Positions 1-64,000 of a stretch of DNA of 64,000 bases are shown here, piece by piece; position 1 is the first letter of the stretch; each line of letters starts with the position of its first letter. Where the stretch lies: assembly GCA_963767735.1 (NCBI GenBank), contig CAVYES010000005.1:512001-576000 (forward strand), given 5' to 3'. Origin of the DNA: Candidatus Bathyarchaeota archaeon. Its GTDB lineage: Archaea; Thermoproteota; Bathyarchaeia; Bathyarchaeales; Bathycorpusculaceae. The notes below the pieces were generated by a model, which worked only from the letters and a program-made list of their open reading frames with translations, ran no database searches and was not told the origin of the DNA. Both the position numbers and the translations under genes were made by a program.

Positions 1-298
1 CAGTTAAGGTATACTAGCATTTAAAGCTGCACTATTACACTTGGATAACGACTCCGATTTTGACAGCCAACTTCAGTAAATTTACCGTTTCATAAGTTTT
101 TCATTATTTCTTTTGCAATAGCTTGATCTCTTTTTCCTTTTCTTAGTGCGGATTTAGAAATAGGGTCGCCGTTTCTGCTATCTTTGTTGGGGGTATCAAT
201 TCCTCTTATTAGGGAGCCAAGCGGTAAACATTAAAAACCGAGATACTGATTTTGGGTTTCAAGGTTTTCCCGTTATTTTGTTTTAGGCGAAAGCATCT

Positions 299-1240
299 TT
301 AGGTCGGCATATGTTTCCTCAAAAAGCCGATCCTCTTACATAGAAGGGGCAAGAGTTGGTCTGCTGCGAAGAACGCGATTGTGGCGTAGGCAATTCCACC
401 TAAGACATCAGTAAAATAGTGTTCGCCAAGGTAGACTGCGCTAAACCAAGTTCCGACAGGTATCGATAATGCTGGGAGTGCTTTCCATTTCCAGATTTTG
501 AACGCGAAAAGAAAGACCAGCCAGGGCATAGCTGAATGCATGCTGGGAAATGCGGCGTATGCGTTTGGGCTTAGAAAATCAAACAAGGTTTTGTAGACTG
601 GAAGGCCTAGGCTGGCATCAACTGAACCAGTTAAGATTCGAGTAACGTCTGGAACGGCAATCCATGGAGGCGCGACGGGGTAAAAGAGGAAAGTTATCAA
701 AGCACTGTATGTTAATACGGCGAAGGCAATGGTGTATTTCCAGTAGTGCTTGGGGGCTTTTTTCCAAACAATATAAGCAAAGACGGTTGGCACAAAAAAG
801 TATATGCCGTAGAAAAAGGCTCCCATGTAATTTAAAACAGGCATCTTTATCGTTTCTTGAAGAATTAGGCTTGGCACTTGCCCGAACATTTGCATATCCA
901 AATTGTAGGGTCCCGTCTGAAGACTGTACTGCGAGATAGTGCCTATAAAACTGTACATTACTTCATAAGAGACAAACACAGTGACGAATGGAAGCCAATC
1001 TTTAAGGGCATGCCAGGTCCGTTCATTATACGTACAGTAAATTAGGATGCCTAAAACTAGAAATTCAGGTCCAGGAATAATTTTGTATATAATGCAGAAA
1101 ATAGCCACCGCTACAATGTATAATGCTGATAAAAGAAGAGAGAAGAAGCGGGTAGAGCGATAATTAATATTTTTCAATGCACCCTTTGATTTCTCGCCTT
1201 CTTCTCGGTTTTTTTCCATTACCCAATCATTACCAGACAC
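299..1240 (-). CDS. PAP2-superfamily membrane protein (Aur1/inositol phosphorylceramide synthase-like)
   Basis: Multi-TM; motifs YPVAPPW, AFPSMH and VYLGEHYFTD. Confidence 0.8.
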   Translation of the reverse strand: MSGNDWVMEKNREEGEKSKGALKNINYRSTRFFSLLLSALYIVAVAIFCIIYKIIPGPEFLVLGILIYCTYNERTWHALKDWLPFVTVFVSYEVMYSFIGTISQYSLQTGPYNLDMQMFGQVPSLILQETIKMPVLNYMGAFFYGIYFFVPTVFAYIVWKKAPKHYWKYTIAFAVLTYSALITFLFYPVAPPWIAVPDVTRILTGSVDASLGLPVYKTLFDFLSPNAYAAFPSMHSAMPWLVFLFAFKIWKWKALPALSIPVGTWFSAVYLGEHYFTDVLGGIAYATIAFFAADQLLPLLCKRIGFLRKHMPT

Positions 1241-1429
1241 TTAGCTTGTATGTTGCTTTTTAAATGCTTTTTCCCAATTCCACCCCTAAAAAACAAAAAA
1301 TGCTTTAGACGCATACTGGGTAAAACCGACTATTGCACTTTAATTTGCCACTTCACGGGTATAGAGTGCATTTCAGCATTAGCCAACGTCTAAATGGATT
1401 GCTATGTAATAAAAAGTGCAGGCAAAAAT

Positions 1430-2065
1430 TTAGGCTGGCATAAAATAGCTCGGGCTGCCGTAAAAAGCTACGTTTCTAGCCATGGTTCGAGCTGCATGCG
1501 AGCTTTGGCAAAGCTTACTGATATTTGACATAAGCTGATAGGACGCTTTTAAAGCCAAGTTTAAGTCGTGGTTTGTTAAGAATTTTGCTTCTATATTTAG
1601 CGCTGTCCCTTGAATGTTTGCTGCTATTTGGATGCCGCCGTCTTCCGTAATCCACTTCAAGGTGACGCCTTGATTATTTTCTGATATGCCTAGCCAACGT
1701 AGACAACCAAACCATTTACCTTTAAGCGACAGAATGAGTTGTTGCGTCATAAGGTCTGATGGAAGGAAAGTCTGAATCAGCGGCGTCGTTGATTCCTCTT
1801 TGCGCGGTTGGTTAAGTTTCAGTTCAGTTATCTTTGGAGTGACCCTGTAGCCTTCGGGTCCTTTTCTCACGATGCCCTCTTCCTCCAGTCGAACAAGTAT
1901 GCGCGAGAGTGTTTCCGAATGCAGTCCTGTTCTTCGTTTTAACCCATCAAACGTGAATATAGCTAAGTCTTCTGTTTCAATTAGTGCCAACACGTCAGCG
2001 TCGCGTTCGCTAAGGGAGTAGTCAGCTGGAAGGCTTTGCCAATTAACATTCAGAACAGGTATCAT
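1430..2065 (-). CDS. Winged-helix DNA-binding domain protein
   Basis: N-terminal wHTH (FDGLKRRTGLHSETLSRILVRLEEEGIV). Confidence 0.65.
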   Translation of the reverse strand: MIPVLNVNWQSLPADYSLSERDADVLALIETEDLAIFTFDGLKRRTGLHSETLSRILVRLEEEGIVRKGPEGYRVTPKITELKLNQPRKEESTTPLIQTFLPSDLMTQQLILSLKGKWFGCLRWLGISENNQGVTLKWITEDGGIQIAANIQGTALNIEAKFLTNHDLNLALKASYQLMSNISKLCQSSHAARTMARNVAFYGSPSYFMPA

Positions 2066-2198
2066 TATTCTAATTTTAGGTTACGGAGTTGCTTTTGAAT
2101 GTTGCTTATTTTTTTCATGAAAAGCAACAATGCAAAGGATACTTGGATTACTGAATAGTTGCCTTGCTTTTGCTTGAACTTTACCTTTCTTTGGATTG

Positions 2199-2843
2199 TT
2201 ACCTTAAGGTCACTTTTTCGCCGGTGGCAATGTAGACTACGGCTTCCATAATGTGTGTGGCATGATCCGCAATACGTTCAAGATATCTTACTACGAGCGT
2301 ACTTGATACGGTGCAGTCATTTGTGACGCCTGCAGTCTTCACCAGTTTACCCAGAAATTCGAGGTACATGTCATCTACTCCTTGCTCGGTTTTAGTCATC
2401 TTCTTAACGAGCTCTACATCCAAGCTTCTTAGGGAGTTAATGCTTGTTGTGACCATTTGGAGAACTTTTTCAGCCATTTTCTCTATGTACTCAAATACCC
2501 ACCCATCACAAGTGCTGTGTCCATTGAAACGTGTGCTGATAAAAGAGATGTCCCAAGCATACCTGCCGTAACGCTCAAAATCGTAGGCTACTTTCATGTA
2601 AGAGTTTATGATTCGTAAGTCAGAAGCTACTGGCTGATACTTTGCGATCAAACTGAAAGCTTTTTCTTCAACCTCGACAGTGTTTCCTACGAGAATTTCG
2701 GAGATTTCATGGACATCGTTTGAAGTATCTTTGCTTTCGAGAAAGCCTCTTAACGATATTGCTACCGCTTTTTCGGCATCTTTACCCATCTTGACAACCA
2801 TTGTTGTTATTTCTTCTAAGCCTTTATCTAGCAGTCTTTGCAT
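2199..2843 (-). CDS. phoU: Phosphate signalling protein PhoU
   Basis: Two PhoU repeats (YQPVASDLR..DFERYG, RYLERIADHA); last gene of pst operon. Confidence 0.92.
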   Translation of the reverse strand: MQRLLDKGLEEITTMVVKMGKDAEKAVAISLRGFLESKDTSNDVHEISEILVGNTVEVEEKAFSLIAKYQPVASDLRIINSYMKVAYDFERYGRYAWDISFISTRFNGHSTCDGWVFEYIEKMAEKVLQMVTTSINSLRSLDVELVKKMTKTEQGVDDMYLEFLGKLVKTAGVTNDCTVSSTLVVRYLERIADHATHIMEAVVYIATGEKVTLR

Positions 2844-2852
2844 AATTTCACT

Positions 2853-3659
2853 TTATCCGAACTTTCCAGTTATGTATTTTTCTGTTAACTCACTTTTTGG
2901 ATTCTCGAATACTTCTGAGGTTGTGTCGAACTCTATTAGCTGACCTAGATACATGAAAGCGGTGAAATCTGAAACCCGAGCAGCCTGTTGCATATTATGA
3001 GTCACAATTATAATCGTGAACTCCTTTTTAAGCTCAACAATTGACTCTTCAATTTTAGCTGTGGCGATAGGGTCAAGCGCTGAGCAGGGCTCGTCCATAA
3101 GAATTATTTCTGGCTCGACCGCAAGAGCTCGTGCTATGCATAGTCTCTGCTGTTGTCCCCCGGACAAGTCAACTCCCGATTTTTTAAGATCATCTTTGAC
3201 TTCGTCCCAGAGGAAAGCCATCCGAAGGCTTCTTTCTGCCACCTGGTCAAGTGTCTCTTTGTTTCTTACACCAGCGAGTTTCAAGCCTGCTATCGTATTT
3301 TCAAATATGGACATTGTAGGAAAAGGATTGGCCTTCTGGAAAACCATACCTATTCTTCTGCGAATAGCAACTGGATCAACCTGCGGCGAATAAATGTTCA
3401 CTCCATCCAAAATGACCTCTCCTTCGACTTTTGCATTCGGCGTCAATTCATGAATTCGGTTGAGACATCTTATCAACGTGGTTTTTCCACATCCAGAAGG
3501 ACCCATAATAGCAGTTACCTTATTTTCAGGGAAGCTTAAGTTGATCCCCTTTAGAACTTGTACTTTCCCAAAATTGGCTTTCAAGTCTTTCGTTGATAAC
3601 TTAACCGTCGTTGAATCAAGGTTTTTATTTTTGCTTATTTTAATTGTCCCTCCTAACAT
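2853..3659 (-). CDS. pstB: Phosphate ABC transporter ATPase
   Basis: Walker [40 protein letters not shown] end. Confidence 0.96.
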
Positions 3660-3697
3660 AATTTTGCATGCGACCTATTGAATTTTTAGTCATTATC

Positions 3698-4576
3698 CTA
3701 CGCATACATCCTTGCTCCTTTTATTTTTCTTCCTACCGTAAGCTTGACCAAAAGATTCAATGCGAGCATAATAAGTATTAGGACTAAAGCTGCACCCCAC
3801 GCCTGAGTTTGCCAAGATGTGTACGGAGAAGTAGCGTAATTGTAGATGAGTACGGTCATTGAAGCTGTCGGCTGAAATATACTTTTGGCAAAGTAAATGC
3901 TTGAAGATGCTGTTAATAGGATAGGAGCTGTTTCTCCTGTCGCACGCGCCACGGCCAACAATATGCCAGTTAACAGCCCGTTTTTCCCTGTGCCTATAAC
4001 GATTCTAAGCACAGTTTTCCATCTTGGGATTCCAAGAGCCAGCGACGCTTCCCTCAATGTCATTGGAACAAGCTTAAGAGATTCACCTGTTGTCCTCGCG
4101 ATGATAGGAAGCATCACGAAACTAAGGGCGACACCACCTGCAAAAGCAGAAAACTGTTTCGAAGGTAAGACAATTATGACAAAAACGAACAGTCCCAACA
4201 CAATTGAGGGAAATCCAGTAAGCACATCGTTCATAAAACTTGAAAACGTGGAAAGCTTAGAGTTAGACCATTCTGAAAAAAAGATGCCGGCCCCAATACC
4301 TATGGGTACAGAGATAAGAGCGGCTATACCCACCATCGTGAAAGTTCCAACTATGGCGTTGGCTATTCCTCCGCTTGAAACATTTAGTGGGTTCTGCGCA
4401 CGGGTAAGAAAACCTATGCTTAGAGCGGGTGCCCCTCGCATGAAAACGTCTCCGAGTATGAGTATTAGCGGTATTATTGCCAAGGCAACAGCGATTATAA
4501 CTAATACAGTCATTAATTTGTTAACGATTTTTCGCCAGAGTGAAATACTCGCGGGCAGATTATATTTTGTTGCCAC
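3698..4576 (-). CDS. pstA: Phosphate ABC transporter permease
   Basis: PSIVLGLF, LREASLALG, ARATGETAP motifs. Confidence 0.95.
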   Translation of the reverse strand: MATKYNLPASISLWRKIVNKLMTVLVIIAVALAIIPLILILGDVFMRGAPALSIGFLTRAQNPLNVSSGGIANAIVGTFTMVGIAALISVPIGIGAGIFFSEWSNSKLSTFSSFMNDVLTGFPSIVLGLFVFVIIVLPSKQFSAFAGGVALSFVMLPIIARTTGESLKLVPMTLREASLALGIPRWKTVLRIVIGTGKNGLLTGILLAVARATGETAPILLTASSSIYFAKSIFQPTASMTVLIYNYATSPYTSWQTQAWGAALVLILIMLALNLLVKLTVGRKIKGARMYA

Positions 4577-4587
4577 CTCAAACCCCC

Positions 4588-5517
4588 CTAAGCTTTAATT
4601 TCCTTTCCACGAGTCATCCTCCAAAGCAGTATCCGAGCAAGACCATTAATTAATACAGCTACAAAAAACAAGATTAAACCTAATTCGATTAAAGCCCCTA
4701 GAAAAACCCCTGAAGACTCGCCGAATTGATTGGCGATAATTGAAGATAAAGTGGCGCCAGGCGAGAACAAACTTGAAGAAACCGAAGGAATGTTACCGAT
4801 CACCATGGTAACAGCCATAGTTTCGCCGAAAGCCCGTCCCAGCCCCAAAATAAACCCACCAAATATACCCGACCGGGCATACGGCAAAACGCTTTTCTGA
4901 GTAACCTCCCAATCTGTAGCGCCAAGCGAGTACATTGCTTCACGCTGACTATTTGGAACCACACTTAAAACATCTCTAGTGACTGCTGACATCGTTGGAA
5001 TAATCATTATTGCTAATATGATTCCAGCGGTAAAAAAATCGTATCCAAAAGGATGTCCCGAGAATAAAGAGATGAAACCAAGAGACTTATTCAGGGGCTT
5101 TTCAACATAATCCTTCAAAAGTGGTATTAAGACAAAAACTCCCCATAGACCGTAAATAACACTGGGCACAGCAGCGAGGAGATCAACTATTGTTCCTAAC
5201 ATATAACCAAAGGTTTGATGGCTTTTTAGCTTCTCAGAGATAAAGATAGCTATCCCCAAACTGATTGGGAAACCGATTACAATAGCAATCGCCGAAGTAA
5301 CCAATGTTCCATAAATAAACGGCCAAGCACCAAATACATTATTACTTGGTTGCCATTTCGATCCAACCAAAAAGCTTGGCCCGAATTTAAATAATGATGG
5401 CGCTGAGCCGAGAAAAAGTTCAACAGCAAGTCCAACAACAACGCCGATAACGAACAAAGCTGTTGCTGCAAGAAGGATTTTTAGTATTACATCTCCTCTT
5501 AGCAGCCTGAATCGCAA
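4588..5517 (-). CDS. pstC: Phosphate ABC transporter permease
   Basis: LAAVPSVIYGLWG, GLGRAFGETMAV motifs. Confidence 0.95.
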   Translation of the reverse strand: MRFRLLRGDVILKILLAATALFVIGVVVGLAVELFLGSAPSLFKFGPSFLVGSKWQPSNNVFGAWPFIYGTLVTSAIAIVIGFPISLGIAIFISEKLKSHQTFGYMLGTIVDLLAAVPSVIYGLWGVFVLIPLLKDYVEKPLNKSLGFISLFSGHPFGYDFFTAGIILAIMIIPTMSAVTRDVLSVVPNSQREAMYSLGATDWEVTQKSVLPYARSGIFGGFILGLGRAFGETMAVTMVIGNIPSVSSSLFSPGATLSSIIANQFGESSGVFLGALIELGLILFFVAVLINGLARILLWRMTRGKEIKA

Positions 5518-5583
5518 TTTTGCGGTCCTCAGTATTTTTGGTTAATTTAAAAAAGATAGGGAAGAATAGCTATTAAATTATAG

Positions 5584-6926
5584 CTAAACTATTGGTGCTC
5601 CACCGTTGTAGGTTATTGTATCGATTGATGCTGTGTCTACCGCGACTACGTTGGCTGGCAACGGGACGTATCCTAAACCTGATCCTAATGATTGACCGGC
5701 GGGGCTTACGACCCACTGTAGGAAGTTGACGAGGGCTGCGGCTGAGGCAGCGTTAGTAATGGACGATGGAGTCTGGTTTTGATATACTAGCGCATAGGTC
5801 ATGGTTGCAATTGGATACACAGTTGTGGCTGCTGTATCGGTGAATATGTTGTCGACTATCGATACGCTTGTCCATGAGGCACTTCCCAATGGAAGACCGT
5901 AGAGGCTCCGGCTGAAAGGGCTGCTCCAATGTTTGTTACGTTAGCTAAGATGAAGTTGCTTGCGGCGTTTTCAACAGCGCCGTAGTAAAGTGAGCTTTGA
6001 CCTGTGTTTTCAAGTATATAAGCTATTTCAAGTGGACCGATTGCTCCATTATTTCCGGAAATGGCTGCTGCTACACCTGCATTTTTGGGAGCTGCTATAG
6101 TACCGCCTGAAGTAGTTACCCAATTGGGGGTTGTACTCTCTCCAATGGTTGTCTTAAATGCTGAGCTTGAGTCAGATAAGAAATCGCTGAAGGCGAACAT
6201 GGTTCCGCTTCCATCAGATCGATGAACAGTGATTATAGGCGTACTAGGCAATTGAGCTGCTACGGCTGGACTTTGTAAAGCTTGAATTGAAGGGTCATTC
6301 CAAGTTGTTACAGTTCCCAAGAAAATATTTGCAAGAACTGCGCCAGTGAAATTGAGACCATTCTGACAAACTGAACCGTTGAGAAGCTTTAGATTATATG
6401 CTGGTACGACTGCGCTGGCGGATATTGGAATTGTTAATGCTGTTGTGCCCGAGGGAAGTGCCGCGTACTGTGCTGCGGTCATAGGTGCATCTGATTCACC
6501 GAAATTGACTACTTGATTCTTAAAATCCGTAATTCCTGCGCCGCTTCCTTCTGCATTGTAGTTAACTGTTATTTGTGGTTCGGCTGATCCATAGGCGCCT
6601 TGCCAAACAGACATTAGCGGAGCGACAAGTGTACCTCCGCCGCCGTTTATCGTTGCTGACGCTAACGGCGCTGCGGTTGGTACTGGGGTTGCTGTTGGAA
6701 CTGGAGTTTCAATTATAACTATGGGTGTAGGTGCAGGTGCAGTTGTGGGTGCAACAGTGGGTTTAGCCGTTGGTGCAGCTGTTGGTGTAGCTGTTGGTGC
6801 AGGCGTTGCTGCGGGTTTTGAGGGGGTTGATAACGCTATGTACGCAAAAGCTCCTCCTACGATGATAACGATTACAATGATTGCTGCTACAATTATATAC
6901 GTAGTTTTCATTTTTTTAACCTTCAA
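5584..6926 (-). CDS. pstS: Phosphate-binding protein PstS with N-terminal anchor and Pro/Thr/Ala linker; one frameshift near 5897
   Basis: GSGAG, HRSDGSGT and YPI motifs; ORFs 5856-6926 and 5584-5889 join as ...ASTGLPLGSASW if one base is restored. Confidence 0.9.
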
Positions 6927-6972
6927 TAGCCTATTTAGTGCCTCATTATAAGAGTGTGACCTCCATAAACAC

Positions 6973-6983
6973 TATAGACTATA
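6973..6983. promoter_or_regulatory. Putative phosphate-regulon operator TATAG-N-CTATA upstream of pstS
   Basis: TATAGACTATA; the same palindrome (TATAGTCTATA) lies at 7392-7402 before the divergent regulator. Confidence 0.45.
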
Positions 6984-7419
6984 TATAAAATCAATTCACA
7001 TATGTATAATACATAATATTTTAAAATGGCAAAGAATCAGCCTATAAACATATAAAAAAAAGCTTAGATGCGACTAATTGCAAAAGGGACAGAAAAATAG
7101 GAACAAAGAAAATTCCAATTTACAAGGGTTCGGATTCTTTTCATTTCCAAATCAAGGGGTAATGCGGAATAAGCTTAAAGGATGGAGCCCTCTGCGTTCC
7201 ATTAAGTTACCGGTGGGCTGTGAGTTGTTTGTGAGTGGTGAGCGTACGTTGTTGTTATGCGCCTATCGCGGTGATGGCAATTATTGTGATTATTTGCATG
7301 TATTTAGGTCTCATAGTTTTCGTTCATCGGTTTTTTAAAACTGAAAATGCCTGATTTTTATATAGTAAATTTAGTAAATATCCATAAAATTTATAGTCTA
7401 TATAGATATAACTAATATA

Positions 7420-8505
7420 TTGATGCACCATAAAAGAGCTAACTTGGCGTTAAGCGTGACTAAAGAAGTAGAGAAGCAAAACGAAGAGCAACGCAAGCTT
7501 CAGGTGACAGGCGGATCAACCTTTATACTTTCATTACCCAAAGATTGGGCGATTCGAAATGAGCTTAAACGGGGAAGCTCAATGGTGGTACGCGAGGAAG
7601 ACGATGGATCTCTGTCTATATCGCCTTCAAAGTTTGTAAAGAAAGAGAAGCAAGATGAAGCTTTCATCAAAGCATCCTTAAACGATAATCCTGACGCCGT
7701 TATGAGAACCGCCATTTCCGCCTATTTAGACGGCTTCAACATCCTGCACATTAGAGCGCAGGGACAAAAACTTCTCTCCTCAAAACTTAGAAATCACCTC
7801 AAAACCTTTGCCCGACACTACTTGGTTGGAACAGAAATCGTGATAGATACCCCAACCGAGTTGACCCTGCAGGTTTTGCTTAATTATCCTGAACTCACGG
7901 TTCAAAACGCACTTAGCCGAATGTCAATAATAGCCTCCTCTATGCATAAAGAAGCCATAGCAGCACTAAAAAAGCTGGATTATTCAGCTGCAAAATCGGT
8001 TATTGAAACCGACCGTGAAGTTAACCGCTTCGGCCTCTACATAGTGCGGTTGCTTAAGCTGGCTGTTTCAAACCCAAGAATCGTCAAAGAAATCGGATTA
8101 AACAGCCAAAAAGACTGTTTAGGGTACAGGCTTATAGCGAAAGCCGTTGAGAGAACCGCGGACCACGCAACAAAAATCGCTGAAAACACCCTTCTCCTGA
8201 AAGAGATTGTAAATGTGGAGCTTATAGAAAAAATAAGTCAGCTGAGTAGTTTGGCCAATTCAATGTTTGAAACCTCTATGGACGCGTTATTTAGACATGA
8301 CTTTAACTTAGCTGAAGGCGTAATTGAAAAAATAAGCCAAGTGCACAAATTAGAGAAAGAAACCGTTCTTTACTCCCAAAATGTCAAGGTTGAAGAAATC
8401 GCTAACCTAAGGCTACTGATCGAGAGTGTAAGGAGAACAGCAGAATACGCCAGTGACATTTCCGAAATTGTGCTAAACTTAAATGTCGAATCAGTCCTAA
8501 GCTAG
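7420..8505 (+). CDS. AbrB-PhoU phosphate uptake regulator
   Basis: N-terminal RKLQVTGGSTFILSLPKDW (AbrB) plus two PhoU domains; divergent from pst. Confidence 0.9.
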   Translation: MMHHKRANLALSVTKEVEKQNEEQRKLQVTGGSTFILSLPKDWAIRNELKRGSSMVVREEDDGSLSISPSKFVKKEKQDEAFIKASLNDNPDAVMRTAISAYLDGFNILHIRAQGQKLLSSKLRNHLKTFARHYLVGTEIVIDTPTELTLQVLLNYPELTVQNALSRMSIIASSMHKEAIAALKKLDYSAAKSVIETDREVNRFGLYIVRLLKLAVSNPRIVKEIGLNSQKDCLGYRLIAKAVERTADHATKIAENTLLLKEIVNVELIEKISQLSSLANSMFETSMDALFRHDFNLAEGVIEKISQVHKLEKETVLYSQNVKVEEIANLRLLIESVRRTAEYASDISEIVLNLNVESVLS

Positions 8506-8647
8506 TTTCTTAAACCTACTTTTTTTGATTGCCTAGCAAAAACGCTATCTCTCTTATGCTAGGGAGCGAAAAACAGAAAAGAAATTAATATAGGCTTAGT
8601 GAGTCCCGGACCCATTTTGGGACATATTGAGTTAAGCTACGCGCGGT

Positions 8648-8821
8648 TTACTGAAAGGCTTCAAAGAAACAGATTACATCGGGGCTTTGATTTATGCTGG
8701 AATTGTCAATCAGATGAGCTGTTCCGTCTGGGCAATAAACTTTGTCGCCTTTAAAAGTTTTTTTGTATCGTACACTGCATTCCTTAAGCATGGTGCAACC
8801 GTCGCAATCTCTTGAGAGCAT
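8648..8821 (-). CDS. 57-aa Cys-rich micro-protein (not in ORF track)
   Basis: MLSRDCDGCTMLKECSVRYKKTFKGDKVYCPDGTAHLID...; SD GAGGTGA upstream. Confidence 0.7.
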   Translation of the reverse strand: MLSRDCDGCTMLKECSVRYKKTFKGDKVYCPDGTAHLIDNSSINQSPDVICFFEAFQ

Positions 8822-9060
8822 TCATTTTTCACCTCTACTTATTTTCAAATAGAAATTGGTTTGAGGCACCTATAGAGATTCTGTCCATAATATATATAGA
8901 AAACAATGCACAGATTAACTCTTAAAAAATATGAGGAACGAGCGTACTCAGCAATTGGTTTGTTAAGCTTCAAATTTAGCGTTTTTAGATTTCAGACGCA
9001 ATTTTTCTGCAAACCGCGCATTCAATTTAGTTTGGCAAGTAAATGCTTCCAAGTATGTCA

Positions 9061-9218
9061 ACTCCGAAACGGAAAGCAACATTTTTCAACGCCATTAAAC
9101 AGAAAGAAACGCTGTTAAACAGAAAGAAACGCTGCTAAACGGAAAAGAACGCAGAAAAACGCAACCTGCAAATGTTCCTAACCCTGAATCAAAAAAGCAG
9201 ACAGAAACGCAAAGAACA
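9061..9218 (+). repeat. Array-plus-core element, copy A
   Basis: Ten consecutive 10-mers ending in AAC (9061-9160), then core CAACCTGCAAATGTTCCTAACCCTGAATCAAAAAAGCAG...AGAACA (9162-9218). Confidence 0.8.
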
Positions 9219-9302
9219 AAATCTTAGACCAAGACAAACTAAAAGCGCACTGAGAAACATTTAAGAAATAAGAAACAACCTGTAAAGAGCCCGAGACGGC
9301 TG

Positions 9303-9959
9303 ATGAAGCAAATCGGATTGAAAGTGAAAGGCATTTTCTTGGATTTAGACGGCACAATAGTTGACTCCAGAGAAGCCTACAAGGAAGCTGCAAGAATAGC
9401 TTGTGAAGCCGTCGGGCAAAAACCGCTAGCTGACAAAGCTGCCTTTGAGATTCCTAGAAGGCTCGAGCAGGGTCTCACAATCAGCGACATCGTAAAGGGC
9501 AACTCTAAAAAATTTCTAAGCATATACTTTGAAACTTACTACTCCATTACCCGAGAAAAAACCAGACTTATACCTAATGTTTCCGAAACGCTTGAAAGCT
9601 TATCGGCAAAAACCAAACTTGCCCTAATAACCATGCGGTATGCCCCCAAACAAGCCATAATAGCAGAGCTAGAGTGCTTTGGCATATCAAAATATTTCAC
9701 TCATGTTGTAACCGCGCTGGATACTTCTAAGCCAAAGCCATCTCCTGATGCGTTAATTGCATGTGTCAAAGCCTTAGATGTTGAAATATGTGACTGTATC
9801 ATTGCAGGGGACTCGGTTAACGATGTTCGCGCTGGGAAAGCCGCGGGCGCGAGAACTGTGGCAGTTTTATCTGGGCTTTTTCAATGCGAAGAGCTACTCA
9901 AAGAACGCCCCGATTTAATTTTAAACGATGTCAATGCTCTTCCAAAGTTTATCAAATAA
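9303..9959 (+). CDS. HAD-superfamily hydrolase (phosphoglycolate phosphatase-like)
   Basis: DLDGT, KPSP and GDSVND motifs. Confidence 0.9.
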   Translation: MKQIGLKVKGIFLDLDGTIVDSREAYKEAARIACEAVGQKPLADKAAFEIPRRLEQGLTISDIVKGNSKKFLSIYFETYYSITREKTRLIPNVSETLESLSAKTKLALITMRYAPKQAIIAELECFGISKYFTHVVTALDTSKPKPSPDALIACVKALDVEICDCIIAGDSVNDVRAGKAAGARTVAVLSGLFQCEELLKERPDLILNDVNALPKFIK

Positions 9960-10058
9960 CTCCTATGGCATATTTCAGAATTTGAAATATTGCTAGAACC
10001 TGAATAGCCAGTTATATTCCTCAATAAAAATAAGGTTTAATAAAAACCTCAATCTAAC

Positions 10059-10709
10059 ATGAATATGGAGAAGGGCTTCGGAGCGGGAGTCAGTATGAAC
10101 TTTGTTGAATTGATGATAGGAGAGAAATTGAAAGAAGCGGATTCAGCCCTGGACGTTATGGGGTCAGACCGCAAAGTTTTGCAGGTTGCTTGCCAAGACT
10201 TTACGAATTTTCTTAAATTTCATTGGAACTTGATGGGGAAAGAAGCATGCCAATGCGAACTAGTTGAGCGGTTGGAGAACATTTTCAAGGAAGATTCATC
10301 GGAGCTAGACGCGTTCTTAACTGTTTGGATTGGCATCTGGTTCAAAAAATGGAAGGAACGAGTCAAGCTTCTCATAGGTGACCAGAACGCTAGCCGATGG
10401 AATAAAGTTTCAAAAACTCTCGCTAACGCTGAACCTCTATGGAAGAAAATTGAGCAAAAGCAAGAACTTCAAGAGCTCATAGTCTCCACGCTGGTTAAAA
10501 ACGGAGAAATCTGCGGAACCGACATCTTATCCGAGAATCTGCTGAAGATGGAGCTTGGAGAAGGCTGCGTTCAAAATCTAAGCGACAGAGACAGAGTTTT
10601 TACTGTAGTTAATGAGGCGTTGAGGAAAGCTCGTGAGATGGCTCAAAGCAAAGGTCCGCTAATCTTTGTCAAGGTCGACAAAGGCTACTACAGTTCAGGA
10701 ACCGAGTAA
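10059..10709 (+). CDS. Hypothetical protein
   Basis: 216-aa ORF with protein-like composition; no motif recognised. Confidence 0.65.
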   Translation: MNMEKGFGAGVSMNFVELMIGEKLKEADSALDVMGSDRKVLQVACQDFTNFLKFHWNLMGKEACQCELVERLENIFKEDSSELDAFLTVWIGIWFKKWKERVKLLIGDQNASRWNKVSKTLANAEPLWKKIEQKQELQELIVSTLVKNGEICGTDILSENLLKMELGEGCVQNLSDRDRVFTVVNEALRKAREMAQSKGPLIFVKVDKGYYSSGTE

Positions 10710-10773
10710 GCGTTCAGCTTACTTTAGTTTTTTTATAAAGCAGATTTATTAGCTGTCAGCCTTACTGTTTTTT

Positions 10774-11331
10774 ATGGCTCGTTTTGTTATTTTCCTTCGG
10801 GCAATTAATGTTGGCGGCCACACTGTCGCTAAGGCAAAGTTGCAAGAAGCCTTCATCTGCTTAGGATACCAAAACGTTTCCACATTCAAACAAAGCGGCA
10901 ATGTAATCCTTGAAACCGACGAGCCGGATCCAACTGAAATTAAGAGAAATGTAGAGAAAACTCTTCGCAACTTGTTGGGCTACGATGTGGCGGCGTTTGT
11001 ACGCACAATCCCGCAGATCAAAGCAATAGTTAATCTTGAACCCTTCAAGGGCTATGATAAAGAAGGCGCCAGTTTTCTGGTAACATTTCTTGAAGATGCT
11101 CCCTCGGAGTTTCCACTCAAGTTGCCCCTGATTATTCCGAAATCGACGGCGCAGATAATTTCAGTGAAAGGTAACGAGGTTTTCAATGTGACTCATGGCG
11201 GCGGTGAGGGCGGGCTGCCTAACCCTTTTCTTGAGTCCAAGCTAAAACTGAAGGCAACCACCCGAAATATGAACACAATTGCTCAAATAGTCGAAAAGTT
11301 CTCTGAAAAAGATCAGAAAGGAAAGGGCTGA
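10774..11331 (+). CDS. DUF1697 family protein
   Basis: FLRAINVGG, QSGNV and ATTRN motifs. Confidence 0.88.
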   Translation: MARFVIFLRAINVGGHTVAKAKLQEAFICLGYQNVSTFKQSGNVILETDEPDPTEIKRNVEKTLRNLLGYDVAAFVRTIPQIKAIVNLEPFKGYDKEGASFLVTFLEDAPSEFPLKLPLIIPKSTAQIISVKGNEVFNVTHGGGEGGLPNPFLESKLKLKATTRNMNTIAQIVEKFSEKDQKGKG

Positions 11332-11406
11332 GAAAAGTTTGGAAGAACAGCTTAACAGTCTTTCTTAAAGAATGAAATCAATAATAGAGGTACTGGAGCT
11401 TGAGGA

Positions 11407-11604
11407 TTAGACGACTCTGACTCTTTGGAGAGTCTTTCGCATCCAAGTGTAATGTCTCATGGTTGTAGTTTCGCCGTATCCGCATGCTGCGCAACGTTTA
11501 TGTCGTACGTGGTATGCGCGTCTTCCGCAGCGCCTGCATTTTATGTGAACGGTTTTGCCTTGGCGCTTGCCCATTGATGGTGTGCCTTTTCCCACGGCGG
11601 TCAC
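11407..11604 (-). CDS. rpl37e: 50S ribosomal protein L37e
   Basis: GKGTPSMGKR..HIKCRRCGRRAYH..CAACGYG. Confidence 0.96.
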   Translation of the reverse strand: MTAVGKGTPSMGKRQGKTVHIKCRRCGRRAYHVRHKRCAACGYGETTTMRHYTWMRKTLQRVRVV

Positions 11605-11828
11605 CTAGGCGAAGGCGAAATAAGGACTACGTTGTCTCCTCGGACGATTATTAGTCCCAGTCTCTTTTGGTTTTCAATGTTTGTGGTGTCTTCTGTCTCT
11701 TCTAAAACTAGGTTTAGATGCTGGTCGAAACCCTTCAGTCTTCCTCTGAGGCTTTTTCCGCCTTTGAGTCGTACAAGTACGATTTTGCTGAGGTTCTGCT
11801 CAAGAATTTCGGTTGTCATTTCGCTCAT
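11601..11828 (-). CDS. Sm-like (LSm) RNA-binding protein
   Basis: GRLKGFDQHLNLVL...IIVRGDNV; conserved LSm-L37e pair. Confidence 0.95.
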   Translation of the reverse strand: MSEMTTEILEQNLSKIVLVRLKGGKSLRGRLKGFDQHLNLVLEETEDTTNIENQKRLGLIIVRGDNVVLISPSPR

Positions 11829-12068
11829 TTGGAATCCTCACGAATCTATATCTCTTCTATACTCGAACTCTCCACATTTAAACCTTATCTAGCATGAGCG
11901 GCGTTCTATTAGTTTGCTTAGGTTAAGTTAACTTTGAGCTTGAACGCGGTTGTCGAACTTTATTGATTTAAAGGTGCGTCTAACGGGTTGCTTAAAGATC
12001 AAGTGCATTGGTGATTGCGCTTTTTATCAGGTATTTTTTTCCGATCCTAAGTACGTTTAGCGAACTTC

Positions 12069-12310
12069 TATAAAGCTTGCTTTGGGTTGTTTTTTTGGTT
12101 TAGGGTTTGAATTGTTTGCAGGTTGCGTACACAGAAGGACACAGAAGGATAAGGAAGGGCAAGCGAGGCAAAAAAAGTATTTCATGCAGAACTGTTGCGT
12201 CGCCACTGATCTGGTTGTTTTGGGCTGCTTTTTTGATTCAGGACTTGGATTGTTTGCAGGTTGAGTTAATAAAAGTCGGTAAAAGTCGAATAAAGTTGAT
12301 AAAGGAGTCG
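12069..12310 (-). repeat. Two tandem array-plus-core elements (copies B and C)
   Basis: Minus-strand cores at 12125-12069 and 12263-12207; 10-mer arrays at 12126-12170 (acagaaggac-type) and 12264-12310 (aaaagtcggt-type). Confidence 0.8.
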
Positions 12311-12447
12311 GAGGAAGGCGCTTGAGATGAGTACGGGTGAGCGCCTGGATAAAACCGTTTAACCGGCTCCACAAAAAGCAGGGGTATAATGCACAATGTA
12401 GCGCAAAGTTAAATTTAGGTCTGCAGTGACTATGAGCGAGACTCCCT

Positions 12448-12951
12448 ATGCCCTCAAAGCAGCGAAGATACGCCTTAAAAACAAAGGATGCAAAACAAGT
12501 TTTAACTGAAGCCCAAGCAAAACTCAAACTTGACCTTGACGCGCTATTCGGCTCCAAAGCCGTCGTTGAAGTTGTTGAATCCGACGTAGGCGAAGTTTAC
12601 CTCATCGGCGAAAAACCGCTGCTCTTCAAAGCCCAAGACAAGGTCCTGCCGACCCTCCACTTCACCGAGTTCACCGCGAAGGCTCCGAAAATCGTGGTTG
12701 ACATGGGCGCCGTCCCATACGTCTGCAAGGGCGCAACCGTGATGGCTCCAGGCATCGTACGCATCGAAGGAGAATTCGGCAAAGGCGACCTCGTTCTCGT
12801 GGTGGACGTGAAGTTTGGCAAAGCCCTGGCGCTGGGCGAAAGCCTCATGGACGCGGAAACTGGCCGAACGATAAAGAAAGGACCCGTAGTTAAAACGCTG
12901 CATTACGTCAGCGACAAAATCTGGGACTACACCAAAACAATAACTGAATAA
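12448..12951 (+). CDS. PUA-domain RNA-binding protein (DUF1947/MCT-1-like)
   Basis: VVDMGAVPYVCKGATVMAPGI...HYVSDKIW. Confidence 0.9.
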   Translation: MPSKQRRYALKTKDAKQVLTEAQAKLKLDLDALFGSKAVVEVVESDVGEVYLIGEKPLLFKAQDKVLPTLHFTEFTAKAPKIVVDMGAVPYVCKGATVMAPGIVRIEGEFGKGDLVLVVDVKFGKALALGESLMDAETGRTIKKGPVVKTLHYVSDKIWDYTKTITE

Positions 12952-13027
12952 CCGTTAACTCTCTTTTTGTAGGAAGTTTTAAGATCGTAGTACATTAATT
13001 TTATAGTAAGGCAATATTACTATTACC

Positions 13028-13248
13028 ATGCAAACTGTTAAAGTTACTAGAAAAGGCCAAACCACTATTCCCGCCAAAATCAGGAAAAGCCTTGGAATAA
13101 AAGAAGGCGATACTTTAGAAGTCGAAAAAATGGACGAAATGGTTACTTTCAAAAGAGTGCCAAAATAGAAACCTCGCTGGAATTTTCCTGGAGATCAGAA
13201 ATCGCTGAGTTGAAGAAACAATTAGATAAATTACGCGAGGAATACTAA
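13028..13248 (+). pseudogene. AbrB/MazE-type antitoxin, frameshifted
   Basis: MQTVKVTRKGQTTIPAKIRKSLGIKEGD; stop at 13166-13168; C-terminus (LDKLREEY) in another frame. Confidence 0.75.
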
Positions 13249-13249
13249 T

Positions 13250-13513
13250 CTTTGAGGGAAGTGCTAAGACACACGCTTTTTTTTGGAGCACCTTTATTCG
13301 CAAGACCCAAAAATGCGTCAGAAAACCATCCAAAAAATGAATGAGTTAAAGCAAGTCGCCAATGGGATTATCCCAACTATAGTCCTCCTCGAAACAGTTC
13401 AATTTGTTTGCTCAAAAAGGGGTAAAGAAAGCGCAGAAATGACATATCGCTCAATCAATGCTAGCGGGTTAAAAATAGAGGGTTTGAATTCTTTAATCGC
13501 TAAGGAATCTTAA
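13250..13513 (+). pseudogene. Truncated PIN/VapC toxin
   Basis: Broken DTRFF start, IPTIVLLE PIN motif; stops before the C-terminal catalytic Asp residues. Confidence 0.7.
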
Positions 13514-13705
13514 GACCCGTTCCTAAATGAACATTCGTTAGAATTGCTAAAAACACGTAGCCTAGTGGATTTTATTTTTGGCAAAATAAGAAGAAAGATT
13601 AACCCTTGGCTATGATTGCTAATGTTTATTGGGCTTTGACGTACCTTTGTGGGTTCGTATGTTCTCCTTGCTCCTCCAGTTAAGCACTCTTCATGCTTTT
13701 TACTT

Positions 13706-15201
<1,496 letters not shown>

Positions 15202-15275
15202 TATGCACTCCAAATTGAATCTGCGGATCTTGTTGTTTTTTGTGTGGTACGTTCGTACACTTATTCGCACGATTT

Positions 15276-15330
15276 GTGCCTAACTGGATTTGGAGGGAAA
15301 AACATTCCACTCAATACGTCAAAGCCCAAT
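15276..15330 (-). other. 5' arm of the 16S processing stem (pairs with 13628-13687)
   Basis: TACGTCAAAGCCCAAT is the exact reverse complement of ATTGGGCTTTGACGTA; GTGCCTAACTGGA pairs with TCCAGTTAAGCAC. Confidence 0.85.
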
Positions 15331-15502
15331 TCAGACCTAACTGAGCAATTAGTCAGGTCCACATTCGTGTCCCCGCAATTGGAGGCCAACTCCGTCATTC
15401 CTGCAAGGCAAACGCCGTTACGGTAGGGGTTGAGCCGCCGCCATGTGAAAATTGCGGGGCTAGCAATTATAGCTGAATTCTATCAGAAGCGCATTAATCC
15501 GA

Positions 15503-15509
15503 TATAAAC
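15503..15509 (-). promoter_or_regulatory. Probable TATA box of the 16S promoter
   Basis: Minus-strand GAAATG-TTTATAT just upstream of the structured leader. Confidence 0.5.
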
Positions 15510-15811
15510 ATTTCTTAAACATTAAAATAAACATTATCCCGTGAACCGTTGACCATCATAAGCCCATTGTGTTCATGCATTTAAGTGAATTTTTGCTTAG
15601 CCGCTAAAAAATGGCTTAAAGTCTTAGGTATAAATAGGCTACCAGCCTTTACTGCCGCTGCTTTTCAAATGCGCTTCTGAGCAGTAGATAAAGCGAAAAA
15701 AACTCTTAAGACTATGTGACTGCACACAACCAACAATGAAACTTTAAATTTCGCCAAAAGATGTTGGCGTCGATATTTTTAAAATTTAAGCTTGCTTTTT
15801 TAGGAGAGCAT

Positions 15812-16063
15812 CTACTTTATGACTTTTGCTTCTGCCGTTGTGCCGCCAACCTGAGTTATCTTTATTTTCACATGCTCTCCCGGTTTTGCGTCGGCAACAT
15901 GTATGACTAAACCCTGAACTCTAGCCATGGCTTCCCCTTTTGGGTTACATTCCACAATATCTACTTCTAATTCTTCGCCCACTGCAACAGGGCACCGTTT
16001 AAAACCCTTGCCATGACCCTGCCTTCCCTCGTAACTACCACCTTGCCTTTTTGAATAACCCAA
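15812..16063 (-). CDS. Single TRAM-domain RNA-binding protein
   Basis: PVAVGEELEVDI...KGEAMARVQGLVIHV...PGEHVKIKI. Confidence 0.88.
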   Translation of the reverse strand: MGYSKRQGGSYEGRQGHGKGFKRCPVAVGEELEVDIVECNPKGEAMARVQGLVIHVADAKPGEHVKIKITQVGGTTAEAKVIK

Positions 16064-16186
16064 AATAACCTACGCTCTTTTTGCTAAAAATATCTAATAT
16101 AAACATCAAGTTTCTGATGTTTAAGCGTTTTCACCAAACATTCACTCTAACCATTGCAGCCTCAGCTTTTCCGATTTCTCAAAAAA

Positions 16187-17203
16187 TTAGATGTTGACGT
16201 GAAATGCCCAGTGCATGTACGCTTTAAAATCCCATGAAAGCGCCAAAGAAGGCTCAACATAGCAGTGAAGGCTGCATTTCCTGCAGTTTTTTATTTTTTC
16301 CCAGTCAAACTCTGTAACCGCACTTTTAATGTCAGTTTCAAAGATGGAGACGCTACTTGCATAATCATTGTGGACGTAGCAAGGCAAAACCACTTTCCCG
16401 TTCGGGTCAACGTTAACCATCGCCCACGGTTTGCATTGCCAGTTTTTTTCTTTAGCTATAATTCTAAAATACCCAATAGAATTCATAATAGGATAGCCTT
16501 TTCTTTTTAATTCAATGAGCTGTTTCGCAACCTTTTCGATTTCACCGGCTTGAGGCGCAGATGCGTTGGCATTGCAGTACTCGTGAGCTACCGACAACAC
16601 TATTTTTACACCTAAATCCTTTGCCAATTTCACAGTATCTTCCACGTCATGAACGTTATCGCCCATTATGGTCATGTTGATTGTTACAGAAACCTTCCCT
16701 TTGGATGCTGTTATGCCCTCTATCGCTCTTTTGAAACAACCGTTAACTCCTCTTATTTGGTCATGAGTTTTCTCCAAACCATCTAATGAAACAAATACAA
16801 TGCCGTTGATGTATGGTGCTATTTCATCTATCCTTGATTTGAGGAGCGTACCATTGGTGATAAGGCTTGTATGCAGAGGCAGAGAACGAGAATAAGCCAG
16901 AATTTCAGGCAAGTCTTTTCTCAAAAGCGGCTCTCCCCCTTCAAACCCAACACCGCAAACACCCGAATCGAACATTTGCTTCAGAATCTGTTTTTCCTTT
17001 TGGGTGCTTAAATTTTCGCTGGATCGTTTCCAGAAGGGGCACATTTTACATTTAAGGTTACAGTTATAAGTTAACTTATGTCCACTAAAAACTGGCGCTT
17101 TTCCTCCGAACGAGTTTAAAATTAATCCATGGTATAGTCTAAGACCTATCCTTAATGTTTCCTGATAGCTGTGTGCGCCGTTTTTCAAAAATTCAATCTC
17201 CAT
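16187..17203 (-). CDS. Radical SAM protein with SPASM/twitch-like C-terminus
   Basis: CNLKCKMC, GGEPLL, C-terminal CKPW..PC..CRKCSLHC. Confidence 0.9.
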   Translation of the reverse strand: MEIEFLKNGAHSYQETLRIGLRLYHGLILNSFGGKAPVFSGHKLTYNCNLKCKMCPFWKRSSENLSTQKEKQILKQMFDSGVCGVGFEGGEPLLRKDLPEILAYSRSLPLHTSLITNGTLLKSRIDEIAPYINGIVFVSLDGLEKTHDQIRGVNGCFKRAIEGITASKGKVSVTINMTIMGDNVHDVEDTVKLAKDLGVKIVLSVAHEYCNANASAPQAGEIEKVAKQLIELKRKGYPIMNSIGYFRIIAKEKNWQCKPWAMVNVDPNGKVVLPCYVHNDYASSVSIFETDIKSAVTEFDWEKIKNCRKCSLHCYVEPSLALSWDFKAYMHWAFHVNI

Positions 17204-17417
17204 TAAAATTTATGGTATTCGCCCGTGTGTTGCATCGGAGATTGCATTTGTAAGTCAATTTATGTCCGCAAAACAAAGGGGTCTTAACGTTAAATAAGTT
17301 TGAGACAAACCCACGATAATTTCTCATACCCAGCAAAAAATTCTCTATGTCATGGTGAATATTTTTTTCTTCCAACGAATAGTTGAGAACTCTCCCCATC
17401 CTCCAAGAAGTTTGCAC
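17193..17417 (-). pseudogene. Truncated paralogous radical SAM N-terminus
   Basis: PLFCGHKLTYKCNLRC matches PVFSGHKLTYNCNLKC of the next gene, then breaks off. Confidence 0.65.
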
Positions 17418-17491
17418 TCTGCGAATTCAAATAGATAAAAACAAGTACTTTTCTTTTTTGTTTTGGAGAAAAAGAGAATTTTGCTCTCTTA

Positions 17492-17638
17492 TTATTTTTT
17501 CTTGAGTTCTTTCTTTATTCCCTTTCCAACGTCTTCAACGGCTTTAGCGCCTTTCTTGAGGCCTTTACCGACTGCCTCTCCAGTTTTTTCAGCAGCATTC
17601 TCAACTTTTTTCTCAACCTTTTTCTTTTCGCCAGGCAT
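17492..17638 (-). CDS. 48-aa Lys/Glu-rich LEA-like micro-protein (not in ORF track)
   Basis: MPGEKKKVEKKVENAAEKTGEAVGKGLKKGAKAVEDVGKGIKKELKKK; SD GAGGTGA. Confidence 0.75.
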   Translation of the reverse strand: MPGEKKKVEKKVENAAEKTGEAVGKGLKKGAKAVEDVGKGIKKELKKK

Positions 17639-17894
17639 TCATATCACCTCTATATAGAGGTCGTTTATTGCCGAATTAAAGTTTGTGACTGTGTTGGCAC
17701 GCCGATTTTGTATATCGACCAAGGTTTTGACTGCGAAATTACATTTGCAAGGAAGAAATCGAGCTTTATGGCAAAATGCAGCTGGAAAGTCTGCGCTTAA
17801 TGCGGTTAAACTCTTTGCATCGGTTATTCGGAACTTGAGTCGGGGCAATAGTTTATAAACTAAAAAATTTTAATTATTATTTAGGTGAAGTTTT

Positions 17895-18359
17895 TTGAGT
17901 AACATAATTATTGCAAATATGACTTTGACAAGTCTGCTCGTAACCATCGTTGGCTTGATTATTCTGTGGATAATAGTCTCAATACCAGTGTGGTTAGCTG
18001 GCAAAGCAGTGACTGGCGGAAAAGCCACCTTTGGCGAAGCTATGATTGCGACGCTGGTTGGCCCAATAGTTTACGCTATCACATTGTTTATAGTGGGTTA
18101 CTTTCTCGGAGCGGTAATCGGTTCAGCGGCATACATAATCGCATTAATTTTAGCTCTTATAGCTTGGATATGGGTTTACAAAGCAAGTTTCAGAACGGGC
18201 TGGCTGGGCGGCATCGCAATAGCCATATTGGCATGGATAATCTTCATTGTAATAAGCATAATATTCGGAGCCCTCTTCGGCGTAGTAGTTCCCCACACAT
18301 TCTTCCCCAAATCTATAGAATCACAACAAATACTAAACAGACTTACATTCGAACCATAA
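17895..18359 (+). CDS. Hypothetical multi-pass membrane protein
   Basis: About 4 hydrophobic helices; SD AGGTGA. Confidence 0.75.
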   Translation: MSNIIIANMTLTSLLVTIVGLIILWIIVSIPVWLAGKAVTGGKATFGEAMIATLVGPIVYAITLFIVGYFLGAVIGSAAYIIALILALIAWIWVYKASFRTGWLGGIAIAILAWIIFIVISIIFGALFGVVVPHTFFPKSIESQQILNRLTFEP

Positions 18360-18529
18360 GGCACTAAAAGAAAAAAGACAATAATCAGATAGCGTAAGCT
18401 TTGAGTTAGAATTGAATTGTCCAGCCGTACCTTTGAACATAGCAGGCGCTCTGTTGCTGTGTGCCTACAGCCACACAAGTTAAATAGCCACTTGCAAACT
18501 TCAGTGACTTAATTGTGGAGTTGTAGATT

Positions 18530-18856
18530 TTGGACGCGTTAGGTGAAGTATTTCATTTTATTACTTCTGGAAGCATAGCCGGCTTGCCACCAATTGTCTT
18601 AATGATAATAATATTTGTCGTCGGATTGATTGTGGGTTATCTGGTCCATTTATTCCTAAAGATTGCCATTATAGCTGCAATTATCCTCTTCGTAGTTGCA
18701 TACTTCGGCTTATTCGGATTAAGCCTTAGCGCATTGAAAAATTACGCAACCCAATACGGATCAATAGTATATCAATACGGAGCACTCATTATAGGCATCC
18801 TACCACTAACCATCGGATTCATAATAGGTCTAATCATCGGCTTCGTACTTTCGTAA
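18530..18856 (+). CDS. Small membrane protein
   Basis: About 3 hydrophobic helices. Confidence 0.7.
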   Translation: MDALGEVFHFITSGSIAGLPPIVLMIIIFVVGLIVGYLVHLFLKIAIIAAIILFVVAYFGLFGLSLSALKNYATQYGSIVYQYGALIIGILPLTIGFIIGLIIGFVLS

Positions 18857-19022
18857 ACTGAACAGCCGTTGGTCTAAGATACTAATTGTGAAATCAACAC
18901 TTTTCCGTGATCGAAATAGGATTTTTTTTAAATTGAAGCATGTGATATCAAGAAATTTCGATTTGTCCTCACTTATAGGAAAAGAATTAAATTTCTTGTG
19001 TGTTAAATCAGAATAAGGTACT

Positions 19023-21041
19023 TTGATGAGAGATCTTGAAAGCCGACTAATCCACCTGCTGAGAAGCGATTCTTATCTTGCGCCGTTTTCCAGTCAGATT
19101 CTACATAGGTTGGAGCGTCTCGAAGAGACGGAGCAGCGTCTCACAGATGGGAAAATGAGCCTTGCAGACTTTGCGTCGGGTCACGAATATTTCGGTCTAC
19201 ATTTCCGACGAGGCGAATGGGTTTTCCGTGAATGGGCGCCCAATGCAACGTCGATTTACCTGATAGGAGACATGAGCGGATGGCAAGAGCAAAGAGAATT
19301 TGAGCTGGCAAAGATCAACGATTCTGGTGTCTGGGAATTTCATCTGGCCGCCGGCAAATTGTCTCATGGTGATCTTTTTCGGCTCCGTATTCATTGGGCA
19401 GGAGGCGAAGGTGATCGTATTCCAGCTTATGCCAGACGAGTTGTTCAGGACCCCAAAACTTTGATTTTCAACGCCCAAGTCTGGTCGCCTCCGGAACCGT
19501 ATTGCTGGAAAACCGATTTCAAACACCCTAAAGAGGCTCCGTTAATCTATGAAGCACACGTCGGTATGGCACAAGAAGAAGAAAAAATCGGTTCCTTCCG
19601 TGAATTTACCCAAGGCGTGCTTCCGCGAATCGTCAACGCTGGTTACAACACGTTACAGTTAATGGCTATTCAGGAACATCCTTACTATGGATCATTTGGA
19701 TATCAGGTGTCAAGCTTTTTCGCCCCTTCATCGCGGTATGGGACGCCTGAGGATTTGAAACTCCTAATTGACACGGCTCACGCCCAAGGGCTCACCGTTT
19801 TTATGGATCTGATTCATTCTCACTCCGTGTCCAACGAGGTGGAGGGATTAAGCTACTTCGACGGGACACCATTTCAGTATTTTCATGGGGGGCCACGTGG
19901 GAAGCATGCGGCATGGGATTCACGTGTTTTTGATTACGGCAAAACTGAGGTTTTGCATTTCTTGCTTTCTAATTGTCGATATTGGCTAGACGAATTCCAC
20001 TTTGACGGCTTTCGATTCGACGGCGTCACCAGCATGCTCTACCTAGACCATGGTCTCAAAAGAGAATTCACTTCTTACAACGATTACTTTGACAGCAACG
20101 TGGATGAAGATGCATTAACCTATTTGGCTCTGGCGAACCGGGTGGTTCACGCTGTTCGACGCAGCGGCGTCACCATAGCCGAAGATGTCAGCGGGATGCC
20201 TGGTTTGGCGGTTCTACAGAAAGAGGGTGGGATAGATTTCGATTATCGCTTTGCAATGGGAGTACCCGACTATTGGATTCGCCTCGTAAAAGATTTCAAA
20301 GATGAGGATTGGCCCATCGGTCATCTATGGTTTGAACTAAACAACCACAGGAAAGATGAGAAAACCATCAGTTACGTCGAATCACACGACCAGGCGTTAG
20401 TAGGAGATCAGACACTTATTTTCCGACTCATCGGCGAAGACATGTATCATCATATGCGGATCGATGATGACAACTTTAGGGTTGCCCGTGGAATGGCGTT
20501 GCACAAGATGATCCGTTTGATAACCCTTGCCACCGCAGACCGCGGATATCTAAACTTTATGGGCAACGAATTCGGTCACCCAGACTGGATAGATTTTCCA
20601 CGCGAAGGGAACAACTGGTCATTCAAATTTGCTCGCCGACAATGGCATCTAGAAGACGATGTTAACCTGAAGTATCATTTGCTAGCCCGATTCGACCGCG
20701 ACATGATATCGCTCGCTCAGAAACACCGTTTTCTCGAAGGTTCCATCCCGCAACTGCTGCATGAAGATTCCTCACAAAAAATTATCATTTTCAAAAGAGC
20801 TAATCTGGTTTTTGCCTTCAATTTTCATCCCTCTCAATCCTTTACTGATTACCGATTTGAAGCTCCACCTGGAAAATACATGATGATCCTAGACTGTGAC
20901 GCGCAAAAGTACGGCGGATATGGCAGGCTGTTGCCGCAACAGACTCACTTCACTTTGTTGGACGCTACGGAAGCAAAAAGCCGAAATATGCTCAGTCTCT
21001 ATTTGCCAGCTCGCTCCGCTTTTGTCCTATGCCCGACATAG
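19023..21041 (+). CDS. glgB: 1,4-alpha-glucan branching enzyme (GH13_8-like)
   Basis: FREWAPNA, IYEAHVG, FDGFRFDGVTSMLY, IAEDVSG, YVESHDQ, MGNEFGHP. Confidence 0.95.
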   Translation: MMRDLESRLIHLLRSDSYLAPFSSQILHRLERLEETEQRLTDGKMSLADFASGHEYFGLHFRRGEWVFREWAPNATSIYLIGDMSGWQEQREFELAKINDSGVWEFHLAAGKLSHGDLFRLRIHWAGGEGDRIPAYARRVVQDPKTLIFNAQVWSPPEPYCWKTDFKHPKEAPLIYEAHVGMAQEEEKIGSFREFTQGVLPRIVNAGYNTLQLMAIQEHPYYGSFGYQVSSFFAPSSRYGTPEDLKLLIDTAHAQGLTVFMDLIHSHSVSNEVEGLSYFDGTPFQYFHGGPRGKHAAWDSRVFDYGKTEVLHFLLSNCRYWLDEFHFDGFRFDGVTSMLYLDHGLKREFTSYNDYFDSNVDEDALTYLALANRVVHAVRRSGVTIAEDVSGMPGLAVLQKEGGIDFDYRFAMGVPDYWIRLVKDFKDEDWPIGHLWFELNNHRKDEKTISYVESHDQALVGDQTLIFRLIGEDMYHHMRIDDDNFRVARGMALHKMIRLITLATADRGYLNFMGNEFGHPDWIDFPREGNNWSFKFARRQWHLEDDVNLKYHLLARFDRDMISLAQKHRFLEGSIPQLLHEDSSQKIIIFKRANLVFAFNFHPSQSFTDYRFEAPPGKYMMILDCDAQKYGGYGRLLPQQTHFTLLDATEAKSRNMLSLYLPARSAFVLCPT

Positions 21042-21103
21042 AAGGTTAATATTAAAACTGCACATTATAGAGATGCTTTATCAGCCTATGAGTCATGGAA
21101 TGT

Positions 21104-22135
21104 CTAGCCGAAGAATGTTGCTGCTATGTCGTAGAGCTTAGAATCAACTGTTTTCAGTTTACCGATAACGTCTTTTAAGGGCACGGATACCATGGCGTTT
21201 CCTTGGATGGCAACCATCTGGCCGAATCTGCCCTCATGCACTAGGTCAATCGCAGCGATTCCAAATCGGGTGGCTAAAACCCTGTCAAACGCTGTCGGAG
21301 AACCACCGCGTTGAAGATGACCCAGAACCACCACCCTAGTTTCAATGTTTTCGCAGCTCTTCTCTACTTCCTTCCCTATGTAGAAACCCACGCCGCCAAA
21401 CCTTACATGCCCAAACTCGTCTACCCCACTACTATAAAGGATCTCTTCGCCACCTTTTGGTTTAGCGCCTTCAGCGGCAACTATTATGCTGAAGTTTCGA
21501 CCGCGTTTTTGCCTCTTTTTGATGCAATCGCAGACTTCTTCAATGTCAAAGGGCTTTTCAGGAATCAGAATGTCGTCTGCCCCTCCGGCAATCCCTGCCT
21601 CCAAGGCGATCCAACCGGTGTGTCTACCCATAACTTCAAGGATTAATACCCTGTGATGCGCTTCTGCCGTTGTATGAAGCCTATCGAGTGCTTCACAAGC
21701 AATTGCAACCGCCGTTTGAAAACCAAAGGTATAGTCCGTGCCAACAAGGTCATTGTCGATCGTTTTTGGGACTCCGACGACGGGAAGCCCCATTTCGTAT
21801 AGTTTGTAGGCTACACCAAGCGTATCTTCTCCGCCTATTGCGATAACTGCTTCAATGCCGTTCTCGGAAACGTTTTTCAGGATATATTTTGCTCCGTCTT
21901 CGCTCTTGAAAGGGTTGGTCCTCGACGTGCCTAGTATTGATCCGCCCTTGGGAAGCAGGCCTGTAATGGTATTCAGGTCTAAGGGGATGAATTCACCTTC
22001 GATTAATCCTTTCCAGCCGTCTTTAATGCCTACAGTTTCATATTCGTAGTCTTGAATTGCTTTTCTAACGATGGCTCTTAGGGCGGCGTTGATTCCAGGT
22101 GCGTCTCCCCCGCCGCTCAATATACCAACTTTCAT
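21104..22135 (-). CDS. pfkA: PfkA-family 6-phosphofructokinase, probably PPi-dependent
   Basis: GGGDAPGIN, GGEDT, PKTIDND, EVMGR and LGHLQRGG motifs. Confidence 0.92.
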   Translation of the reverse strand: MKVGILSGGGDAPGINAALRAIVRKAIQDYEYETVGIKDGWKGLIEGEFIPLDLNTITGLLPKGGSILGTSRTNPFKSEDGAKYILKNVSENGIEAVIAIGGEDTLGVAYKLYEMGLPVVGVPKTIDNDLVGTDYTFGFQTAVAIACEALDRLHTTAEAHHRVLILEVMGRHTGWIALEAGIAGGADDILIPEKPFDIEEVCDCIKKRQKRGRNFSIIVAAEGAKPKGGEEILYSSGVDEFGHVRFGGVGFYIGKEVEKSCENIETRVVVLGHLQRGGSPTAFDRVLATRFGIAAIDLVHEGRFGQMVAIQGNAMVSVPLKDVIGKLKTVDSKLYDIAATFFG

Positions 22136-22423
22136 CTTATCTTCTCCCCTTTTGTTACTATCCTTTCTGCCTATTCAACAAAATGTAGCTTGATGCTATT
22201 ATAGATAGGAGTAACTGGACATTAATTCAACCAGTTATGAGTACGAAAATTGGATTGGAATATTTTTTGGATAATAGGTTACCGTCAGACCCGTCATAGG
22301 CATCTTGTCACTACGAGTAAACATTTGACCTCAAAAAAAGACGGGGTTCGCGGAGAAATAAGCTGGAGTAGGGAGGAATCCTTTCTTTCGAGGAAGATCT
22401 ATGCATTCACAGGGTTGAAACGG

Positions 22424-22648
22424 TTATTGATAGGTTTTATGTCTGTCGCTTGTTTCTTTGCTCACTTTGGTTTTTCCTAAACCGCCGTTGTGTGCGCTCA
22501 ACACGAATTGCAGCGTATTTTCCTTGAAAAATTCTCTAAATTGATTTCCACATTTACTACACTTATACATCTTAACTCGGAATCGCCCAAAGTCCCACTC
22601 CTTTTCAGGTTCTTTCACATGGGCTGCACAATTTGGACATTTCGGCAT
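22424..22648 (-). CDS. Small zinc-ribbon protein, Cren7-like
   Basis: CPNC..PEKEW..FRVKMYKCSKCGNQFRE. Confidence 0.7.
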   Translation of the reverse strand: MPKCPNCAAHVKEPEKEWDFGRFRVKMYKCSKCGNQFREFFKENTLQFVLSAHNGGLGKTKVSKETSDRHKTYQ

Positions 22649-22710
22649 AACTTTCAACCTGCTAAGCTAAAAGACAAAATTGCTATATATACGCATTTCA
22701 AGCGATATCC

Positions 22711-22974
22711 TTAAGGCTGATTTGCGTTTCCGAAAATGGGTAATTTAACCCTGAGTGGCGAATTTAGATCATAATCCGTCTTATCCTCTGTTAGGGGCAA
22801 GTTTGAATTGTCGTCTCTGTTTTTTTCCGCGAGATTGGCGTATCCCGTTTCCGTTTCATTTAGCTTCTCGGGAACTTTCTTGTTCGCACCTGTGTATCGT
22901 CTCACTTCTTTTACGGGAGATTTTTGTGGCTTTTTTTCTTGTTCATCAGTCTTCACGCTTTCTTTTTCACTCAT
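22711..22974 (-). CDS. Hypothetical hydrophilic protein
   Basis: SD GAGGTGA; 87-aa ORF. Confidence 0.55.
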   Translation of the reverse strand: MSEKESVKTDEQEKKPQKSPVKEVRRYTGANKKVPEKLNETETGYANLAEKNRDDNSNLPLTEDKTDYDLNSPLRVKLPIFGNANQP

Positions 22975-23057
22975 GTTCTTTCACCTCGGCTTTTCGGTTT
23001 TTCTATTTTTCGAACAAAATAGTTAGTGAAGATAATGCACTTTTAGAATTGGATCCG

Positions 23058-23366
23058 TTAAGGCTTTAGTTCTCTGTCTTCCCTGTAGTCTCTATCCTCG
23101 TGTACTTCCTCTTCAGCTTCGTCTTCGTTTTCTTCTTCAGCCTCGCTTGCTTCTTCACCTTCAGCCATTGCTCTGTCTTCAGCTTCACCTTTTGGCGGAT
23201 AAGCTTTATCCAACCAAACTTCAAACTGTGTCTTGCTGTCCGAGCTAGAAAAAGCCCATTTGCACAATCCACTAATGACCTTGCTAACATCAATGTCACG
23301 GTCGTCAGCTAAACGTTTCAAAAACTCTTCCCAATTTGCAGGTAAAGACACTGAGAAACTACCCAT
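23058..23366 (-). CDS. Ribbon-helix-helix-like protein with acidic tail
   Basis: SFSVSLPANWEEFLKRLA..VSKVI pattern; Glu-rich C-terminus. Confidence 0.55.
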   Translation of the reverse strand: MGSFSVSLPANWEEFLKRLADDRDIDVSKVISGLCKWAFSSSDSKTQFEVWLDKAYPPKGEAEDRAMAEGEEASEAEEENEDEAEEEVHEDRDYREDRELKP

Positions 23367-23533
23367 TCAAAAACGATCTCCACTATCATCTTAGTGTCAA
23401 GTAATATTTAAGTTTCAATGCACGTGAGAATTTTTACGCTCAGAAATTTACTTCAATTTTCTTCGTTTATTTGATAGGCTTAAAGTTCCTAAAGACCAAA
23501 TAGACTGGCTCGAAAAACTGGTAATTACCTAAT

Positions 23534-23686
23534 CTATCTTTGTTCTTTTAACTGTTGCAGGCGTTTGGCGACTTCTTTGGAAATTTTTTCTAAACCCACC
23601 GCTAATTCTTCACGATCAACTTCGTCTAAGGGGTACAATTTTCCTTCTTTATCGATGAAAACAAGTTCCAATTTCTTGTTAACCAT
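23534..23686 (-). CDS. 50-aa micro-protein (not in ORF track)
   Basis: MVNKKLELVFIDKEGKLYPLDEVDREELAVGLEKISKEVAKRLQQLKEQR; SD GGTGGAG. Confidence 0.6.
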   Translation of the reverse strand: MVNKKLELVFIDKEGKLYPLDEVDREELAVGLEKISKEVAKRLQQLKEQR

Positions 23687-23789
23687 TATCTCCACCCGTT
23701 AATCATATTATTATTTGTTTACGCATCGCTTAAACTTCTCTTGCTCATTACTCCATCCAGGCAAACGTAACTTGCTTGAATTGCCCTTC

Positions 23790-24050
23790 TACAAAGAGCA
23801 AGACTTTGCAGGATAACCCGTTTAAAATTTTGGATGTGAAAGGGGTTGGCAGGTTGATGTCTATCACTGTTGAGTGGGGATGCAAAACAAGGCCTGAATC
23901 TCAAAATTGGAATTACGGTGAACAGGGCGGAGAGCCATCATCAATCGAGTTTTGTCACAGAATAAACTTGGATTACGTCAGTTGCTCACCTACAGGTTCT
24001 AGCGGCGCGATTGGCAGCGGCGCAAGCGAGCATTAAGAAAAAGAAGGGCA
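23790..24050 (+). pseudogene. ppdK: C-terminal remnant of pyruvate phosphate dikinase
   Basis: DNPFKILDVKGVGRLM...GEQGGEPSSIEFCHRINLDYVSCSP...ARLAAAQA spread over frames; rest of the gene absent. Confidence 0.85.
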
Positions 24051-24080
24051 TGATAAAACCATTGGCATGATAAAACCATT
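24047..24080 (+). repeat. Perfect 17-bp tandem duplication
   Basis: GGCATGATAAAACCATT x2. Confidence 0.9.
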
Positions 24081-24148
24081 CCAATAAAGCCTATCCTGTC
24101 TTCTTTTGTCGTCTAATTTTTCGGCTAATAGCCTACCCTTTCATCCTG

Positions 24149-24496
24149 TTATATTGTGTAGTTGTCGCCTGTTTTGCTTTCTTCCGTTGTATAAAAGGTT
24201 GAGCAAAGCTTGCAGAAGTCAAGTGTTACTTCGTCCCAGGTTGTTTCTTGTTTTGCGAGGCGTTTAGCGGTTTCTTTGGCTTCTGCTTGGATTCTGGGTA
24301 GGATGTCGGTGAATTGTTGGGTGCCTTTGATTGCCCGTTTGGAGTTTATGTATTGGCTTACGGCTGCTTGGGTGGTTTTGAGTTTCTTTGCCGCTTCAAC
24401 CTGTGTTAAATGGTAAGTGTTGATGAGTTCTTTGGCGACAAGGGACCTGAAGACTGGAAGCACGTATTTTCCTATGGTTTCGCATCGAGCACTCAT
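24149..24496 (-). CDS. HTH transcriptional regulator with Cys residues (AF0184-like)
   Basis: RCE..YVLPVFRSLVAKEL..TQVEAAKKLKTTQAAVSQY..FCKLC; divergent from cysK. Confidence 0.85.
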   Translation of the reverse strand: MSARCETIGKYVLPVFRSLVAKELINTYHLTQVEAAKKLKTTQAAVSQYINSKRAIKGTQQFTDILPRIQAEAKETAKRLAKQETTWDEVTLDFCKLCSTFYTTEESKTGDNYTI

Positions 24497-24708
24497 TTTG
24501 ATTCAGCAAATATAACAGCATTATACCTTAATAAATTAAATGGCAAAGCGTGCACTTGGCCTTTTTTTTCCAATAGACCAACTTATGGCAAATTATGAAT
24601 CATATCGACGTAAAATTGGTAATTAGCTAAAATGGCTGGACCACCTACTTATCCTGAATTATTGTTTTTTTTCTTATTATTTTGTTCGGTTTTGTGAAGT
24701 AAAGCTTT

Positions 24709-24739
24709 TATAACACCGTTATATTATAACATTGATATA
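24709..24739. promoter_or_regulatory. Tandem TATAAC-N3-GTTATA operators before cysK
   Basis: TATAACACCGTTATA (24709-24723) and TATAACATTGATATA (24725-24739); also at 24511-24525 and 28494-28508. Confidence 0.7.
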
Positions 24740-24755
24740 ACAGGTGAATTAAAAA

Positions 24756-25704
24756 ATGACAAAAATCGCAAATAACGTTTTAGAAACAATCGGCAACACA
24801 CCATTAGTACGCTTAAACAAACTAACAAAAGACACAAAAGCCACAGTTGTAGGCAAACTTGAAGCACGCAACCCCGGAGGAAGCGTAAAAGACCGCATTT
24901 GCTTCAGCATGATAGTTGAAGCAGAAAAACAAGGCTTAATCAAACCGAACACTGTAATTATTGAACCGACAAGCGGAAACACAGGCATCGGCCTAGCCAT
25001 GGTAGCGGCGGTAAAAGGCTACAAACTCATCTTAACAATGCCAGAGACCATGAGTATCGAAAGACGCAACCTGCTCAAAGCTTACGGTGCAGAGTTAGTT
25101 TTAACTCCTGGTCCAGAAGGCATGAGCGGAGCCATAAGAATAGCTGAAGAATTGGCAGCAAAAACCCCTAACTCGTTCGTACCTCAACAGTTCAAGAACA
25201 TAGCAAACCCCAAAATTCACAGAGAAACCACAGGGCCAGAAATCTGGAATGATACAGACGGGAAAGTAGACATTCTAATATCTGGTGTCGGTACAGGCGG
25301 AACAATAACTGGGGTAGCACAGTACATAAAACCACTTAAAGCCCAATTTCAAAGCAATAGCCGTAGAGCCAGCAGCTTCACCAGTTCTAAGCGGAGGCAA
25401 AAAGGGACCACACAAAATCCAAGGAATAGGCGCAGGTTTCGTGCCTGACGTTTTAAAACGTGATTTAGTTGATGAAATCATACAGGTTAAGGATGAAGAT
25501 GCACTTCAAACAGCTCGACAATTAGCCAAGCAGGAAGGTTTACTTGTTGGCATATCCTCAGGCGCAGCAGTTTTTGCAGCAATCGAAGTAGCTAAAAGAA
25601 AGGAAAACGAAGGCAAACTCATAGTAGTCATCCTTCCAGACACAGGCGAACGCTACCTCAGCACAATACTGTTCCAAGAACCAGCTCCCACGCCATCTCT
25701 CTAA
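24756..25704 (+). CDS. cysK: Cysteine synthase A; frameshift near 25339
   Basis: [24 protein letters not shown] and [10 protein letters not shown]; one extra A splits the gene. Confidence 0.93.
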
Positions 25705-25797
25705 CCTTTTTTCTTTTTTGTTAGCAAAAAACTCATAAGTCTATGTTTTATTGGCTGACTGGTCACAATTCATCTCGCAAAATAGGGGGTAAAGTAT

Positions 25798-27021
25798 TTG
25801 GATGTTAACAAAATTCGAGAAGACTTTCCGATTCTAAAGCGTAAAATAAACGACAATACTTTAGTGTATTTTGACAATGCGGCAACTTCACAAAAACCAA
25901 TACAAGTAATCAACGCTATAGTGGATTTCTACGAGAACCATAACGCCAATACCGGCAGAGCCGTCCATACGCTTTCTCAAGAAGCAACAGAGATGCAAAA
26001 AGAAGCCCGCGAAAAAGTCGCACACTTCATAAACGCCGCAGATAACGAAGTTGTTTTTGTTAGGGGCACCACCGAAGCAATCAATTTAGTTGCTTACTCG
26101 CTGGGTCTGCATACGCTGAAAAAAGGTGATGAAATCTTGATTTCAATGATGGAGCACCATAGCAACATTGTGCCCTGGGATATAATTTCGCGATTAAGCG
26201 GTTTAAAAGTCAAATATGTGAACGTTAACGATGACGGTTCGCTGAATTATGAAGACTTTGAAAGCAAATTATCCAATAAAACTAAAATTGTTTCTTTAAC
26301 TCATGTTTCAAACGTAACCGGCGCAATTAACTACATTAAAAAAATAGCTCGGGCGGCACATGATCATGGCGCATTAATGTTTGTCGATGGGGCTCAGTCT
26401 GTTCCACACTTGCCCGTTGATGTTAAAGATTTAGATATCGATTTTTTAGCGTTCTCTGGTCATAAAATGCTTGGACCAACAGGAATAGGCGTACTTTACG
26501 GCAAAGCGGAGATTCTTGAAAAGATGGCTCCTTTCCAAGGTGGTGGAAGCATGATAAGCGATGTTTCTTTCAGCAAGGAACAAGGGCAATGTAATATTGC
26601 TTTTAATAGTTTGCCTGGGAAATTTGAGGCTGGTACGCCCGATATTTCCGGTATTGTAGGTTTAGGCGCTGCCGTTAAATATCTTGAGCAAATAGGGCAA
26701 AAGGAAGTCTTCGAGCATGAGAGACTTTTAACTAATTACGCAATTAAGAGAATGCGTGAACTCAAGAACGTTGTTATTTACGGGCATAGTGATGAATCCT
26801 TGAGCAGTGGAATTATTCCATTCAACGTTGAAGGCTTATCATCTCACGATGTTGCCCTCTTTCTTGACAACTACGGCATAGCCATTAGAAGCGGTTTTCA
26901 CTGTGCACAGCCGCTGCATCAAATTTTCAAGTTGCAGTCAACTGCACGGGCAAGTTTCTACATATACAACACACTTGAGGAGATTGACCGTTTTGCGGAT
27001 ATTTTAAGAAAAGTTGTATAA
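25798..27021 (+). CDS. sufS: Cysteine desulfurase, SufS type
   Basis: YFDNAATSQKP, FSGHKMLGP, RSGFHCAQP. Confidence 0.95.
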   Translation: MDVNKIREDFPILKRKINDNTLVYFDNAATSQKPIQVINAIVDFYENHNANTGRAVHTLSQEATEMQKEAREKVAHFINAADNEVVFVRGTTEAINLVAYSLGLHTLKKGDEILISMMEHHSNIVPWDIISRLSGLKVKYVNVNDDGSLNYEDFESKLSNKTKIVSLTHVSNVTGAINYIKKIARAAHDHGALMFVDGAQSVPHLPVDVKDLDIDFLAFSGHKMLGPTGIGVLYGKAEILEKMAPFQGGGSMISDVSFSKEQGQCNIAFNSLPGKFEAGTPDISGIVGLGAAVKYLEQIGQKEVFEHERLLTNYAIKRMRELKNVVIYGHSDESLSSGIIPFNVEGLSSHDVALFLDNYGIAIRSGFHCAQPLHQIFKLQSTARASFYIYNTLEEIDRFADILRKVV

Positions 27022-27065
27022 CGTGGGTTCAATATTTTTCTATATATAATTTTCTTTTTATTTTT

Positions 27066-27654
27066 TTATTGATTTCTCGCTTTTAATTGTTGTATTTCAT
27101 TGTATATTTCGTTCCAGTTGTAAACTCGTTTTGTTAGGTTTTTAACGTTTAATGTTTTGTTCCATGGTTGATCGTAAACTAGAACATTTTTGACTTTTTG
27201 CGTCCATCCTAATGCTTCTTCAAGCGAATCTTCCACGATCAGATCTAATGGGTCAACTTTTGCAAGATATTTTTCACCCATATTTAAAAGGTGCAGTTGA
27301 GTGTATGGTACGCCTTTTTCTTTTAGCCAAGACTGCGTTATGTCTCGGAGAATGGTCGTATCGGCTTGTTAATAGATAGATGTTATGGCCTTCCCGGCTT
27401 AGTCGTTCTCTAAGGTTTCTTTGGCGCCTGAAGTTTAACGGTAAATCTTTCTTTAAAACTTCAATTATCAGTTGCTTTCCTTCAGATTTGGTTATTCCTA
27501 AAACAATGTTTAAGTCAAAACAGTAAATGTCTGTTTTCTTTAAAGCTAAACCGTAATTCTTCTTTATCGTTTCCAGAAGCGCTTGCGAGAAATCCGCGAT
27601 TACTCCATCAATGTCAAAGCCTAAATTCATCTTCCGTTTCCCATTTGAAACCAT
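27066..27654 (-). CDS. 5'(3')-deoxyribonucleotidase-like HAD (NT5C), multiply frameshifted
   Basis: FDIDGV, LLTSR, IVEDS and DQPWN motifs spread across frames. Confidence 0.75.
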
Positions 27655-27877
27655 TCTGATTCTGTCCTTTCTAGGAAAAATAATCCAGATTGAACAGGAG
27701 TAACGTAAATAGGTTCAGTTAGCATCACGCAAAAGTTAATGGAGGAATTACGGTTTTTCTTCTGAGACGAGATTGTTTCGAATAGTTTTGCGTGCTTTCC
27801 AATTTTTCAGTCAGCATAAACTTTGCCTTCGTTAGGAATGTTCTGTCGCTTTTCTGTCGTAGCGCTTTTGGGATCAA

Positions 27878-28432
27878 CTATAGCATTCTCAATAAATCGG
27901 CTTTAGTGATGATGCCTATCACATGTCCCTTTTTCGCCACTAAAACCGCTTGGTAAGTTTGTAGTAGACTGGAAATCAATGATAGGGGCGCATCTTCCGA
28001 AACCTGGGGAAAAGCTTCTTCCATGATGTCTTCTGTGGGCAGGTTGGAAATTTGGTCTAAATCTTTGCCAGCCAGAATCTGCCTTAGAATGGTTTTTTCC
28101 GAAACACTTCCTACTGACTGTTTACCGTTAAACACGGGAATTTGGGAGTAACCATGCTCTTTCATTAGTTTAACAACCTTTAAGATTGGCTCATCTTTTT
28201 GTATGCTGATAATTTCGTTTGGTACGATTTTTCGTTCTTGGATTTTCGTTTTGGCTTCTAGCCGTTCAAGGATGTCGAAGATTGTTTTAACTTTGGTGTA
28301 GGATGAATCGATTGTTCCTGCTTCCAGCTTGGCGATTAGGGATTGGCTTACGCCTGCCATTTTGGCTAGTTCGGACTGATTTATGCCGAGTTGTCTTCTG
28401 CGTTTGGCAATGTCTTCTAGGGTTGGGAACAT
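27878..28432 (-). CDS. XRE-HTH plus CBS-domain transcriptional regulator
   Basis: INQSELAKMAGVSQSLIAKLE, YSQIPV, GIITKADLL. Confidence 0.92.
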   Translation of the reverse strand: MFPTLEDIAKRRRQLGINQSELAKMAGVSQSLIAKLEAGTIDSSYTKVKTIFDILERLEAKTKIQERKIVPNEIISIQKDEPILKVVKLMKEHGYSQIPVFNGKQSVGSVSEKTILRQILAGKDLDQISNLPTEDIMEEAFPQVSEDAPLSLISSLLQTYQAVLVAKKGHVIGIITKADLLRML

Positions 28433-28458
28433 GTTTTATGTAGTTGGCTTGATGAGTT

Positions 28459-28508
28459 AATATTCTTTTTGGAATATTTCTTGCAAAAAGGCATATAACG
28501 GCGTTATT
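28459..28508. promoter_or_regulatory. Two palindromic operators between the regulator and metY
   Basis: AATATTC-N6-GAATATT (28459-28478) and TATAACGGCGTTATT (28494-28508). Confidence 0.6.
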
Positions 28509-28519
28509 GGATGTCTTGA

Positions 28520-29851
<1,332 letters not shown>

Positions 29852-29860
29852 ACTTTCATT

Positions 29861-31009
29861 TTGGAGGCAATACATTTAGCAACAATTAACCAAACACTTC
29901 AAGACTCTGAAACAAAGCACTTTACATTCGCTAACCCACCGGAGGAACTGGTTCTTGAATCAGGCGAGAAACTTGGTCCAATAACGCTTGCCTACGAAAC
30001 TTACGGCGAACTCAATGATCAAAAATCAAATGCGATTTTGGTGCTTCATGCGCTCAGCGGAGACGCCCATGCCGCTGGAGTCAACGGCTGGTGGGACAGC
30101 TTAATTGGTCCAGGTAAAGGCTTAGATACAAACAAGTATTTTGTAATCTGCTCCAACATAATCGGCGGCTGCCAAGGCTCAACAGGTCCATCTTCCACTA
30201 ACCCGAAAACGGGCAAACCCTACGCCACCGATTTTCCCATAGTAACTATTGGCGATATGGTGAACGCTCAAGTTCATCTAATTGACCATTTAGGCATAGA
30301 GAAACTTCTCTCGGTAATCGGCGGCTCCATGGGCGGCATGCAAGTTCTCCAATGGATGGTCACCTACCCAGAAAAAATACGGTCTGCAATCCCAATTGCA
30401 ACGACGTTGAAGCATACGCCACAGCAGATAGCGTTCAACGAGGTTGGCCGCCAAGCAATCATGGCTGATCCAGATTGGAAGAAGGGGCATTATTACGGCT
30501 CTAAGGTTCCATCGAAAGGCTTAGCTGTGGCACGAATGATTGGGCACATAACCTACATGAGTGATGCTTCCATGGCTGAAAAGTTCGGCAGGCGCCTCAA
30601 AGAAGACAAAGAACCCTTCAAGTTCGGCGCAGAATTTGAGGTTGAAGGCTACTTGCATTATCGAGGCGACAACTTTGTCAAACGATTCGACGCCAACTCA
30701 TACCTCTACATCACCAAAGCCATCGACTACTTCAACATCCTCAACGGAAACAAAAACCTCGGTAACATTTTCGCTGGGCTAAAGTCAAAAGTGCTCGTAA
30801 TATCCTTCAAATCGGACTGGCTGTACCCATCCTATCAGTCTCAAGAAATTATGAAAGCCTGCAAACTTGCAGGAGTCGACACTACCTACTGTGACATAAA
30901 CTCAACTTATGGGCACGACGCATTCCTTTTAGAAACAGAGCAAGAAACTCAATTAATCAAACATTTCCTGAACACGGCTTCAAATGGACATAACGGCGGT
31001 GCACAATGA
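29861..31009 (+). CDS. metX: Homoserine O-acetyltransferase
   Basis: HALSGD, GGSMGGM, RFDANSY, GHDAFL. Confidence 0.95.
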
Positions 31010-31599
31010 AGCAGGCACCAGTCAAAGCAGAGCACAAAATCATCCTAAACTGGATTAACAAAGACGCTTCAGTGCTGGACCTTGGATGCGGCGACGGAGA
31101 ACTTTTAGCACGCCTCATAAACGAAAAGCAGGTACATGCGCAGGGAATAGAACTAAGTGAAACAGCAATTCAACGATGCGTCGCCCAAGGATTAAGCGTT
31201 TTTCAACAAGACATAGATACAGGTCTCTCTGAATACGCCGACAACTCATTCGACTACGTCATACTAAACCAGACACTACAGCAAGTGAAAAAACCAGACT
31301 TAGCCCTAAAAGAGGCCTTGCGAGTTGGAAAAAAGGTTATTGTTGGCTTTCCCAATTTCGTGCAGGCCTCAGCCAGATTCCAAATATTCTTCAAAGGAAG
31401 AGTCCCAGTAACAAAAGCGCTGCCTTACGAGTGGTATGACACACCAAACTTGCATTTTTTAGGTATTGCCGACTTCAAGGGTTACTGCAAAAAAAGAAAC
31501 ATACGCATCTCAGACTCAGCATTTATCAGAAAAAATAGAAAAATCAAGCTTCTTCCAAATTTGTTTGCAGAAATTGGGCTGTTTCTTTTATCGTCATAA
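31006..31599 (+). CDS. metW: Methionine biosynthesis protein MetW
   Basis: [21 protein letters not shown]; overlaps the metX stop. Confidence 0.93.
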
Positions 31600-31904
31600 G
31601 AAAAATATTTTTTTAAACTATATTTCTTAAAATTGGATATTGGTAGCTGTTTTGCTATACATTCTCAGTGAATACTCTCTTTTTAGCTGTTTATTCTATC
31701 GTATAAATTCTAAGTTCCGTTTCGGAGTTTAATGTGACATTTAAAAGTGTATAGTTTAAAATTTTCTATCTATTGTAGGTCATAAAGCATTGATTCTTCT
31801 TAATTTTTAGTTAAAGTGACTTTAGAATACATGCTATTTTTGCAAGATAACAGCGATTCCTTCAGCCTAATGTATAGTTATTCTCTGAAATACTAAATTT
31901 AAAG

Positions 31905-32228
31905 GTGACTTCAACTCTTTATAGAAACTTTACCCTCATGTTTCGCTTCATTAGGCAAATGTGTAGAAAGCTTAAATCTAAATTAAACCTAATGGAAGCA
32001 GGGGCTGAAAATCTAATGGATAATGATGTTTTATTGTCAGTAACTGTAAGCCGGAAAAAAGATGAAATTGTTTACAGCGTTGACCGCGCAAGTAACTTAA
32101 CAAACAAAGAACTTGAATACTATCTTAAAGAGATAATTGAAGGCATATGCAAGTGGAAACCGGGCGTTTGCGAAGAAACAGTACAAAACTTTAAAGGAAT
32201 AATCAGGAAAAGAAAAACAGACAAATAA
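31905..32228 (+). CDS. Hypothetical protein (true start probably near 32016)
   Basis: ORF; 3' part is protein-like. Confidence 0.45.
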   Translation: MTSTLYRNFTLMFRFIRQMCRKLKSKLNLMEAGAENLMDNDVLLSVTVSRKKDEIVYSVDRASNLTNKELEYYLKEIIEGICKWKPGVCEETVQNFKGIIRKRKTDK

Positions 32229-32353
32229 GATTTAAAACTGACTTAAACTCTACCTTAATTTCGCTGTGTTCGCAAATGGTCACTTTATGATTTAGATGCC
32301 AGTGGATAAGTAATTATGCTTCACCAGACATTTTTCTAAACGTAACTTTTTAA

Positions 32354-32629
32354 CTATCCATCGCGCATAAGAAAAAGTGGTTTAAGGGCTTCTTCTTTCA
32401 TAATTTTCTTGATTGCAGCAACCTCGTCAAAGTTCTCTCCACTCGAGGCAGGCTCGTGAATCTCTAAATCTTTCAGAATAAGATGAATTTCATTATCCGT
32501 ACATTCGACGCGACATACCCTATAATAGTTGTCTTCTGCAACGTCGGACATTTCTTTGGATGTTGAACTGGCTTCAATGCCTTTTGATACATTTGTCTCG
32601 GTTTTCTTTTTCTCACTCAACACCTGCAT
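32354..32629 (-). CDS. Hypothetical protein
   Basis: SD GAGGCG; 91-aa ORF. Confidence 0.55.
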   Translation of the reverse strand: MQVLSEKKKTETNVSKGIEASSTSKEMSDVAEDNYYRVCRVECTDNEIHLILKDLEIHEPASSGENFDEVAAIKKIMKEEALKPLFLMRDG

Positions 32630-33194
32630 AAACGTCGCCTCTTACTAGCCCTGCATAATGATTTAAGCATATGTGATTGTATGATACCAGTCACAAATTG
32701 AAGACCATTCTACATTTAGCCAATTCAAAGAGCGCTAAACAGCTAAACAACACCAAAACTCGCCAGAAGTAAATGCGCATGACACGTTCATGCACGCGCT
32801 AATCCAAAATGTTTGATGTCGGTATACGTTTTTAATGTTACAAAAAAAGAGAAATTTTCGAGGCCTGATGATAGTACTATTTAAGCGTCGCCAAGAATCG
32901 ATTTTTAGAGGGGTTCTGGAGCGCAGAGATTTTCTGCTTTGGCAGCTGTACGCATGCATCCTTTGCAAATATATTTCGCGTTTTTCACTAGAGGCTTTAT
33001 CTTTTCAATTGGCACTTTATCCTCTACCATCTTGCAGAGGTGTTTTTCATGTCCAGGATGAGGTTGAGCTTTTGACAAAACTTACACCTAAACAACTCTG
33101 GTGAAATAATGCTAAATATACTATTGTGATTGTGCTTAAACAGCTACAGCTTCAACTCTTCATTAATTTGTTCTTTTTCTTATGATATTAGACG

Positions 33195-33311
33195 CTATTT
33201 CTCTTTTTGCCTTTTTAAATCAGATTCTTGTTTTCTTAATGCTGCCTTAGCATCGCCTAGTGTAACAACTTCAATGGTGTTTCCAGCGATAACAACTTTA
33301 AAAGCTACCAT
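33195..33311 (-). CDS. 38-aa micro-protein
   Basis: MVAFKVVIAGNTIEVVTLGDAKAALRKQESDLKRQKEK. Confidence 0.45.
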   Translation of the reverse strand: MVAFKVVIAGNTIEVVTLGDAKAALRKQESDLKRQKEK

Positions 33312-33894
33312 TTCTAACCCCATTTTTATTCAACTACCGTGCTTGTAGGACTAACGATGTATGTCCACTCGAGTGCAGCCCATTCGTCAATCTTGACATT
33401 GGTTTTCTTGAGGTTCCTTTTTTTGCATTGCGAAGGTTCTGTAAGATCCGATTTTGTCATATTCGGTAAGCTACACATGATTCGCCATTGGGAGCTGTAA
33501 TCTATTATATTTTATGAACTACTAATCCACTATTGAAACTGCTGACACAACCTTTTCTATGTCATCTGAGTTTCGTTTGTACAGGATGGTACATGAAAAT
33601 TCGGGTTCTTCCATCCTACTAATAGTCTATTTTCAATTCAGACTCAACTGCACTTGCTTGCTTAATCCTTGAATCATCCTTTGCCTTAAGGATATGGAAG
33701 CTTTCCATCACACATAGAACATTTTAACTGTAACTTCTTTTGCAAGTACATTGGTTCAATCCAACACATATAGCAAAAGTAAATTTGGCATTTGGGCAGT
33801 TTAACTTTCGATTGTTACATTGTTGCTACATATTGAAACGTCATAATCTATATACCATCCAAGTACTGTACTTTACGGTGAGAGATAATTCTAA

Positions 33895-34035
33895 GTGACC
33901 GAATGCCCTTACTGTCATAAAGAAGTTTCAAAACCTCAAAAGTCATTTGAGAACAGGTTTTTCCTAATCGAAGCCTACACGTGTGATGAATGCAAGGGCA
34001 AATTTAAGATAGCAAAAGAATTTCCAATATACTGA
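33895..34035 (+). CDS. 46-aa zinc-ribbon micro-protein, related to 22424-22648
   Basis: MTECPYCHKEVSKPQKSFENRFFLIEAYTCDECKGKFKIAKEFPIY; SD GGTGA. Confidence 0.7.
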   Translation: MTECPYCHKEVSKPQKSFENRFFLIEAYTCDECKGKFKIAKEFPIY

Positions 34036-34201
34036 ACTGAAAATTTACAGGTTCAAGCGCACACAGGTAAAGCAGAAGTGAATGTTAGATTTTGAAATCA
34101 AAAAGCCCTGAATTGTCAAGGTACGGCAATCCGCGCCTCGTTTAGCTTCTACAAAAGCTTAAAAGTCATAAATAATTTAATTCTATTTTAGCGATTATAA
34201 A

Positions 34202-34546
34202 TTGAAGATACCTGATCTTCCCTCAGCCAAGGCTGTTTCAACAAAGCGCCTTAGAAGTGTTTGGAAGAGGATTTCAGACAAGCCTTTGCCAGATGTTTAT
34301 GCCTTCACGTTGGAAGAAAAAGAGTTTTTATCAAACTTGGAACTGCTGCAGAAGAACAAGGGAATTATAGATACAAGAGTTAGCGAGTATGGACTAAAGG
34401 TTCCAAACCAGTTTATTGAGGCTTGCACGTTTGAGTTCAAGGGACACTTAATAATCTTTGTTAAACAAACAGTTCCTCTTGTTGATGCCTTGGAACACGA
34501 GTTAAGACATGTGGCATCATGGAATCTCAAAAACAAAGAGCCTTAG
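34202..34546 (+). CDS. Small HExxH (zincin-like) protein
   Basis: LEHELRHV near the C-terminus. Confidence 0.55.
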   Translation: MKIPDLPSAKAVSTKRLRSVWKRISDKPLPDVYAFTLEEKEFLSNLELLQKNKGIIDTRVSEYGLKVPNQFIEACTFEFKGHLIIFVKQTVPLVDALEHELRHVASWNLKNKEP

Positions 34547-34604
34547 ACATGGCAAGAGAGAATAATATATTCCATATTTATGTTCTCATTGCAACTAGTT
34601 CTCC

Positions 34605-35153
34605 AAAAAAGCAACCCAAAACAACCAGAACAATAATTAAAAAAAACTAAAAACTCGAAGATCCACACGCCTTAAAAAAACTAATCAGCAAACTTTTCGT
34701 CACTTTCCTTTACTTTTCCTTACTTTTCGTTACTTTCTGTTACTTTTCCTTACTCAACCTTCAAACGTGTTAAAGCCTAAACAACAAGAACGCATAGCGT
34801 CCGAAATTTGCCGCAAAACTACTTGGAGCGACTCTTCAATAATCCGGCACAATTTGGCACAAATTTACACAAAAATGCACACAACCTGCAAACGAATTGA
34901 GCCCTAAACGAAAAAAGCAACCCAAAACAACCAGAACAGTCAAGCAGCACTTACAAACGTTATATTCTCTTCAAAAAGGCGCAAAAGGACACAGAAATAC
35001 ATTCTGCTACACTTCGCTACGTTCTGCTACATTTGTGTACGCGATTATTTGCGATTAAACGCGATTATTCTCGATTATTTGCGATTATTCTAGATTCTAC
35101 CTGCAAGCAATTTAAGCCCTAAACGAAAAAATCAACCCAAAACACAAATTTTC
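34605..35153 (+). repeat. Cluster of four array-plus-core elements (copies D-G)
   Basis: Cores at 34605-34632 (3' half), 34755, 34882-34938 and 35097-35153; 10-mer arrays at 34691-34750, 34841-34880 and 34981-35096. Confidence 0.85.
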
Positions 35154-35242
35154 CGCAAGGCGCCCCTGTTAAATGACAACACAACGTCGGTGTTCAACCC
35201 CAACGATTACAAAAGAATAATTAGCGTCAGTGTCGGGTTATC

Positions 35243-38200
35243 CTAATTGCGAAACTTCTCCCTCAACCAATGCCTTACATCGTAGAAGGATATGTTTCTG
35301 TGTGGGCAGGCCGAAACGCAGTTCCCGTCTCCAATGCATTTGTAGTTTCTGAACTCGCCCTTTGCAGCGAATTCCGCCGGTTGACCTGTTAGCCCCAGGG
35401 GGCAGATCTTCGAGCAGTCCTTTGTCGTGCAGCTGCTGCAAAGCGCCTTGTCCTTCACCTTTAGCCTAAACAACCCAGCTCGGGATATGAGCTGGTTGAA
35501 AGCTCCCCAGCCGCACATGCCAGTTGAGACGCAGCCATACGTCCCGACAAAGGGAATCATCAGCCAGATAACGTACCACAGAAAACCGAAGTAGAACATG
35601 TACAGGAAGTAGGCGGGATCCATGCCGAAGACGGAGATTCCTAAAATTCCTACAGATGCCAAGTACGATAGTAAAGCTGCAGCCAGTAGTGAGATCCACA
35701 CCGCCGATACGACTACCTTATAGGCCGATGATATCTTGTTTGTGTGTAGCCTGCAAGAAAGCTTGGATGTTCCGCTACATGAGCTCATGGCATCTATGGT
35801 CGTTCCCTGGTACATGAGGGGAGCCATGCATGCTACAGAGCAGAGTTGCCTGCTGCCGAAAAGAAAGGAAAGGATACCACTGATCAGAAATGTGCCGAGC
35901 AACGCCACTACTACGGTTGAAGCTATGGCACCTGAGCTGCCTATCCCAGATGCCCAGCCTAGCCACGGGGTCTGCCTAAGGACGTTGAACGGGATTACGA
36001 ATATGGGAAGGAGTATACTGTATGCGCCGTAAGCGAGAATCAAAAGCAGGAGCCTTACCTTAGTTTCGAGTTCCCGTGTATACTTGATTCTGAAGGCTAC
36101 AAGCGCGCCCATCTCTATGCCCATCATTATCAGGTACCACGGAGACATGGTTATTCTGGTGAAGAACATGATGAAATTGAAAAAGCCCGCACTTAGGGCA
36201 TTCACAAAGGACCCTGCCGTAGAGGCAAACATCATCATATTGAAAAAGCCTGCGCCATACACCTGGATGTCCAAGACTCCGCCCATGAAGAACTCTGCCA
36301 CGAAAAGGAGCCCCAGGAAACCGAAGACCCAATACGGCTTTGCTTGCCAACTTGTGGATTTGGATGAAACAAGTCTTCTTTCGTCCAGCACGATTCCGAA
36401 GTACACCACCATTTCGGCTATTATGGATAGTACGAAGACTGTGGCGTCACCGTTGAGAAGCCAGATGAACTGGCCCGCCATCATCAACGCATAGGCCAGC
36501 ATGAGGAAGAGCAGATAGTTCAGGATGCCTGAACTGGTGGTCCGATTTTTATAAAGGAACTCAAAGACGTAGATGAAAAGAAAAACCATCACGGCGCTGC
36601 CCGCAACCAGGGAGATGTTGGTCCAGAGAGAGTTGCCAATCGCTGTGGGAGACAGAATCATTATGATGGTTTGACATGCCATGATCCAGATGAGTGGCTT
36701 TGGCAGCCTACCTCTTATGAAGAAAAGCGTTATTCCCATCTCGGCGGACATCATGAAGATGAACCAGAAGGAGCTCATAGCGTGAATAAGGGCTAAATAG
36801 ACCCATTGTAGACCGCTAGAAATCGATACTGTACCGCCAAGCAGCGCAAAGGTCCAACCCATGAACACCTCAGAAAGGATGACCAAGGCGATGATCGACG
36901 CAATCAAAATAAGTCTGATGTTGCCCACCTTATCCTTCAGAAGGCTATCGTTTCCCCGCGTGTTGCAAAAAGAGTGGCGGCAGCTGTGACGCCCGCCACC
37001 GCCAAGTTAATGGCTACCAGATCAACGAGTGTAACTGATGGTTGGACGTAGAGGTAGACGACTGTGCTGATGAACGTCGTAGCTATCATTGAGAGGAGGA
37101 AGAGCACTATGCCAGCGTCGATTAAGGTCTTGATTTCCGAGCCTTTTTTGATGAGCCATGCCGTGAAGACAGTCATCGTTCCAACGTAAAAGCCTGCGCT
37201 CAATATTCGCGTAAGTGGCCACGTTGTTGACGCAGATATGATTCCATTGAAAAAGCCTTGGCCGAACACCTGGATGGCCATGACCCCGCTCATAAAGAAC
37301 TCTACCACGAATATGAGAAAGAGGAAGCTAAAGACCCAGTACGGCATTGACTGCCAACTTACCGATTTGGAAGAAATAAGCTTCTTTTCGTCTAATACTA
37401 TTCCGAAGTACACCACCATCTCGACTATTATGGATAAGACAAAAACTGCGGCGTCGCCGTTAAGAAGCCAGATGAACTGGCCCGCCATCATCAACGCATA
37501 GGCCAGCATGAGGAAGAGCAGATAGTTCAGGATACCTTTGCTTAAGGTCTGATTCTTATGCAGGAACTTGAAGATGTATATGAACAGAAAAGTCATGATG
37601 GCGCTGCCGACAGCCAGAGAGACGCCAGCCCAAACAGAGTTGATAATCGCGGTTGGAGAAAGGACCATTATAATTAATTGAGACGCAATTAGCCAGCTAA
37701 ATGCTTTCGGCAGTTTGTCTCTGATGAAAAAAAGTGTGATTGCCATTTCGGCAGAGTTCATGAAGATGAACCAGAAAGAACTCGAAGAGTTTGTTAACGT
37801 GGTGAAAATTCCTTGGAGACCGCCAGCCGTGGATGCAGTTCCCCCGATGAGTGCAAAGGTCCAGGCCATGAATACCTCCGACAGGAGAACCAAGGCGACG
37901 ATCAACGCAATTATTAAGGACCTTACCCGCACAATGCCGGATACAGTTTCATCCAAGGTCTTGGGTTCATCAAATATATACAAAATAGCGAAAGCGAAGC
38001 CTATGACCATCATCGCAAACATGTTTATCAATATTATTTCGAAGAGCGCTGTTGGAAAGTAGAAGTAAGGTACAATACTGATAGCCATCTCAGCCATCAT
38101 CGAGAGGAGGAAGAGCACTATCCAAGCTTCCTTCGGAGCCTTGATTTCCGAGCCCTTCTTGACAAGCCATGCCGCGAAGACAGCCATCAATCCTTCGAGT

Positions 38201-38244
38201 ATCCAGATGGGAATTAGAGTAGCAAAACCCAAGTCCTTCACCAA
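35243..38244 (-). CDS. ~1000-aa polytopic membrane protein with duplicated module and C-terminal NapH/CcoG-like 4Fe-4S domain (split near 36950)
   Basis: ORFs 36937-38244 and 35243-36928 join with one added base; CSVAC, CSSCTTKDCSKICP and CIGDGNCVSACP motifs. Confidence 0.75.
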
Positions 38245-38629
38245 TTTTTCTAATTTCTTATTAATTGGAACGTAATGTACGGCATAGCCAAAAGCCTATT
38301 GACATGCAAGCTATATAACGCTGTGCTGTAAGTGTTAGCCAACAACAGCCCTGGAATTAGGAGTGATCAAAAAATCAATTTTGATGCGCTCAAAACTTGC
38401 AGTGATTTTGTTGATATTTTACCTAACAAGCTTTTTCACCATAGATGGCTTGGCAAAAGAATGCCCAGTGGTAAGATAACCAAATTAGCAACCCATAACT
38501 TGTGACTGTATCAAGCTAGCCACACAACTTTAAAACCAAATTTTTCTGAATAATAGTGTAAACTGATTTAAGTATGAAAAAATTGCGCTTTGCCGCGATT
38601 TTTAAAAGCCAAAATATAGGAGATTAAGT

Positions 38630-39301
38630 TTGTCGCAACCAATACCCATTTCGGCCTCCGATTGGAATCATTTCTTTGATTTAGCTGCGACTATAGCGTT
38701 AATAGCGTTGGCGATTGTCATAGGCGCAATGATTTTTTTTATCGTAAAATACCGGGAACGAAAAGGTCAACCAAAATTTATTCCTGACTTTCGCTTGAGT
38801 AAAAGCCGCGCTAGAGAAAACGTGATTTTTGCCTCAATCTCCATCATAATACTGGTCAGTTTGGTAGCGGCTTCCTACAGCCTCATTCCTAATGCACGCT
38901 TTGCGCCTTCTGCCTCTAAAAGTTTGGTTATTGACGTAACTGCTTATCAGTGGGCTTTCAGTTTTGGGTATCCCGACGGTGTTACAAACCTTAGATAATA
39001 TGACTCTGCCTGGAAACACCGCTGTAATGTTTAACGTTACAAGCGCGGATGTAATGCATAACTTATATTTGGTACAGTTTCGGGTAAGCATAGAGGCGAT
39101 CCCTGGCAGATACAACATTTTATGGATAACAACGCCAGTGGTAACTGGAAACCAGGAGTACACATACAACATCGAGTGCAAAGAACTTTGCGGCGACGGG
39201 CACACCTTCATGGATGCAACAATGCTTGTTGTAATCAAACCGCATATAATCAGTGGCTTGCCACCCAATTGGCTATAAGCGCATCAACGTCAGGAGGCTA
39301 A
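38630..39301 (+). CDS. coxB: Heme-copper oxidase subunit II with CuA site (two frameshifts)
   Basis: Two TM helices, AYQWAF, DVMH, AIPG, CKELCGDGHTFM. Confidence 0.9.
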
Positions 39302-39305
39302 AGCT

Positions 39306-40995
39306 TTGGTGTTTTCAATCAAAGAATGGGCAACTACAACTAATCACAAACAAATAGGCATTCTTTACATCGTAACAGCCATATTTTTCATGGCGCTGGC
39401 AGGCATGTTTGGGGAAATGATGAGAACGCAGCTTGCTGTTCCAATGAACAATTTTCTTCAGCCCGCCACTTATGAACAAACCGTTACCTTGCACGGTTTG
39501 TTGATGATACTCTGGGTTATGACGCCTCTGGGTGTTGGATTAGCAAACTATATTGTCCCGCTTCAAATAGGCGCAAAAGACTTGGCGTTCCCGCGCATGA
39601 ATGCCTTGAGCTACTGGACGTATCTATTCAGTGGCATAATGCTTGTCAGCACGGTTTTTCTGCCTGGCGGTGGACCTAACACAGGCTGGACACTCTATGC
39701 ACCTCTAAACACTATTCAGTTCACTCCGCAAGCAGGCATGACTCTGGCCGTTTTAGCGTTGCTACTATTCTCTCTTTCCGTAACAATGGGGTCAATTAAC
39801 TTTCTAACAACCATCGTGAGAAATCGAGCTAAAGGCGTAACGTGGAGAAGGTTACCCATATTCACTTGGTCAATCGTTTTCACTATGGCACTGGCGCTTT
39901 TTGCGTTTCCGCCTTTAGCCGCAGGATTATTACTGTTATCAAGCGATAGATTTCTTGGCACTGTCTTCTTTAGCTCAACCCAGGGCGGAGGCATCTTATG
40001 GGATGAACTCTTCTGGTTTTTTGGTCACCCGGAAGTTTACATTGTCGTTTTTCCTGCTCTAGGTGTAATCGCAGAAATTTTTCAGACATTTGCAAAGAGA
40101 CCTATATTCTCAAGAACAGCTTTCATCGTTGAATTTGCAGCCGTAACCTTTCTGAGCATGGGCGTTTGGATGCACCACATGTTTACAACAGGCATAAACT
40201 ACAGTGTGTTGCAAACATTCTCTTTCACTACTCTTGCCATTTCCATACCCTTCGAAGGAGTAGTTCTAGCTTTGGTACTTACACTCTACAAAGGTAACAT
40301 AAAACTGAACACTCCGATGTTGTATTGTTTAGCCGCCATATTTACAGTAACACTAGGCGGCATTACAGGCGTTTTGCAAGCGTTTCCAGTTTTAGATTAT
40401 GCGTTTAATGGAACCTACTGGATTGTTGGCCATTTCCATTATGTGATGGCAGGAACCACTCTTTTTGCACTTATTGCAGGTCTCTATTATTGGTGGCCAA
40501 AAATAACTAAAAGAAAGTACAACGAGACATTCGGCATAATTATTTTCTTTGTTTCCTTCGTTGGCTTCAACATCCTCTATTTTCCATACTTTTTCATGTT
40601 AGACATGCCTAGAAGAATATCCACGTTATACTGTAGCATCTGGATTAGCCTCTTTGAATTTAACAGCAACTATCGGCGCTTACATATTCGGACCAGCTGC
40701 TGCATTGGCCGTTTTAAACTTGGTTTTAAGTTTAAGAAAACCTCCATCCTCAGGGTCTAATCCGTGGGATGCGAGAGAAATGGAGTGGACACAGAATTAT
40801 AGCGATCCAGCTGCAACGGCTCAGCCAACTAATTCTGCCGAAACAACAATTGACCCACCAAACAATAAGCCCCATGAAACTTGGTCTAGCCGCTGGTACT
40901 GGTGCAAGACAGGTTCGTGTAAACCACGTGAAACTCCAAGTGGTCCAAACGGAGAAACCGTTTATTTGAAGAAAACTGAGGACGATAAACTTTGA
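39306..40995 (+). CDS. coxA: Heme-copper oxidase subunit I, A-type (frameshift near 40625)
   Basis: [46 protein letters not shown]. Confidence 0.95.
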
Positions 40996-41765
40996 CGGAA
41001 GATTATGAACAGCCTGAAGAACGAAAATCATCTTATACCCCACTAATACTTGCTGCAGGAATTGCAATAGTGCTTTTGGGCATCGTAATTTTCTTGCCGC
41101 TAGCCGTAGCAGGTGGGGTAATTGTTGCCGTGGCGTTGTTTAAATTGTTTAAAGATGGGGCGGAAGAAAAATTTGCTGAATTCAAAGAATCTGTTGAAGA
41201 GAAGTGGCCGCTTGAGTTTTTAAATAAAGAGAAACTCGGTGTCTGGGTTTTTCTTATGTCTGAAATCTTGATTTTTGGATCGCTTATTGTTGCTTATGTG
41301 TATGTCCGGCTGTCCAGCAGTTCATGGCCTGTTGCCACTCAAACCCACGACGTAATGCTTGGGATGACTAACACTATTATCTTGCTTACCAGCAGCTTGG
41401 CAATGGTATTTGCCCTTTACTCGATTAGGGAAGGCAACGTAAAGGGGTTAAAAGTGGGATTGATAAGTACATTTGCCTTAGGAGCTTCTTTTCTGGTAAT
41501 CAAGCTTGGTATTGAATGGCCGCAGTATTACCGAAACGGTTTCACCATAAGCAGTGGTTTGCCTGGCTCCACTTACTTTGTCTTAACAGGGCTTCATGCT
41601 GTGCATGTTGCAGCGGGTTTAGTGGCAGTAGGATACCTAATATTCAGAACTTACAATGGAGGATTCACCAGCACAAAGCATTCTGCGGTGGAGAATATTG
41701 GCTTGTATTGGCATTTTGTTGATATTGTCTGGATGTTTCTCTTCCCACTCTTCTATTTAATATAG
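40992..41765 (+). CDS. coxC: Heme-copper oxidase subunit III
   Basis: [35 protein letters not shown]. Confidence 0.93.
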
Positions 41766-42044
41766 GTGAAAAATATGCCTGGAATGAAAATGTACGTAGG
41801 AATTTGGTTTGGACTTGTAGTTGCAACTGTAGCGGAAGTAGTAACACGATCTCTACCAGGAGCGCTCTCACTGCTGGCACTTATCATACTCTTAATATCT
41901 TCAGGGAAAGCTATCACCATAGCATTGTACTATCAACATCTGCGTTATGAAGACAAAAGGCTGGCTCTCTTGCCAATAGCTGCTGTCGTGGGCGTTATTA
42001 TTCTGGCGGTTGCGGCTGGAATGTCGATGTCACCGGGAATGTGA
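41766..42044 (+). CDS. coxD: Heme-copper oxidase subunit IV
   Basis: Three TM helices, KA..IALYYQHLRYE. Confidence 0.8.
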   Translation: MKNMPGMKMYVGIWFGLVVATVAEVVTRSLPGALSLLALIILLISSGKAITIALYYQHLRYEDKRLALLPIAAVVGVIILAVAAGMSMSPGM

Positions 42045-42050
42045 AATTAA

Positions 42051-42572
42051 ATGACACATGCTTACAAAGCATATTTACCCCTCATCGTGATTGGGATTCT
42101 TGCAATCGCCTTCGCTGTTGGAGCAGCGGCAATGTTGATTTTCCAGCTTCAGCCTCCAATTCCAAGCTCCACTCCAAGCAAAACACCAAATGTAAACATT
42201 GTACTCTATGAAGGAGAAATGCCAAACGGAGAATTCGGCTTTGGCACAGCTCCAAACAACTTAACCTCGCCTGGACCTACGCTTGGATTTTCAACATCGG
42301 ATCTGGTTAACATTACGGTTATGAACGTCGGAAAGCTCCCTCACGCTTTCGCTATAACTACCATGCCTACTGTAGGATCTCCTGTCCTTTTCGGTGCCGT
42401 AATCGGCTCAGCAACCAATCCGCTTCAACCGGGGCAAGAAAGCTCAGTTGTTTTTGCTCCTGACAATGCCGCCTTTGATTACTATTATATTTCTCCTGTT
42501 GCTGGGGATGTTGCAAATGGAATGTACGGTGACGTTGTAGTTAGCTCAGTAACTGGTCCAGCCTTTCCTTGA
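42051..42572 (+). CDS. Membrane-anchored sulfocyanin-like cupredoxin lacking its Cys and second His ligands
   Basis: PGPTL, LPHAFAI, YYYISPVAGDVANGM. Confidence 0.75.
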   Translation: MTHAYKAYLPLIVIGILAIAFAVGAAAMLIFQLQPPIPSSTPSKTPNVNIVLYEGEMPNGEFGFGTAPNNLTSPGPTLGFSTSDLVNITVMNVGKLPHAFAITTMPTVGSPVLFGAVIGSATNPLQPGQESSVVFAPDNAAFDYYYISPVAGDVANGMYGDVVVSSVTGPAFP

Positions 42573-42622
42573 CGGTTCTAAAATACGTTTAAGACGTTTA
42601 AGATTAAACAGAGAACTCGATT

Positions 42623-43490
42623 ATGAAACAAAAAATAGACAGATATCTTCAACTTACGAAGCCCAAGGTGACACTGTTAAACTTGCTTGTAGGAGTTACC
42701 TGCTTTGTGCTAGCAGCTTTTCCTGCGATCACTTGGTTTAAACTTGCATTGTTCGCTGTTATTGGCTATTTAGCTGCAGGCGGCTGCGGTGTCTTAAACA
42801 GCTTCTATGACAGAGACGTTGACAAATTAATGATGCGCACCTCGAAAAGGGCAATTCCTGCAGGTCAAGTGAGATCTAATGACGCGCTGATATTAGGGGT
42901 AACAATGATTTCCGCAAGCTTTGCCTTCGCATATTTCTTGTTTAACCCCATGACTTGCCTGATGCTCGGTCTTGGAATGGTCTTTTACCTAGCTATTTAC
43001 ACTGTTTGGCTGAAACGCATTAGCTCTTGGAATGTGGTTATAGGCGGCTTTGCTGGCTGTTTTGCAGGCCTTGCTGGTTGGACAGCTGCCGTTAACACGC
43101 TTAGTTTAATGCCTTTACTTGTTGCAATGCTCAGATTTTCTTTGGACACCTGGTCATCTGTGGGGACTTGCCATCAAAAAAATGAAGGAATACAAAACTG
43201 CTGGAATTCCTATGCTTCCAGTTAAGATCGGCATCGTTAAGACTTCACAGGTTGTTTTCTGGTTGAATCTTTTAACCGTTGCTTTCTCGTGTCTATTTCC
43301 ATTTTTTCATTTGACAGGTGCGATTTACATGACAATTGCCTTAACAGCGGGTGCCGTGTTTTTGTTCCAAAACAGGGGATTGCTTTTTTCCTCTTCTGAA
43401 GTACAGGGGTTTAAAGTTTTTATTGCATCAATGCCCTATTTGATGTGCTTGATGTTGGGACTTATTATCGACAAAATCGTGCACATCTGA
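42623..43490 (+). CDS. cyoE: Protoheme IX farnesyltransferase (heme O synthase); frameshift near 43135
   Basis: LTKPKV, DRDVDKLMMRT, YTVWLKR, WTPGH, GIPMLP. Confidence 0.92.
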
Positions 43491-43679
43491 ATCTTTGGTC
43501 CACCATTGAAGCGAAGACAATAAACATAGTTTTTTATGTCGAAAAGCAAAAAACTAGAACAGCGTAAGGAGGTCTTTTACTGTTAGCTACTTCGCAGCCA
43601 ACAATTCAGTGGCGGTGTTGTTATAAATAACAGAAAATCTTTTTAACGCGATTAAGATAAATGGTTAAAGAGGATAATT

Positions 43680-44267
43680 ATGAAGAATCGAATCTTTTTA
43701 GTGCTTACCCTAATACTTGTTATCGGCTTAATATCAACCTTGACAGCAACCACAACTAAAGCGGCGACTTCGGGAACTTCAATAACGTTGTATGCAGGTT
43801 CAGTGACATCAGGCTCAGGCACATACGGGTACGGGCTCAGCTCAAGCGAAATCACCTCACCTGGTCCCCCATTAAATCTAGTAGAAGGCACAACCTACAC
43901 GATTACCGTAAATGATGTCAGCACCATGCAGCATTCCTTTGAAATAGTCTCAACCAAAGCAATAGGCACACCCCTGTTCAACTCAGGCATTGACATAACC
44001 AATTTTATACCCGCCGGAGGTTCAGGGTCAGTCACTTTCACACCTACCCAAACAGGCAACTTCTACTACGTCTGCACAGTACCCGCACACATATCCCTTG
44101 GCATGTGGGGAAACGTAGTAGTCTCAGCCGCCAGTACGTCTCCGACTCCAACAATTCCAGAATTTCCCACGGCATTGACATTGATTTTTACGGCGCTTGC
44201 GGTAACAGCTCTGGCAGCTTTCGTGGCACGACAGAAAAAACAGCCCAAGAACTTCGTTAAATTATAA
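43680..44267 (+). CDS. Secreted blue copper protein with PEF-CTERM sorting signal
   Basis: Signal peptide, QHSF, YYVCTVPAHISLGM, then IPEFP + TM + basic tail. Confidence 0.88.
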   Translation: MKNRIFLVLTLILVIGLISTLTATTTKAATSGTSITLYAGSVTSGSGTYGYGLSSSEITSPGPPLNLVEGTTYTITVNDVSTMQHSFEIVSTKAIGTPLFNSGIDITNFIPAGGSGSVTFTPTQTGNFYYVCTVPAHISLGMWGNVVVSAASTSPTPTIPEFPTALTLIFTALAVTALAAFVARQKKQPKNFVKL

Positions 44268-44334
44268 TTCTTTCTTTTTTATTGTTCTAATTTTATAATC
44301 GGCCTACATAGCCTTTTTCCTTTTCGAAAAATAG

Positions 44335-45228
44335 TTAATGTTCCAATGCTCTTATTCTTGGGTAAATGAACCGCACAGACAAGTATAAAACGAACACTAT
44401 GGCGGTTATGAAAAAGCTAACGGGGTAGGGCGTATAAAAGGCGATAAAGAGCCCCAGCCATGTTGCGAACAGAGCAATGGCTACGGAAAGAATTATGACT
44501 TGGCGTGGTCGACCTGCAAGCATCTGAGCAATTGCAGCAGGCGTGATCATCAATGCGAAAATGAGCAGGACACCAACCACTTGAACTGCAAACGAAGTTG
44601 TCACCGCAACTAGGAGCATGAAAATTACGCCGAGCCAAAGCACGGGCATTCCTTTTGCCTCTGCCACATCTTCGTCAAGCGATGCAAACAGGAGCGGTCG
44701 ATAAACCACAGCTGCAACAACCAGAATTACCACAGTTGCAACAAGGGTCAAAAGAACACCGCCGGTACTAACACCTAGAACTTCTCCAAACAAGATCGAA
44801 TAAGCCTGCTCTGCATAGGCCTTATAGAGACTGAGGAATAACACGCCTAAGCCAAGCATAAATGCGAGAACTGTTCCTATCTGAACGTCACGCGAGGCGG
44901 CGCGCTTACCAAGCGCGGCAATCCCAAGTCCGCCTAAACTTGTGAACACTAGAAGACCATAGACCGGGGCAACTCCGATTAAAACAGCCGCCGCTGCTCC
45001 AGAGAAACCGATGTGGGAGAGCGCATGCGCTGCGAATGATGAACGGCGTAGCACAACGAAATAGCCAACGATGCCCGCTATGATTGCAACTAGGGTTCCT
45101 GCCTCAAACGCATGCTGCATGAAAGGGAAACTAAAAATCCGTTGCAGGTCAACTATCGGGTTAGGGCTGAAAGCAGACGATAAAGTAGAATATGATGTTA
45201 AGGTCATTCTGGTTGACACCCGTGACAA
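44335..45228 (-). CDS. Zn/Mn ABC transporter permease
   Basis: HALSHIGFSGAA, ILFGEVLGV, VGVLLIFAL. Confidence 0.9.
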   Translation of the reverse strand: MSRVSTRMTLTSYSTLSSAFSPNPIVDLQRIFSFPFMQHAFEAGTLVAIIAGIVGYFVVLRRSSFAAHALSHIGFSGAAAAVLIGVAPVYGLLVFTSLGGLGIAALGKRAASRDVQIGTVLAFMLGLGVLFLSLYKAYAEQAYSILFGEVLGVSTGGVLLTLVATVVILVVAAVVYRPLLFASLDEDVAEAKGMPVLWLGVIFMLLVAVTTSFAVQVVGVLLIFALMITPAAIAQMLAGRPRQVIILSVAIALFATWLGLFIAFYTPYPVSFFITAIVFVLYLSVRFIYPRIRALEH

Positions 45229-46004
45229 TCTTCAATGCCTACAATTGCGATGTTACCTCTAGAGTCTTTGAGGACTTCGACGTGAACTCCGAACAAAGCC
45301 GAGAGACACTCAGATGTCAAAACCTCATGTGGTGTCCCAGTTGCCACTTTGCCGTTAGCGATGTAAACCACTTTATCAAGGTAAGGCAAAAGTGGGTTGA
45401 TGTTATGGGCTATAAGCAGCGCGGTCACGTTTCGGGATTCGACAACACTGTGGATAAGCTGCAGCAATTCTCTCTCGCGTCTCATGTCAAGATTCGACAG
45501 CGGTTCATCAAGCAACAGAACAGAGGGGTTACTTACTAGCGCCTCGGCCAGAAAGATTCTCTGTAGTTCTCCGCCAGACAACACGCCGAGAGAACGATGA
45601 GCCAAATCTGCGGCTCCAACGGCTTCCATCGCCGCGAGAGCTGCATTGCTGTCACGTTTTCGCCAAAAATAACCTGGTCCCCACTTCTTTCCAGAGAAAC
45701 CCAGCCGCACAAGTTCCGTAGATTCAACATTGGTTTCAGCATCGAACATGTGTCGCTGAGGAACATATCCAATCTGCGGATTGCCACGCTTGGGAGCTTC
45801 ATCGAATATCTTGATTGTTCCGCTGATGGGTTGTTGCAAGCCGAGGAGCAAACGAAACAGAGTTGTCTTACCCGCTCCGTTAGGACCGATGACCGCGACA
45901 AACTCACCGCGATTAATTGAGAAACTGGCTTCTCTCCAAACTATGTTGCCGGGGTAGCCGGCGACTAGATTCTTGGCTGTTATGATCTCGTACTGTGTGC
46001 TCAT
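45204..46004 (-). CDS. Zn/Mn ABC transporter ATPase
   Basis: GPNGAGKT, GYVPQ, LSGGELQR, LDEP. Confidence 0.92.
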   Translation of the reverse strand: MSTQYEIITAKNLVAGYPGNIVWREASFSINRGEFVAVIGPNGAGKTTLFRLLLGLQQPISGTIKIFDEAPKRGNPQIGYVPQRHMFDAETNVESTELVRLGFSGKKWGPGYFWRKRDSNAALAAMEAVGAADLAHRSLGVLSGGELQRIFLAEALVSNPSVLLLDEPLSNLDMRRERELLQLIHSVVESRNVTALLIAHNINPLLPYLDKVVYIANGKVATGTPHEVLTSECLSALFGVHVEVLKDSRGNIAIVGIEDCHGCQPE

Positions 46005-46007
46005 TAG

Positions 46008-47003
46008 TTAATTACCAAGGGCTTGTTGGTTAAGCGCGTTCTGAAGAATGATTAACTGCGCATTCATCCATACTTGGAACGAGACATCGGACGGCTGAAT
46101 GGTCTCCGTCACTGGAACTACTGGAATGTTATTTTGAGCAGCCAGTGATTTGATGCTTGATGTGAGCGACGTCACCGTTTGTTCGTTGTAGACCAGTACA
46201 GTGATGGTTCCATTCGTAATAAGATTATCGAATTGAACGATGCTCTGCGCTGGGGGATCGTTTCCTTCGGCGACGGCTTCCATGAATGCCGGAGGAGACA
46301 CGAGGTCAAGACCGGTAGCGTTTGCCAGATACGCGAAGATGCTCTCTGTAGAACCTACCTTTACGCCGGCGAAATCTTGCTTTATCTCGTCAATCCGCGC
46401 GTTGTATGTGCTAAGCGATATATCGTTAGGACCGTTGCCATCTTTCAATATAGTATACTGCTGTGCGAAGTACGACTTGGCGGATGGTTCGATGGAACAG
46501 AGGATTTGGTACATCTCATCCACCGTACTATTCACATAGTAAGGGCTGTACCAGAAGTGAGGATTAGCATCAACTGTCTGGTTGATGAATTCTTGCACGT
46601 TTAAGACAACTTGATTTGAAGAAGCGCTTGCGGCGATCAGCTGAGACGCCCAAATATCATAGCCAGCTCCGTTGACGATTACAAATTGGGCATTTGCAAT
46701 TTTTATGGCGTCAGCGGCACTGCTTTCGTATTCGTGAGGGTCAGCATTGGGATCTGTAACAATACTCGTCACATTAACTTTCGTTCCGCCAAGCTGAGAT
46801 ACCAAGCTGCCCCAGAAATTTTCAGCGGCAACTATCTGTATCACTCCATTAGAACTCGCAGTGCCAGTTACTCCAGGAACAGTCAACCCATTAGAACTCG
46901 CAGTGCTGGTTGAATGTTTTGAGAGATAAATGCCTGTGAAGGTTCCCGCGACAATTAAGACAACCAAGACGGTTGCAATAATCACATAAATTGTTTTCCG
47001 CAT
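46008..47003 (-). CDS. Zn/Mn ABC substrate-binding protein
   Basis: AAENFWG, DPHEYE, NPHFWY. Confidence 0.92.
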   Translation of the reverse strand: MRKTIYVIIATVLVVLIVAGTFTGIYLSKHSTSTASSNGLTVPGVTGTASSNGVIQIVAAENFWGSLVSQLGGTKVNVTSIVTDPNADPHEYESSAADAIKIANAQFVIVNGAGYDIWASQLIAASASSNQVVLNVQEFINQTVDANPHFWYSPYYVNSTVDEMYQILCSIEPSAKSYFAQQYTILKDGNGPNDISLSTYNARIDEIKQDFAGVKVGSTESIFAYLANATGLDLVSPPAFMEAVAEGNDPPAQSIVQFDNLITNGTITVLVYNEQTVTSLTSSIKSLAAQNNIPVVPVTETIQPSDVSFQVWMNAQLIILQNALNQQALGN

Positions 47004-47042
47004 TGTCTTCCCTTTTCTGTATGTGGATTGTAGTGAGCCATA

Positions 47043-47070
47043 TTATTAAGTTTTACTAATTTTTTAATAA
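47043..47070. promoter_or_regulatory. NikR-type operator TTATTA-N16-TAATAA
   Basis: Inverted half-sites with the 16-bp spacing typical of NikR sites, in front of the metal ABC operon. Confidence 0.55.
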
Positions 47071-47283
47071 CTCAAATCTTTAACCCTGTAAAATTCCGAT
47101 AAACGATGAAAAGCCTGTTGAACTTTTGCTTAGCCAAAGACAATAAATTTCGCGAAAGTTTTTGGTTGAAAAACCAAAACATCACCTTTAGAAAAAGTAA
47201 TCATAGAAGGCAAATAACTCATTGGGGAATAAGACGATTTATTAGTTAATCATTTTGTTACATTAAATGTTGAGGCGAATTGC

Positions 47284-47688
47284 GTGGAAATAATTAGCGT
47301 GTCGCTGCCTGAGGAATTACTCAAAGAGTTGGACGGCGTTTTAGGTGAACAGCACTCTGCGACGAGATCCGAAGTGATTAGGCAAGCTGTTAGAAACTAT
47401 ATTACAGAATACAACGAGCTAGACAAAATCAAAGGCAACGTGATTGCCACCATAACCGTTCTTTATGAGAAGGCAGAGCAAAATGAAGAATTGTTCCATA
47501 TACAGCATGAATTCGGCGACATGATCGCGGCATATCTGCATTCGCATCTAAATGAAACAAGTTGCCTTGAGGTCATGGCGGTAAAAGGGCCCTCCGAGCG
47601 CCTCAAAAGCCTGATTGACTGTTTAAAGGCAAACAAGCCCGTTAAACAAATAAAATTCTCGGTCATGATAGCTGACGAAACAGAATGA
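47284..47688 (+). CDS. nikR: NikR-family metal-responsive regulator
   Basis: IISVSLP..RSEVIRQA (RHH), QHEF, HSHL..CLEV. Confidence 0.88.
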   Translation: MEIISVSLPEELLKELDGVLGEQHSATRSEVIRQAVRNYITEYNELDKIKGNVIATITVLYEKAEQNEELFHIQHEFGDMIAAYLHSHLNETSCLEVMAVKGPSERLKSLIDCLKANKPVKQIKFSVMIADETE

Positions 47689-47732
47689 TTGGCTAATAAC
47701 TTAATGCAGCCACATTTGCAAATTCTAATTGT

Positions 47733-48251
47733 CTATCCTTGTAGAACGGTTACGAATCCACCCATGTATCCGATCTGGTCAGGCTGCCCGTCGCTGCCGG
47801 TCGTCATTGCCCAACCTCCAGCATCGGTATCGCATGGATACACACACCACCAACGGTAAACGCCAGCTGTTGTCTCGTTAAACTGGAAATTAGACACTGT
47901 TGGAACTCCCGTTTCGTTGCTTGGCGGCACCACAAAGTTCACTCCTAAGCTTGTGCTAGTAAAGCTGTGCTCTCCGTTATCATAGTTTATAACTGTCAGA
48001 TCGACTTCTTGGCCTGCGTAGACCGTGAAGTTGCATGGAGTAAAAGCGTCGTGAAGTAAACCATCAGGACCGAGCTTTACGTTGCTTTGAACTACCAACG
48101 TTATATCCGCGGTTTTCGGCACACTAGCGGTTGTGATCGTTGGAGATTTAAAATTGTAGCCAATTATTGCACCCACCACCACAGCAGCTAAGATAACAAC
48201 GAAAAAAGCAAGCCAAACCACTTTCGATAGATCATTACCACTCAAGGACAA
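47733..48251 (-). CDS. Membrane-anchored cupredoxin with an atypical CuA-like motif
   Basis: TM anchor, NYDNGEHSF, WWCVYPCD..WAM..GYM. Confidence 0.75.
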   Translation of the reverse strand: MSLSGNDLSKVVWLAFFVVILAAVVVGAIIGYNFKSPTITTASVPKTADITLVVQSNVKLGPDGLLHDAFTPCNFTVYAGQEVDLTVINYDNGEHSFTSTSLGVNFVVPPSNETGVPTVSNFQFNETTAGVYRWWCVYPCDTDAGGWAMTTGSDGQPDQIGYMGGFVTVLQG

Positions 48252-48326
48252 TCATCGTGAAATAGCCCTATTTAACCGAGTTATCTTATCTTACATAACT
48301 AAAAAGATTGCGTTTATCCCAAATTT

Positions 48327-48452
48327 TCAGTTTAAGTTAGTCCCAGAGGAGAAAAACCGTTCCGCAGTGTATTTGCACGGTACCATAACATCTTCGTGGT
48401 TGACCTCTTCGTTGTCATCATCGGATTCTGAGCCACAACCACATCCATACAT
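48327..48452 (-). CDS. Tiny Cys/acidic peptide, possibly a truncated zinc ribbon
   Basis: MYGCGCGSESDDDNEE..MVPCKY; SD-like GGAAG. Confidence 0.35.
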   Translation of the reverse strand: MYGCGCGSESDDDNEEVNHEDVMVPCKYTAERFFSSGTNLN

Positions 48453-48463
48453 TTTTAGTCTTC

Positions 48464-48787
48464 CTATCGAATTCTGCTCATTATGCCTCTGCAAAACCCG
48501 ATCATCCAATTGTAGGTTGGTTTGAGGATGTTGCTGGTAGTTGTCGAAGGTGTGCTCGATTGCTGTGGGAGTGTTCCAACTGCACCAGAGTATCCGTAGC
48601 CTCCCATCATGCCGTCCCTTCCCATCATTCCGCCGTTGGTGCTTCCGTAGGATGTTGCTGTGTTTGGAGAGTTTGTTGTTGCGGACGTGCCGATGCGTCC
48701 ACCCGTGTAGGCGTAAGCCGACGCAATTAGCAGTGCAGCGGCCAGGGCTACAAGGGTTAATGCGGCAATTATTTTTAAAGTTTTCAT
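48464..48787 (-). CDS. Secreted Gly/Met-rich protein
   Basis: SD GAGGT, signal peptide MKTLKIIAAL, GGMMGRDGMMGG. Confidence 0.7.
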   Translation of the reverse strand: MKTLKIIAALTLVALAAALLIASAYAYTGGRIGTSATTNSPNTATSYGSTNGGMMGRDGMMGGYGYSGAVGTLPQQSSTPSTTTSNILKPTYNWMIGFCRGIMSRIR

Positions 48788-48881
48788 TTTTAATTTACCT
48801 CTACAATACATCTGTGGCTGCGTTTGGTATAGAAGTTGGCTGAAACAGTCTTGAAACAGTTTTTGAAAGTGATGAAGTAGT

Positions 48882-49559
48882 TTAGTTGGAGCTTTGTGCC
48901 TTTGAACTGTTAACCCAGTCTGAGATTGTGTCCTCGTTTGTGTTTCCAAGCGGTTTTACGGTGACTATTCCTCGTTCTGCGAATCGGGCTACAATTCGGT
49001 GAGTTTTAAGTCGATTAAGTCCCGCTTCTCTCCCCACGTACTTTTGCAGGTACTTCCCTTGATGAGCAATCAACACGGTGAGGACTTTTTGTTCTTCAGG
49101 CGTCATGGTCTTTAAAATCACTTCACAAGAGTTAGCAACAGGATTTGAGACAACGCCATCCGAGCCTGAAGTTTTCGTTGAAACCGCTGAAACTGTTTCA
49201 TTTTTGGTCGGTTCGCAGGTTCTTTTGGTATTTCTGATTTCGGGGTAAACAACGTAGAAGCCAAAGCCTAAGATGCCTATCGCTACTGTCGCGATAAGAG
49301 CTACAGGGATTACCCAGAGGTTACTTGCTGTTGTTGGCGTGGTTCCATTGCCGCTGCCACCCATCATTCCTCCCATGCCGCCGTTGTTTCCACTGCCTGT
49401 TGATCTGCCTAAGCCCATGCTTTGCCACATTTGACCCATCCAGCTTGATTGGTAATAAGACGGTGAGGCAGTTGCTAGAAACACGCTGACCGCTGCAAGG
49501 GCAAGAAGTGAACATACAGCCACGCTTAGAATTATGATGAAAATGTGCAATCTACGCAT
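48882..49559 (-). CDS. Membrane-bound wHTH regulator with Gly/Met-rich external loop
   Basis: Two TM helices flanking GGMGGMMGG; C-terminal wHTH (LQKYVGREAGLNRLKTHRIVARFAERGIV). Confidence 0.8.
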   Translation of the reverse strand: MRRLHIFIIILSVAVCSLLALAAVSVFLATASPSYYQSSWMGQMWQSMGLGRSTGSGNNGGMGGMMGGSGNGTTPTTASNLWVIPVALIATVAIGILGFGFYVVYPEIRNTKRTCEPTKNETVSAVSTKTSGSDGVVSNPVANSCEVILKTMTPEEQKVLTVLIAHQGKYLQKYVGREAGLNRLKTHRIVARFAERGIVTVKPLGNTNEDTISDWVNSSKAQSSN

Positions 49560-49708
49560 AATTAAATAGATTTTTAAACGGTGAATTAAGGCTTCGCTTG
49601 TTCAACACTATTTTTTTCCATTTGAACCATTTACTTTGTAGAGCTGAGGGTTCGTGACTGACTATGGCTGTTCCTTAGTCAACATATACTATTTTGCTAT
49701 AGTACCTT

Positions 49709-50653
49709 GTGGTGAAAAACAAAATGAGTCAACTATCTAATCCATTAGAAGTTTTGAAATCGATCTCGGAAGCAACAAGCATGCTAATCAAGAACATTTC
49801 GCAGTCAGTAGTTAGCGTAAAATCGCAAATGTCACATGGCACAGGCGTCGTCTTATCCAAAGACGGCTTCATCGTTACCTGCAACCACGTTCTCGCGGGA
49901 TGCAACACAGTCAAAGTAGGTCAAGGAGAAAAAATCTTCAATGCGAAAATCGTCGGTTCCGACCCGTACAATGATATAGCCTTGCTGAAAGCGGAGAAAG
50001 GCGAATTTACACCCATAGAACTTGGTAATTCAGAAAAATTAAGCGTAGGTCAGTATGTTTTGGCGCTTGCTAACCCTTTTAATAGAAATCAACCAACCGC
50101 CACCACAGGCATCGTAACTAACGTGAACGGCTCCATTAGGGGCTGGCGCGGAACGCATATGGAAAACATAATTGCCACCGACGCACAGCTTAATCCAGGC
50201 TTCAGCGGCGGACCCCTCGTAGACGTGGAAGGCAGAATCATCGGCATAAACGCGGCTTACGTTTGGCAAAGAGGCATCGCTATCCCAATAAACAAGGTGA
50301 AAGCGATCACAGACAGACTAATGACTGGAAAAGTAGACCAAAAAGGCTACCTTGGCATAATCGCAAACACCGTCGCCATCCCAGAAGAAATCTCTGAGCA
50401 AGCAGGCTTAGAACAAGAAAGCGGAGTAATGATTTTCTCCGTTGAACCAGGCTCGCCAGCACGCAAAGCAGGCTTAGCCATGGGCGATGTACTAGTAAAA
50501 TTCAACGGCAAACCCGTCACAGACTTCTACGACCTACCAGCACTGCTCTCAGAAGACGTAATCGATAAAGAAACCAAGCTAACCATCATCCGAAGAGAAA
50601 ACCTGCTCGAAGTAACAGTTGTTCCCATCGTTCACGGAGGCGAAGAAGACTGA
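49709..50653 (+). CDS. HtrA/DegP-type serine protease with one PDZ domain
   Basis: VTCNHV, NDIALL, NPGFSGGP, PGSPARKAGL. Confidence 0.93.
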   Translation: MVKNKMSQLSNPLEVLKSISEATSMLIKNISQSVVSVKSQMSHGTGVVLSKDGFIVTCNHVLAGCNTVKVGQGEKIFNAKIVGSDPYNDIALLKAEKGEFTPIELGNSEKLSVGQYVLALANPFNRNQPTATTGIVTNVNGSIRGWRGTHMENIIATDAQLNPGFSGGPLVDVEGRIIGINAAYVWQRGIAIPINKVKAITDRLMTGKVDQKGYLGIIANTVAIPEEISEQAGLEQESGVMIFSVEPGSPARKAGLAMGDVLVKFNGKPVTDFYDLPALLSEDVIDKETKLTIIRRENLLEVTVVPIVHGGEED

Positions 50654-50793
50654 TAAACCGTTCCCCACTTGAGCTTGAACCGCCAACACCAATGCGTCCA
50701 CCGCCACTTCGACGTTCACCCTACCCAACACCGCAACTCAGCAATGCAAGCGCTGTTGCTTCAATAGCCCCTTTCCCATCTGTTTTTGATTAA
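50650..50793 (+). CDS. Possible 47-aa Pro-rich peptide coupled to htrA
   Basis: CTG overlapping the htrA stop after GGAGG; INRSPLELEPPTPMRPPPLRRSPYPTP...FPSVFD. Confidence 0.4.
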   Translation: MINRSPLELEPPTPMRPPPLRRSPYPTPQLSNASAVASIAPFPSVFD

Positions 50794-50926
50794 ACAAGAG
50801 GGGCAACTTTTTTTTCTTTAAATCTTATCTTTCGCGTTTTTAGTATCGGTTTTTATGAAACTAGCTTTTGTTAGTTCTGCTATATTTTTATAATCGCTTG
50901 TAGTATTATTATTTTGGTAATACTGA

Positions 50927-51157
50927 ATGAGTAATCAAGCCACAGTGACAGCAAAAATTCCTATTGAGCTAAAAAAGAAGCTCTCCAAACTTGGCGTAAA
51001 CGTAAGTGAATTTACGCGGGAAGCACTGCAAAAGGAAGTAGCCCGTCTAGAACGAGACAGACGCAGAAAACTCGTTGAAGAAGCAAGCGAAATTCTCCAA
51101 AAAATTCCTGCCGAAGAATTAGTTGAAGCCGTTCGTGCAGGCAGGGAAAGCCGTTGA
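50927..51157 (+). CDS. VapB/CcdA-like antitoxin
   Basis: TVTAKIP..GVNVSEFTREAL; overlaps the PIN gene. Confidence 0.85.
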   Translation: MSNQATVTAKIPIELKKKLSKLGVNVSEFTREALQKEVARLERDRRRKLVEEASEILQKIPAEELVEAVRAGRESR

Positions 51158-51579
51158 TGAAGTGTTCCCTACTTTTCGATGCGAGTAGCATCTTCACACT
51201 TGTCAGAGAATCGCCAGGTTATGCTTCAGATAAGCTTGTAGAGGGCTCAACCATATCCTTGGTTTACTACGAATTAGGTAACGCAACTTGGCGAGAATGT
51301 TTTTTGTTGAAAAAGATGAGTCGGCAAGAAGCAGAAAAATTGTTAAGAGCGATGTTTGAGATTCTTCAAGACATGGATGTGATTCCGCTTAAAGACGAAG
51401 ATGAAGGCATCGCCGTTTTAGATAAAGCTTGCAAATTTAACCTTACCTACTACGATTCTGCATATGTTGCTGAAGCACTCAGTTCAAAGAAAATATTGGT
51501 CACCGACGACAAGAAACTTGCTAAAGCGGCTGAAAACGCAGGGGTAAAAACCTTAACCGGCAGAGACCTCACCAAATAA
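51154..51579 (+). CDS. vapC: VapC PIN-domain toxin
   Basis: LFDASSI, YYELGN, LTYYDSAY, LVTDDKKL. Confidence 0.9.
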   Translation: MMKCSLLFDASSIFTLVRESPGYASDKLVEGSTISLVYYELGNATWRECFLLKKMSRQEAEKLLRAMFEILQDMDVIPLKDEDEGIAVLDKACKFNLTYYDSAYVAEALSSKKILVTDDKKLAKAAENAGVKTLTGRDLTK

Positions 51580-51630
51580 ATCGGCTTCGTAAGTTACCTT
51601 ATAAGCAGATTCTACCTATCCAATATTAAA

Positions 51631-52035
51631 GTGGTTTGCATGAATGCTGCGCTTGCTTTCGTCATTGGGGTTTTAGTAGCTATAGGGGTACTTCTCTTGA
51701 TTGCAGCGTTTTCAGGAATAGCGTTTTATGGGGTAGCTGTTCCTGCTGAAGGCTCTCTTGCAGCGACTCTCTTTGTCGTAGCATTAATTATAGCGTTGAT
51801 ATTTTATGCGGGGATAAAGGCTCAGTTTAGGCGGGTAAAAACAGGCAAAGAAGCCTTAATCGGCGCCAGAGGCATAGCCACAACTGACCTAAAACCTAAA
51901 GGTGAAGTCCGCGTTATGGGCGAGTTTTGGGAAGCCACCGCCAAAGACGCGACAATAACTGCTGGCCAAGCAGTGGAAGTTGTAAGCATGGACGGCGTAT
52001 ACCTTGTGGTTAAACCAGCCGAGCAAAAAGCTTAA
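51631..52035 (+). CDS. Short NfeD-family protein
   Basis: TM helices plus OB domain TGKEALIG..GEVRVMGEFWEA. Confidence 0.88.
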   Translation: MVCMNAALAFVIGVLVAIGVLLLIAAFSGIAFYGVAVPAEGSLAATLFVVALIIALIFYAGIKAQFRRVKTGKEALIGARGIATTDLKPKGEVRVMGEFWEATAKDATITAGQAVEVVSMDGVYLVVKPAEQKA

Positions 52036-52074
52036 CTCTTCAGAGCGCAGAATACTTACTGAAGGGTGAATTAA

Positions 52075-52944
52075 ATGTCAGAAGTTGTAGCTGGTGTTAT
52101 TGGGTTCATAGTTTTAGTAGTTGTACTTTTCGTGTTAAGCGGCATTCGTGTTTTGAAAGAGTGGCAGCGAATGCCAGTTTTAAGGCTCGGACGCTACATT
52201 GGCTTGAAGGGTCCCGGCATCATCTATCTTATTCCTTTAATTGACAGGGCACCGCTGACAATCTCCACAAGATTAGATACTATACAATTCCGCACTGAGT
52301 CAACTTTAACCAAAGACAACGTTCCAGTGAACGTTGATTCAGTTTTATACATGAAGCCCGTGGATTTAGAGAAGGCAGTGTTGCAAGTTGAAAACTACTA
52401 TCAAGCTACGCAATTGGCGTCTCAAACAACCCTGCGGGAAGTCATCGGTAAACAAAGCCTCAACGAGTTACTGGCTGAACGAGAAAAAGTCGGGGCTAAA
52501 TTGCGAGAAATCATCGATGAAAAAACTGAGGCATGGGGAATCAAAGTCACCTCCGTCGAAGTTCGAGATGTTATAATACCAAGCAATCTGCAAGACGCCA
52601 TGAGCCGCCAAGCGCAAGCTGAACGGGAACGTATAGCAAGAGTTACGTTAGCCACAGCAGAGTTTGAAGCGTCACAAAAAATGATTGAAGCAGCAAAAGC
52701 CTACGAGGCAAGCCCAGACGGACTAAGACTCAGATGGATGAACATACTCTACGAGTTAGGCCAACAATCACAAACAAACACAATCATGCTAGTGCCCGCA
52801 GTCATGCCGGAAGCAGGCTGGCCACCAGTCGGAACCTACGGCTTCAAAGACCTAACTAACGCACAACAAGCACAGGCAGCAAAGAAGAAATCAATGGCAC
52901 CACAACCACCGCCTCAACAACCGCCATCTGAACAACAATATTAA
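52075..52944 (+). CDS. SPFH/stomatin (slipin) protein
   Basis: LTKDNVPV, QTTLREVIG, WGIKV, QAERER. Confidence 0.93.
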   Translation: MSEVVAGVIGFIVLVVVLFVLSGIRVLKEWQRMPVLRLGRYIGLKGPGIIYLIPLIDRAPLTISTRLDTIQFRTESTLTKDNVPVNVDSVLYMKPVDLEKAVLQVENYYQATQLASQTTLREVIGKQSLNELLAEREKVGAKLREIIDEKTEAWGIKVTSVEVRDVIIPSNLQDAMSRQAQAERERIARVTLATAEFEASQKMIEAAKAYEASPDGLRLRWMNILYELGQQSQTNTIMLVPAVMPEAGWPPVGTYGFKDLTNAQQAQAAKKKSMAPQPPPQQPPSEQQY

Positions 52945-53055
52945 GCAACTTTTTTCTTTTTTTTCCTTTGGCGTATTTCAGCAGGCTTAAGTTTATTGAA
53001 TTGTAACTGAAAAAGAAGAGTTTTTGGCTTTTTTATCGGGGAGCCATGATAGCAG

Positions 53056-54093
53056 TTATGCTTGTCCGTTTGGAGTTGCTTTTACTGCTTTCACTGTTTG
53101 TTCCAGTAAAAGTTGAGCTGCTTCTTGGCTGGGCCAACCGCATAAACCGCAGTCTGGACCTGTAAAAGTCATTTTGTCGCCGTATTTTTCTTTGGCAGCT
53201 TTGTATCTTTTCTTTATTGTTTCTTGTGGCTCCACTAATTGCCTGGCTGAAGGTTTAGCGATGCCCTTCTCAATGAGTTCGGCTAAGATGCTGTCGATGT
53301 CCGTTCTGGAAACGCCAACCCTGATTTGCTTATTCGCCTTCTCAAGCATACTTTTGGGAACTGCTTCAATGTTGCTTGGCGAAGCCGCATATTCAAACGA
53401 TAGCACATCTAGGTTTTTGACGCCAAGCAAATCATGCACTCCTGAAGCTGAATGCAAATGAATCTGCCGTGTGACTCCTTGAAAATCAAATGCTTTCTCA
53501 AGCACCCCGCAAATCAGGTCAGGTGCAGCTTGGATGTTGTTGAAGCCGAAGCTTGGCTCATCAATAGAAACCACTTTGGTTTCAATGAATTTGTTGTTTA
53601 AGAGGGCGTTTTTTGCAAACCTCCTAATTGTCTCCGCAAACCCGTCAAGCACGTCAGGGTAAGCTGTTTTTCCAATCTCATGCAAATACTGCTCGAGGGG
53701 ACCAAAAATTGAAACGCGCAACTGAATTTTTTTGCCGCACTCTTCGCTAAGGACTTTGGCTTGCTGATCGATTAAGTGCACTTCAGGCAAAACCGCTTTG
53801 TCTTGGTCAACAATAAAGGAGCCATTCGCCATTGCCAGATGGATTACATCGCCGACCTGCATTAACCCATCGTAGTGTTGAGGAAAATTAACCACATCTA
53901 AACCAGAAGCAACTTTTTTCCTAAATGAATCAAGCACAATATTGCAGAAATTGCTTCGTAAAAAGTCATCTTTCGTTATGTCCTTGCCTTGGAAGATTGC
54001 TTCCCTTGCAAGCTGATACGCCTTGCTAAAGCTTTCTTTTCCAACTCCGAACGGCAGCGGGAAACTGCCTATGTCGTCAACCAAAGTCTCCAT
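53056..54093 (-). CDS. Core (single-barrel) cobalamin-independent methionine synthase family protein
   Basis: DDIGSFP, SIDEPS, HLH, GPDCGL. Confidence 0.8.
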   Translation of the reverse strand: METLVDDIGSFPLPFGVGKESFSKAYQLAREAIFQGKDITKDDFLRSNFCNIVLDSFRKKVASGLDVVNFPQHYDGLMQVGDVIHLAMANGSFIVDQDKAVLPEVHLIDQQAKVLSEECGKKIQLRVSIFGPLEQYLHEIGKTAYPDVLDGFAETIRRFAKNALLNNKFIETKVVSIDEPSFGFNNIQAAPDLICGVLEKAFDFQGVTRQIHLHSASGVHDLLGVKNLDVLSFEYAASPSNIEAVPKSMLEKANKQIRVGVSRTDIDSILAELIEKGIAKPSARQLVEPQETIKKRYKAAKEKYGDKMTFTGPDCGLCGWPSQEAAQLLLEQTVKAVKATPNGQA

Positions 54094-54163
54094 AAAGTAT
54101 TATTGACTCAAGGAATTCTATTAAAGCTAATCCCACCTTTAAACCACTAAAAGGATTGATTTT

Positions 54164-54553
54164 ATGTCTGAATGTGTATTTTGCCAGATAATCCGCAAAG
54201 AAGCTCCTGCAAGCATAGTTTACGAGGATGCGCAAGTGGTGGCTTTTTTGAGTAATCGCCCGGTTAATGTTGGGCATACGCTTGTGGCTCCGAAAAAGCA
54301 TTACGAGAACATTTACGAGATTCCAGAGGAAGAAGCAGCTTACCTGTTTAGGATAGTTACAAAAATAGCCCGCGCCGTTAAAGATGCAACAGGCATTGAA
54401 GGCATAAGGATAGTGCAGAACAACGGGAAAGACGCTGGGCAAGTCATTTTCCACTTGCATGTCCATATTATTCCCATGAACCCCACCAGTCAGATTCTTC
54501 ATGAACATGGATTCCGAACTGCTGAACTGTTGAAAGGGACGCTGAAAAAATAA
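54164..54553 (+). CDS. HIT-family nucleotide hydrolase
   Basis: CVFCQI, GHTLV, HLHVHIIP. Confidence 0.93.
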   Translation: MSECVFCQIIRKEAPASIVYEDAQVVAFLSNRPVNVGHTLVAPKKHYENIYEIPEEEAAYLFRIVTKIARAVKDATGIEGIRIVQNNGKDAGQVIFHLHVHIIPMNPTSQILHEHGFRTAELLKGTLKK

Positions 54554-54786
54554 AACAGCACTTACCTCTTTTTTAGGCGCATAGCCATGGGCTAAGCAGT
54601 GCCCTGCTGCCTTCAATTTAGCTGGAAGAATCATCAAGCAAAATTGATAGCCCTACCGCCTTTGGCTCTATTTCTAAATGCAGAAGCACAAGCTTGCCAA
54701 CCAATCATTAACTTAAAACTGGTTTTTACGGGCACACCTATAAAAGAGGGAAAAACAACATTGCTTTATTCAAAAGCTGGATAAAC

Positions 54787-55131
54787 ATGACTCAACCCCC
54801 AAACGAGCAAAACAACAATCCCCAATCAGCACCCCAAATAGAAAAACTTTTAGTCGATGATCCCGCCCACTTCCAGTTTCACGCCGCCTACATGGTTTAC
54901 TCAGACACCTTTGACGCAGTGTCCGAGGCACAGGCGAAAAAGGAGCTAAACCAGAACCTTGAAGATTTAAAAGCAAACAAAATCGACTACGAAACATTCT
55001 ACGTAAATATTTCGCACTACCGAAAACTAGACATGCCCCGCCAAGAAAGATTCTCGATGCAGACTCAGCGAAAGAAAGACTGGCGCAAAAAAACGCAGAG
55101 ACAAGAAAGAATAAAAAGGCACAAAAAATAA
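54787..55131 (+). CDS. Hypothetical protein with basic C-terminus
   Basis: 114-aa ORF with protein-like composition. Confidence 0.65.
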   Translation: MTQPPNEQNNNPQSAPQIEKLLVDDPAHFQFHAAYMVYSDTFDAVSEAQAKKELNQNLEDLKANKIDYETFYVNISHYRKLDMPRQERFSMQTQRKKDWRKKTQRQERIKRHKK

Positions 55132-55254
55132 AACATACTCCTTGTTTCATCCCGATTATTTCAGTAATCTTAAGCTAACTAAACGCTAAACAGTTTAGGC
55201 AGAGACTATTTTTTATTGTTTTTTGTTCTTTAATGTTTTATTGCTCAGGTTTAA

Positions 55255-55272
55255 GTTTAAACATGTTTAAAC
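55255..55272. promoter_or_regulatory. Perfect 18-bp palindrome upstream of the CoA operon
   Basis: GTTTAAACATGTTTAAAC. Confidence 0.5.
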
Positions 55273-55345
55273 AGTTCATAGGGAAGTTTTATCTACAAAG
55301 CATCTGTTTCAACAGGTTTATAACCTGAAAAATGGAGCAAAATTC

Positions 55346-56107
55346 ATGCCCAAATTTAGAGCTTTTGATGTTGCAGTCATTGGGATATGTGCGGCGCTTT
55401 ACGCTGCGGTTGGATATCTAACAGCTGGAGTGACTTTTCTCGGTGTTGCTTTTTTACCAGCTGTTGTTATACCGGCCGTTTTTGCTGTATTATTCGGACC
55501 GTGGGTTGGGGGGTTCGGTGGTGCAATCGGCATTTTCATAAGGGACATGCTTGCCATTGGGATTCCAGCTTTAAGTTTAGCCGCTGGCGTTCCACCAAAC
55601 TTCATACTCTTCTTCCTAATTGGCTACTTAGCTCACAGAAATATTGACCTGAAAAAAACCGTGATAGTTTTGACGGCGGCTGGTGTAGCATTAATCGTCC
55701 CGACAGCGATTTTTCTACCTCAGGTTGAATCATACACTGGATTATCAAGCTTGGAATTAGCCCTCGTTTTTTCTTTTACCGTGGTACTAAGTTTGGCGGC
55801 CATCGCTGTGGTCTCTGTGCGTTGGAAACAATGGAGAAGTTTCGCAATAGGGGCTGTTGTAGCGCAAGCCGCAGGGGCTGGCTTGCTTTCGGTTACTGTA
55901 TGGGCGGTCAGTCCACTTTTTCTGTCTTACTTCGGAAAGCCTTTTCCTATTACTTGGGTTCTTCCGCTCTTCGTCTGGACTTTCGCAACTGAAATCCCAT
56001 TTATACTGCTTGTTGGACCGCCATTAATCAATGCGAGCTACAGGGCGTTTCCCAGCCTTAGCCAAAGACAAATGGAAAGCCAGAAAAAGGGCGAAAATGT
56101 TGCTTGA
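55346..56107 (+). CDS. ECF transporter S-component-like membrane protein
   Basis: AALYAA..PAVVIPAVFAVLFGPWVGGFGGAIG. Confidence 0.8.
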   Translation: MPKFRAFDVAVIGICAALYAAVGYLTAGVTFLGVAFLPAVVIPAVFAVLFGPWVGGFGGAIGIFIRDMLAIGIPALSLAAGVPPNFILFFLIGYLAHRNIDLKKTVIVLTAAGVALIVPTAIFLPQVESYTGLSSLELALVFSFTVVLSLAAIAVVSVRWKQWRSFAIGAVVAQAAGAGLLSVTVWAVSPLFLSYFGKPFPITWVLPLFVWTFATEIPFILLVGPPLINASYRAFPSLSQRQMESQKKGENVA

Positions 56108-57060
56108 CCACGAAGTTATGACCGCTAAAGCCTTTGCTCCGGCGGCGATTTCCAGCTTCTTTGAAATCCACGACACCGAAGGCAACAAACCGATTGTTGA
56201 TTTGGAAAAAATAGGTGCCAGAGGCGGAGGATTTGGCCTTCAAAAAGGCGTCTTAACCAAAGTAACTGTCGGAGAAGCAGAAAAAAGACAGCGTTAAAGT
56301 TTTCATCAATTCCAAACCTGCCTTAGAAGCCAAAACAACAAGGAAAGTAATCGAAATTCTTCTGAGCAAAAAAACCACGAAATACGATGTTACAGTTGAA
56401 CATCAAATTGAGGTTCCTATCGGAACAGGGTTTGGCACAAGCGCGGGTGGAGCATTAACTGTAGGGTTAGCGCTTAAAGAAGCACTGAATTTACCTTTAA
56501 CCTACAACCAAATTGGTAAAATTGCTCATGTGGCTGAAATCGAATGCCAAACAGGATTAGGCACAGTTAGCTCCTTAACATTCACTGGCGGTTGCGTACT
56601 AGTTGTGGAACCAGGCGCGCCTGGCATTTGCCAACTTGATCGCATACCTATAACACCTGACTACATGGTTGTGGCTGGCTTTTTCGAATCAAGCATCCCC
56701 AAAAAAACAGTGCTAACAGACCCTGAAAAGAAACCCGTAATTAACCACTATGGGAAGGAAACCTTAGAGGCAATTCTTGCTGAGCCTAGCTTAGAGAATT
56801 TTCTCGATTGTTGCTGGAATTTTTCTGAAAAGACAGGCTTAGCAACAGATAACACTCGTCAGCTGGTCAAATTGGCAAAGAAGGCTGGCGCAGTCGGTGC
56901 AGCCCAAAACATGATCGGCGAAGCGGTACATGCGTTGGTGCTTAACGAAAACGCTAGTGCGGTAGCAGAAGCTTTTAAGGAGGTTTTACCCTCTGAAAAA
57001 GTGTTGGTGAGCAAAATTGATTTTCAAGGCGTTAGGCTGGTAGGGCATGAAAAAATATGA
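56097..57060 (+). CDS. Pantoate kinase (GHMP family); frameshift in A-run near 56285
   Basis: AFAPAAISSFF, IGARGGG, PIGTGFGTSAG, AHVAEI..TGLG, QNMIGE. Confidence 0.88.
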
Positions 57061-57532
57061 GAAAGTGGCGGTTGGCGGAACATTTGACAAGCTGCATAGA
57101 GGACACAAAGCCCTTCTGAGTAAAGCCTTTGAAATTGGCGAAAAAGTTGTGATTGGCTTATCTTCAGACGATTTTGTCTCAAAAATGGGTAAACCCCATA
57201 TAACTGCAACTTACGCCGAGAGATTGAAAGAATTACAAGTTTTCTTAGAAAAAAATGGCTTGCTTAAAAGGGCAGAAATCGTCGCACTAAAAGACCCTTA
57301 TGGTCTCACTATATCAGGTAAGGGATTAGACGCTTTAGTCGTTAGTAAAGAAACAGAATCAATAGCTGATAAAATAAACAAAATCCGAGTTGAAGCAGGG
57401 CTCCCAACATTAAAAATTATTACTATTGGCATGGTTCCGGCGGAAAACTGCAACCCAATCTCCACCACGCGGATTAGAAGTGGAGAAATCGACCGAAACG
57501 GTCACGTGCTCAAGAGCACGCAAAAAAAGTAA
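57047..57532 (+). CDS. coaD: Archaeal phosphopantetheine adenylyltransferase
   Basis: GGTFDKLHRGH, DPYG, LVVSKET, ISTTRIR. Confidence 0.93.
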   Translation: MKKYEKVAVGGTFDKLHRGHKALLSKAFEIGEKVVIGLSSDDFVSKMGKPHITATYAERLKELQVFLEKNGLLKRAEIVALKDPYGLTISGKGLDALVVSKETESIADKINKIRVEAGLPTLKIITIGMVPAENCNPISTTRIRSGEIDRNGHVLKSTQKK

Positions 57533-57541
57533 TGTTACTTG

Positions 57542-58471
57542 TTATAATATTTCTCCTACAACATTGATTGGTTTACTGATTGATGATTTTAAATCCTCAA
57601 GGTTCTCTTTGGCTACAGTTACGAGCACTACCGTGGCTGGACCAGCAGACTTGTTTAAATCAAGTTCTTTCACTTCAGCAAGTTTCAATTGTCTGCCAAC
57701 GGCATACGCCATCACCCTTGCCTCATCTGCAATGCCGAAAGAGCCGACTGCTGCGATGTCATGAACATACTTTCTCTGAGAAAGCTGAGTTATGCTTTTG
57801 AGGTCAGCAATTTCTCCTTTAGCTTCTGCCAAAATTACTTCGTCACCAACCTTAGGTTTGCCAATGGCAACTATTAAGTCGCCTGGGCTTGTTTTTCCAA
57901 GCCTTAACTCATCTTCGTTTGCAAAACCAATCACCGTCAAGCCGGCGCCAGTTTGAACTGTTTCAAAGTTGTCCTCAGTGTTTTCCATGAGTACTTGGTT
58001 AGGGTCAAGACCTATGCTTCTGGCTTCTCGTCGAATGCCTTCCGATATCTCATTGCCTGTTGGCTCCTTCTCTACGCCTAACGTGACTGATAAGAGAAGA
58101 GGAAACGCCCCTGTCGCTATCACATCCATTAAAGCAACCCTTGCCAGAAACTTTCCCAGCACCCGACCATCAACCTTGACTTTATCCATTATTTTTGGAC
58201 CTACCGCTCCAGACGAGGTTGACCCAGCCACAATAGCGTGGCCCGTGGGAACTTTCAGAATAGCAACATCTCCCCTTCGCGTATAAGATATCTGCGCAGG
58301 CTTCACTTGGAAAACTGTGGGACGCAACATTGTGCCAACGTTCTCTACAAGATGCAGATAAAGGGTTAACGCTTGACGCATAACCTCGGATCGGCTGAGA
58401 CTATGCTTTTTGGCAAGTTCATCTATTTCTGAAACCAGTTTGTCGGGTAAGCGAACGTTTACAATATCCAT
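57542..58471 (-). CDS. RHH domain fused to an alpha-ribazole kinase (CblS)/PurM-like domain
   Basis: IVNVRLP..SRSEVMRQAL, then GAVGPK..ARVALMD..GVEKEPTG..TEDNFETVQTG. Confidence 0.75.
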   Translation of the reverse strand: MDIVNVRLPDKLVSEIDELAKKHSLSRSEVMRQALTLYLHLVENVGTMLRPTVFQVKPAQISYTRRGDVAILKVPTGHAIVAGSTSSGAVGPKIMDKVKVDGRVLGKFLARVALMDVIATGAFPLLLSVTLGVEKEPTGNEISEGIRREARSIGLDPNQVLMENTEDNFETVQTGAGLTVIGFANEDELRLGKTSPGDLIVAIGKPKVGDEVILAEAKGEIADLKSITQLSQRKYVHDIAAVGSFGIADEARVMAYAVGRQLKLAEVKELDLNKSAGPATVVLVTVAKENLEDLKSSISKPINVVGEIL

Positions 58472-58681
58472 CTTTAACCACTTGTAATACGCAAGTTATA
58501 CGTTATACCTCTTATGCATTATCAAAAAAGTACCTATTTTCCCTCTTAACTGCATGCAGCACCGAAAATTAGGGATTTAAAAGTCGGTTTCCAACAAAAT
58601 TTAATTCTAAGCGAATTAGCGCAAGTGTTATATGCATCATCCAATCAAAATCATGATAATAAAAAACCGTGAGGCATAAAC

Positions 58682-59647
58682 TTGAACAAGAAAATTTTAG
58701 CTTTAGGTCTCCTTTTACTATTAACAACCATGTTCGTATCTTCAATTTCGATGTTACCTGTTAAAGCGCAAGATACGGGAATCGGTAGCTGGATAACTAG
58801 CTACCAAATCAGCGACTACAATACAGGTAAACTTCTCGCTAGCTACGATTCCACTACAAACACAACCCAGACTCTTTCATCGCCATCTCCGGGAGAAAGC
58901 CTTAAAGTAACTTTCACTGTCAACGTTTTCACCGGTGGTTCCGGCGATCTTTCGCTATCAACTAGCTTGCAATCATTGTTGCAAGGACAATTCTGGCAGC
59001 TCTCAACACAAAGCAGCTACAATTTAGGAAGCGACTTCAGTGCAAGTGCAAATCCAACACGGTTCACTTGGACAGAGGGAACTTTCACTATGACGGTTAT
59101 CGGGATAGTTCCAACGCCATCCTCTGATGTACAACAAGCGCCAGTTCATGTCGTTTCATTGTATGGTCCAGATGGCAGTTTACTTGCCCAAATCTCAATA
59201 ACCGCGGTCGGTTCACAAATGGCTGCTTTTCTGACATTGTATAGCCAAAAAAATTCGGAGTTAAATCGGCTTATATCCTCTGGAACTAATTCAGGATACA
59301 TTCAACTTTATACAAGTGTTCTTAATGAGTCTCAGAATGTTGCTAACGCAGGGGATGTTGCCGACGCTTCCGCAATGCTTAACGATTTGAATGGCGCTAA
59401 TGCTCCGCCAACCTCCGCATCGCAAGTACTGTTCATTCCACTAATTGTTGTCGTGGCGGTTATTGCAGCTGTTTTCGCGTTCTTGTTCATGAGGATAAGA
59501 GGTAAAGTCAGCTACTTCCAACTAGTTGTTGAAGATCAAATCAAGGATTTAGAGGGCTTGACGTTGAGAGCTTCAAAGATTGATAGAACAATGTCGTCCA
59601 ACTTGGAGTCGGTTAAAGATAGACTGAAAAGATTAGTCGGGATGTGA
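58682..59647 (+). CDS. Type I membrane protein: signal peptide, Ser/Thr-rich external domain, TM, cytoplasmic coiled tail
   Basis: MNKKILALG..VKA signal, TM LFIPLIVVVAVIAAVFAFLF, tail VVEDQIKDLEGL..LKRLVGM; overlaps the next start. Confidence 0.8.
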   Translation: MNKKILALGLLLLLTTMFVSSISMLPVKAQDTGIGSWITSYQISDYNTGKLLASYDSTTNTTQTLSSPSPGESLKVTFTVNVFTGGSGDLSLSTSLQSLLQGQFWQLSTQSSYNLGSDFSASANPTRFTWTEGTFTMTVIGIVPTPSSDVQQAPVHVVSLYGPDGSLLAQISITAVGSQMAAFLTLYSQKNSELNRLISSGTNSGYIQLYTSVLNESQNVANAGDVADASAMLNDLNGANAPPTSASQVLFIPLIVVVAVIAAVFAFLFMRIRGKVSYFQLVVEDQIKDLEGLTLRASKIDRTMSSNLESVKDRLKRLVGM

Positions 59648-62340
59648 CAACGACGAGAATCTACCAAAACAGTGTGCAGTTGATAGGACTCGGTTCAGCC
59701 GGAACAAACATTGTAGAAGCTTTTTTAAAAAGCAAAAAAACCAAGGAGCTGATGGGGAATGACCTTACAAGGCTTTCTCTTTTGGCAATCGACATCGCTG
59801 ACCCTGAAATCAGAGATTTACAAGAAACATATGAACAAATACAGAGGTCGATGGTAAAGGCAGGTATCCCAAGCGAAAGAATGCGCCTAATAGCCCAGTC
59901 GATAAAATTCCCAACTGCCGAAGCAATGTTTGACTTCATCAATCAAAAATACAACGAATACATTGTAGGCGAAGGAGCAAAACTTGAAAACTTTAGTCCA
60001 TGGCTGCAATCAACAATGGCTATCCCCCCTATGGCTGGCGGCGCAGGCAGAAGAAGAGCCTTAGCAAAAGCAATCTACGCCTTAAACTATTATCAACTTG
60101 GAATAGTTAGAAGCTGCATAAACTCATTCAAAGAACAAGCATTGTCATCAATAATTACGCCAACAGTGGTTTTGGTTTACGGATTAGGCGGTGGCACAGG
60201 AAGCGGTATATTCTTTGATTTCGCTAGGCACTTACGAAAGGTTTTAGGTTCAGGTGTACCGATCATAGCCTTCGTTGTAACTCCTTGTGGCGGGGATGAC
60301 CCACCGGCAAAAGGATGCTCCGCATTTGTTTCGATGAATGAACTTACGCTGTTGTTGAATAAAGATTACAACGACTACGTCATCCAAAACTATGGTGACT
60401 ACTACCGGAATCCTTTGAACGCTCTAATCTACCTGCCACTATTACCTGCCTTCTCAAAAGTAGGCAATATCGTAAATGCCCGAAGAGAACTGGACGACAT
60501 GGTTGTGGACATGCTTTATGTCTTAATGGACTTTGACTTGGCAGACCTTCTAGGCGGAATCGGCACAGAAGTCGGACTAACAAACAATTCAGCGCACACG
60601 TTAGGTATGGTTAAAGTGGTTTATCCTGTTGAAGAATACATCTCAGCTTATAAGTTGAATTTCGAAGGACTTGAACTTCTACAAGAGCTAAGAAAAGAAA
60701 AACTAGACGTTCTCGATGAAGTCAACAACATCATAAAAGTCGATTATGACGTAACAAGGGACCTTTTCAGAAATTATCTTATAAAAACAGGCACTTTTAA
60801 CGAAGAGCAGTTCGAGGAAAAGCTCAAGTCGGTCATTAACAGCAATCCACGGCTTGAAGACGACCGAGAATTACACGTTAAAGGCGTTGAGTTACAGGTT
60901 AAAAACTGGTTAAGCGAAATCATGAAGTTCCTGTCCACCATAAAGTTAATGGAAAAAGCAGGTCCAATAGAAGACGCCATAATAAACTTGACATTGCATA
61001 AAGATGGCTCAAGAAAACTAGATAACATCGAATCCCTACTTACTAACCTAACAAAGACACATTTAGACTTCTCTGAAAGAAAAGCAGTTATTTTAGATCG
61101 GCTCAAACAGTTGATCCCTAGCTCGCAGGTCTTTACCTTAAGGCAAAAGAAGATTTTGGAGGATTTAGTAAATCTCGCAGAGCTTGCCGAAAAAACCCTC
61201 AACATCCTGAAATTCTATGACGAAACCAGATACCTAACTGAGGCTTTAATAAGGTACTATGAGGTGCTTCCCGAATCTCAACGTGAACTAGAAGACTTAA
61301 AGGACATTCAATCAGAACTTGCAACAATCTACCTTGTAATTCAGATGATTCTTAGAACGCCGCAAGACGAGTCAAGAATGATCGATGAACACCTAACATA
61401 CATTGCCGAAATAATGGCCAACCGCATGAAGAAAAGAGGCAATTTCGACAACGAAGTCATGAGAGTGCAAGAGACAAAGAAACGGAAAGAATTTGATAAG
61501 GAAAAAATGGAGAGGCAGCTAAGAAAAACTTTCAGCTCAAAACGTTATGCCAGAGAACAACTTTTGGGGCTGGAGCGGGACCTGAAAAGGATAGAGGAAG
61601 AAGAATTTTATGCGATTGATAACCTGACCAAAGTTGACAGCACCATTAAACTTTACGAAAAATTGGCAAAAAGATTTGAACTTATTTCTGAATACCGCAA
61701 GAGACTAAATAAAATCGTAGATTTGCACAGGGAATATAAAGAAAAGATTGCTGACATCGTTTCGCCTAAGCAATACTTCGTGAAGTCAGCTGACCTCACT
61801 GAAAGCGAACAACTAAAGATAATCTTCAAGATACTCACTGAACAGGAAGAAAACCTCACAAGAGACGTAATATTCAAAGACATACTTGACAAAGACCACT
61901 TTAAGGATTACATGAAAAGTGTAATTAGGGCTTTCAAAACACCAAGCGTCATGGGCTACAAGCCAGTTTACAAAACAGATTATCTTTGGGTTACCGTTCA
62001 AGCACCTCCAAATCTATGGACAGAGGAAATGTCTCAGGAAATTTACGTTGCATTAGCAGGGTACGTTACCAGCGAAGTTTCAAGAACGATAACCGTTCGT
62101 GTAATTGACTCTCGTGATCCATGGGAAACAAGAGTACTGGTTCTGGGCGGCAGAGGAAAACCTGAAGACATGGAAGCCTACGACGAAATGCAGCTACTCT
62201 ACAACAAATCTAGTGATTTCGAAAGACACCTATCCAGATCTTACCTGCTTGAGCACGGAGTCGCCGCAACACAAATCATTAAAGACATAAACAACGGAAG
62301 AAACCACAACAACAGCGCTACCAATCAAAACAAAGAGTAA
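59644..62340 (+). CDS. Tubulin/FtsZ-superfamily GTPase with long coiled-coil insertion
   Basis: LIGLGSAG, GGAGRRRAL, GLGGGTGSG, DFDLAD; charged helical region at about aa 330-760. Confidence 0.88.
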   Translation: MTTTRIYQNSVQLIGLGSAGTNIVEAFLKSKKTKELMGNDLTRLSLLAIDIADPEIRDLQETYEQIQRSMVKAGIPSERMRLIAQSIKFPTAEAMFDFINQKYNEYIVGEGAKLENFSPWLQSTMAIPPMAGGAGRRRALAKAIYALNYYQLGIVRSCINSFKEQALSSIITPTVVLVYGLGGGTGSGIFFDFARHLRKVLGSGVPIIAFVVTPCGGDDPPAKGCSAFVSMNELTLLLNKDYNDYVIQNYGDYYRNPLNALIYLPLLPAFSKVGNIVNARRELDDMVVDMLYVLMDFDLADLLGGIGTEVGLTNNSAHTLGMVKVVYPVEEYISAYKLNFEGLELLQELRKEKLDVLDEVNNIIKVDYDVTRDLFRNYLIKTGTFNEEQFEEKLKSVINSNPRLEDDRELHVKGVELQVKNWLSEIMKFLSTIKLMEKAGPIEDAIINLTLHKDGSRKLDNIESLLTNLTKTHLDFSERKAVILDRLKQLIPSSQVFTLRQKKILEDLVNLAELAEKTLNILKFYDETRYLTEALIRYYEVLPESQRELEDLKDIQSELATIYLVIQMILRTPQDESRMIDEHLTYIAEIMANRMKKRGNFDNEVMRVQETKKRKEFDKEKMERQLRKTFSSKRYAREQLLGLERDLKRIEEEEFYAIDNLTKVDSTIKLYEKLAKRFELISEYRKRLNKIVDLHREYKEKIADIVSPKQYFVKSADLTESEQLKIIFKILTEQEENLTRDVIFKDILDKDHFKDYMKSVIRAFKTPSVMGYKPVYKTDYLWVTVQAPPNLWTEEMSQEIYVALAGYVTSEVSRTITVRVIDSRDPWETRVLVLGGRGKPEDMEAYDEMQLLYNKSSDFERHLSRSYLLEHGVAATQIIKDINNGRNHNNSATNQNKE

Positions 62341-62355
62341 ACATTAGGAAGGAGT

Positions 62356-63501
62356 TTACTGTTCCTTCTGTTCTTCCAAATTTTTCATCATAGCCTGCCA
62401 TTCTTCCTCTTTTATAAAACCTTTTTCAACGGCACGATTTTTCATGCTTTTAACTTTCTTATCTAAGTCAGTGAACATTTTGGCAGTTTCAAAACCGCCG
62501 ACAAATAAGATTATGTCTATTCGGTCACTTGAGTCTTCAGCGTAGATGGGTTCAGCTATGTAAATGGATTTGAGGTTAGCTTTTTCCTTAAACCAGCCTG
62601 CTGTTGCTAACTCGATTTTCCCTCTAGGAAGCTTATCTTTGAGGCTAGTTGGCATTCGGAGGAGAACATAAAGTAGCGAAGTGCTTGATAAATCAAAGGT
62701 TAAAAGGGGCTTAAGTAGCGTTGCGTTTAAAATGTTTTCTAAGGACCCGTAAATTTTGACGCTTGCACCAGTCGCTACTAGAACAGAATACATTTTGACG
62801 TTGAACGTTCTAGATAATTCTGATAATTCTTGGACAAGCGTTTCCTTAGCTAAAAACAGGTTTACCAGGTAATTGGCAACCGTGTTACCCTTTATGAGGA
62901 AGCCATTTCTATCGACTCCTTCATACCTTTCAAGTAGGTCTCTTTCCAAGAGCACAACAGTCGCATCATCGCTGGAGGCACACATTCCTAATGACGCAAG
63001 CGAGTTGAAGTATGCGTCTGTAGGCTGTATTTTTGAAGGCAATATAGCTAAGGATAATGAATTTATGTTTGAGGATTTGAGTTTTGACATCAGGGTGGGT
63101 AATGACGCGCTGCCTATTCCATCCCAAACTGATGCAACCACTATTGCACTGTGCAGTTTTTCTATGGGTTTTTTCTTTAACTCTTCGATTAACGTTTCGT
63201 CTTGTGAAACAAATGGTAATACATTATACCAGAAGTGAGTGTTGATGTTTGCGTCTTCGAAGCCTAAAACAAGATAGGGGTCAAATCCTTTTGGAACCCA
63301 TTTGAAGATGTCATCGCTTGATTTTCCAAGGAGAATCGCCAACATTTCGGTCGTTTTGTCAACATACGGTTCTTTTAACAATATCTTAATAGGATATTCG
63401 CCAATGCAAACCAAGGCTTGCTTAGGTAGCAATGGTTTTAAGGTTTCTATATGTTTCTTAATGCTCTCCAGAACGTTAAAAGCGCTATCTTCTTCTTCCA
63501 T
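62356..63501 (-). CDS. Degenerate FtsZ/CetZ-like protein
   Basis: VCIGEYP, VVASVWDGIGSA (in place of GGGTGSG), LAILP, YFNSL, VVLLERD, LYVLLRMP, IILFVGG follow the tubulin-fold order. Confidence 0.65.
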   Translation of the reverse strand: MEEEDSAFNVLESIKKHIETLKPLLPKQALVCIGEYPIKILLKEPYVDKTTEMLAILLGKSSDDIFKWVPKGFDPYLVLGFEDANINTHFWYNVLPFVSQDETLIEELKKKPIEKLHSAIVVASVWDGIGSASLPTLMSKLKSSNINSLSLAILPSKIQPTDAYFNSLASLGMCASSDDATVVLLERDLLERYEGVDRNGFLIKGNTVANYLVNLFLAKETLVQELSELSRTFNVKMYSVLVATGASVKIYGSLENILNATLLKPLLTFDLSSTSLLYVLLRMPTSLKDKLPRGKIELATAGWFKEKANLKSIYIAEPIYAEDSSDRIDIILFVGGFETAKMFTDLDKKVKSMKNRAVEKGFIKEEEWQAMMKNLEEQKEQ

Positions 63502-63561
63502 CAGAGGTACCTACATAACCTTTAAGAAGAGTTAGTTAAAATAAGGCTTTAGGTAAATTGC

Positions 63562-64000
63562 TTGACTACGCCTGCCCCAAAAAAAACTGGCCCAACATCT
63601 TGGTTCAAAACCCAGATCAAGAAGCGAAAGGATAAGGAAGACGCAGGAACGCAGTCTTGAGTCGCAACCGCTGAAAATAATTACTTTTGTGGTAACGCTT
63701 GTCGCTATGGCGTTGGGGATGTCTTTTCTGCCTCTTTTTCCCCAGCCATTGCCCATCATACTTGCAGTTTTGGTGGCGTTTTTAACTTTTCAATACCCAA
63801 TGTATGGAATGCCCATCGGCGGAGCCATTATTGGCATCGGTTTGATGTATCATTTATCCGAATTGTACTTTATTTCCTTTCTCGGGGCCACAATAGTTCG
63901 CGTCGCGGTACTTGTTGTCTGGATGACCTTGTTTGTTGGGTTACCCGTAATTTTTCACCGCTACAAGAGCACTCTTGCTATTGATTTCGGCTTATTGGCG
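63562..64000 (+). CDS. Multi-pass membrane protein, partial (runs off the window; probable frameshift near 63640)
   Basis: Open hydrophobic frame LKIITFVVTLVAMALGMSFLPLFPQPLPIILAVLVAF... to the window end. Confidence 0.6.

Follow-up and report, generated by a model that had tools for sequence, protein, structure and literature searches.

The window, by which we mean the whole 64,000-nt stretch of DNA analysed, carries copies of a modular repeat beside the upstream DNA of an HAD hydrolase gene (element A), beside a PUA-domain gene (modules B and C), and where the 3' ends of convergent genes face each other (modules E-G). Each module is a minisatellite with a 10-bp period, followed directly on its 3' side by a conserved core. 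The core reads CAACCTGCAAAC, about 17 variable bases, and AAAAAAGCAACCCAAAAC, with a total length of about 55 bp. The arrays typically comprise 6-8 units (median length 63 bp), and the generic unit, nnAC(t)TTTynn, places the A and C of an AC dinucleotide at positions -3 and -2 relative to the core. Modules measure 95-190 bp and occur singly or in same-strand runs of 2-5, with composites of up to about 600 bp. The following features were located, all coordinates being positions in the window; 9162, 12125, and 12263 correspond to 521162, 524125, and 524263 on contig C5, and 34755, 34882, and 35097 to 546755, 546882, and 547097.

8931-8939, plus strand: left target-site duplication of element A, 9 bp, ATGAGGAAC (read from the DNA; empty-site comparison)
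8940-9249, plus strand: element A, a non-coding 310-bp insertion that is made up of leader, array, core, and tail and has weak inverted ends (absent in six relatives)
9088-9161, plus strand: element A array, period 10 with a 20-bp super-period (Tandem Repeats Finder, 9088-9145 with period 20 and 9137-9164 with period 10)
9162-9216, plus strand: element A core (nhmmer, E = 1.2e-09)
9250-9258, plus strand: right target-site duplication of element A, 9 bp, CTGAGAAAC (read from the DNA; empty-site comparison)
12071-12125, minus strand: module B core (nhmmer, E = 3e-08)
12126-12165, minus strand: module B array, gtccttctgt units with CC in the AC register (Tandem Repeats Finder, 12129-12149, and sequence)
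12209-12263, minus strand: module C core (nhmmer, E = 1.4e-09)
12264-12310, minus strand: module C array, gacttttatt units (Tandem Repeats Finder, 12270-12304)
34605-34632, plus strand: isolated 3' half of a core, with neither array nor 5' half (identity to 34911-34938)
34692-34754, plus strand: module E array, 6.3 copies of ttacttttcc units with a 30-bp super-period (Tandem Repeats Finder)
34755-34809, plus strand: module E core, 3' half degenerate (nhmmer, E = 2.3e-08; alignment)
34846-34881, plus strand: module F array, gcacaaattt units (read from the sequence)
34882-34938, plus strand: module F core (nhmmer, E = 1.6e-09)
34998-35096, plus strand: module G double array, tacattctgc units and then gcgattattt units (Tandem Repeats Finder, 34998-35033 and 35039-35096)
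35097-35150, plus strand: module G core (nhmmer, E = 9.4e-10)

A sequence-only reading of the window had placed six cores at 9162 (+), 12125 (-), 12263 (-), 34755 (+), 34882 (+), and 35097 (+), and nhmmer recovered every one of them. Arrays with period 10 or 20 were likewise returned by Tandem Repeats Finder, over 9088-9164 and the further intervals given above, and the 28-bp core half that the reading had placed at 34605 was identical to the corresponding part of module F. Its 5' core stub at 9276 turned out to be native upstream DNA of the HAD hydrolase gene, which is also present in six relatives lacking the element.

Copy number, one-sidedness, phase and distribution

The host, a soil archaeon, has a genome of 3.04 Mb (G000), in which 79 cores were found using nhmmer and 108 using a covariance model. 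Over the 80 bp upstream of the 79 cores, the mean self-identity at lag 10 was 0.564, compared with 0.257 in random 80-mers. The autocorrelation check proposed in the sequence-only reading was run, and 69 of the 79 upstream stretches exceeded the 99th percentile of 5000 random 80-mers. By the same measure, 16/79 downstream stretches (where the array of the following module lies) and 2/79 stretches further upstream were periodic. The period was exactly 10, with signals at lags 10, 20, and 30, whereas lags 9 and 11 gave background values. Across the whole genome 56 regions were strongly 10-bp periodic; 55 of them adjoin a scored core on its 5' side, and the remaining one adjoins a degenerate core. 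The association between periodic array and core is far above chance.

The AC register noticed in the window held across the genome. In 72 non-redundant upstream regions, the frequencies of A and C were 0.85 and 0.82 at -3 and -2, 0.72 and 0.82 at -13 and -12, and 0.62 and 0.61 at -53 and -52, with T-tracts running in phase with the AC. The copies had also been called intergenic, and 70/79 cores lay outside any ORF of at least 100 aa by crude ORF calls. The copies are a dispersed non-coding repeat, present about 100 times in the genome, with a conserved core and phased 10-base units.

Of 24 further genomes belonging to this Bathyarchaeia genus, 16 had the same layout and 8 had no copies; copy number within the genus ranges from 0 to 121. 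The order's other genera were represented by 16 genomes, and the element was found in none of them. Among 28 cores from 15 other genomes, AC stood at -3 in 24 and C at -2 in all 28; the corresponding figures in genome G013 were 34 and 40 of 43 cores, and off-phase AC was seen in neither set (0/28 and 0/43). Across 16 other genomes the phased AC, and in particular the C at -2, -12, and -22, is maintained as the remainder of the unit changes. At the locus of modules B and C, one element with accttttt-type units is found in G046, G004, and G018 versus two in G000.

Arrays were initially taken to be locus-specific, which did not survive comparison across the genome, in that the same arrays recur at distant loci. 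The 89 arrays fall into 17 unit groups, 10 of which have at least two members (26, 14, 11, 8 and so on). Dispersed copies have whole arrays in common, unit for unit, and unchanged arrays have been copied to at least six loci. The module G array has near-identical counterparts at C6:446480, C3:122333, C4:8471, and C7:338524, and the family of the module F array also occurs at C6:446285, C5:421507, and further loci. Paralogues differ in length by exactly 10, 20, or 30 bp, at distal, internal, or proximal positions and with no fixed polarity. An internal 30 bp was lost from the array at C9:19469, a 20-bp difference lies close to the distal end at C2:167066, and the copies at C7:18441 and C3:30219 have one extra core-adjacent unit relative to the canonical gcgattattt array. 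One subfamily includes copies with two different core middles. Arrays would be inherited along with the element and changed in whole units through slippage or unequal exchange, and the core that copies have in common would allow recombination between them, producing such mosaics. Gene conversion rather than selection could contribute much to the conservation of the core.

Insertion polymorphism, ends, duplications and enzymes

Element A is missing from the orthologous intergenic region of six relatives with the same gene order (G046, G018, G004, G052, G043, and G013), where the empty site is ATAAGAAAC or similar. Each copy of its flanking duplication matches the empty site at 7/9 positions, and the two match each other at 7/9. 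The similarity between its termini (GCG... and ...GTTTGT) was judged by eye only. Elsewhere in the genome, inverted-end pairs of the CTCTGTCTCTAA type were flanked by 9-bp direct repeats in 5/5 cases (2 perfect, 2 at 8/9, and 1 at 7/9). Inverted ends were recognised on the right of 11 and on the left of 10 of 54 module clusters, with both ends in 8, one only in 5, and none in 41; the chance rate is about 1-1.5%. The lack of a recognisable right end in 43/54 clusters and of a left end in 44/54 counts against our main reading of the family. At the loci of relatives, an inverted end was found at only 1 of 41 cores. No target-site duplication was seen around copies without inverted ends, and a single 9-bp flanking repeat, T-rich, was seen in G013.

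The modules had been said to match no CRISPR, REP, or MITE layout. As regards MITEs the statement is wrong for part of the family, given the inverted ends in 8/54 clusters, the 9-bp duplications, and the insertion of element A. The copies are small, non-coding, multi-copy, and dispersed, with 9-bp duplication and presence/absence polymorphism, as MITEs are. True MITEs make up one part of the family, whereas most clusters have no recognisable inverted ends.

An IS5-family insertion sequence of 1113 bp (DDE_Tnp_1/DUF772) with related ends resides in the genome in 5 copies. In two aligned copies of one composite, a 111-bp arm matches the right end of this insertion sequence at 82-84% identity, and the same arm is visible by eye in all four copies of that composite. 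By sequence similarity, the MITEs of this genome appear to be related to the resident insertion sequence, which itself contains neither array nor core. Searches for its transposase at E <= 1e-20 found nothing in G002, G009, or G020, with 35-39 cores each, and G013, with 121 cores, has just a partial match of 43% identity. Where they can be read, target-site duplications are 9 bp, not 10, so the arrays, for which stacked target-site duplications had been one suggestion, are not stacked duplications made by that transposase.

A co-distributed enzyme was sought. Y1_Tnp does co-occur with the modules, being present in 7/9 genomes with at least 12 cores versus 2/15 genomes with fewer, where both are fragments. 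The sole Y1 element found, IS200-like and 549 bp long, has nothing in common with core or array in its ends or its sequence. The serine recombinase (Resolvase domain, PF00239) had no match in G000 or G013 and was present in G006, G016, and G017, all of which are core-less; TnpB was not found in G000. No partner protein for the modules was found in these searches, which included the IS5-family transposase, serine recombinase, TnpB, and the Y1 element.

Known systems, competing explanations and the favoured reading

The BrickBuilt MITE of Porphyromonas gingivalis has 23-nt units, 19 copies, and demonstrated promoter activity (Klein et al. 2015, PMC4596501). It resembles our modules in being a small intergenic multi-copy element with leader, head-to-tail minisatellite, tail, small inverted ends, variable unit number, and narrow host range. 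Unlike that bacterial element, the modules have an archaeal host, units of exactly 10 bp, about 100 copies, and some 10 different recurring unit sequences that share a single phase relative to a conserved 55-bp core, and in most copies no inverted ends can be recognised. In Streptococcus pneumoniae, BOX elements (boxA, a variable number of boxB units of about 45 bp, and boxC, with a predicted RNA fold) are likewise modular dispersed repeats in which a variable count of tandem units lies between conserved modules. Here, however, the unit is one helical turn, and no consensus structure was found on either strand.

Duplications of 9 bp are also made by the IS903 group of the IS5 family. The MITEs resemble IS5-derived ones in their TG(G/C)YYTGTCYC-type inverted ends, 9-bp duplications, and the 111-bp arm, but their array-core cargo, which is conserved more strongly than the ends, is not represented in the insertion sequence and turns up in many genomes in which that transposase could not be found. 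In enterobacteria, REPs are palindromic hairpins whose movement depends on RAYT (Y1) transposases; BIME/REP elements form intergenic mosaics, and some of them are known binding sites of nucleoid proteins. Our modules are similarly intergenic mosaics of few motif types recombined in varied orders, yet they contain no palindrome; derivation from REP/RAYT or IS200/IS605 was rejected on the lack of consensus structure and on the unrelated IS200-like ends. A CRISPR array was rejected in that the 10-bp units run head to tail without spacers and cores lie 150-215 bp apart with arrays between them. A plasmid partition centromere of the ParR/parC type was rejected as well: such centromeres consist of 10-11-bp repeats in tandem, adjoining a promoter in the neighbourhood of par genes, and number one or few per replicon versus about 100 chromosomal copies here.

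In IS1535, the TnpA protein binds to four direct repeats of 9 bp that are in helical phase, spreading along about 70 bp of DNA (Chen et al. 2018, PMC6188088). That report describes end repeats of the IS607 family as nucleating a cooperative filament of recombinase dimers of about 70 bp, IS1535 as having neither inverted ends nor duplications, and the family as requiring the serine recombinase TnpA (PMC6188088). Like the family so described, our modules have helically phased short direct repeats and mostly neither inverted ends nor duplications, but some copies have inverted ends with 9-bp duplications. An IS607-family element or derivative was rejected, since Resolvase-domain genes were found in neither G000 nor G013 and the search of G000 for TnpB gave nothing. 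We take the likeness as one of working manner and not as evidence of membership.

The modules might instead be used by the host, the arrays as curved or histone-positioning DNA and the core as a factor site, weak promoter, or terminator, and might persist by tuning genes or chromatin. In length, 41/89 arrays measure 60-79 bp, about the footprint of an archaeal histone tetramer; two histone-fold proteins are encoded in the genome, and T-tracts run in the AC phase. The median predicted bend was 41 degrees, compared with 25.5 in random DNA, and 18/89 arrays exceeded the random 99th percentile. The enrichment was not general, with 30/89 above the 95th percentile and two-thirds of the arrays showing no strong curvature in the model, which also counts against our main reading. 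At 49/79 modules the downstream gene has the same orientation, but the frequency of core motifs upstream of genes is just 0.6-1.9 times that in the whole genome, and modules E-G lie between convergent 3' ends. A nearly invariant T6 run on the reverse strand of the core has the form of archaeal termination signals, while the core middle is not the canonical TATA box of this genome. Occupation of the same PUA-domain gene site in G000, G046, G004, and G018 would fit a host function, against which stand the patchy distribution within one genus (0 copies in 8/24 genomes) and the absence of element A from six relatives. We consider this explanation unlikely.

A selfish or neutral mosaic, whose period and AC would descend from one ancestral array kept uniform by slippage and gene conversion, with no binding role, is likewise unlikely. 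The generic unit beneath all the different unit groups, arrays that travel with the element, mosaic cores indicating frequent recombination between copies, and the failure to find a partner protein would all suit it. However, units have been wholly turned over (gcgattattt, gcacaaatcc, aggatatttt) with period and phase still exact in 16 other genomes. Drift and slippage should also have given arrays of 9, 11, or 12 bp, which the background values at lags 9 and 11 do not reveal, and no periodic region (0/56) lies away from a core.

The main proposal of the sequence-only reading, an activity that, at each locus separately, repeatedly duplicates 10 bp a set distance away from the core, found no support in arrays that are shared and without polarity. 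Its mechanism, a core-anchored nickase, site-specific recombinase, or templated polymerase adding units singly at the core edge, is very improbable. Arrays do lie beside cores only, on one side only and in fixed register with the core edge, and one subfamily has the extra core-adjacent unit (C7:18441 and C3:30219). Against it are the internal and distal length differences (C9:19469 and C2:167066), the 20- and 30-bp super-periods, arrays stable enough to be copied unchanged to several loci, and insertion duplications of 9 bp. Small RNA genes, with array and core transcribed and the core as functional RNA or its promoter, can be dismissed almost entirely: the core shows strong A+C enrichment on the element strand and AAAAAGC-like motifs lie directly upstream of some tRNA genes, but RNAalifold gave no pairs on either strand, the sole Rfam match in the window was 16S rRNA, which also led us to reject a structured Rfam RNA, and T-runs, which would be expected to stop archaeal RNA polymerase, lie within most arrays.

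Together, our results indicate that these copies probably constitute a family of small, non-coding, mobile, recombining repeat modules restricted to the genus, some of which travel inside MITEs that have inverted ends and target duplications of 9 bp. Among the options first raised for the arrays, we favour binding of a protein at helical pitch, because phased AC is kept across 16 genomes while units turn over. We tentatively suggest that array and core might form a one-sided protein-loading platform, which would explain the persistence of the strict period and AC phase. The protein would nucleate at the core and then occupy successive turns on one face of the helix, and the platform would serve the element's own mobilisation, as IS607-family ends recruit a recombinase filament.

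Copy number, anatomy and periodicity of the module

The six cores claimed in the sequence-only reading were all recovered in the window, and Tandem Repeats Finder placed a period-10 or period-20 array against the 5' side of each, as had also been claimed. The isolated 3' half of a core was confirmed as well; the '5' stub' reported at 9276 turned out to be native upstream sequence, which is found in relatives too. The genes flanking the window modules are ordinary. A 16S rRNA gene was the sole Rfam match in the window, and Rfam placed no 23S or tRNA gene next to it within the window.

Modules and genes in the window
9162 (+), core of element A
12125 (-), core of module B
12263 (-), core of module C
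34605-34632, isolated 3' half of a core, every base equal to 34911-34938
34755 (+), core of module E
34882 (+), core of module F
35097 (+), core of module G
13706-15201 (-), 16S rRNA gene, complete, archaeal, 1478.6 bits
Flanking gene, PhoU/AbrB-type regulator
Flanking gene, HAD hydrolase
Flanking gene, PUA-domain protein
Flanking gene, Fe-S protein

A profile made from the six window cores found 79 cores at E < 0.01 in the host genome (3.04 Mb, 10 contigs, 43% G+C), and a covariance model derived from these hits gave 108 matches. The cores aligned nearly gap-free (consensus nACnCAACCTGCAAACGATTCAAGCCCTAAACCAAAAAAGCAACCCAAAACA), with conservation of at least 90% at CAACCTGCAA, an A6 run and GCA-AC, and about 17 variable bases in between. 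They stood singly or in same-strand runs of two or three, forming 54 clusters; runs of up to five were seen in the related genome G013.

The genome scan and autocorrelation proposed in the sequence-only reading were carried out, and lag-10 self-identity upstream of cores was well above background. Mean self-identity over the 80 bp upstream was 0.564, 0.536 and 0.513 at lags 10, 20 and 30, against 0.257 for random 80-mers, and lags 9 and 11 were near background. Of the 79 upstream stretches, 69 scored above the 99th percentile of a set of 5000 random 80-mers; so did 16 of 79 downstream stretches, where the array of the following module in the cluster lies, and 2 of 79 stretches further upstream. 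When the test was reversed over the entire host genome, 55 of 56 strongly 10-bp-periodic regions adjoined the 5' side of a scored core, and the remaining one adjoined a core too degenerate for scoring. Based on the genome-wide counts and the reverse test, the 10-bp arrays beside cores are real and highly non-random. An assembly artefact was ruled out by the same layout in 16 other independent genome bins, and array-core sequence in contigs of four metagenome runs also argued against it. Metagenome contigs placed on window 30001-40000 were short pieces only, with joints that connect the arrays and cores of paralogous copies; since these joints are between paralogues, they do not address array-length polymorphism in that interval.

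With positions counted upstream from the core start, A and C recurred at -3/-2, -13/-12 and so on to -53/-52 in 72 non-redundant upstream regions, at frequencies of 0.85/0.82 declining to 0.62/0.61, and a T-rich run followed each AC (T frequency 0.6-0.8 in the same regions). The phased AC and the T-rich run define the generic unit nnAC(t)TTTynn. Median array length was 63 bp, with 41 of 89 arrays measuring 60-79 bp. The general features across arrays are the exact period and the phased AC.

Array inheritance and phase in related genomes

The description of the arrays as locus-specific did not hold, in that the same arrays recur unit for unit at distant loci. The gcgattattt array of window module G was also found at C6:446480, C3:122333, C4:8471 and C7:338524 (C numbers denote contigs, C5 of the host genome holding the window), and the unit order ttacttttcc, gcacaaatcc, gcgattattt of modules E, F and G was repeated at C6:446130-446480. 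The 89 arrays fell into 17 unit groups, ten of them with at least two members. Length differences between paralogues were exact multiples of 10 bp: aggatatttt paralogues had 2, 3 or 4 units, paralogues of the gacttttttt family differed by 20 bp, the array at C9:19469 had lost 30 bp internally, and those at C7:18441 and C3:30219 had one extra proximal unit. Array length changed without fixed polarity, and super-periods of 20 and 30 bp were common. This pattern fits slippage or unequal exchange within an inherited minisatellite. An activity that duplicates 10 bp at a fixed distance from the core, locus by locus, had been suggested and is unlikely, because neither the shared arrays nor the changes without polarity fit an enzyme adding units at the core edge.

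Outside the host genome, pattern matches came from Candidatus Bathyarchaeota or Bathyarchaeia bins, with a few bacterial matches at about chance level. Of 24 other genomes from the genus, 16 gave core matches in the model search (1-121 each), as against none of 16 genomes from other genera of the order. Upstream DNA was periodic at 21 of 28 cores in 15 other genomes and at 42 of 43 in G013; the corresponding counts were 24/28 and 34/43 for AC at -3, and 28/28 and 40/43 for C at -2. AC half a turn out of phase was found at none of the cores in either set (0/28 and 0/43). Units varied between species (for example gacttttttt, aacgcagaac, tttacgttaa and cccagacnnn), and at least 17 species-level genomes keep the phase while the unit sequence changes. 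A link to viruses was rejected, the single IMG/VR pattern match being GC-rich, without an array and without a score in the model.

Several neighbourhoods were recorded during the survey. In the relative G001, a three-module cluster (locus L237, C3:1173500-1183500 of that genome) lay between a Y-family DNA polymerase gene, which was split into two ORFs and apparently frameshifted, and a transposase gene that was rejected as a partner, being only a 181-aa remnant. The same three modules were found in G022 near a nitroreductase and a queC-like gene. Of 33 predicted tRNA genes in the host genome, four were within about 0.8 kb of a module, where about one was expected from the near-module share of the genome (by eye).

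Neighbouring tRNA gene and module positions in the host genome
C8:94593/94782
C5:149219/149569
C5:73425/74218
C4:206224/206549

Element ends, mobility and transposase candidates

At the PhoU-HAD intergenic region, about 310 bp of the host genome was missing in the orthologues of G046, G018, G004, G052, G043 and G013. Element A, bounded at window 8940-9249 by junction reading, was flanked by ATGAGGAAC and CTGAGAAAC, and the relatives had a single ATAAGAAAC-like 9-mer there. The locus of modules B and C held two elements in the host genome versus one of another unit type in G046, G004 and G018. Five host elements were bounded by inverted CTCTGTCTCTAA-type ends with 9-bp direct repeats just outside in all five, two of them perfect (TTGTTCAGG and CTAAATTGG), two pairs agreeing at 8/9 positions and one at 7/9. 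A search with four end variants and at most two mismatches found the right end in 11 of the 54 host clusters, the left end in 10 and both in 8 (chance about 1-1.5%), with no recognisable end in 41; the right end lay 105-110 bp past the start of the last core in 9 of 11 clusters. In the relatives' loci a recognisable end was present at 1 of 41 cores. The repeated unit of G013 extended from the array through the core into a tail of about 40 bp, which closed with C(C/T)GTCAATAAC; one flanking 9-bp repeat only was seen there, and it was T-rich.

A 1113-bp IS5-family insertion sequence was present in five host copies (C4:173551-174664 and four others; locus L254), with a 290-aa product matching DDE_Tnp_1 and DUF772 and ends of GCGCGCTG(G/C)CTTGTCCC. 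In two aligned composite copies, the leftmost 111 bp matched the right end of this insertion sequence at 82-84% identity, the left end of the insertion sequence lay inverted just before the array, and by eye the 111-bp arm was common to all four composite copies. A search of 57 genus genomes located the transposase in 18; it gave nothing in G002, G009 and G020, with 35-39 cores each, and in G013, with 121 cores, just one partial match at 43% identity. Part of the family is true MITEs, but since most clusters have no recognisable ends and the transposase was not found in several core-rich genomes, the inverted-end vehicle is one carrier among others. The general unit of the family is the array-core module. 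Two different core middles occurred among copies of a single subfamily, so that recombination between cores helps make mosaics; it may also help keep the core uniform. As separate observations, three of the five copies of the insertion sequence had the palindrome AGCGCGCT (8 bp) in their ends, the remaining two having a near variant of it, and more than 30 further end-like sites (GCGCGC-TGSYTTGTCCC) were dispersed in the host genome.

Among other candidates, Y1 transposase genes were found in 7 of 9 genomes with at least 12 cores versus 2 of 15 with fewer, counts that overstate the link since these genomes are kin. An IS200-like element of 549 bp had six host copies (C4:15076-15624 and five others; loci L301-L306); it encodes a Y1 transposase (133-144 aa) and has a hairpin at either end. 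It had no sequence in common with the modules; the Y1 transposase was rejected as partner, and its co-occurrence was treated as kinship or general insertion-sequence richness. Tyrosine recombinase gene counts were unrelated to core copy number, Mutator/IS256 (PF00872) matches were weak or unrelated, and ISL3 (PF01610) had no match among 25 genomes. A three-copy 'end-like' match was set aside, since it proved to be a duplicated region of 2.8 kb that carries a RadA-like gene. This repeat, of at least 2.8 kb, was internal at C5:134814-137636 and at contig starts at C5:1-2818 and C6:1-2816 (98-99% identity), and represents a large duplication or else a point where the assembly broke.

Further features of the window lay near the modules. 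The sequence at 8648-8940, just upstream of element A, was conserved at the orthologous position in relatives. Roughly its middle 100-130 bp had 70-75% identity to several further sites in nearly every genus genome, and its small ORFs had no clear Pfam match. About 600 bp at 11331-11935 had no long ORF and no Rfam match; G004, G046 and G018 have this stretch at about 90% identity, contiguous with the genes next to it, and small genes or an undescribed RNA may lie in it. At 33000-37500, the genes flanking modules E, F and G had no DNA-level match or orthologue in five related genomes, where the cores alone matched; this may be a strain-specific region.

Possible roles and known systems

One-sided 10-bp periodicity with kept phase is the signature expected of proteins stacked on one face of the helix, and a putative helical-pitch binding array, which the sequence-only reading had offered as its alternative, is the best current reading. 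The arrays may also be a chromatin-positioning sequence, given their 60-79-bp length mode and the two histone-fold genes of the host genome. In a wedge model, the predicted bend had a median of 41 degrees for arrays versus 25.5-27.5 for random, intergenic and shuffled sequence; of the 89 arrays, 30 exceeded the 95th percentile of random sequence and 18 the 99th. Array curvature is thus enriched, not general, and universal intrinsic curvature was rejected because only about one third of arrays scored high in this model. We consider it improbable, though worth stating, that the module is a portable one-sided 'ruler', in which a core-anchored protein would read AC at each turn for six to eight turns as part of an undescribed archaeal machine that builds or remodels a positioned histone or nucleoprotein particle, or adds and removes whole turns of DNA. 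A canonical promoter was not supported, since core words were not enriched upstream of host genes, where the enriched words were classic TATA boxes (TTATATA, TTAAATA and similar). A structured RNA was dismissed, with no consensus structure on either strand and no Rfam match to the modules in the window.

The closest published mechanism, alike in principle only, is the left end of IS1535 of the IS607 family, where recombinase dimers, nucleated by four 9-bp direct repeats in helical phase, bind cooperatively and spread over about 70 bp; as described there, elements of the family lack inverted ends and do not duplicate their target (PMC6188088). Membership of the IS607 family was rejected, as a Resolvase-domain gene was not found in the host genome or G013, and TnpB was not found in the host genome. 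BOX and the family here are both non-coding repeats, dispersed and modular, that contain a minisatellite. The same likeness holds for BrickBuilt (PMC4596501). In contrast to both, each array unit here measures one helical turn exactly, arrays lie strictly on one side of the core, the unit sequence has been turned over many times with period and phase to the conserved core unchanged, and the host is an uncultured archaeal genus. A full-text literature search combining Bathyarchaeia with repeat-element and MITE terms did not turn up any description of elements like these.

The Bathyarchaeia are an abundant, uncultured group, of whose mobile DNA almost nothing is known to our knowledge. The clean one-sided phased rule makes the element a well-defined bait with which to look for a transposition or chromatin factor in an unculturable lineage. 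If it were merely a MITE with an internal minisatellite, it would still be, within the literature searched, a counterpart in archaea to BOX and BrickBuilt that has not been described before, and it would also be useful as a strain marker for the genus in soil and peat. If the 'ruler' reading were true, the element would be more than a parasite, namely mobile DNA that organises archaeal chromatin.

Follow-up and report, generated by a model that had tools for sequence, protein, structure and literature searches.

The window analysed here, a 64,000-nucleotide stretch of the genome of a Candidatus Bathyarchaeota archaeon, carries on its forward strand a cluster of repeat modules, one of which, copy G, consists of two successive 10-bp arrays and a conserved core. 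The distal block (34998..35042, +) comprises four TACATTCTGC-type units and then TACGC, reading TACATTCTGC TACACTTCGC TACGTTCTGC TACATTTGTG TACGC, and its boxes are shifted 5 nt from the phase that prevails in the family. The 55-nt proximal block (35043..35097, +) comprises five GATTATTTGC-type units and then GATTC, reading GATTATTTGC GATTAAACGC GATTATTCTC GATTATTTGC GATTATTCTA GATTC, with GAT boxes that match the family phase. The core (35095..35155, +; nhmmer E 2e-13) reads (T)ACCTGCAAGC... from 35098, directly 3' of GATTC, and its 5' and 3' blocks are (T)ACCTGCAA and AAAAAATCAACCCAAAACA, respectively. That two 10-bp arrays follow one another in copy G had been read from the letters in the initial annotation, and Tandem Repeats Finder recovers both, the distal one at 34998-35033 (period 10, 3.6 copies, score 49) and the proximal one at 35040-35090 (period 10, 5.1 copies, score 67). 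On the distal side copy G is bordered by a left flank common to TACATT-type and stacked copies (34941..34997, +), which has a TATA-like TTATAT. The middle module of the cluster (34841..34940, +) has a CACAATTTGG-type array at 34841-34879 and a core from 34880 (E 6e-13), and the first module (34692..34800, +) has a ACTTTTCCTT-type array at 34692-34754 (period 10, 6.3 copies) and a degenerate core. A lone core 3' half, AAAAAAGCAACCCAAAACAACCAGAACA (34604..34632, +), is identical to 34911-34938.

Three further family copies lie elsewhere in the window: one with an AACGC-type array of period 10/20 (9088..9220, +; core from 9160, E 2e-12), one with a CGACTTTTAT-type array (12205..12306, -; core from 12265, E 4e-15), and copy B, whose GTCCTTCTGT-type array ends in TGTGTACGC (12067..12170, -; core from 12127, E 4e-12). 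The window has an archaeal 16S rRNA gene at 13706-15201 (-) and no 23S gene next to it; two cassette copies stand about 1.4-1.6 kb downstream of the 16S gene. Two adjacent paralogous genes with ORFs of 561 and 435 aa (35243-36928 and 36937-38244, both -) give rise to DNA repeats at 1007-1011 bp spacing with 74-82% identity, and the same pair occurs in another genome (G009). At Rfam gathering thresholds the 16S rRNA gene is the sole match in the window and the elements have none, and ARAGORN found no tRNA.

A family profile built from the five window cores retrieves 86 copies at E<1e-3 from the 3.04-Mb genome, or 120 if the limit is relaxed to E<10. The 86 copies are grouped in 61 clusters, each with between one and three modules 150-215 bp apart. 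The core is present in 11 of the 18 other species of the genus searched and in 0/12 genomes of other families of the order, and more than 110 exact core-pattern stretches found elsewhere belong almost all to Bathyarchaeota MAGs (Candidatus Bathyarchaeota or Bathyarchaeia records). Judged from these searches, the copy G element is a member of a Bathyarchaeia-specific family. Two records fall outside the group: a family member whose contig bears the label Acidoferrum (L085), perhaps through misbinning, and an exact pattern match in a Bacteroidetes MAG (L033), which has no array and looks like a chance occurrence. Literature on Bathyarchaeia intergenic repeats and on archaeal MITEs or 10-bp repeats yielded no published description of the cassette among the matches listed.

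The anatomy of the cassette is a conserved core of about 60 nt preceded by an array of 4-14 boxes of the form G-A/T-C plus an A/T run, and a 10-bp array stands before nearly all core copies. Both invariant core blocks contain GCAACC, a direct repeat 36 bp apart (profile positions 1-6 and 37-42; in the window, for example, 34881-34886 and 34917-34922). The complement of the core ends in an invariant T6, and in several species the core lies 42-170 nt past the stop codon of a co-directional gene, a position that would fit a terminator or insulator; that the core is so highly conserved suggests that it may also be a specific binding site. No conserved ORF lies 3' of the core in this genome or in the other species. 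A role as promoter or terminator of the neighbouring genes was considered and rejected because the crude ORF context has no strict orientation.

The arrays keep a period of ten. Across 194 copies the mean self-identity is 0.52 at lag 10, 0.49 at lag 20 and 0.45 at lag 30, against 0.26-0.30 at non-multiples of 10; 165 of these copies score best at a lag of 10, 20 or 30. Unit-to-unit spacing is exactly 10 in 834/870 steps, and in 612/646 steps of arrays with 3.2 mismatches per unit pair, counts that are somewhat biased toward 10 by a spacing parser that penalises shifts. The units themselves are diverse, 152 arrays yielding 36 unit types, and across these types only the dinucleotide AC (0.66, 1.06 bits) and the A/T positions that follow it are conserved, the other unit positions carrying 0.06-0.21 bits and the spacer positions 0.06-0.14 bits; common descent could be part of the reason why AC recurs in every unit. 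The register of the boxes to the core is also fixed, with 666 of 1211 xAC starts at one offset. The boxes are thus tandem direct repeats at a centre-to-centre spacing of about 10 bp, the arrangement of a MraZ-type operator.

The motif to the left of many arrays belongs to a 92-aa gene on the opposite strand, of which it encodes the N-terminus (MPLT.KV.F...). A reading of the motif as the C-terminus of an upstream gene was rejected, since no long ORF ends there. This genome holds three intact and about ten truncated copies of the gene, and a core lies within 260 nt of 12 of the 15 tblastn hits of the protein. Across the genus, 29 loci were compared, from this genome and 23 other species. In 24 of the 29 the 92-aa gene has a divergent core 49-195 nt upstream of its start codon, with the array between the two; of the remaining five, four have a degenerate core-like sequence by eye and one (L162) is without. 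A TATA-like box (CTTAAGTATAAG, or A/T-rich distal units) precedes the ATG of the 92-aa gene by about 25-40 nt, and TTTATA, TAAATA and like TATA-type hexamers are the most enriched upstream of the genes of this genome. At one locus upstream of the 92-aa gene (L170, G051:C6) the array consists in large part of about 17 perfect CCCGTT hexamers in a row and breaks the 10-bp rule, with a 6-bp period and a lag-10 identity of 0.19.

All 56 homologs of the 92-aa protein are unnamed or hypothetical, and the sole taxon-labelled one is from Bathyarchaeota. Three of the proteins match no Pfam or NCBIfam family at E<=1, except for a sub-threshold fn3_3 match (E 0.13) on one. An AlphaFold (AF2) model (pLDDT 87.8) is a single-chain barrel of two beta-beta-alpha-beta halves that superposes on PhS018 (PDB 2GLW): VIA-align gives Z 12.0 and an rmsd of 2.0 A over 84 aa, with the next match at Z 6.8, and Foldseek gives TM 0.74 at E 1e-4. 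At the sequence level the profile E for 2glw is 0.12 and the identity only 18-19%. MraZ chains match the 92-aa protein weakly (VIA Z 5.3, in the range of generic barrels; profile E 0.26-0.34), and in Foldseek the MraZ chains, including those in MraZ-promoter complexes, reach a probability of 0.97-0.99 at TM about 0.5. On the strength of the model, the 92-aa protein is a PhS018-like barrel within the AbrB/MazE/MraZ superfamily. Barrels of the PhS018 type figure in discussions of barrel evolution as a link from the swapped-hairpin to the double-psi fold; among the matches listed, the swapped-hairpin literature gave no DNA target for PhS018. In the portion of the literature consulted on the Pyrococcus horikoshii protein, PhS018 is predicted to recognise DNA and has no known function and no known DNA target (PMC4333400).

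The stack of two array types in copy G has close counterparts. The same TACATT/GCGATT stack occurs in four near-identical paralogs (C5:547095, which is copy G, C4:8469, C7:338522 and C3:122335) that are 98-100% identical over 123-124 nt, an identity from which it follows that the stack arose once and was then copied. Related stacked copies lack two TACATT units (C6:446478) or have two TACATT-like units (C4:549509), and 80 genomes of the genus yielded no further GCGATT/TACATT stack. Stand-alone TACATT arrays (C6:573497, C2:67631 and C7:342848) have a left flank in common with copy G and end ...tacattt[gc]tgTACGC, followed directly by A[AG]CCT of the core, so the GCGATT block occupies the exact TACGC-core junction of stand-alone TACATT elements. 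The initial annotation had noticed that the distal array of copy G ends in the sequence that enters the core at copy B, and this is indeed so: TGTGTACGC lies at 35034-42, and at copy B the 9-mer runs into AACCTGC (12127, -). The 9-mer is not rare: base composition predicts about 18 occurrences in the genome, and 17 are found. Since 8 of the 17 lie at array-core junctions and 3 at the TACATT-GCGATT junction, the match reflects homology and not chance.

Between TACGC and the core, 10 of 11 copies have a block of 25, 55 or 65 nt and the remaining copy has one of 56 nt, and it is because an inserted block has a length of 10n+5 nt that the TACATT boxes stand half a turn (5 nt) off the family register. 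Five GCGATT arrays lie behind other flanks, four of them directly after a remnant of the 92-aa gene and the fifth (C9:19467) after the core of another module. GCGATT-like units without a TACATT block also occur in G039 (L134) and at L085, which makes the GCGATT type older than the stack. The simplest history, reconstructed from these junctions, would be that two cassette types were joined at a common TACGC and the product was then copied. A different kind of stack is present in another species: comparison of L054 and L034 with L030 and L020 reveals two CGACTTTTTC units and then a GTACTTCCTT-type module, the CGACTTTTTC units of L054 and L034 standing directly before the GTACTTCCTT-type flank and array, with one core after them. 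This arrangement gives the appearance of two tandem modules from which the intervening core was lost.

These junctions bear on the proposal, made in the initial annotation, that units are added beside the core and push older ones outward, in the manner of growth at the leader end of a CRISPR array. The position it assigned to the GCGATT array, at a former core boundary, is borne out by the TACATT-core junction of the stand-alone elements; the unit-by-unit addition that it supposed there is not, since additions of whole 10-bp units would have kept the TACATT boxes in phase and the block is 10n+5 nt long. Polar growth is further contradicted by length differences between close copies: in 40 groups, 48 unit-multiple indels were counted (a few of them in flanks). 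Only 2 of these allow a placement within 2 nt of the core, and the other 46 have no possible position at the edge; the nearest distance at which an indel could lie has a median of 33 nt. The core-proximal unit is mostly a distinct, conserved variant, such as gacacatttctagc or atattttaat, that differs from the repeated unit, and perfect repeats sit between the conserved core-proximal and distal-most variants. On these comparisons, arrays change length mainly in their interior. In addition, the stack is common to copied paralogs, GCGATT-like units exist without a TACATT block, and orthologous arrays of different species stay at 7-8 units.

The divergence gradient that the same proposal predicts was found in a weak form. 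Units 1-5 agree with the array consensus at an identity of 8.3/10 and units 7-10 at 7.2-7.5, and the most similar adjacent pair is core-proximal in 39.3 of 148 arrays against 27.7 expected; additionally, in 7 of the 27 arrays with a perfect pair that pair lies at the core edge. Part of the gradient is an artefact, because the parser stops arrays where similarity fails, and stronger constraint near the core would explain it equally well. Directional growth at the core edge is largely refuted, and we regard it as very improbable. Downstream of the 561-aa neighbour gene no core is present in the distant orthologs of G014 and G015 (67-69% identity), and in G009 the contig ends inside the ortholog. 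Among contig pieces from four DNA runs, those that cover 34903-35097 and 34900-35144 have no unit-sized indel, the pieces being short and fragmented and possibly derived from paralogs or from the source sample.

Most cassettes are orphans. In this genome the 92-aa gene or a remnant lies beside the array in only 12 of the 61 clusters, and elsewhere, among 102 loci whose flanks were long enough, 13 have the gene or its N-terminal part, the control strand giving 0 in both cases. The orientation of cassettes relative to their neighbours is near random (downstream same/opposite 54/32, upstream 44/42), which leaves a regulon role for the orphan cassettes unsupported. Some subfamilies are discrete repeats of 250-380 bp, and the TTGAC and GGATA subfamilies have ends that are GCGCGC or resemble the IS inverted repeat GCGCGCTGCCTTGTC; no IS-like ends were seen around the copy G cluster. 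The genome has at least 7 copies of a 1112-bp IS5-like IS encoding a 341-aa transposase (DDE_Tnp_1 + DUF772). Its inverted ends read GCGCGCTG[CG]CTTGTC (L180, G000:C5:15924-17035, with at least 6 further copies in G000), and a 182-bp end-to-end derivative abuts some cassettes, for example at C6:516864-517045.

The account that we favour, with a confidence somewhat above even, is that the element is a cis-regulatory operator cassette of the 92-aa gene that has multiplied to mostly orphan copies, and that the stack of copy G is a copied hybrid. The native site of the cassette would be directly upstream of, and divergent from, the 92-aa gene. There, copies of the 92-aa protein, or of another factor, may occupy one box after another along a single face of the DNA, and this predicted binding would take place beside the TATA box of the gene, much as MraZ binds GTG(G/T)-N6 boxes; the 92-aa protein itself would be the most likely binder of the arrays. 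The 6-7 spacer bases would drift freely and be homogenised by slippage or unequal exchange, a combination that accounts for many unit types with a single period. From its native site the cassette would have multiplied to 86 copies in 61 clusters, most of them without the gene, and part of this spread may have proceeded via ends resembling the inverted repeats of the 1.1-kb IS5-like element. In copy G, a TACATT-type array may have been joined at TACGC to a GCGATT-type array and its core, whether by recombination, by deletion within a tandem pair or by insertion, and the hybrid then copied to at least four loci.

The features that speak of spread could also be read without any function: the arrays would be minisatellites in a selfish, MITE-like repeat, their period and AC inherited and kept by concerted evolution, and the link to the 92-aa gene would mark only the place of origin. 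Such a history would fit the mostly orphan copies in random orientation, the discrete, IS-like ends of some subfamilies, the turnover of unit types among species and a copy number that changes by internal slippage. It sits less well with a period of exactly 10 despite a unit divergence of about 32%, with conservation confined, across the 36 types, to the box positions, with a fixed register to the core and with the retention of the cassette upstream of the 92-aa gene across the genus, and we consider it unlikely, though worth keeping in view. Phased A/T tracts could alternatively act as curved or chromatin-positioning DNA that binds histones or nucleoid proteins without sequence-specific recognition, as the A/T runs at +3 to +5 of most units and their 10-bp period would allow. 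Several unit types (for example GACACATCCC and GACGCGTAGT) nevertheless lack A/T tracts, the most conserved feature is the AC dinucleotide, and the association is with one specific gene family, all of which makes this reading improbable.

A role in RNA, as a small RNA made from the core or as a repeat-bearing leader, is about as improbable as curvature. TATA-like sequences after several arrays on the gene-sense strand and the invariant T6 of the core complement, a possible archaeal terminator, would suit it, but the elements match no Rfam family, a hairpin is visible by eye in one core variant only, and A-rich and T-rich unit types occupy the same box phase, for which DNA shape is the better fit. 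The operator account can also be carried further than we would readily follow it: the PhS018-like protein would polymerise from the core on phase-locked box arrays, and the cassette would be a portable operator that spreads by itself and sets up tens of binding platforms around the chromosomes of Bathyarchaeia. We give this extension a rather low probability; if true, it would represent a new archaeal system that silences genes or organises chromosomes, and it would give the PhS018 fold its first function.

Returning to the operator cassette, what we infer is a helical-phase box operator of an AbrB/MazE/MraZ-superfamily protein, its binding predicted, that has spread as an interspersed repeat family. 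If this is correct, the PhS018-type barrel gains a candidate DNA target and a gene context, and the MraZ-like logic of one box per helical turn would extend to archaea. The arrays also form a natural series (4-14 boxes, 36 spacer types, in-phase and half-turn-shifted) for tests of cooperative binding, and the family would illustrate how a putative control region can give rise to interspersed repeats, its modules being shuffled along the way.

Among known systems the closest in design is the MraZ operator, which, in the part of the literature consulted, consists of GTG(G/T) boxes set six spacer nucleotides apart upstream of mraZ itself and is bound cooperatively, one subunit per box (PMC12957436). 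The cassette resembles it in having direct-repeat boxes one helical turn apart upstream of the gene of its presumed regulator (24/29 loci here), and in that this regulator belongs to the AbrB/MazE/MraZ barrel superfamily. The two differ in that the 92-aa protein is not MraZ (it has no Pfam match, where MraZ has two MraZ domains, and reaches only VIA Z 5.3), and in that the cassette box is G-A/T-C, with 4-14 boxes as opposed to 3-4. Moreover, whole 10-bp units are homogenised in the cassette and a conserved 60-nt core adjoins the array, and whereas the MraZ operator belongs to the bacterial dcw operon, the cassette is found in an archaeon with tens of orphan copies. PhS018 (2GLW) shares with the 92-aa protein its length of 92 aa and the single-chain barrel (Z 12.0, rmsd 2.0 A, 84 residues), although the identity between them is only 18-19% and the profile E 0.12.

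As in CRISPR arrays, a conserved flank adjoins a tandem array, but the cassette units are contiguous, without unique spacers, and repeat every 10 bp; their number changes in the interior, and no polarity of acquisition was seen. Pneumococcal BOX elements are modular intergenic repeats, as are MITEs that contain internal tandem repeats. Like these, the cassettes are interspersed and intergenic, combine a conserved module with a variable number of short tandem units and in some cases have transposon-like ends. Unlike them, the cassettes have a period that equals the helical repeat of DNA, boxes that are phase-locked to the core and an ancestral position that appears to be the control region of one gene family.
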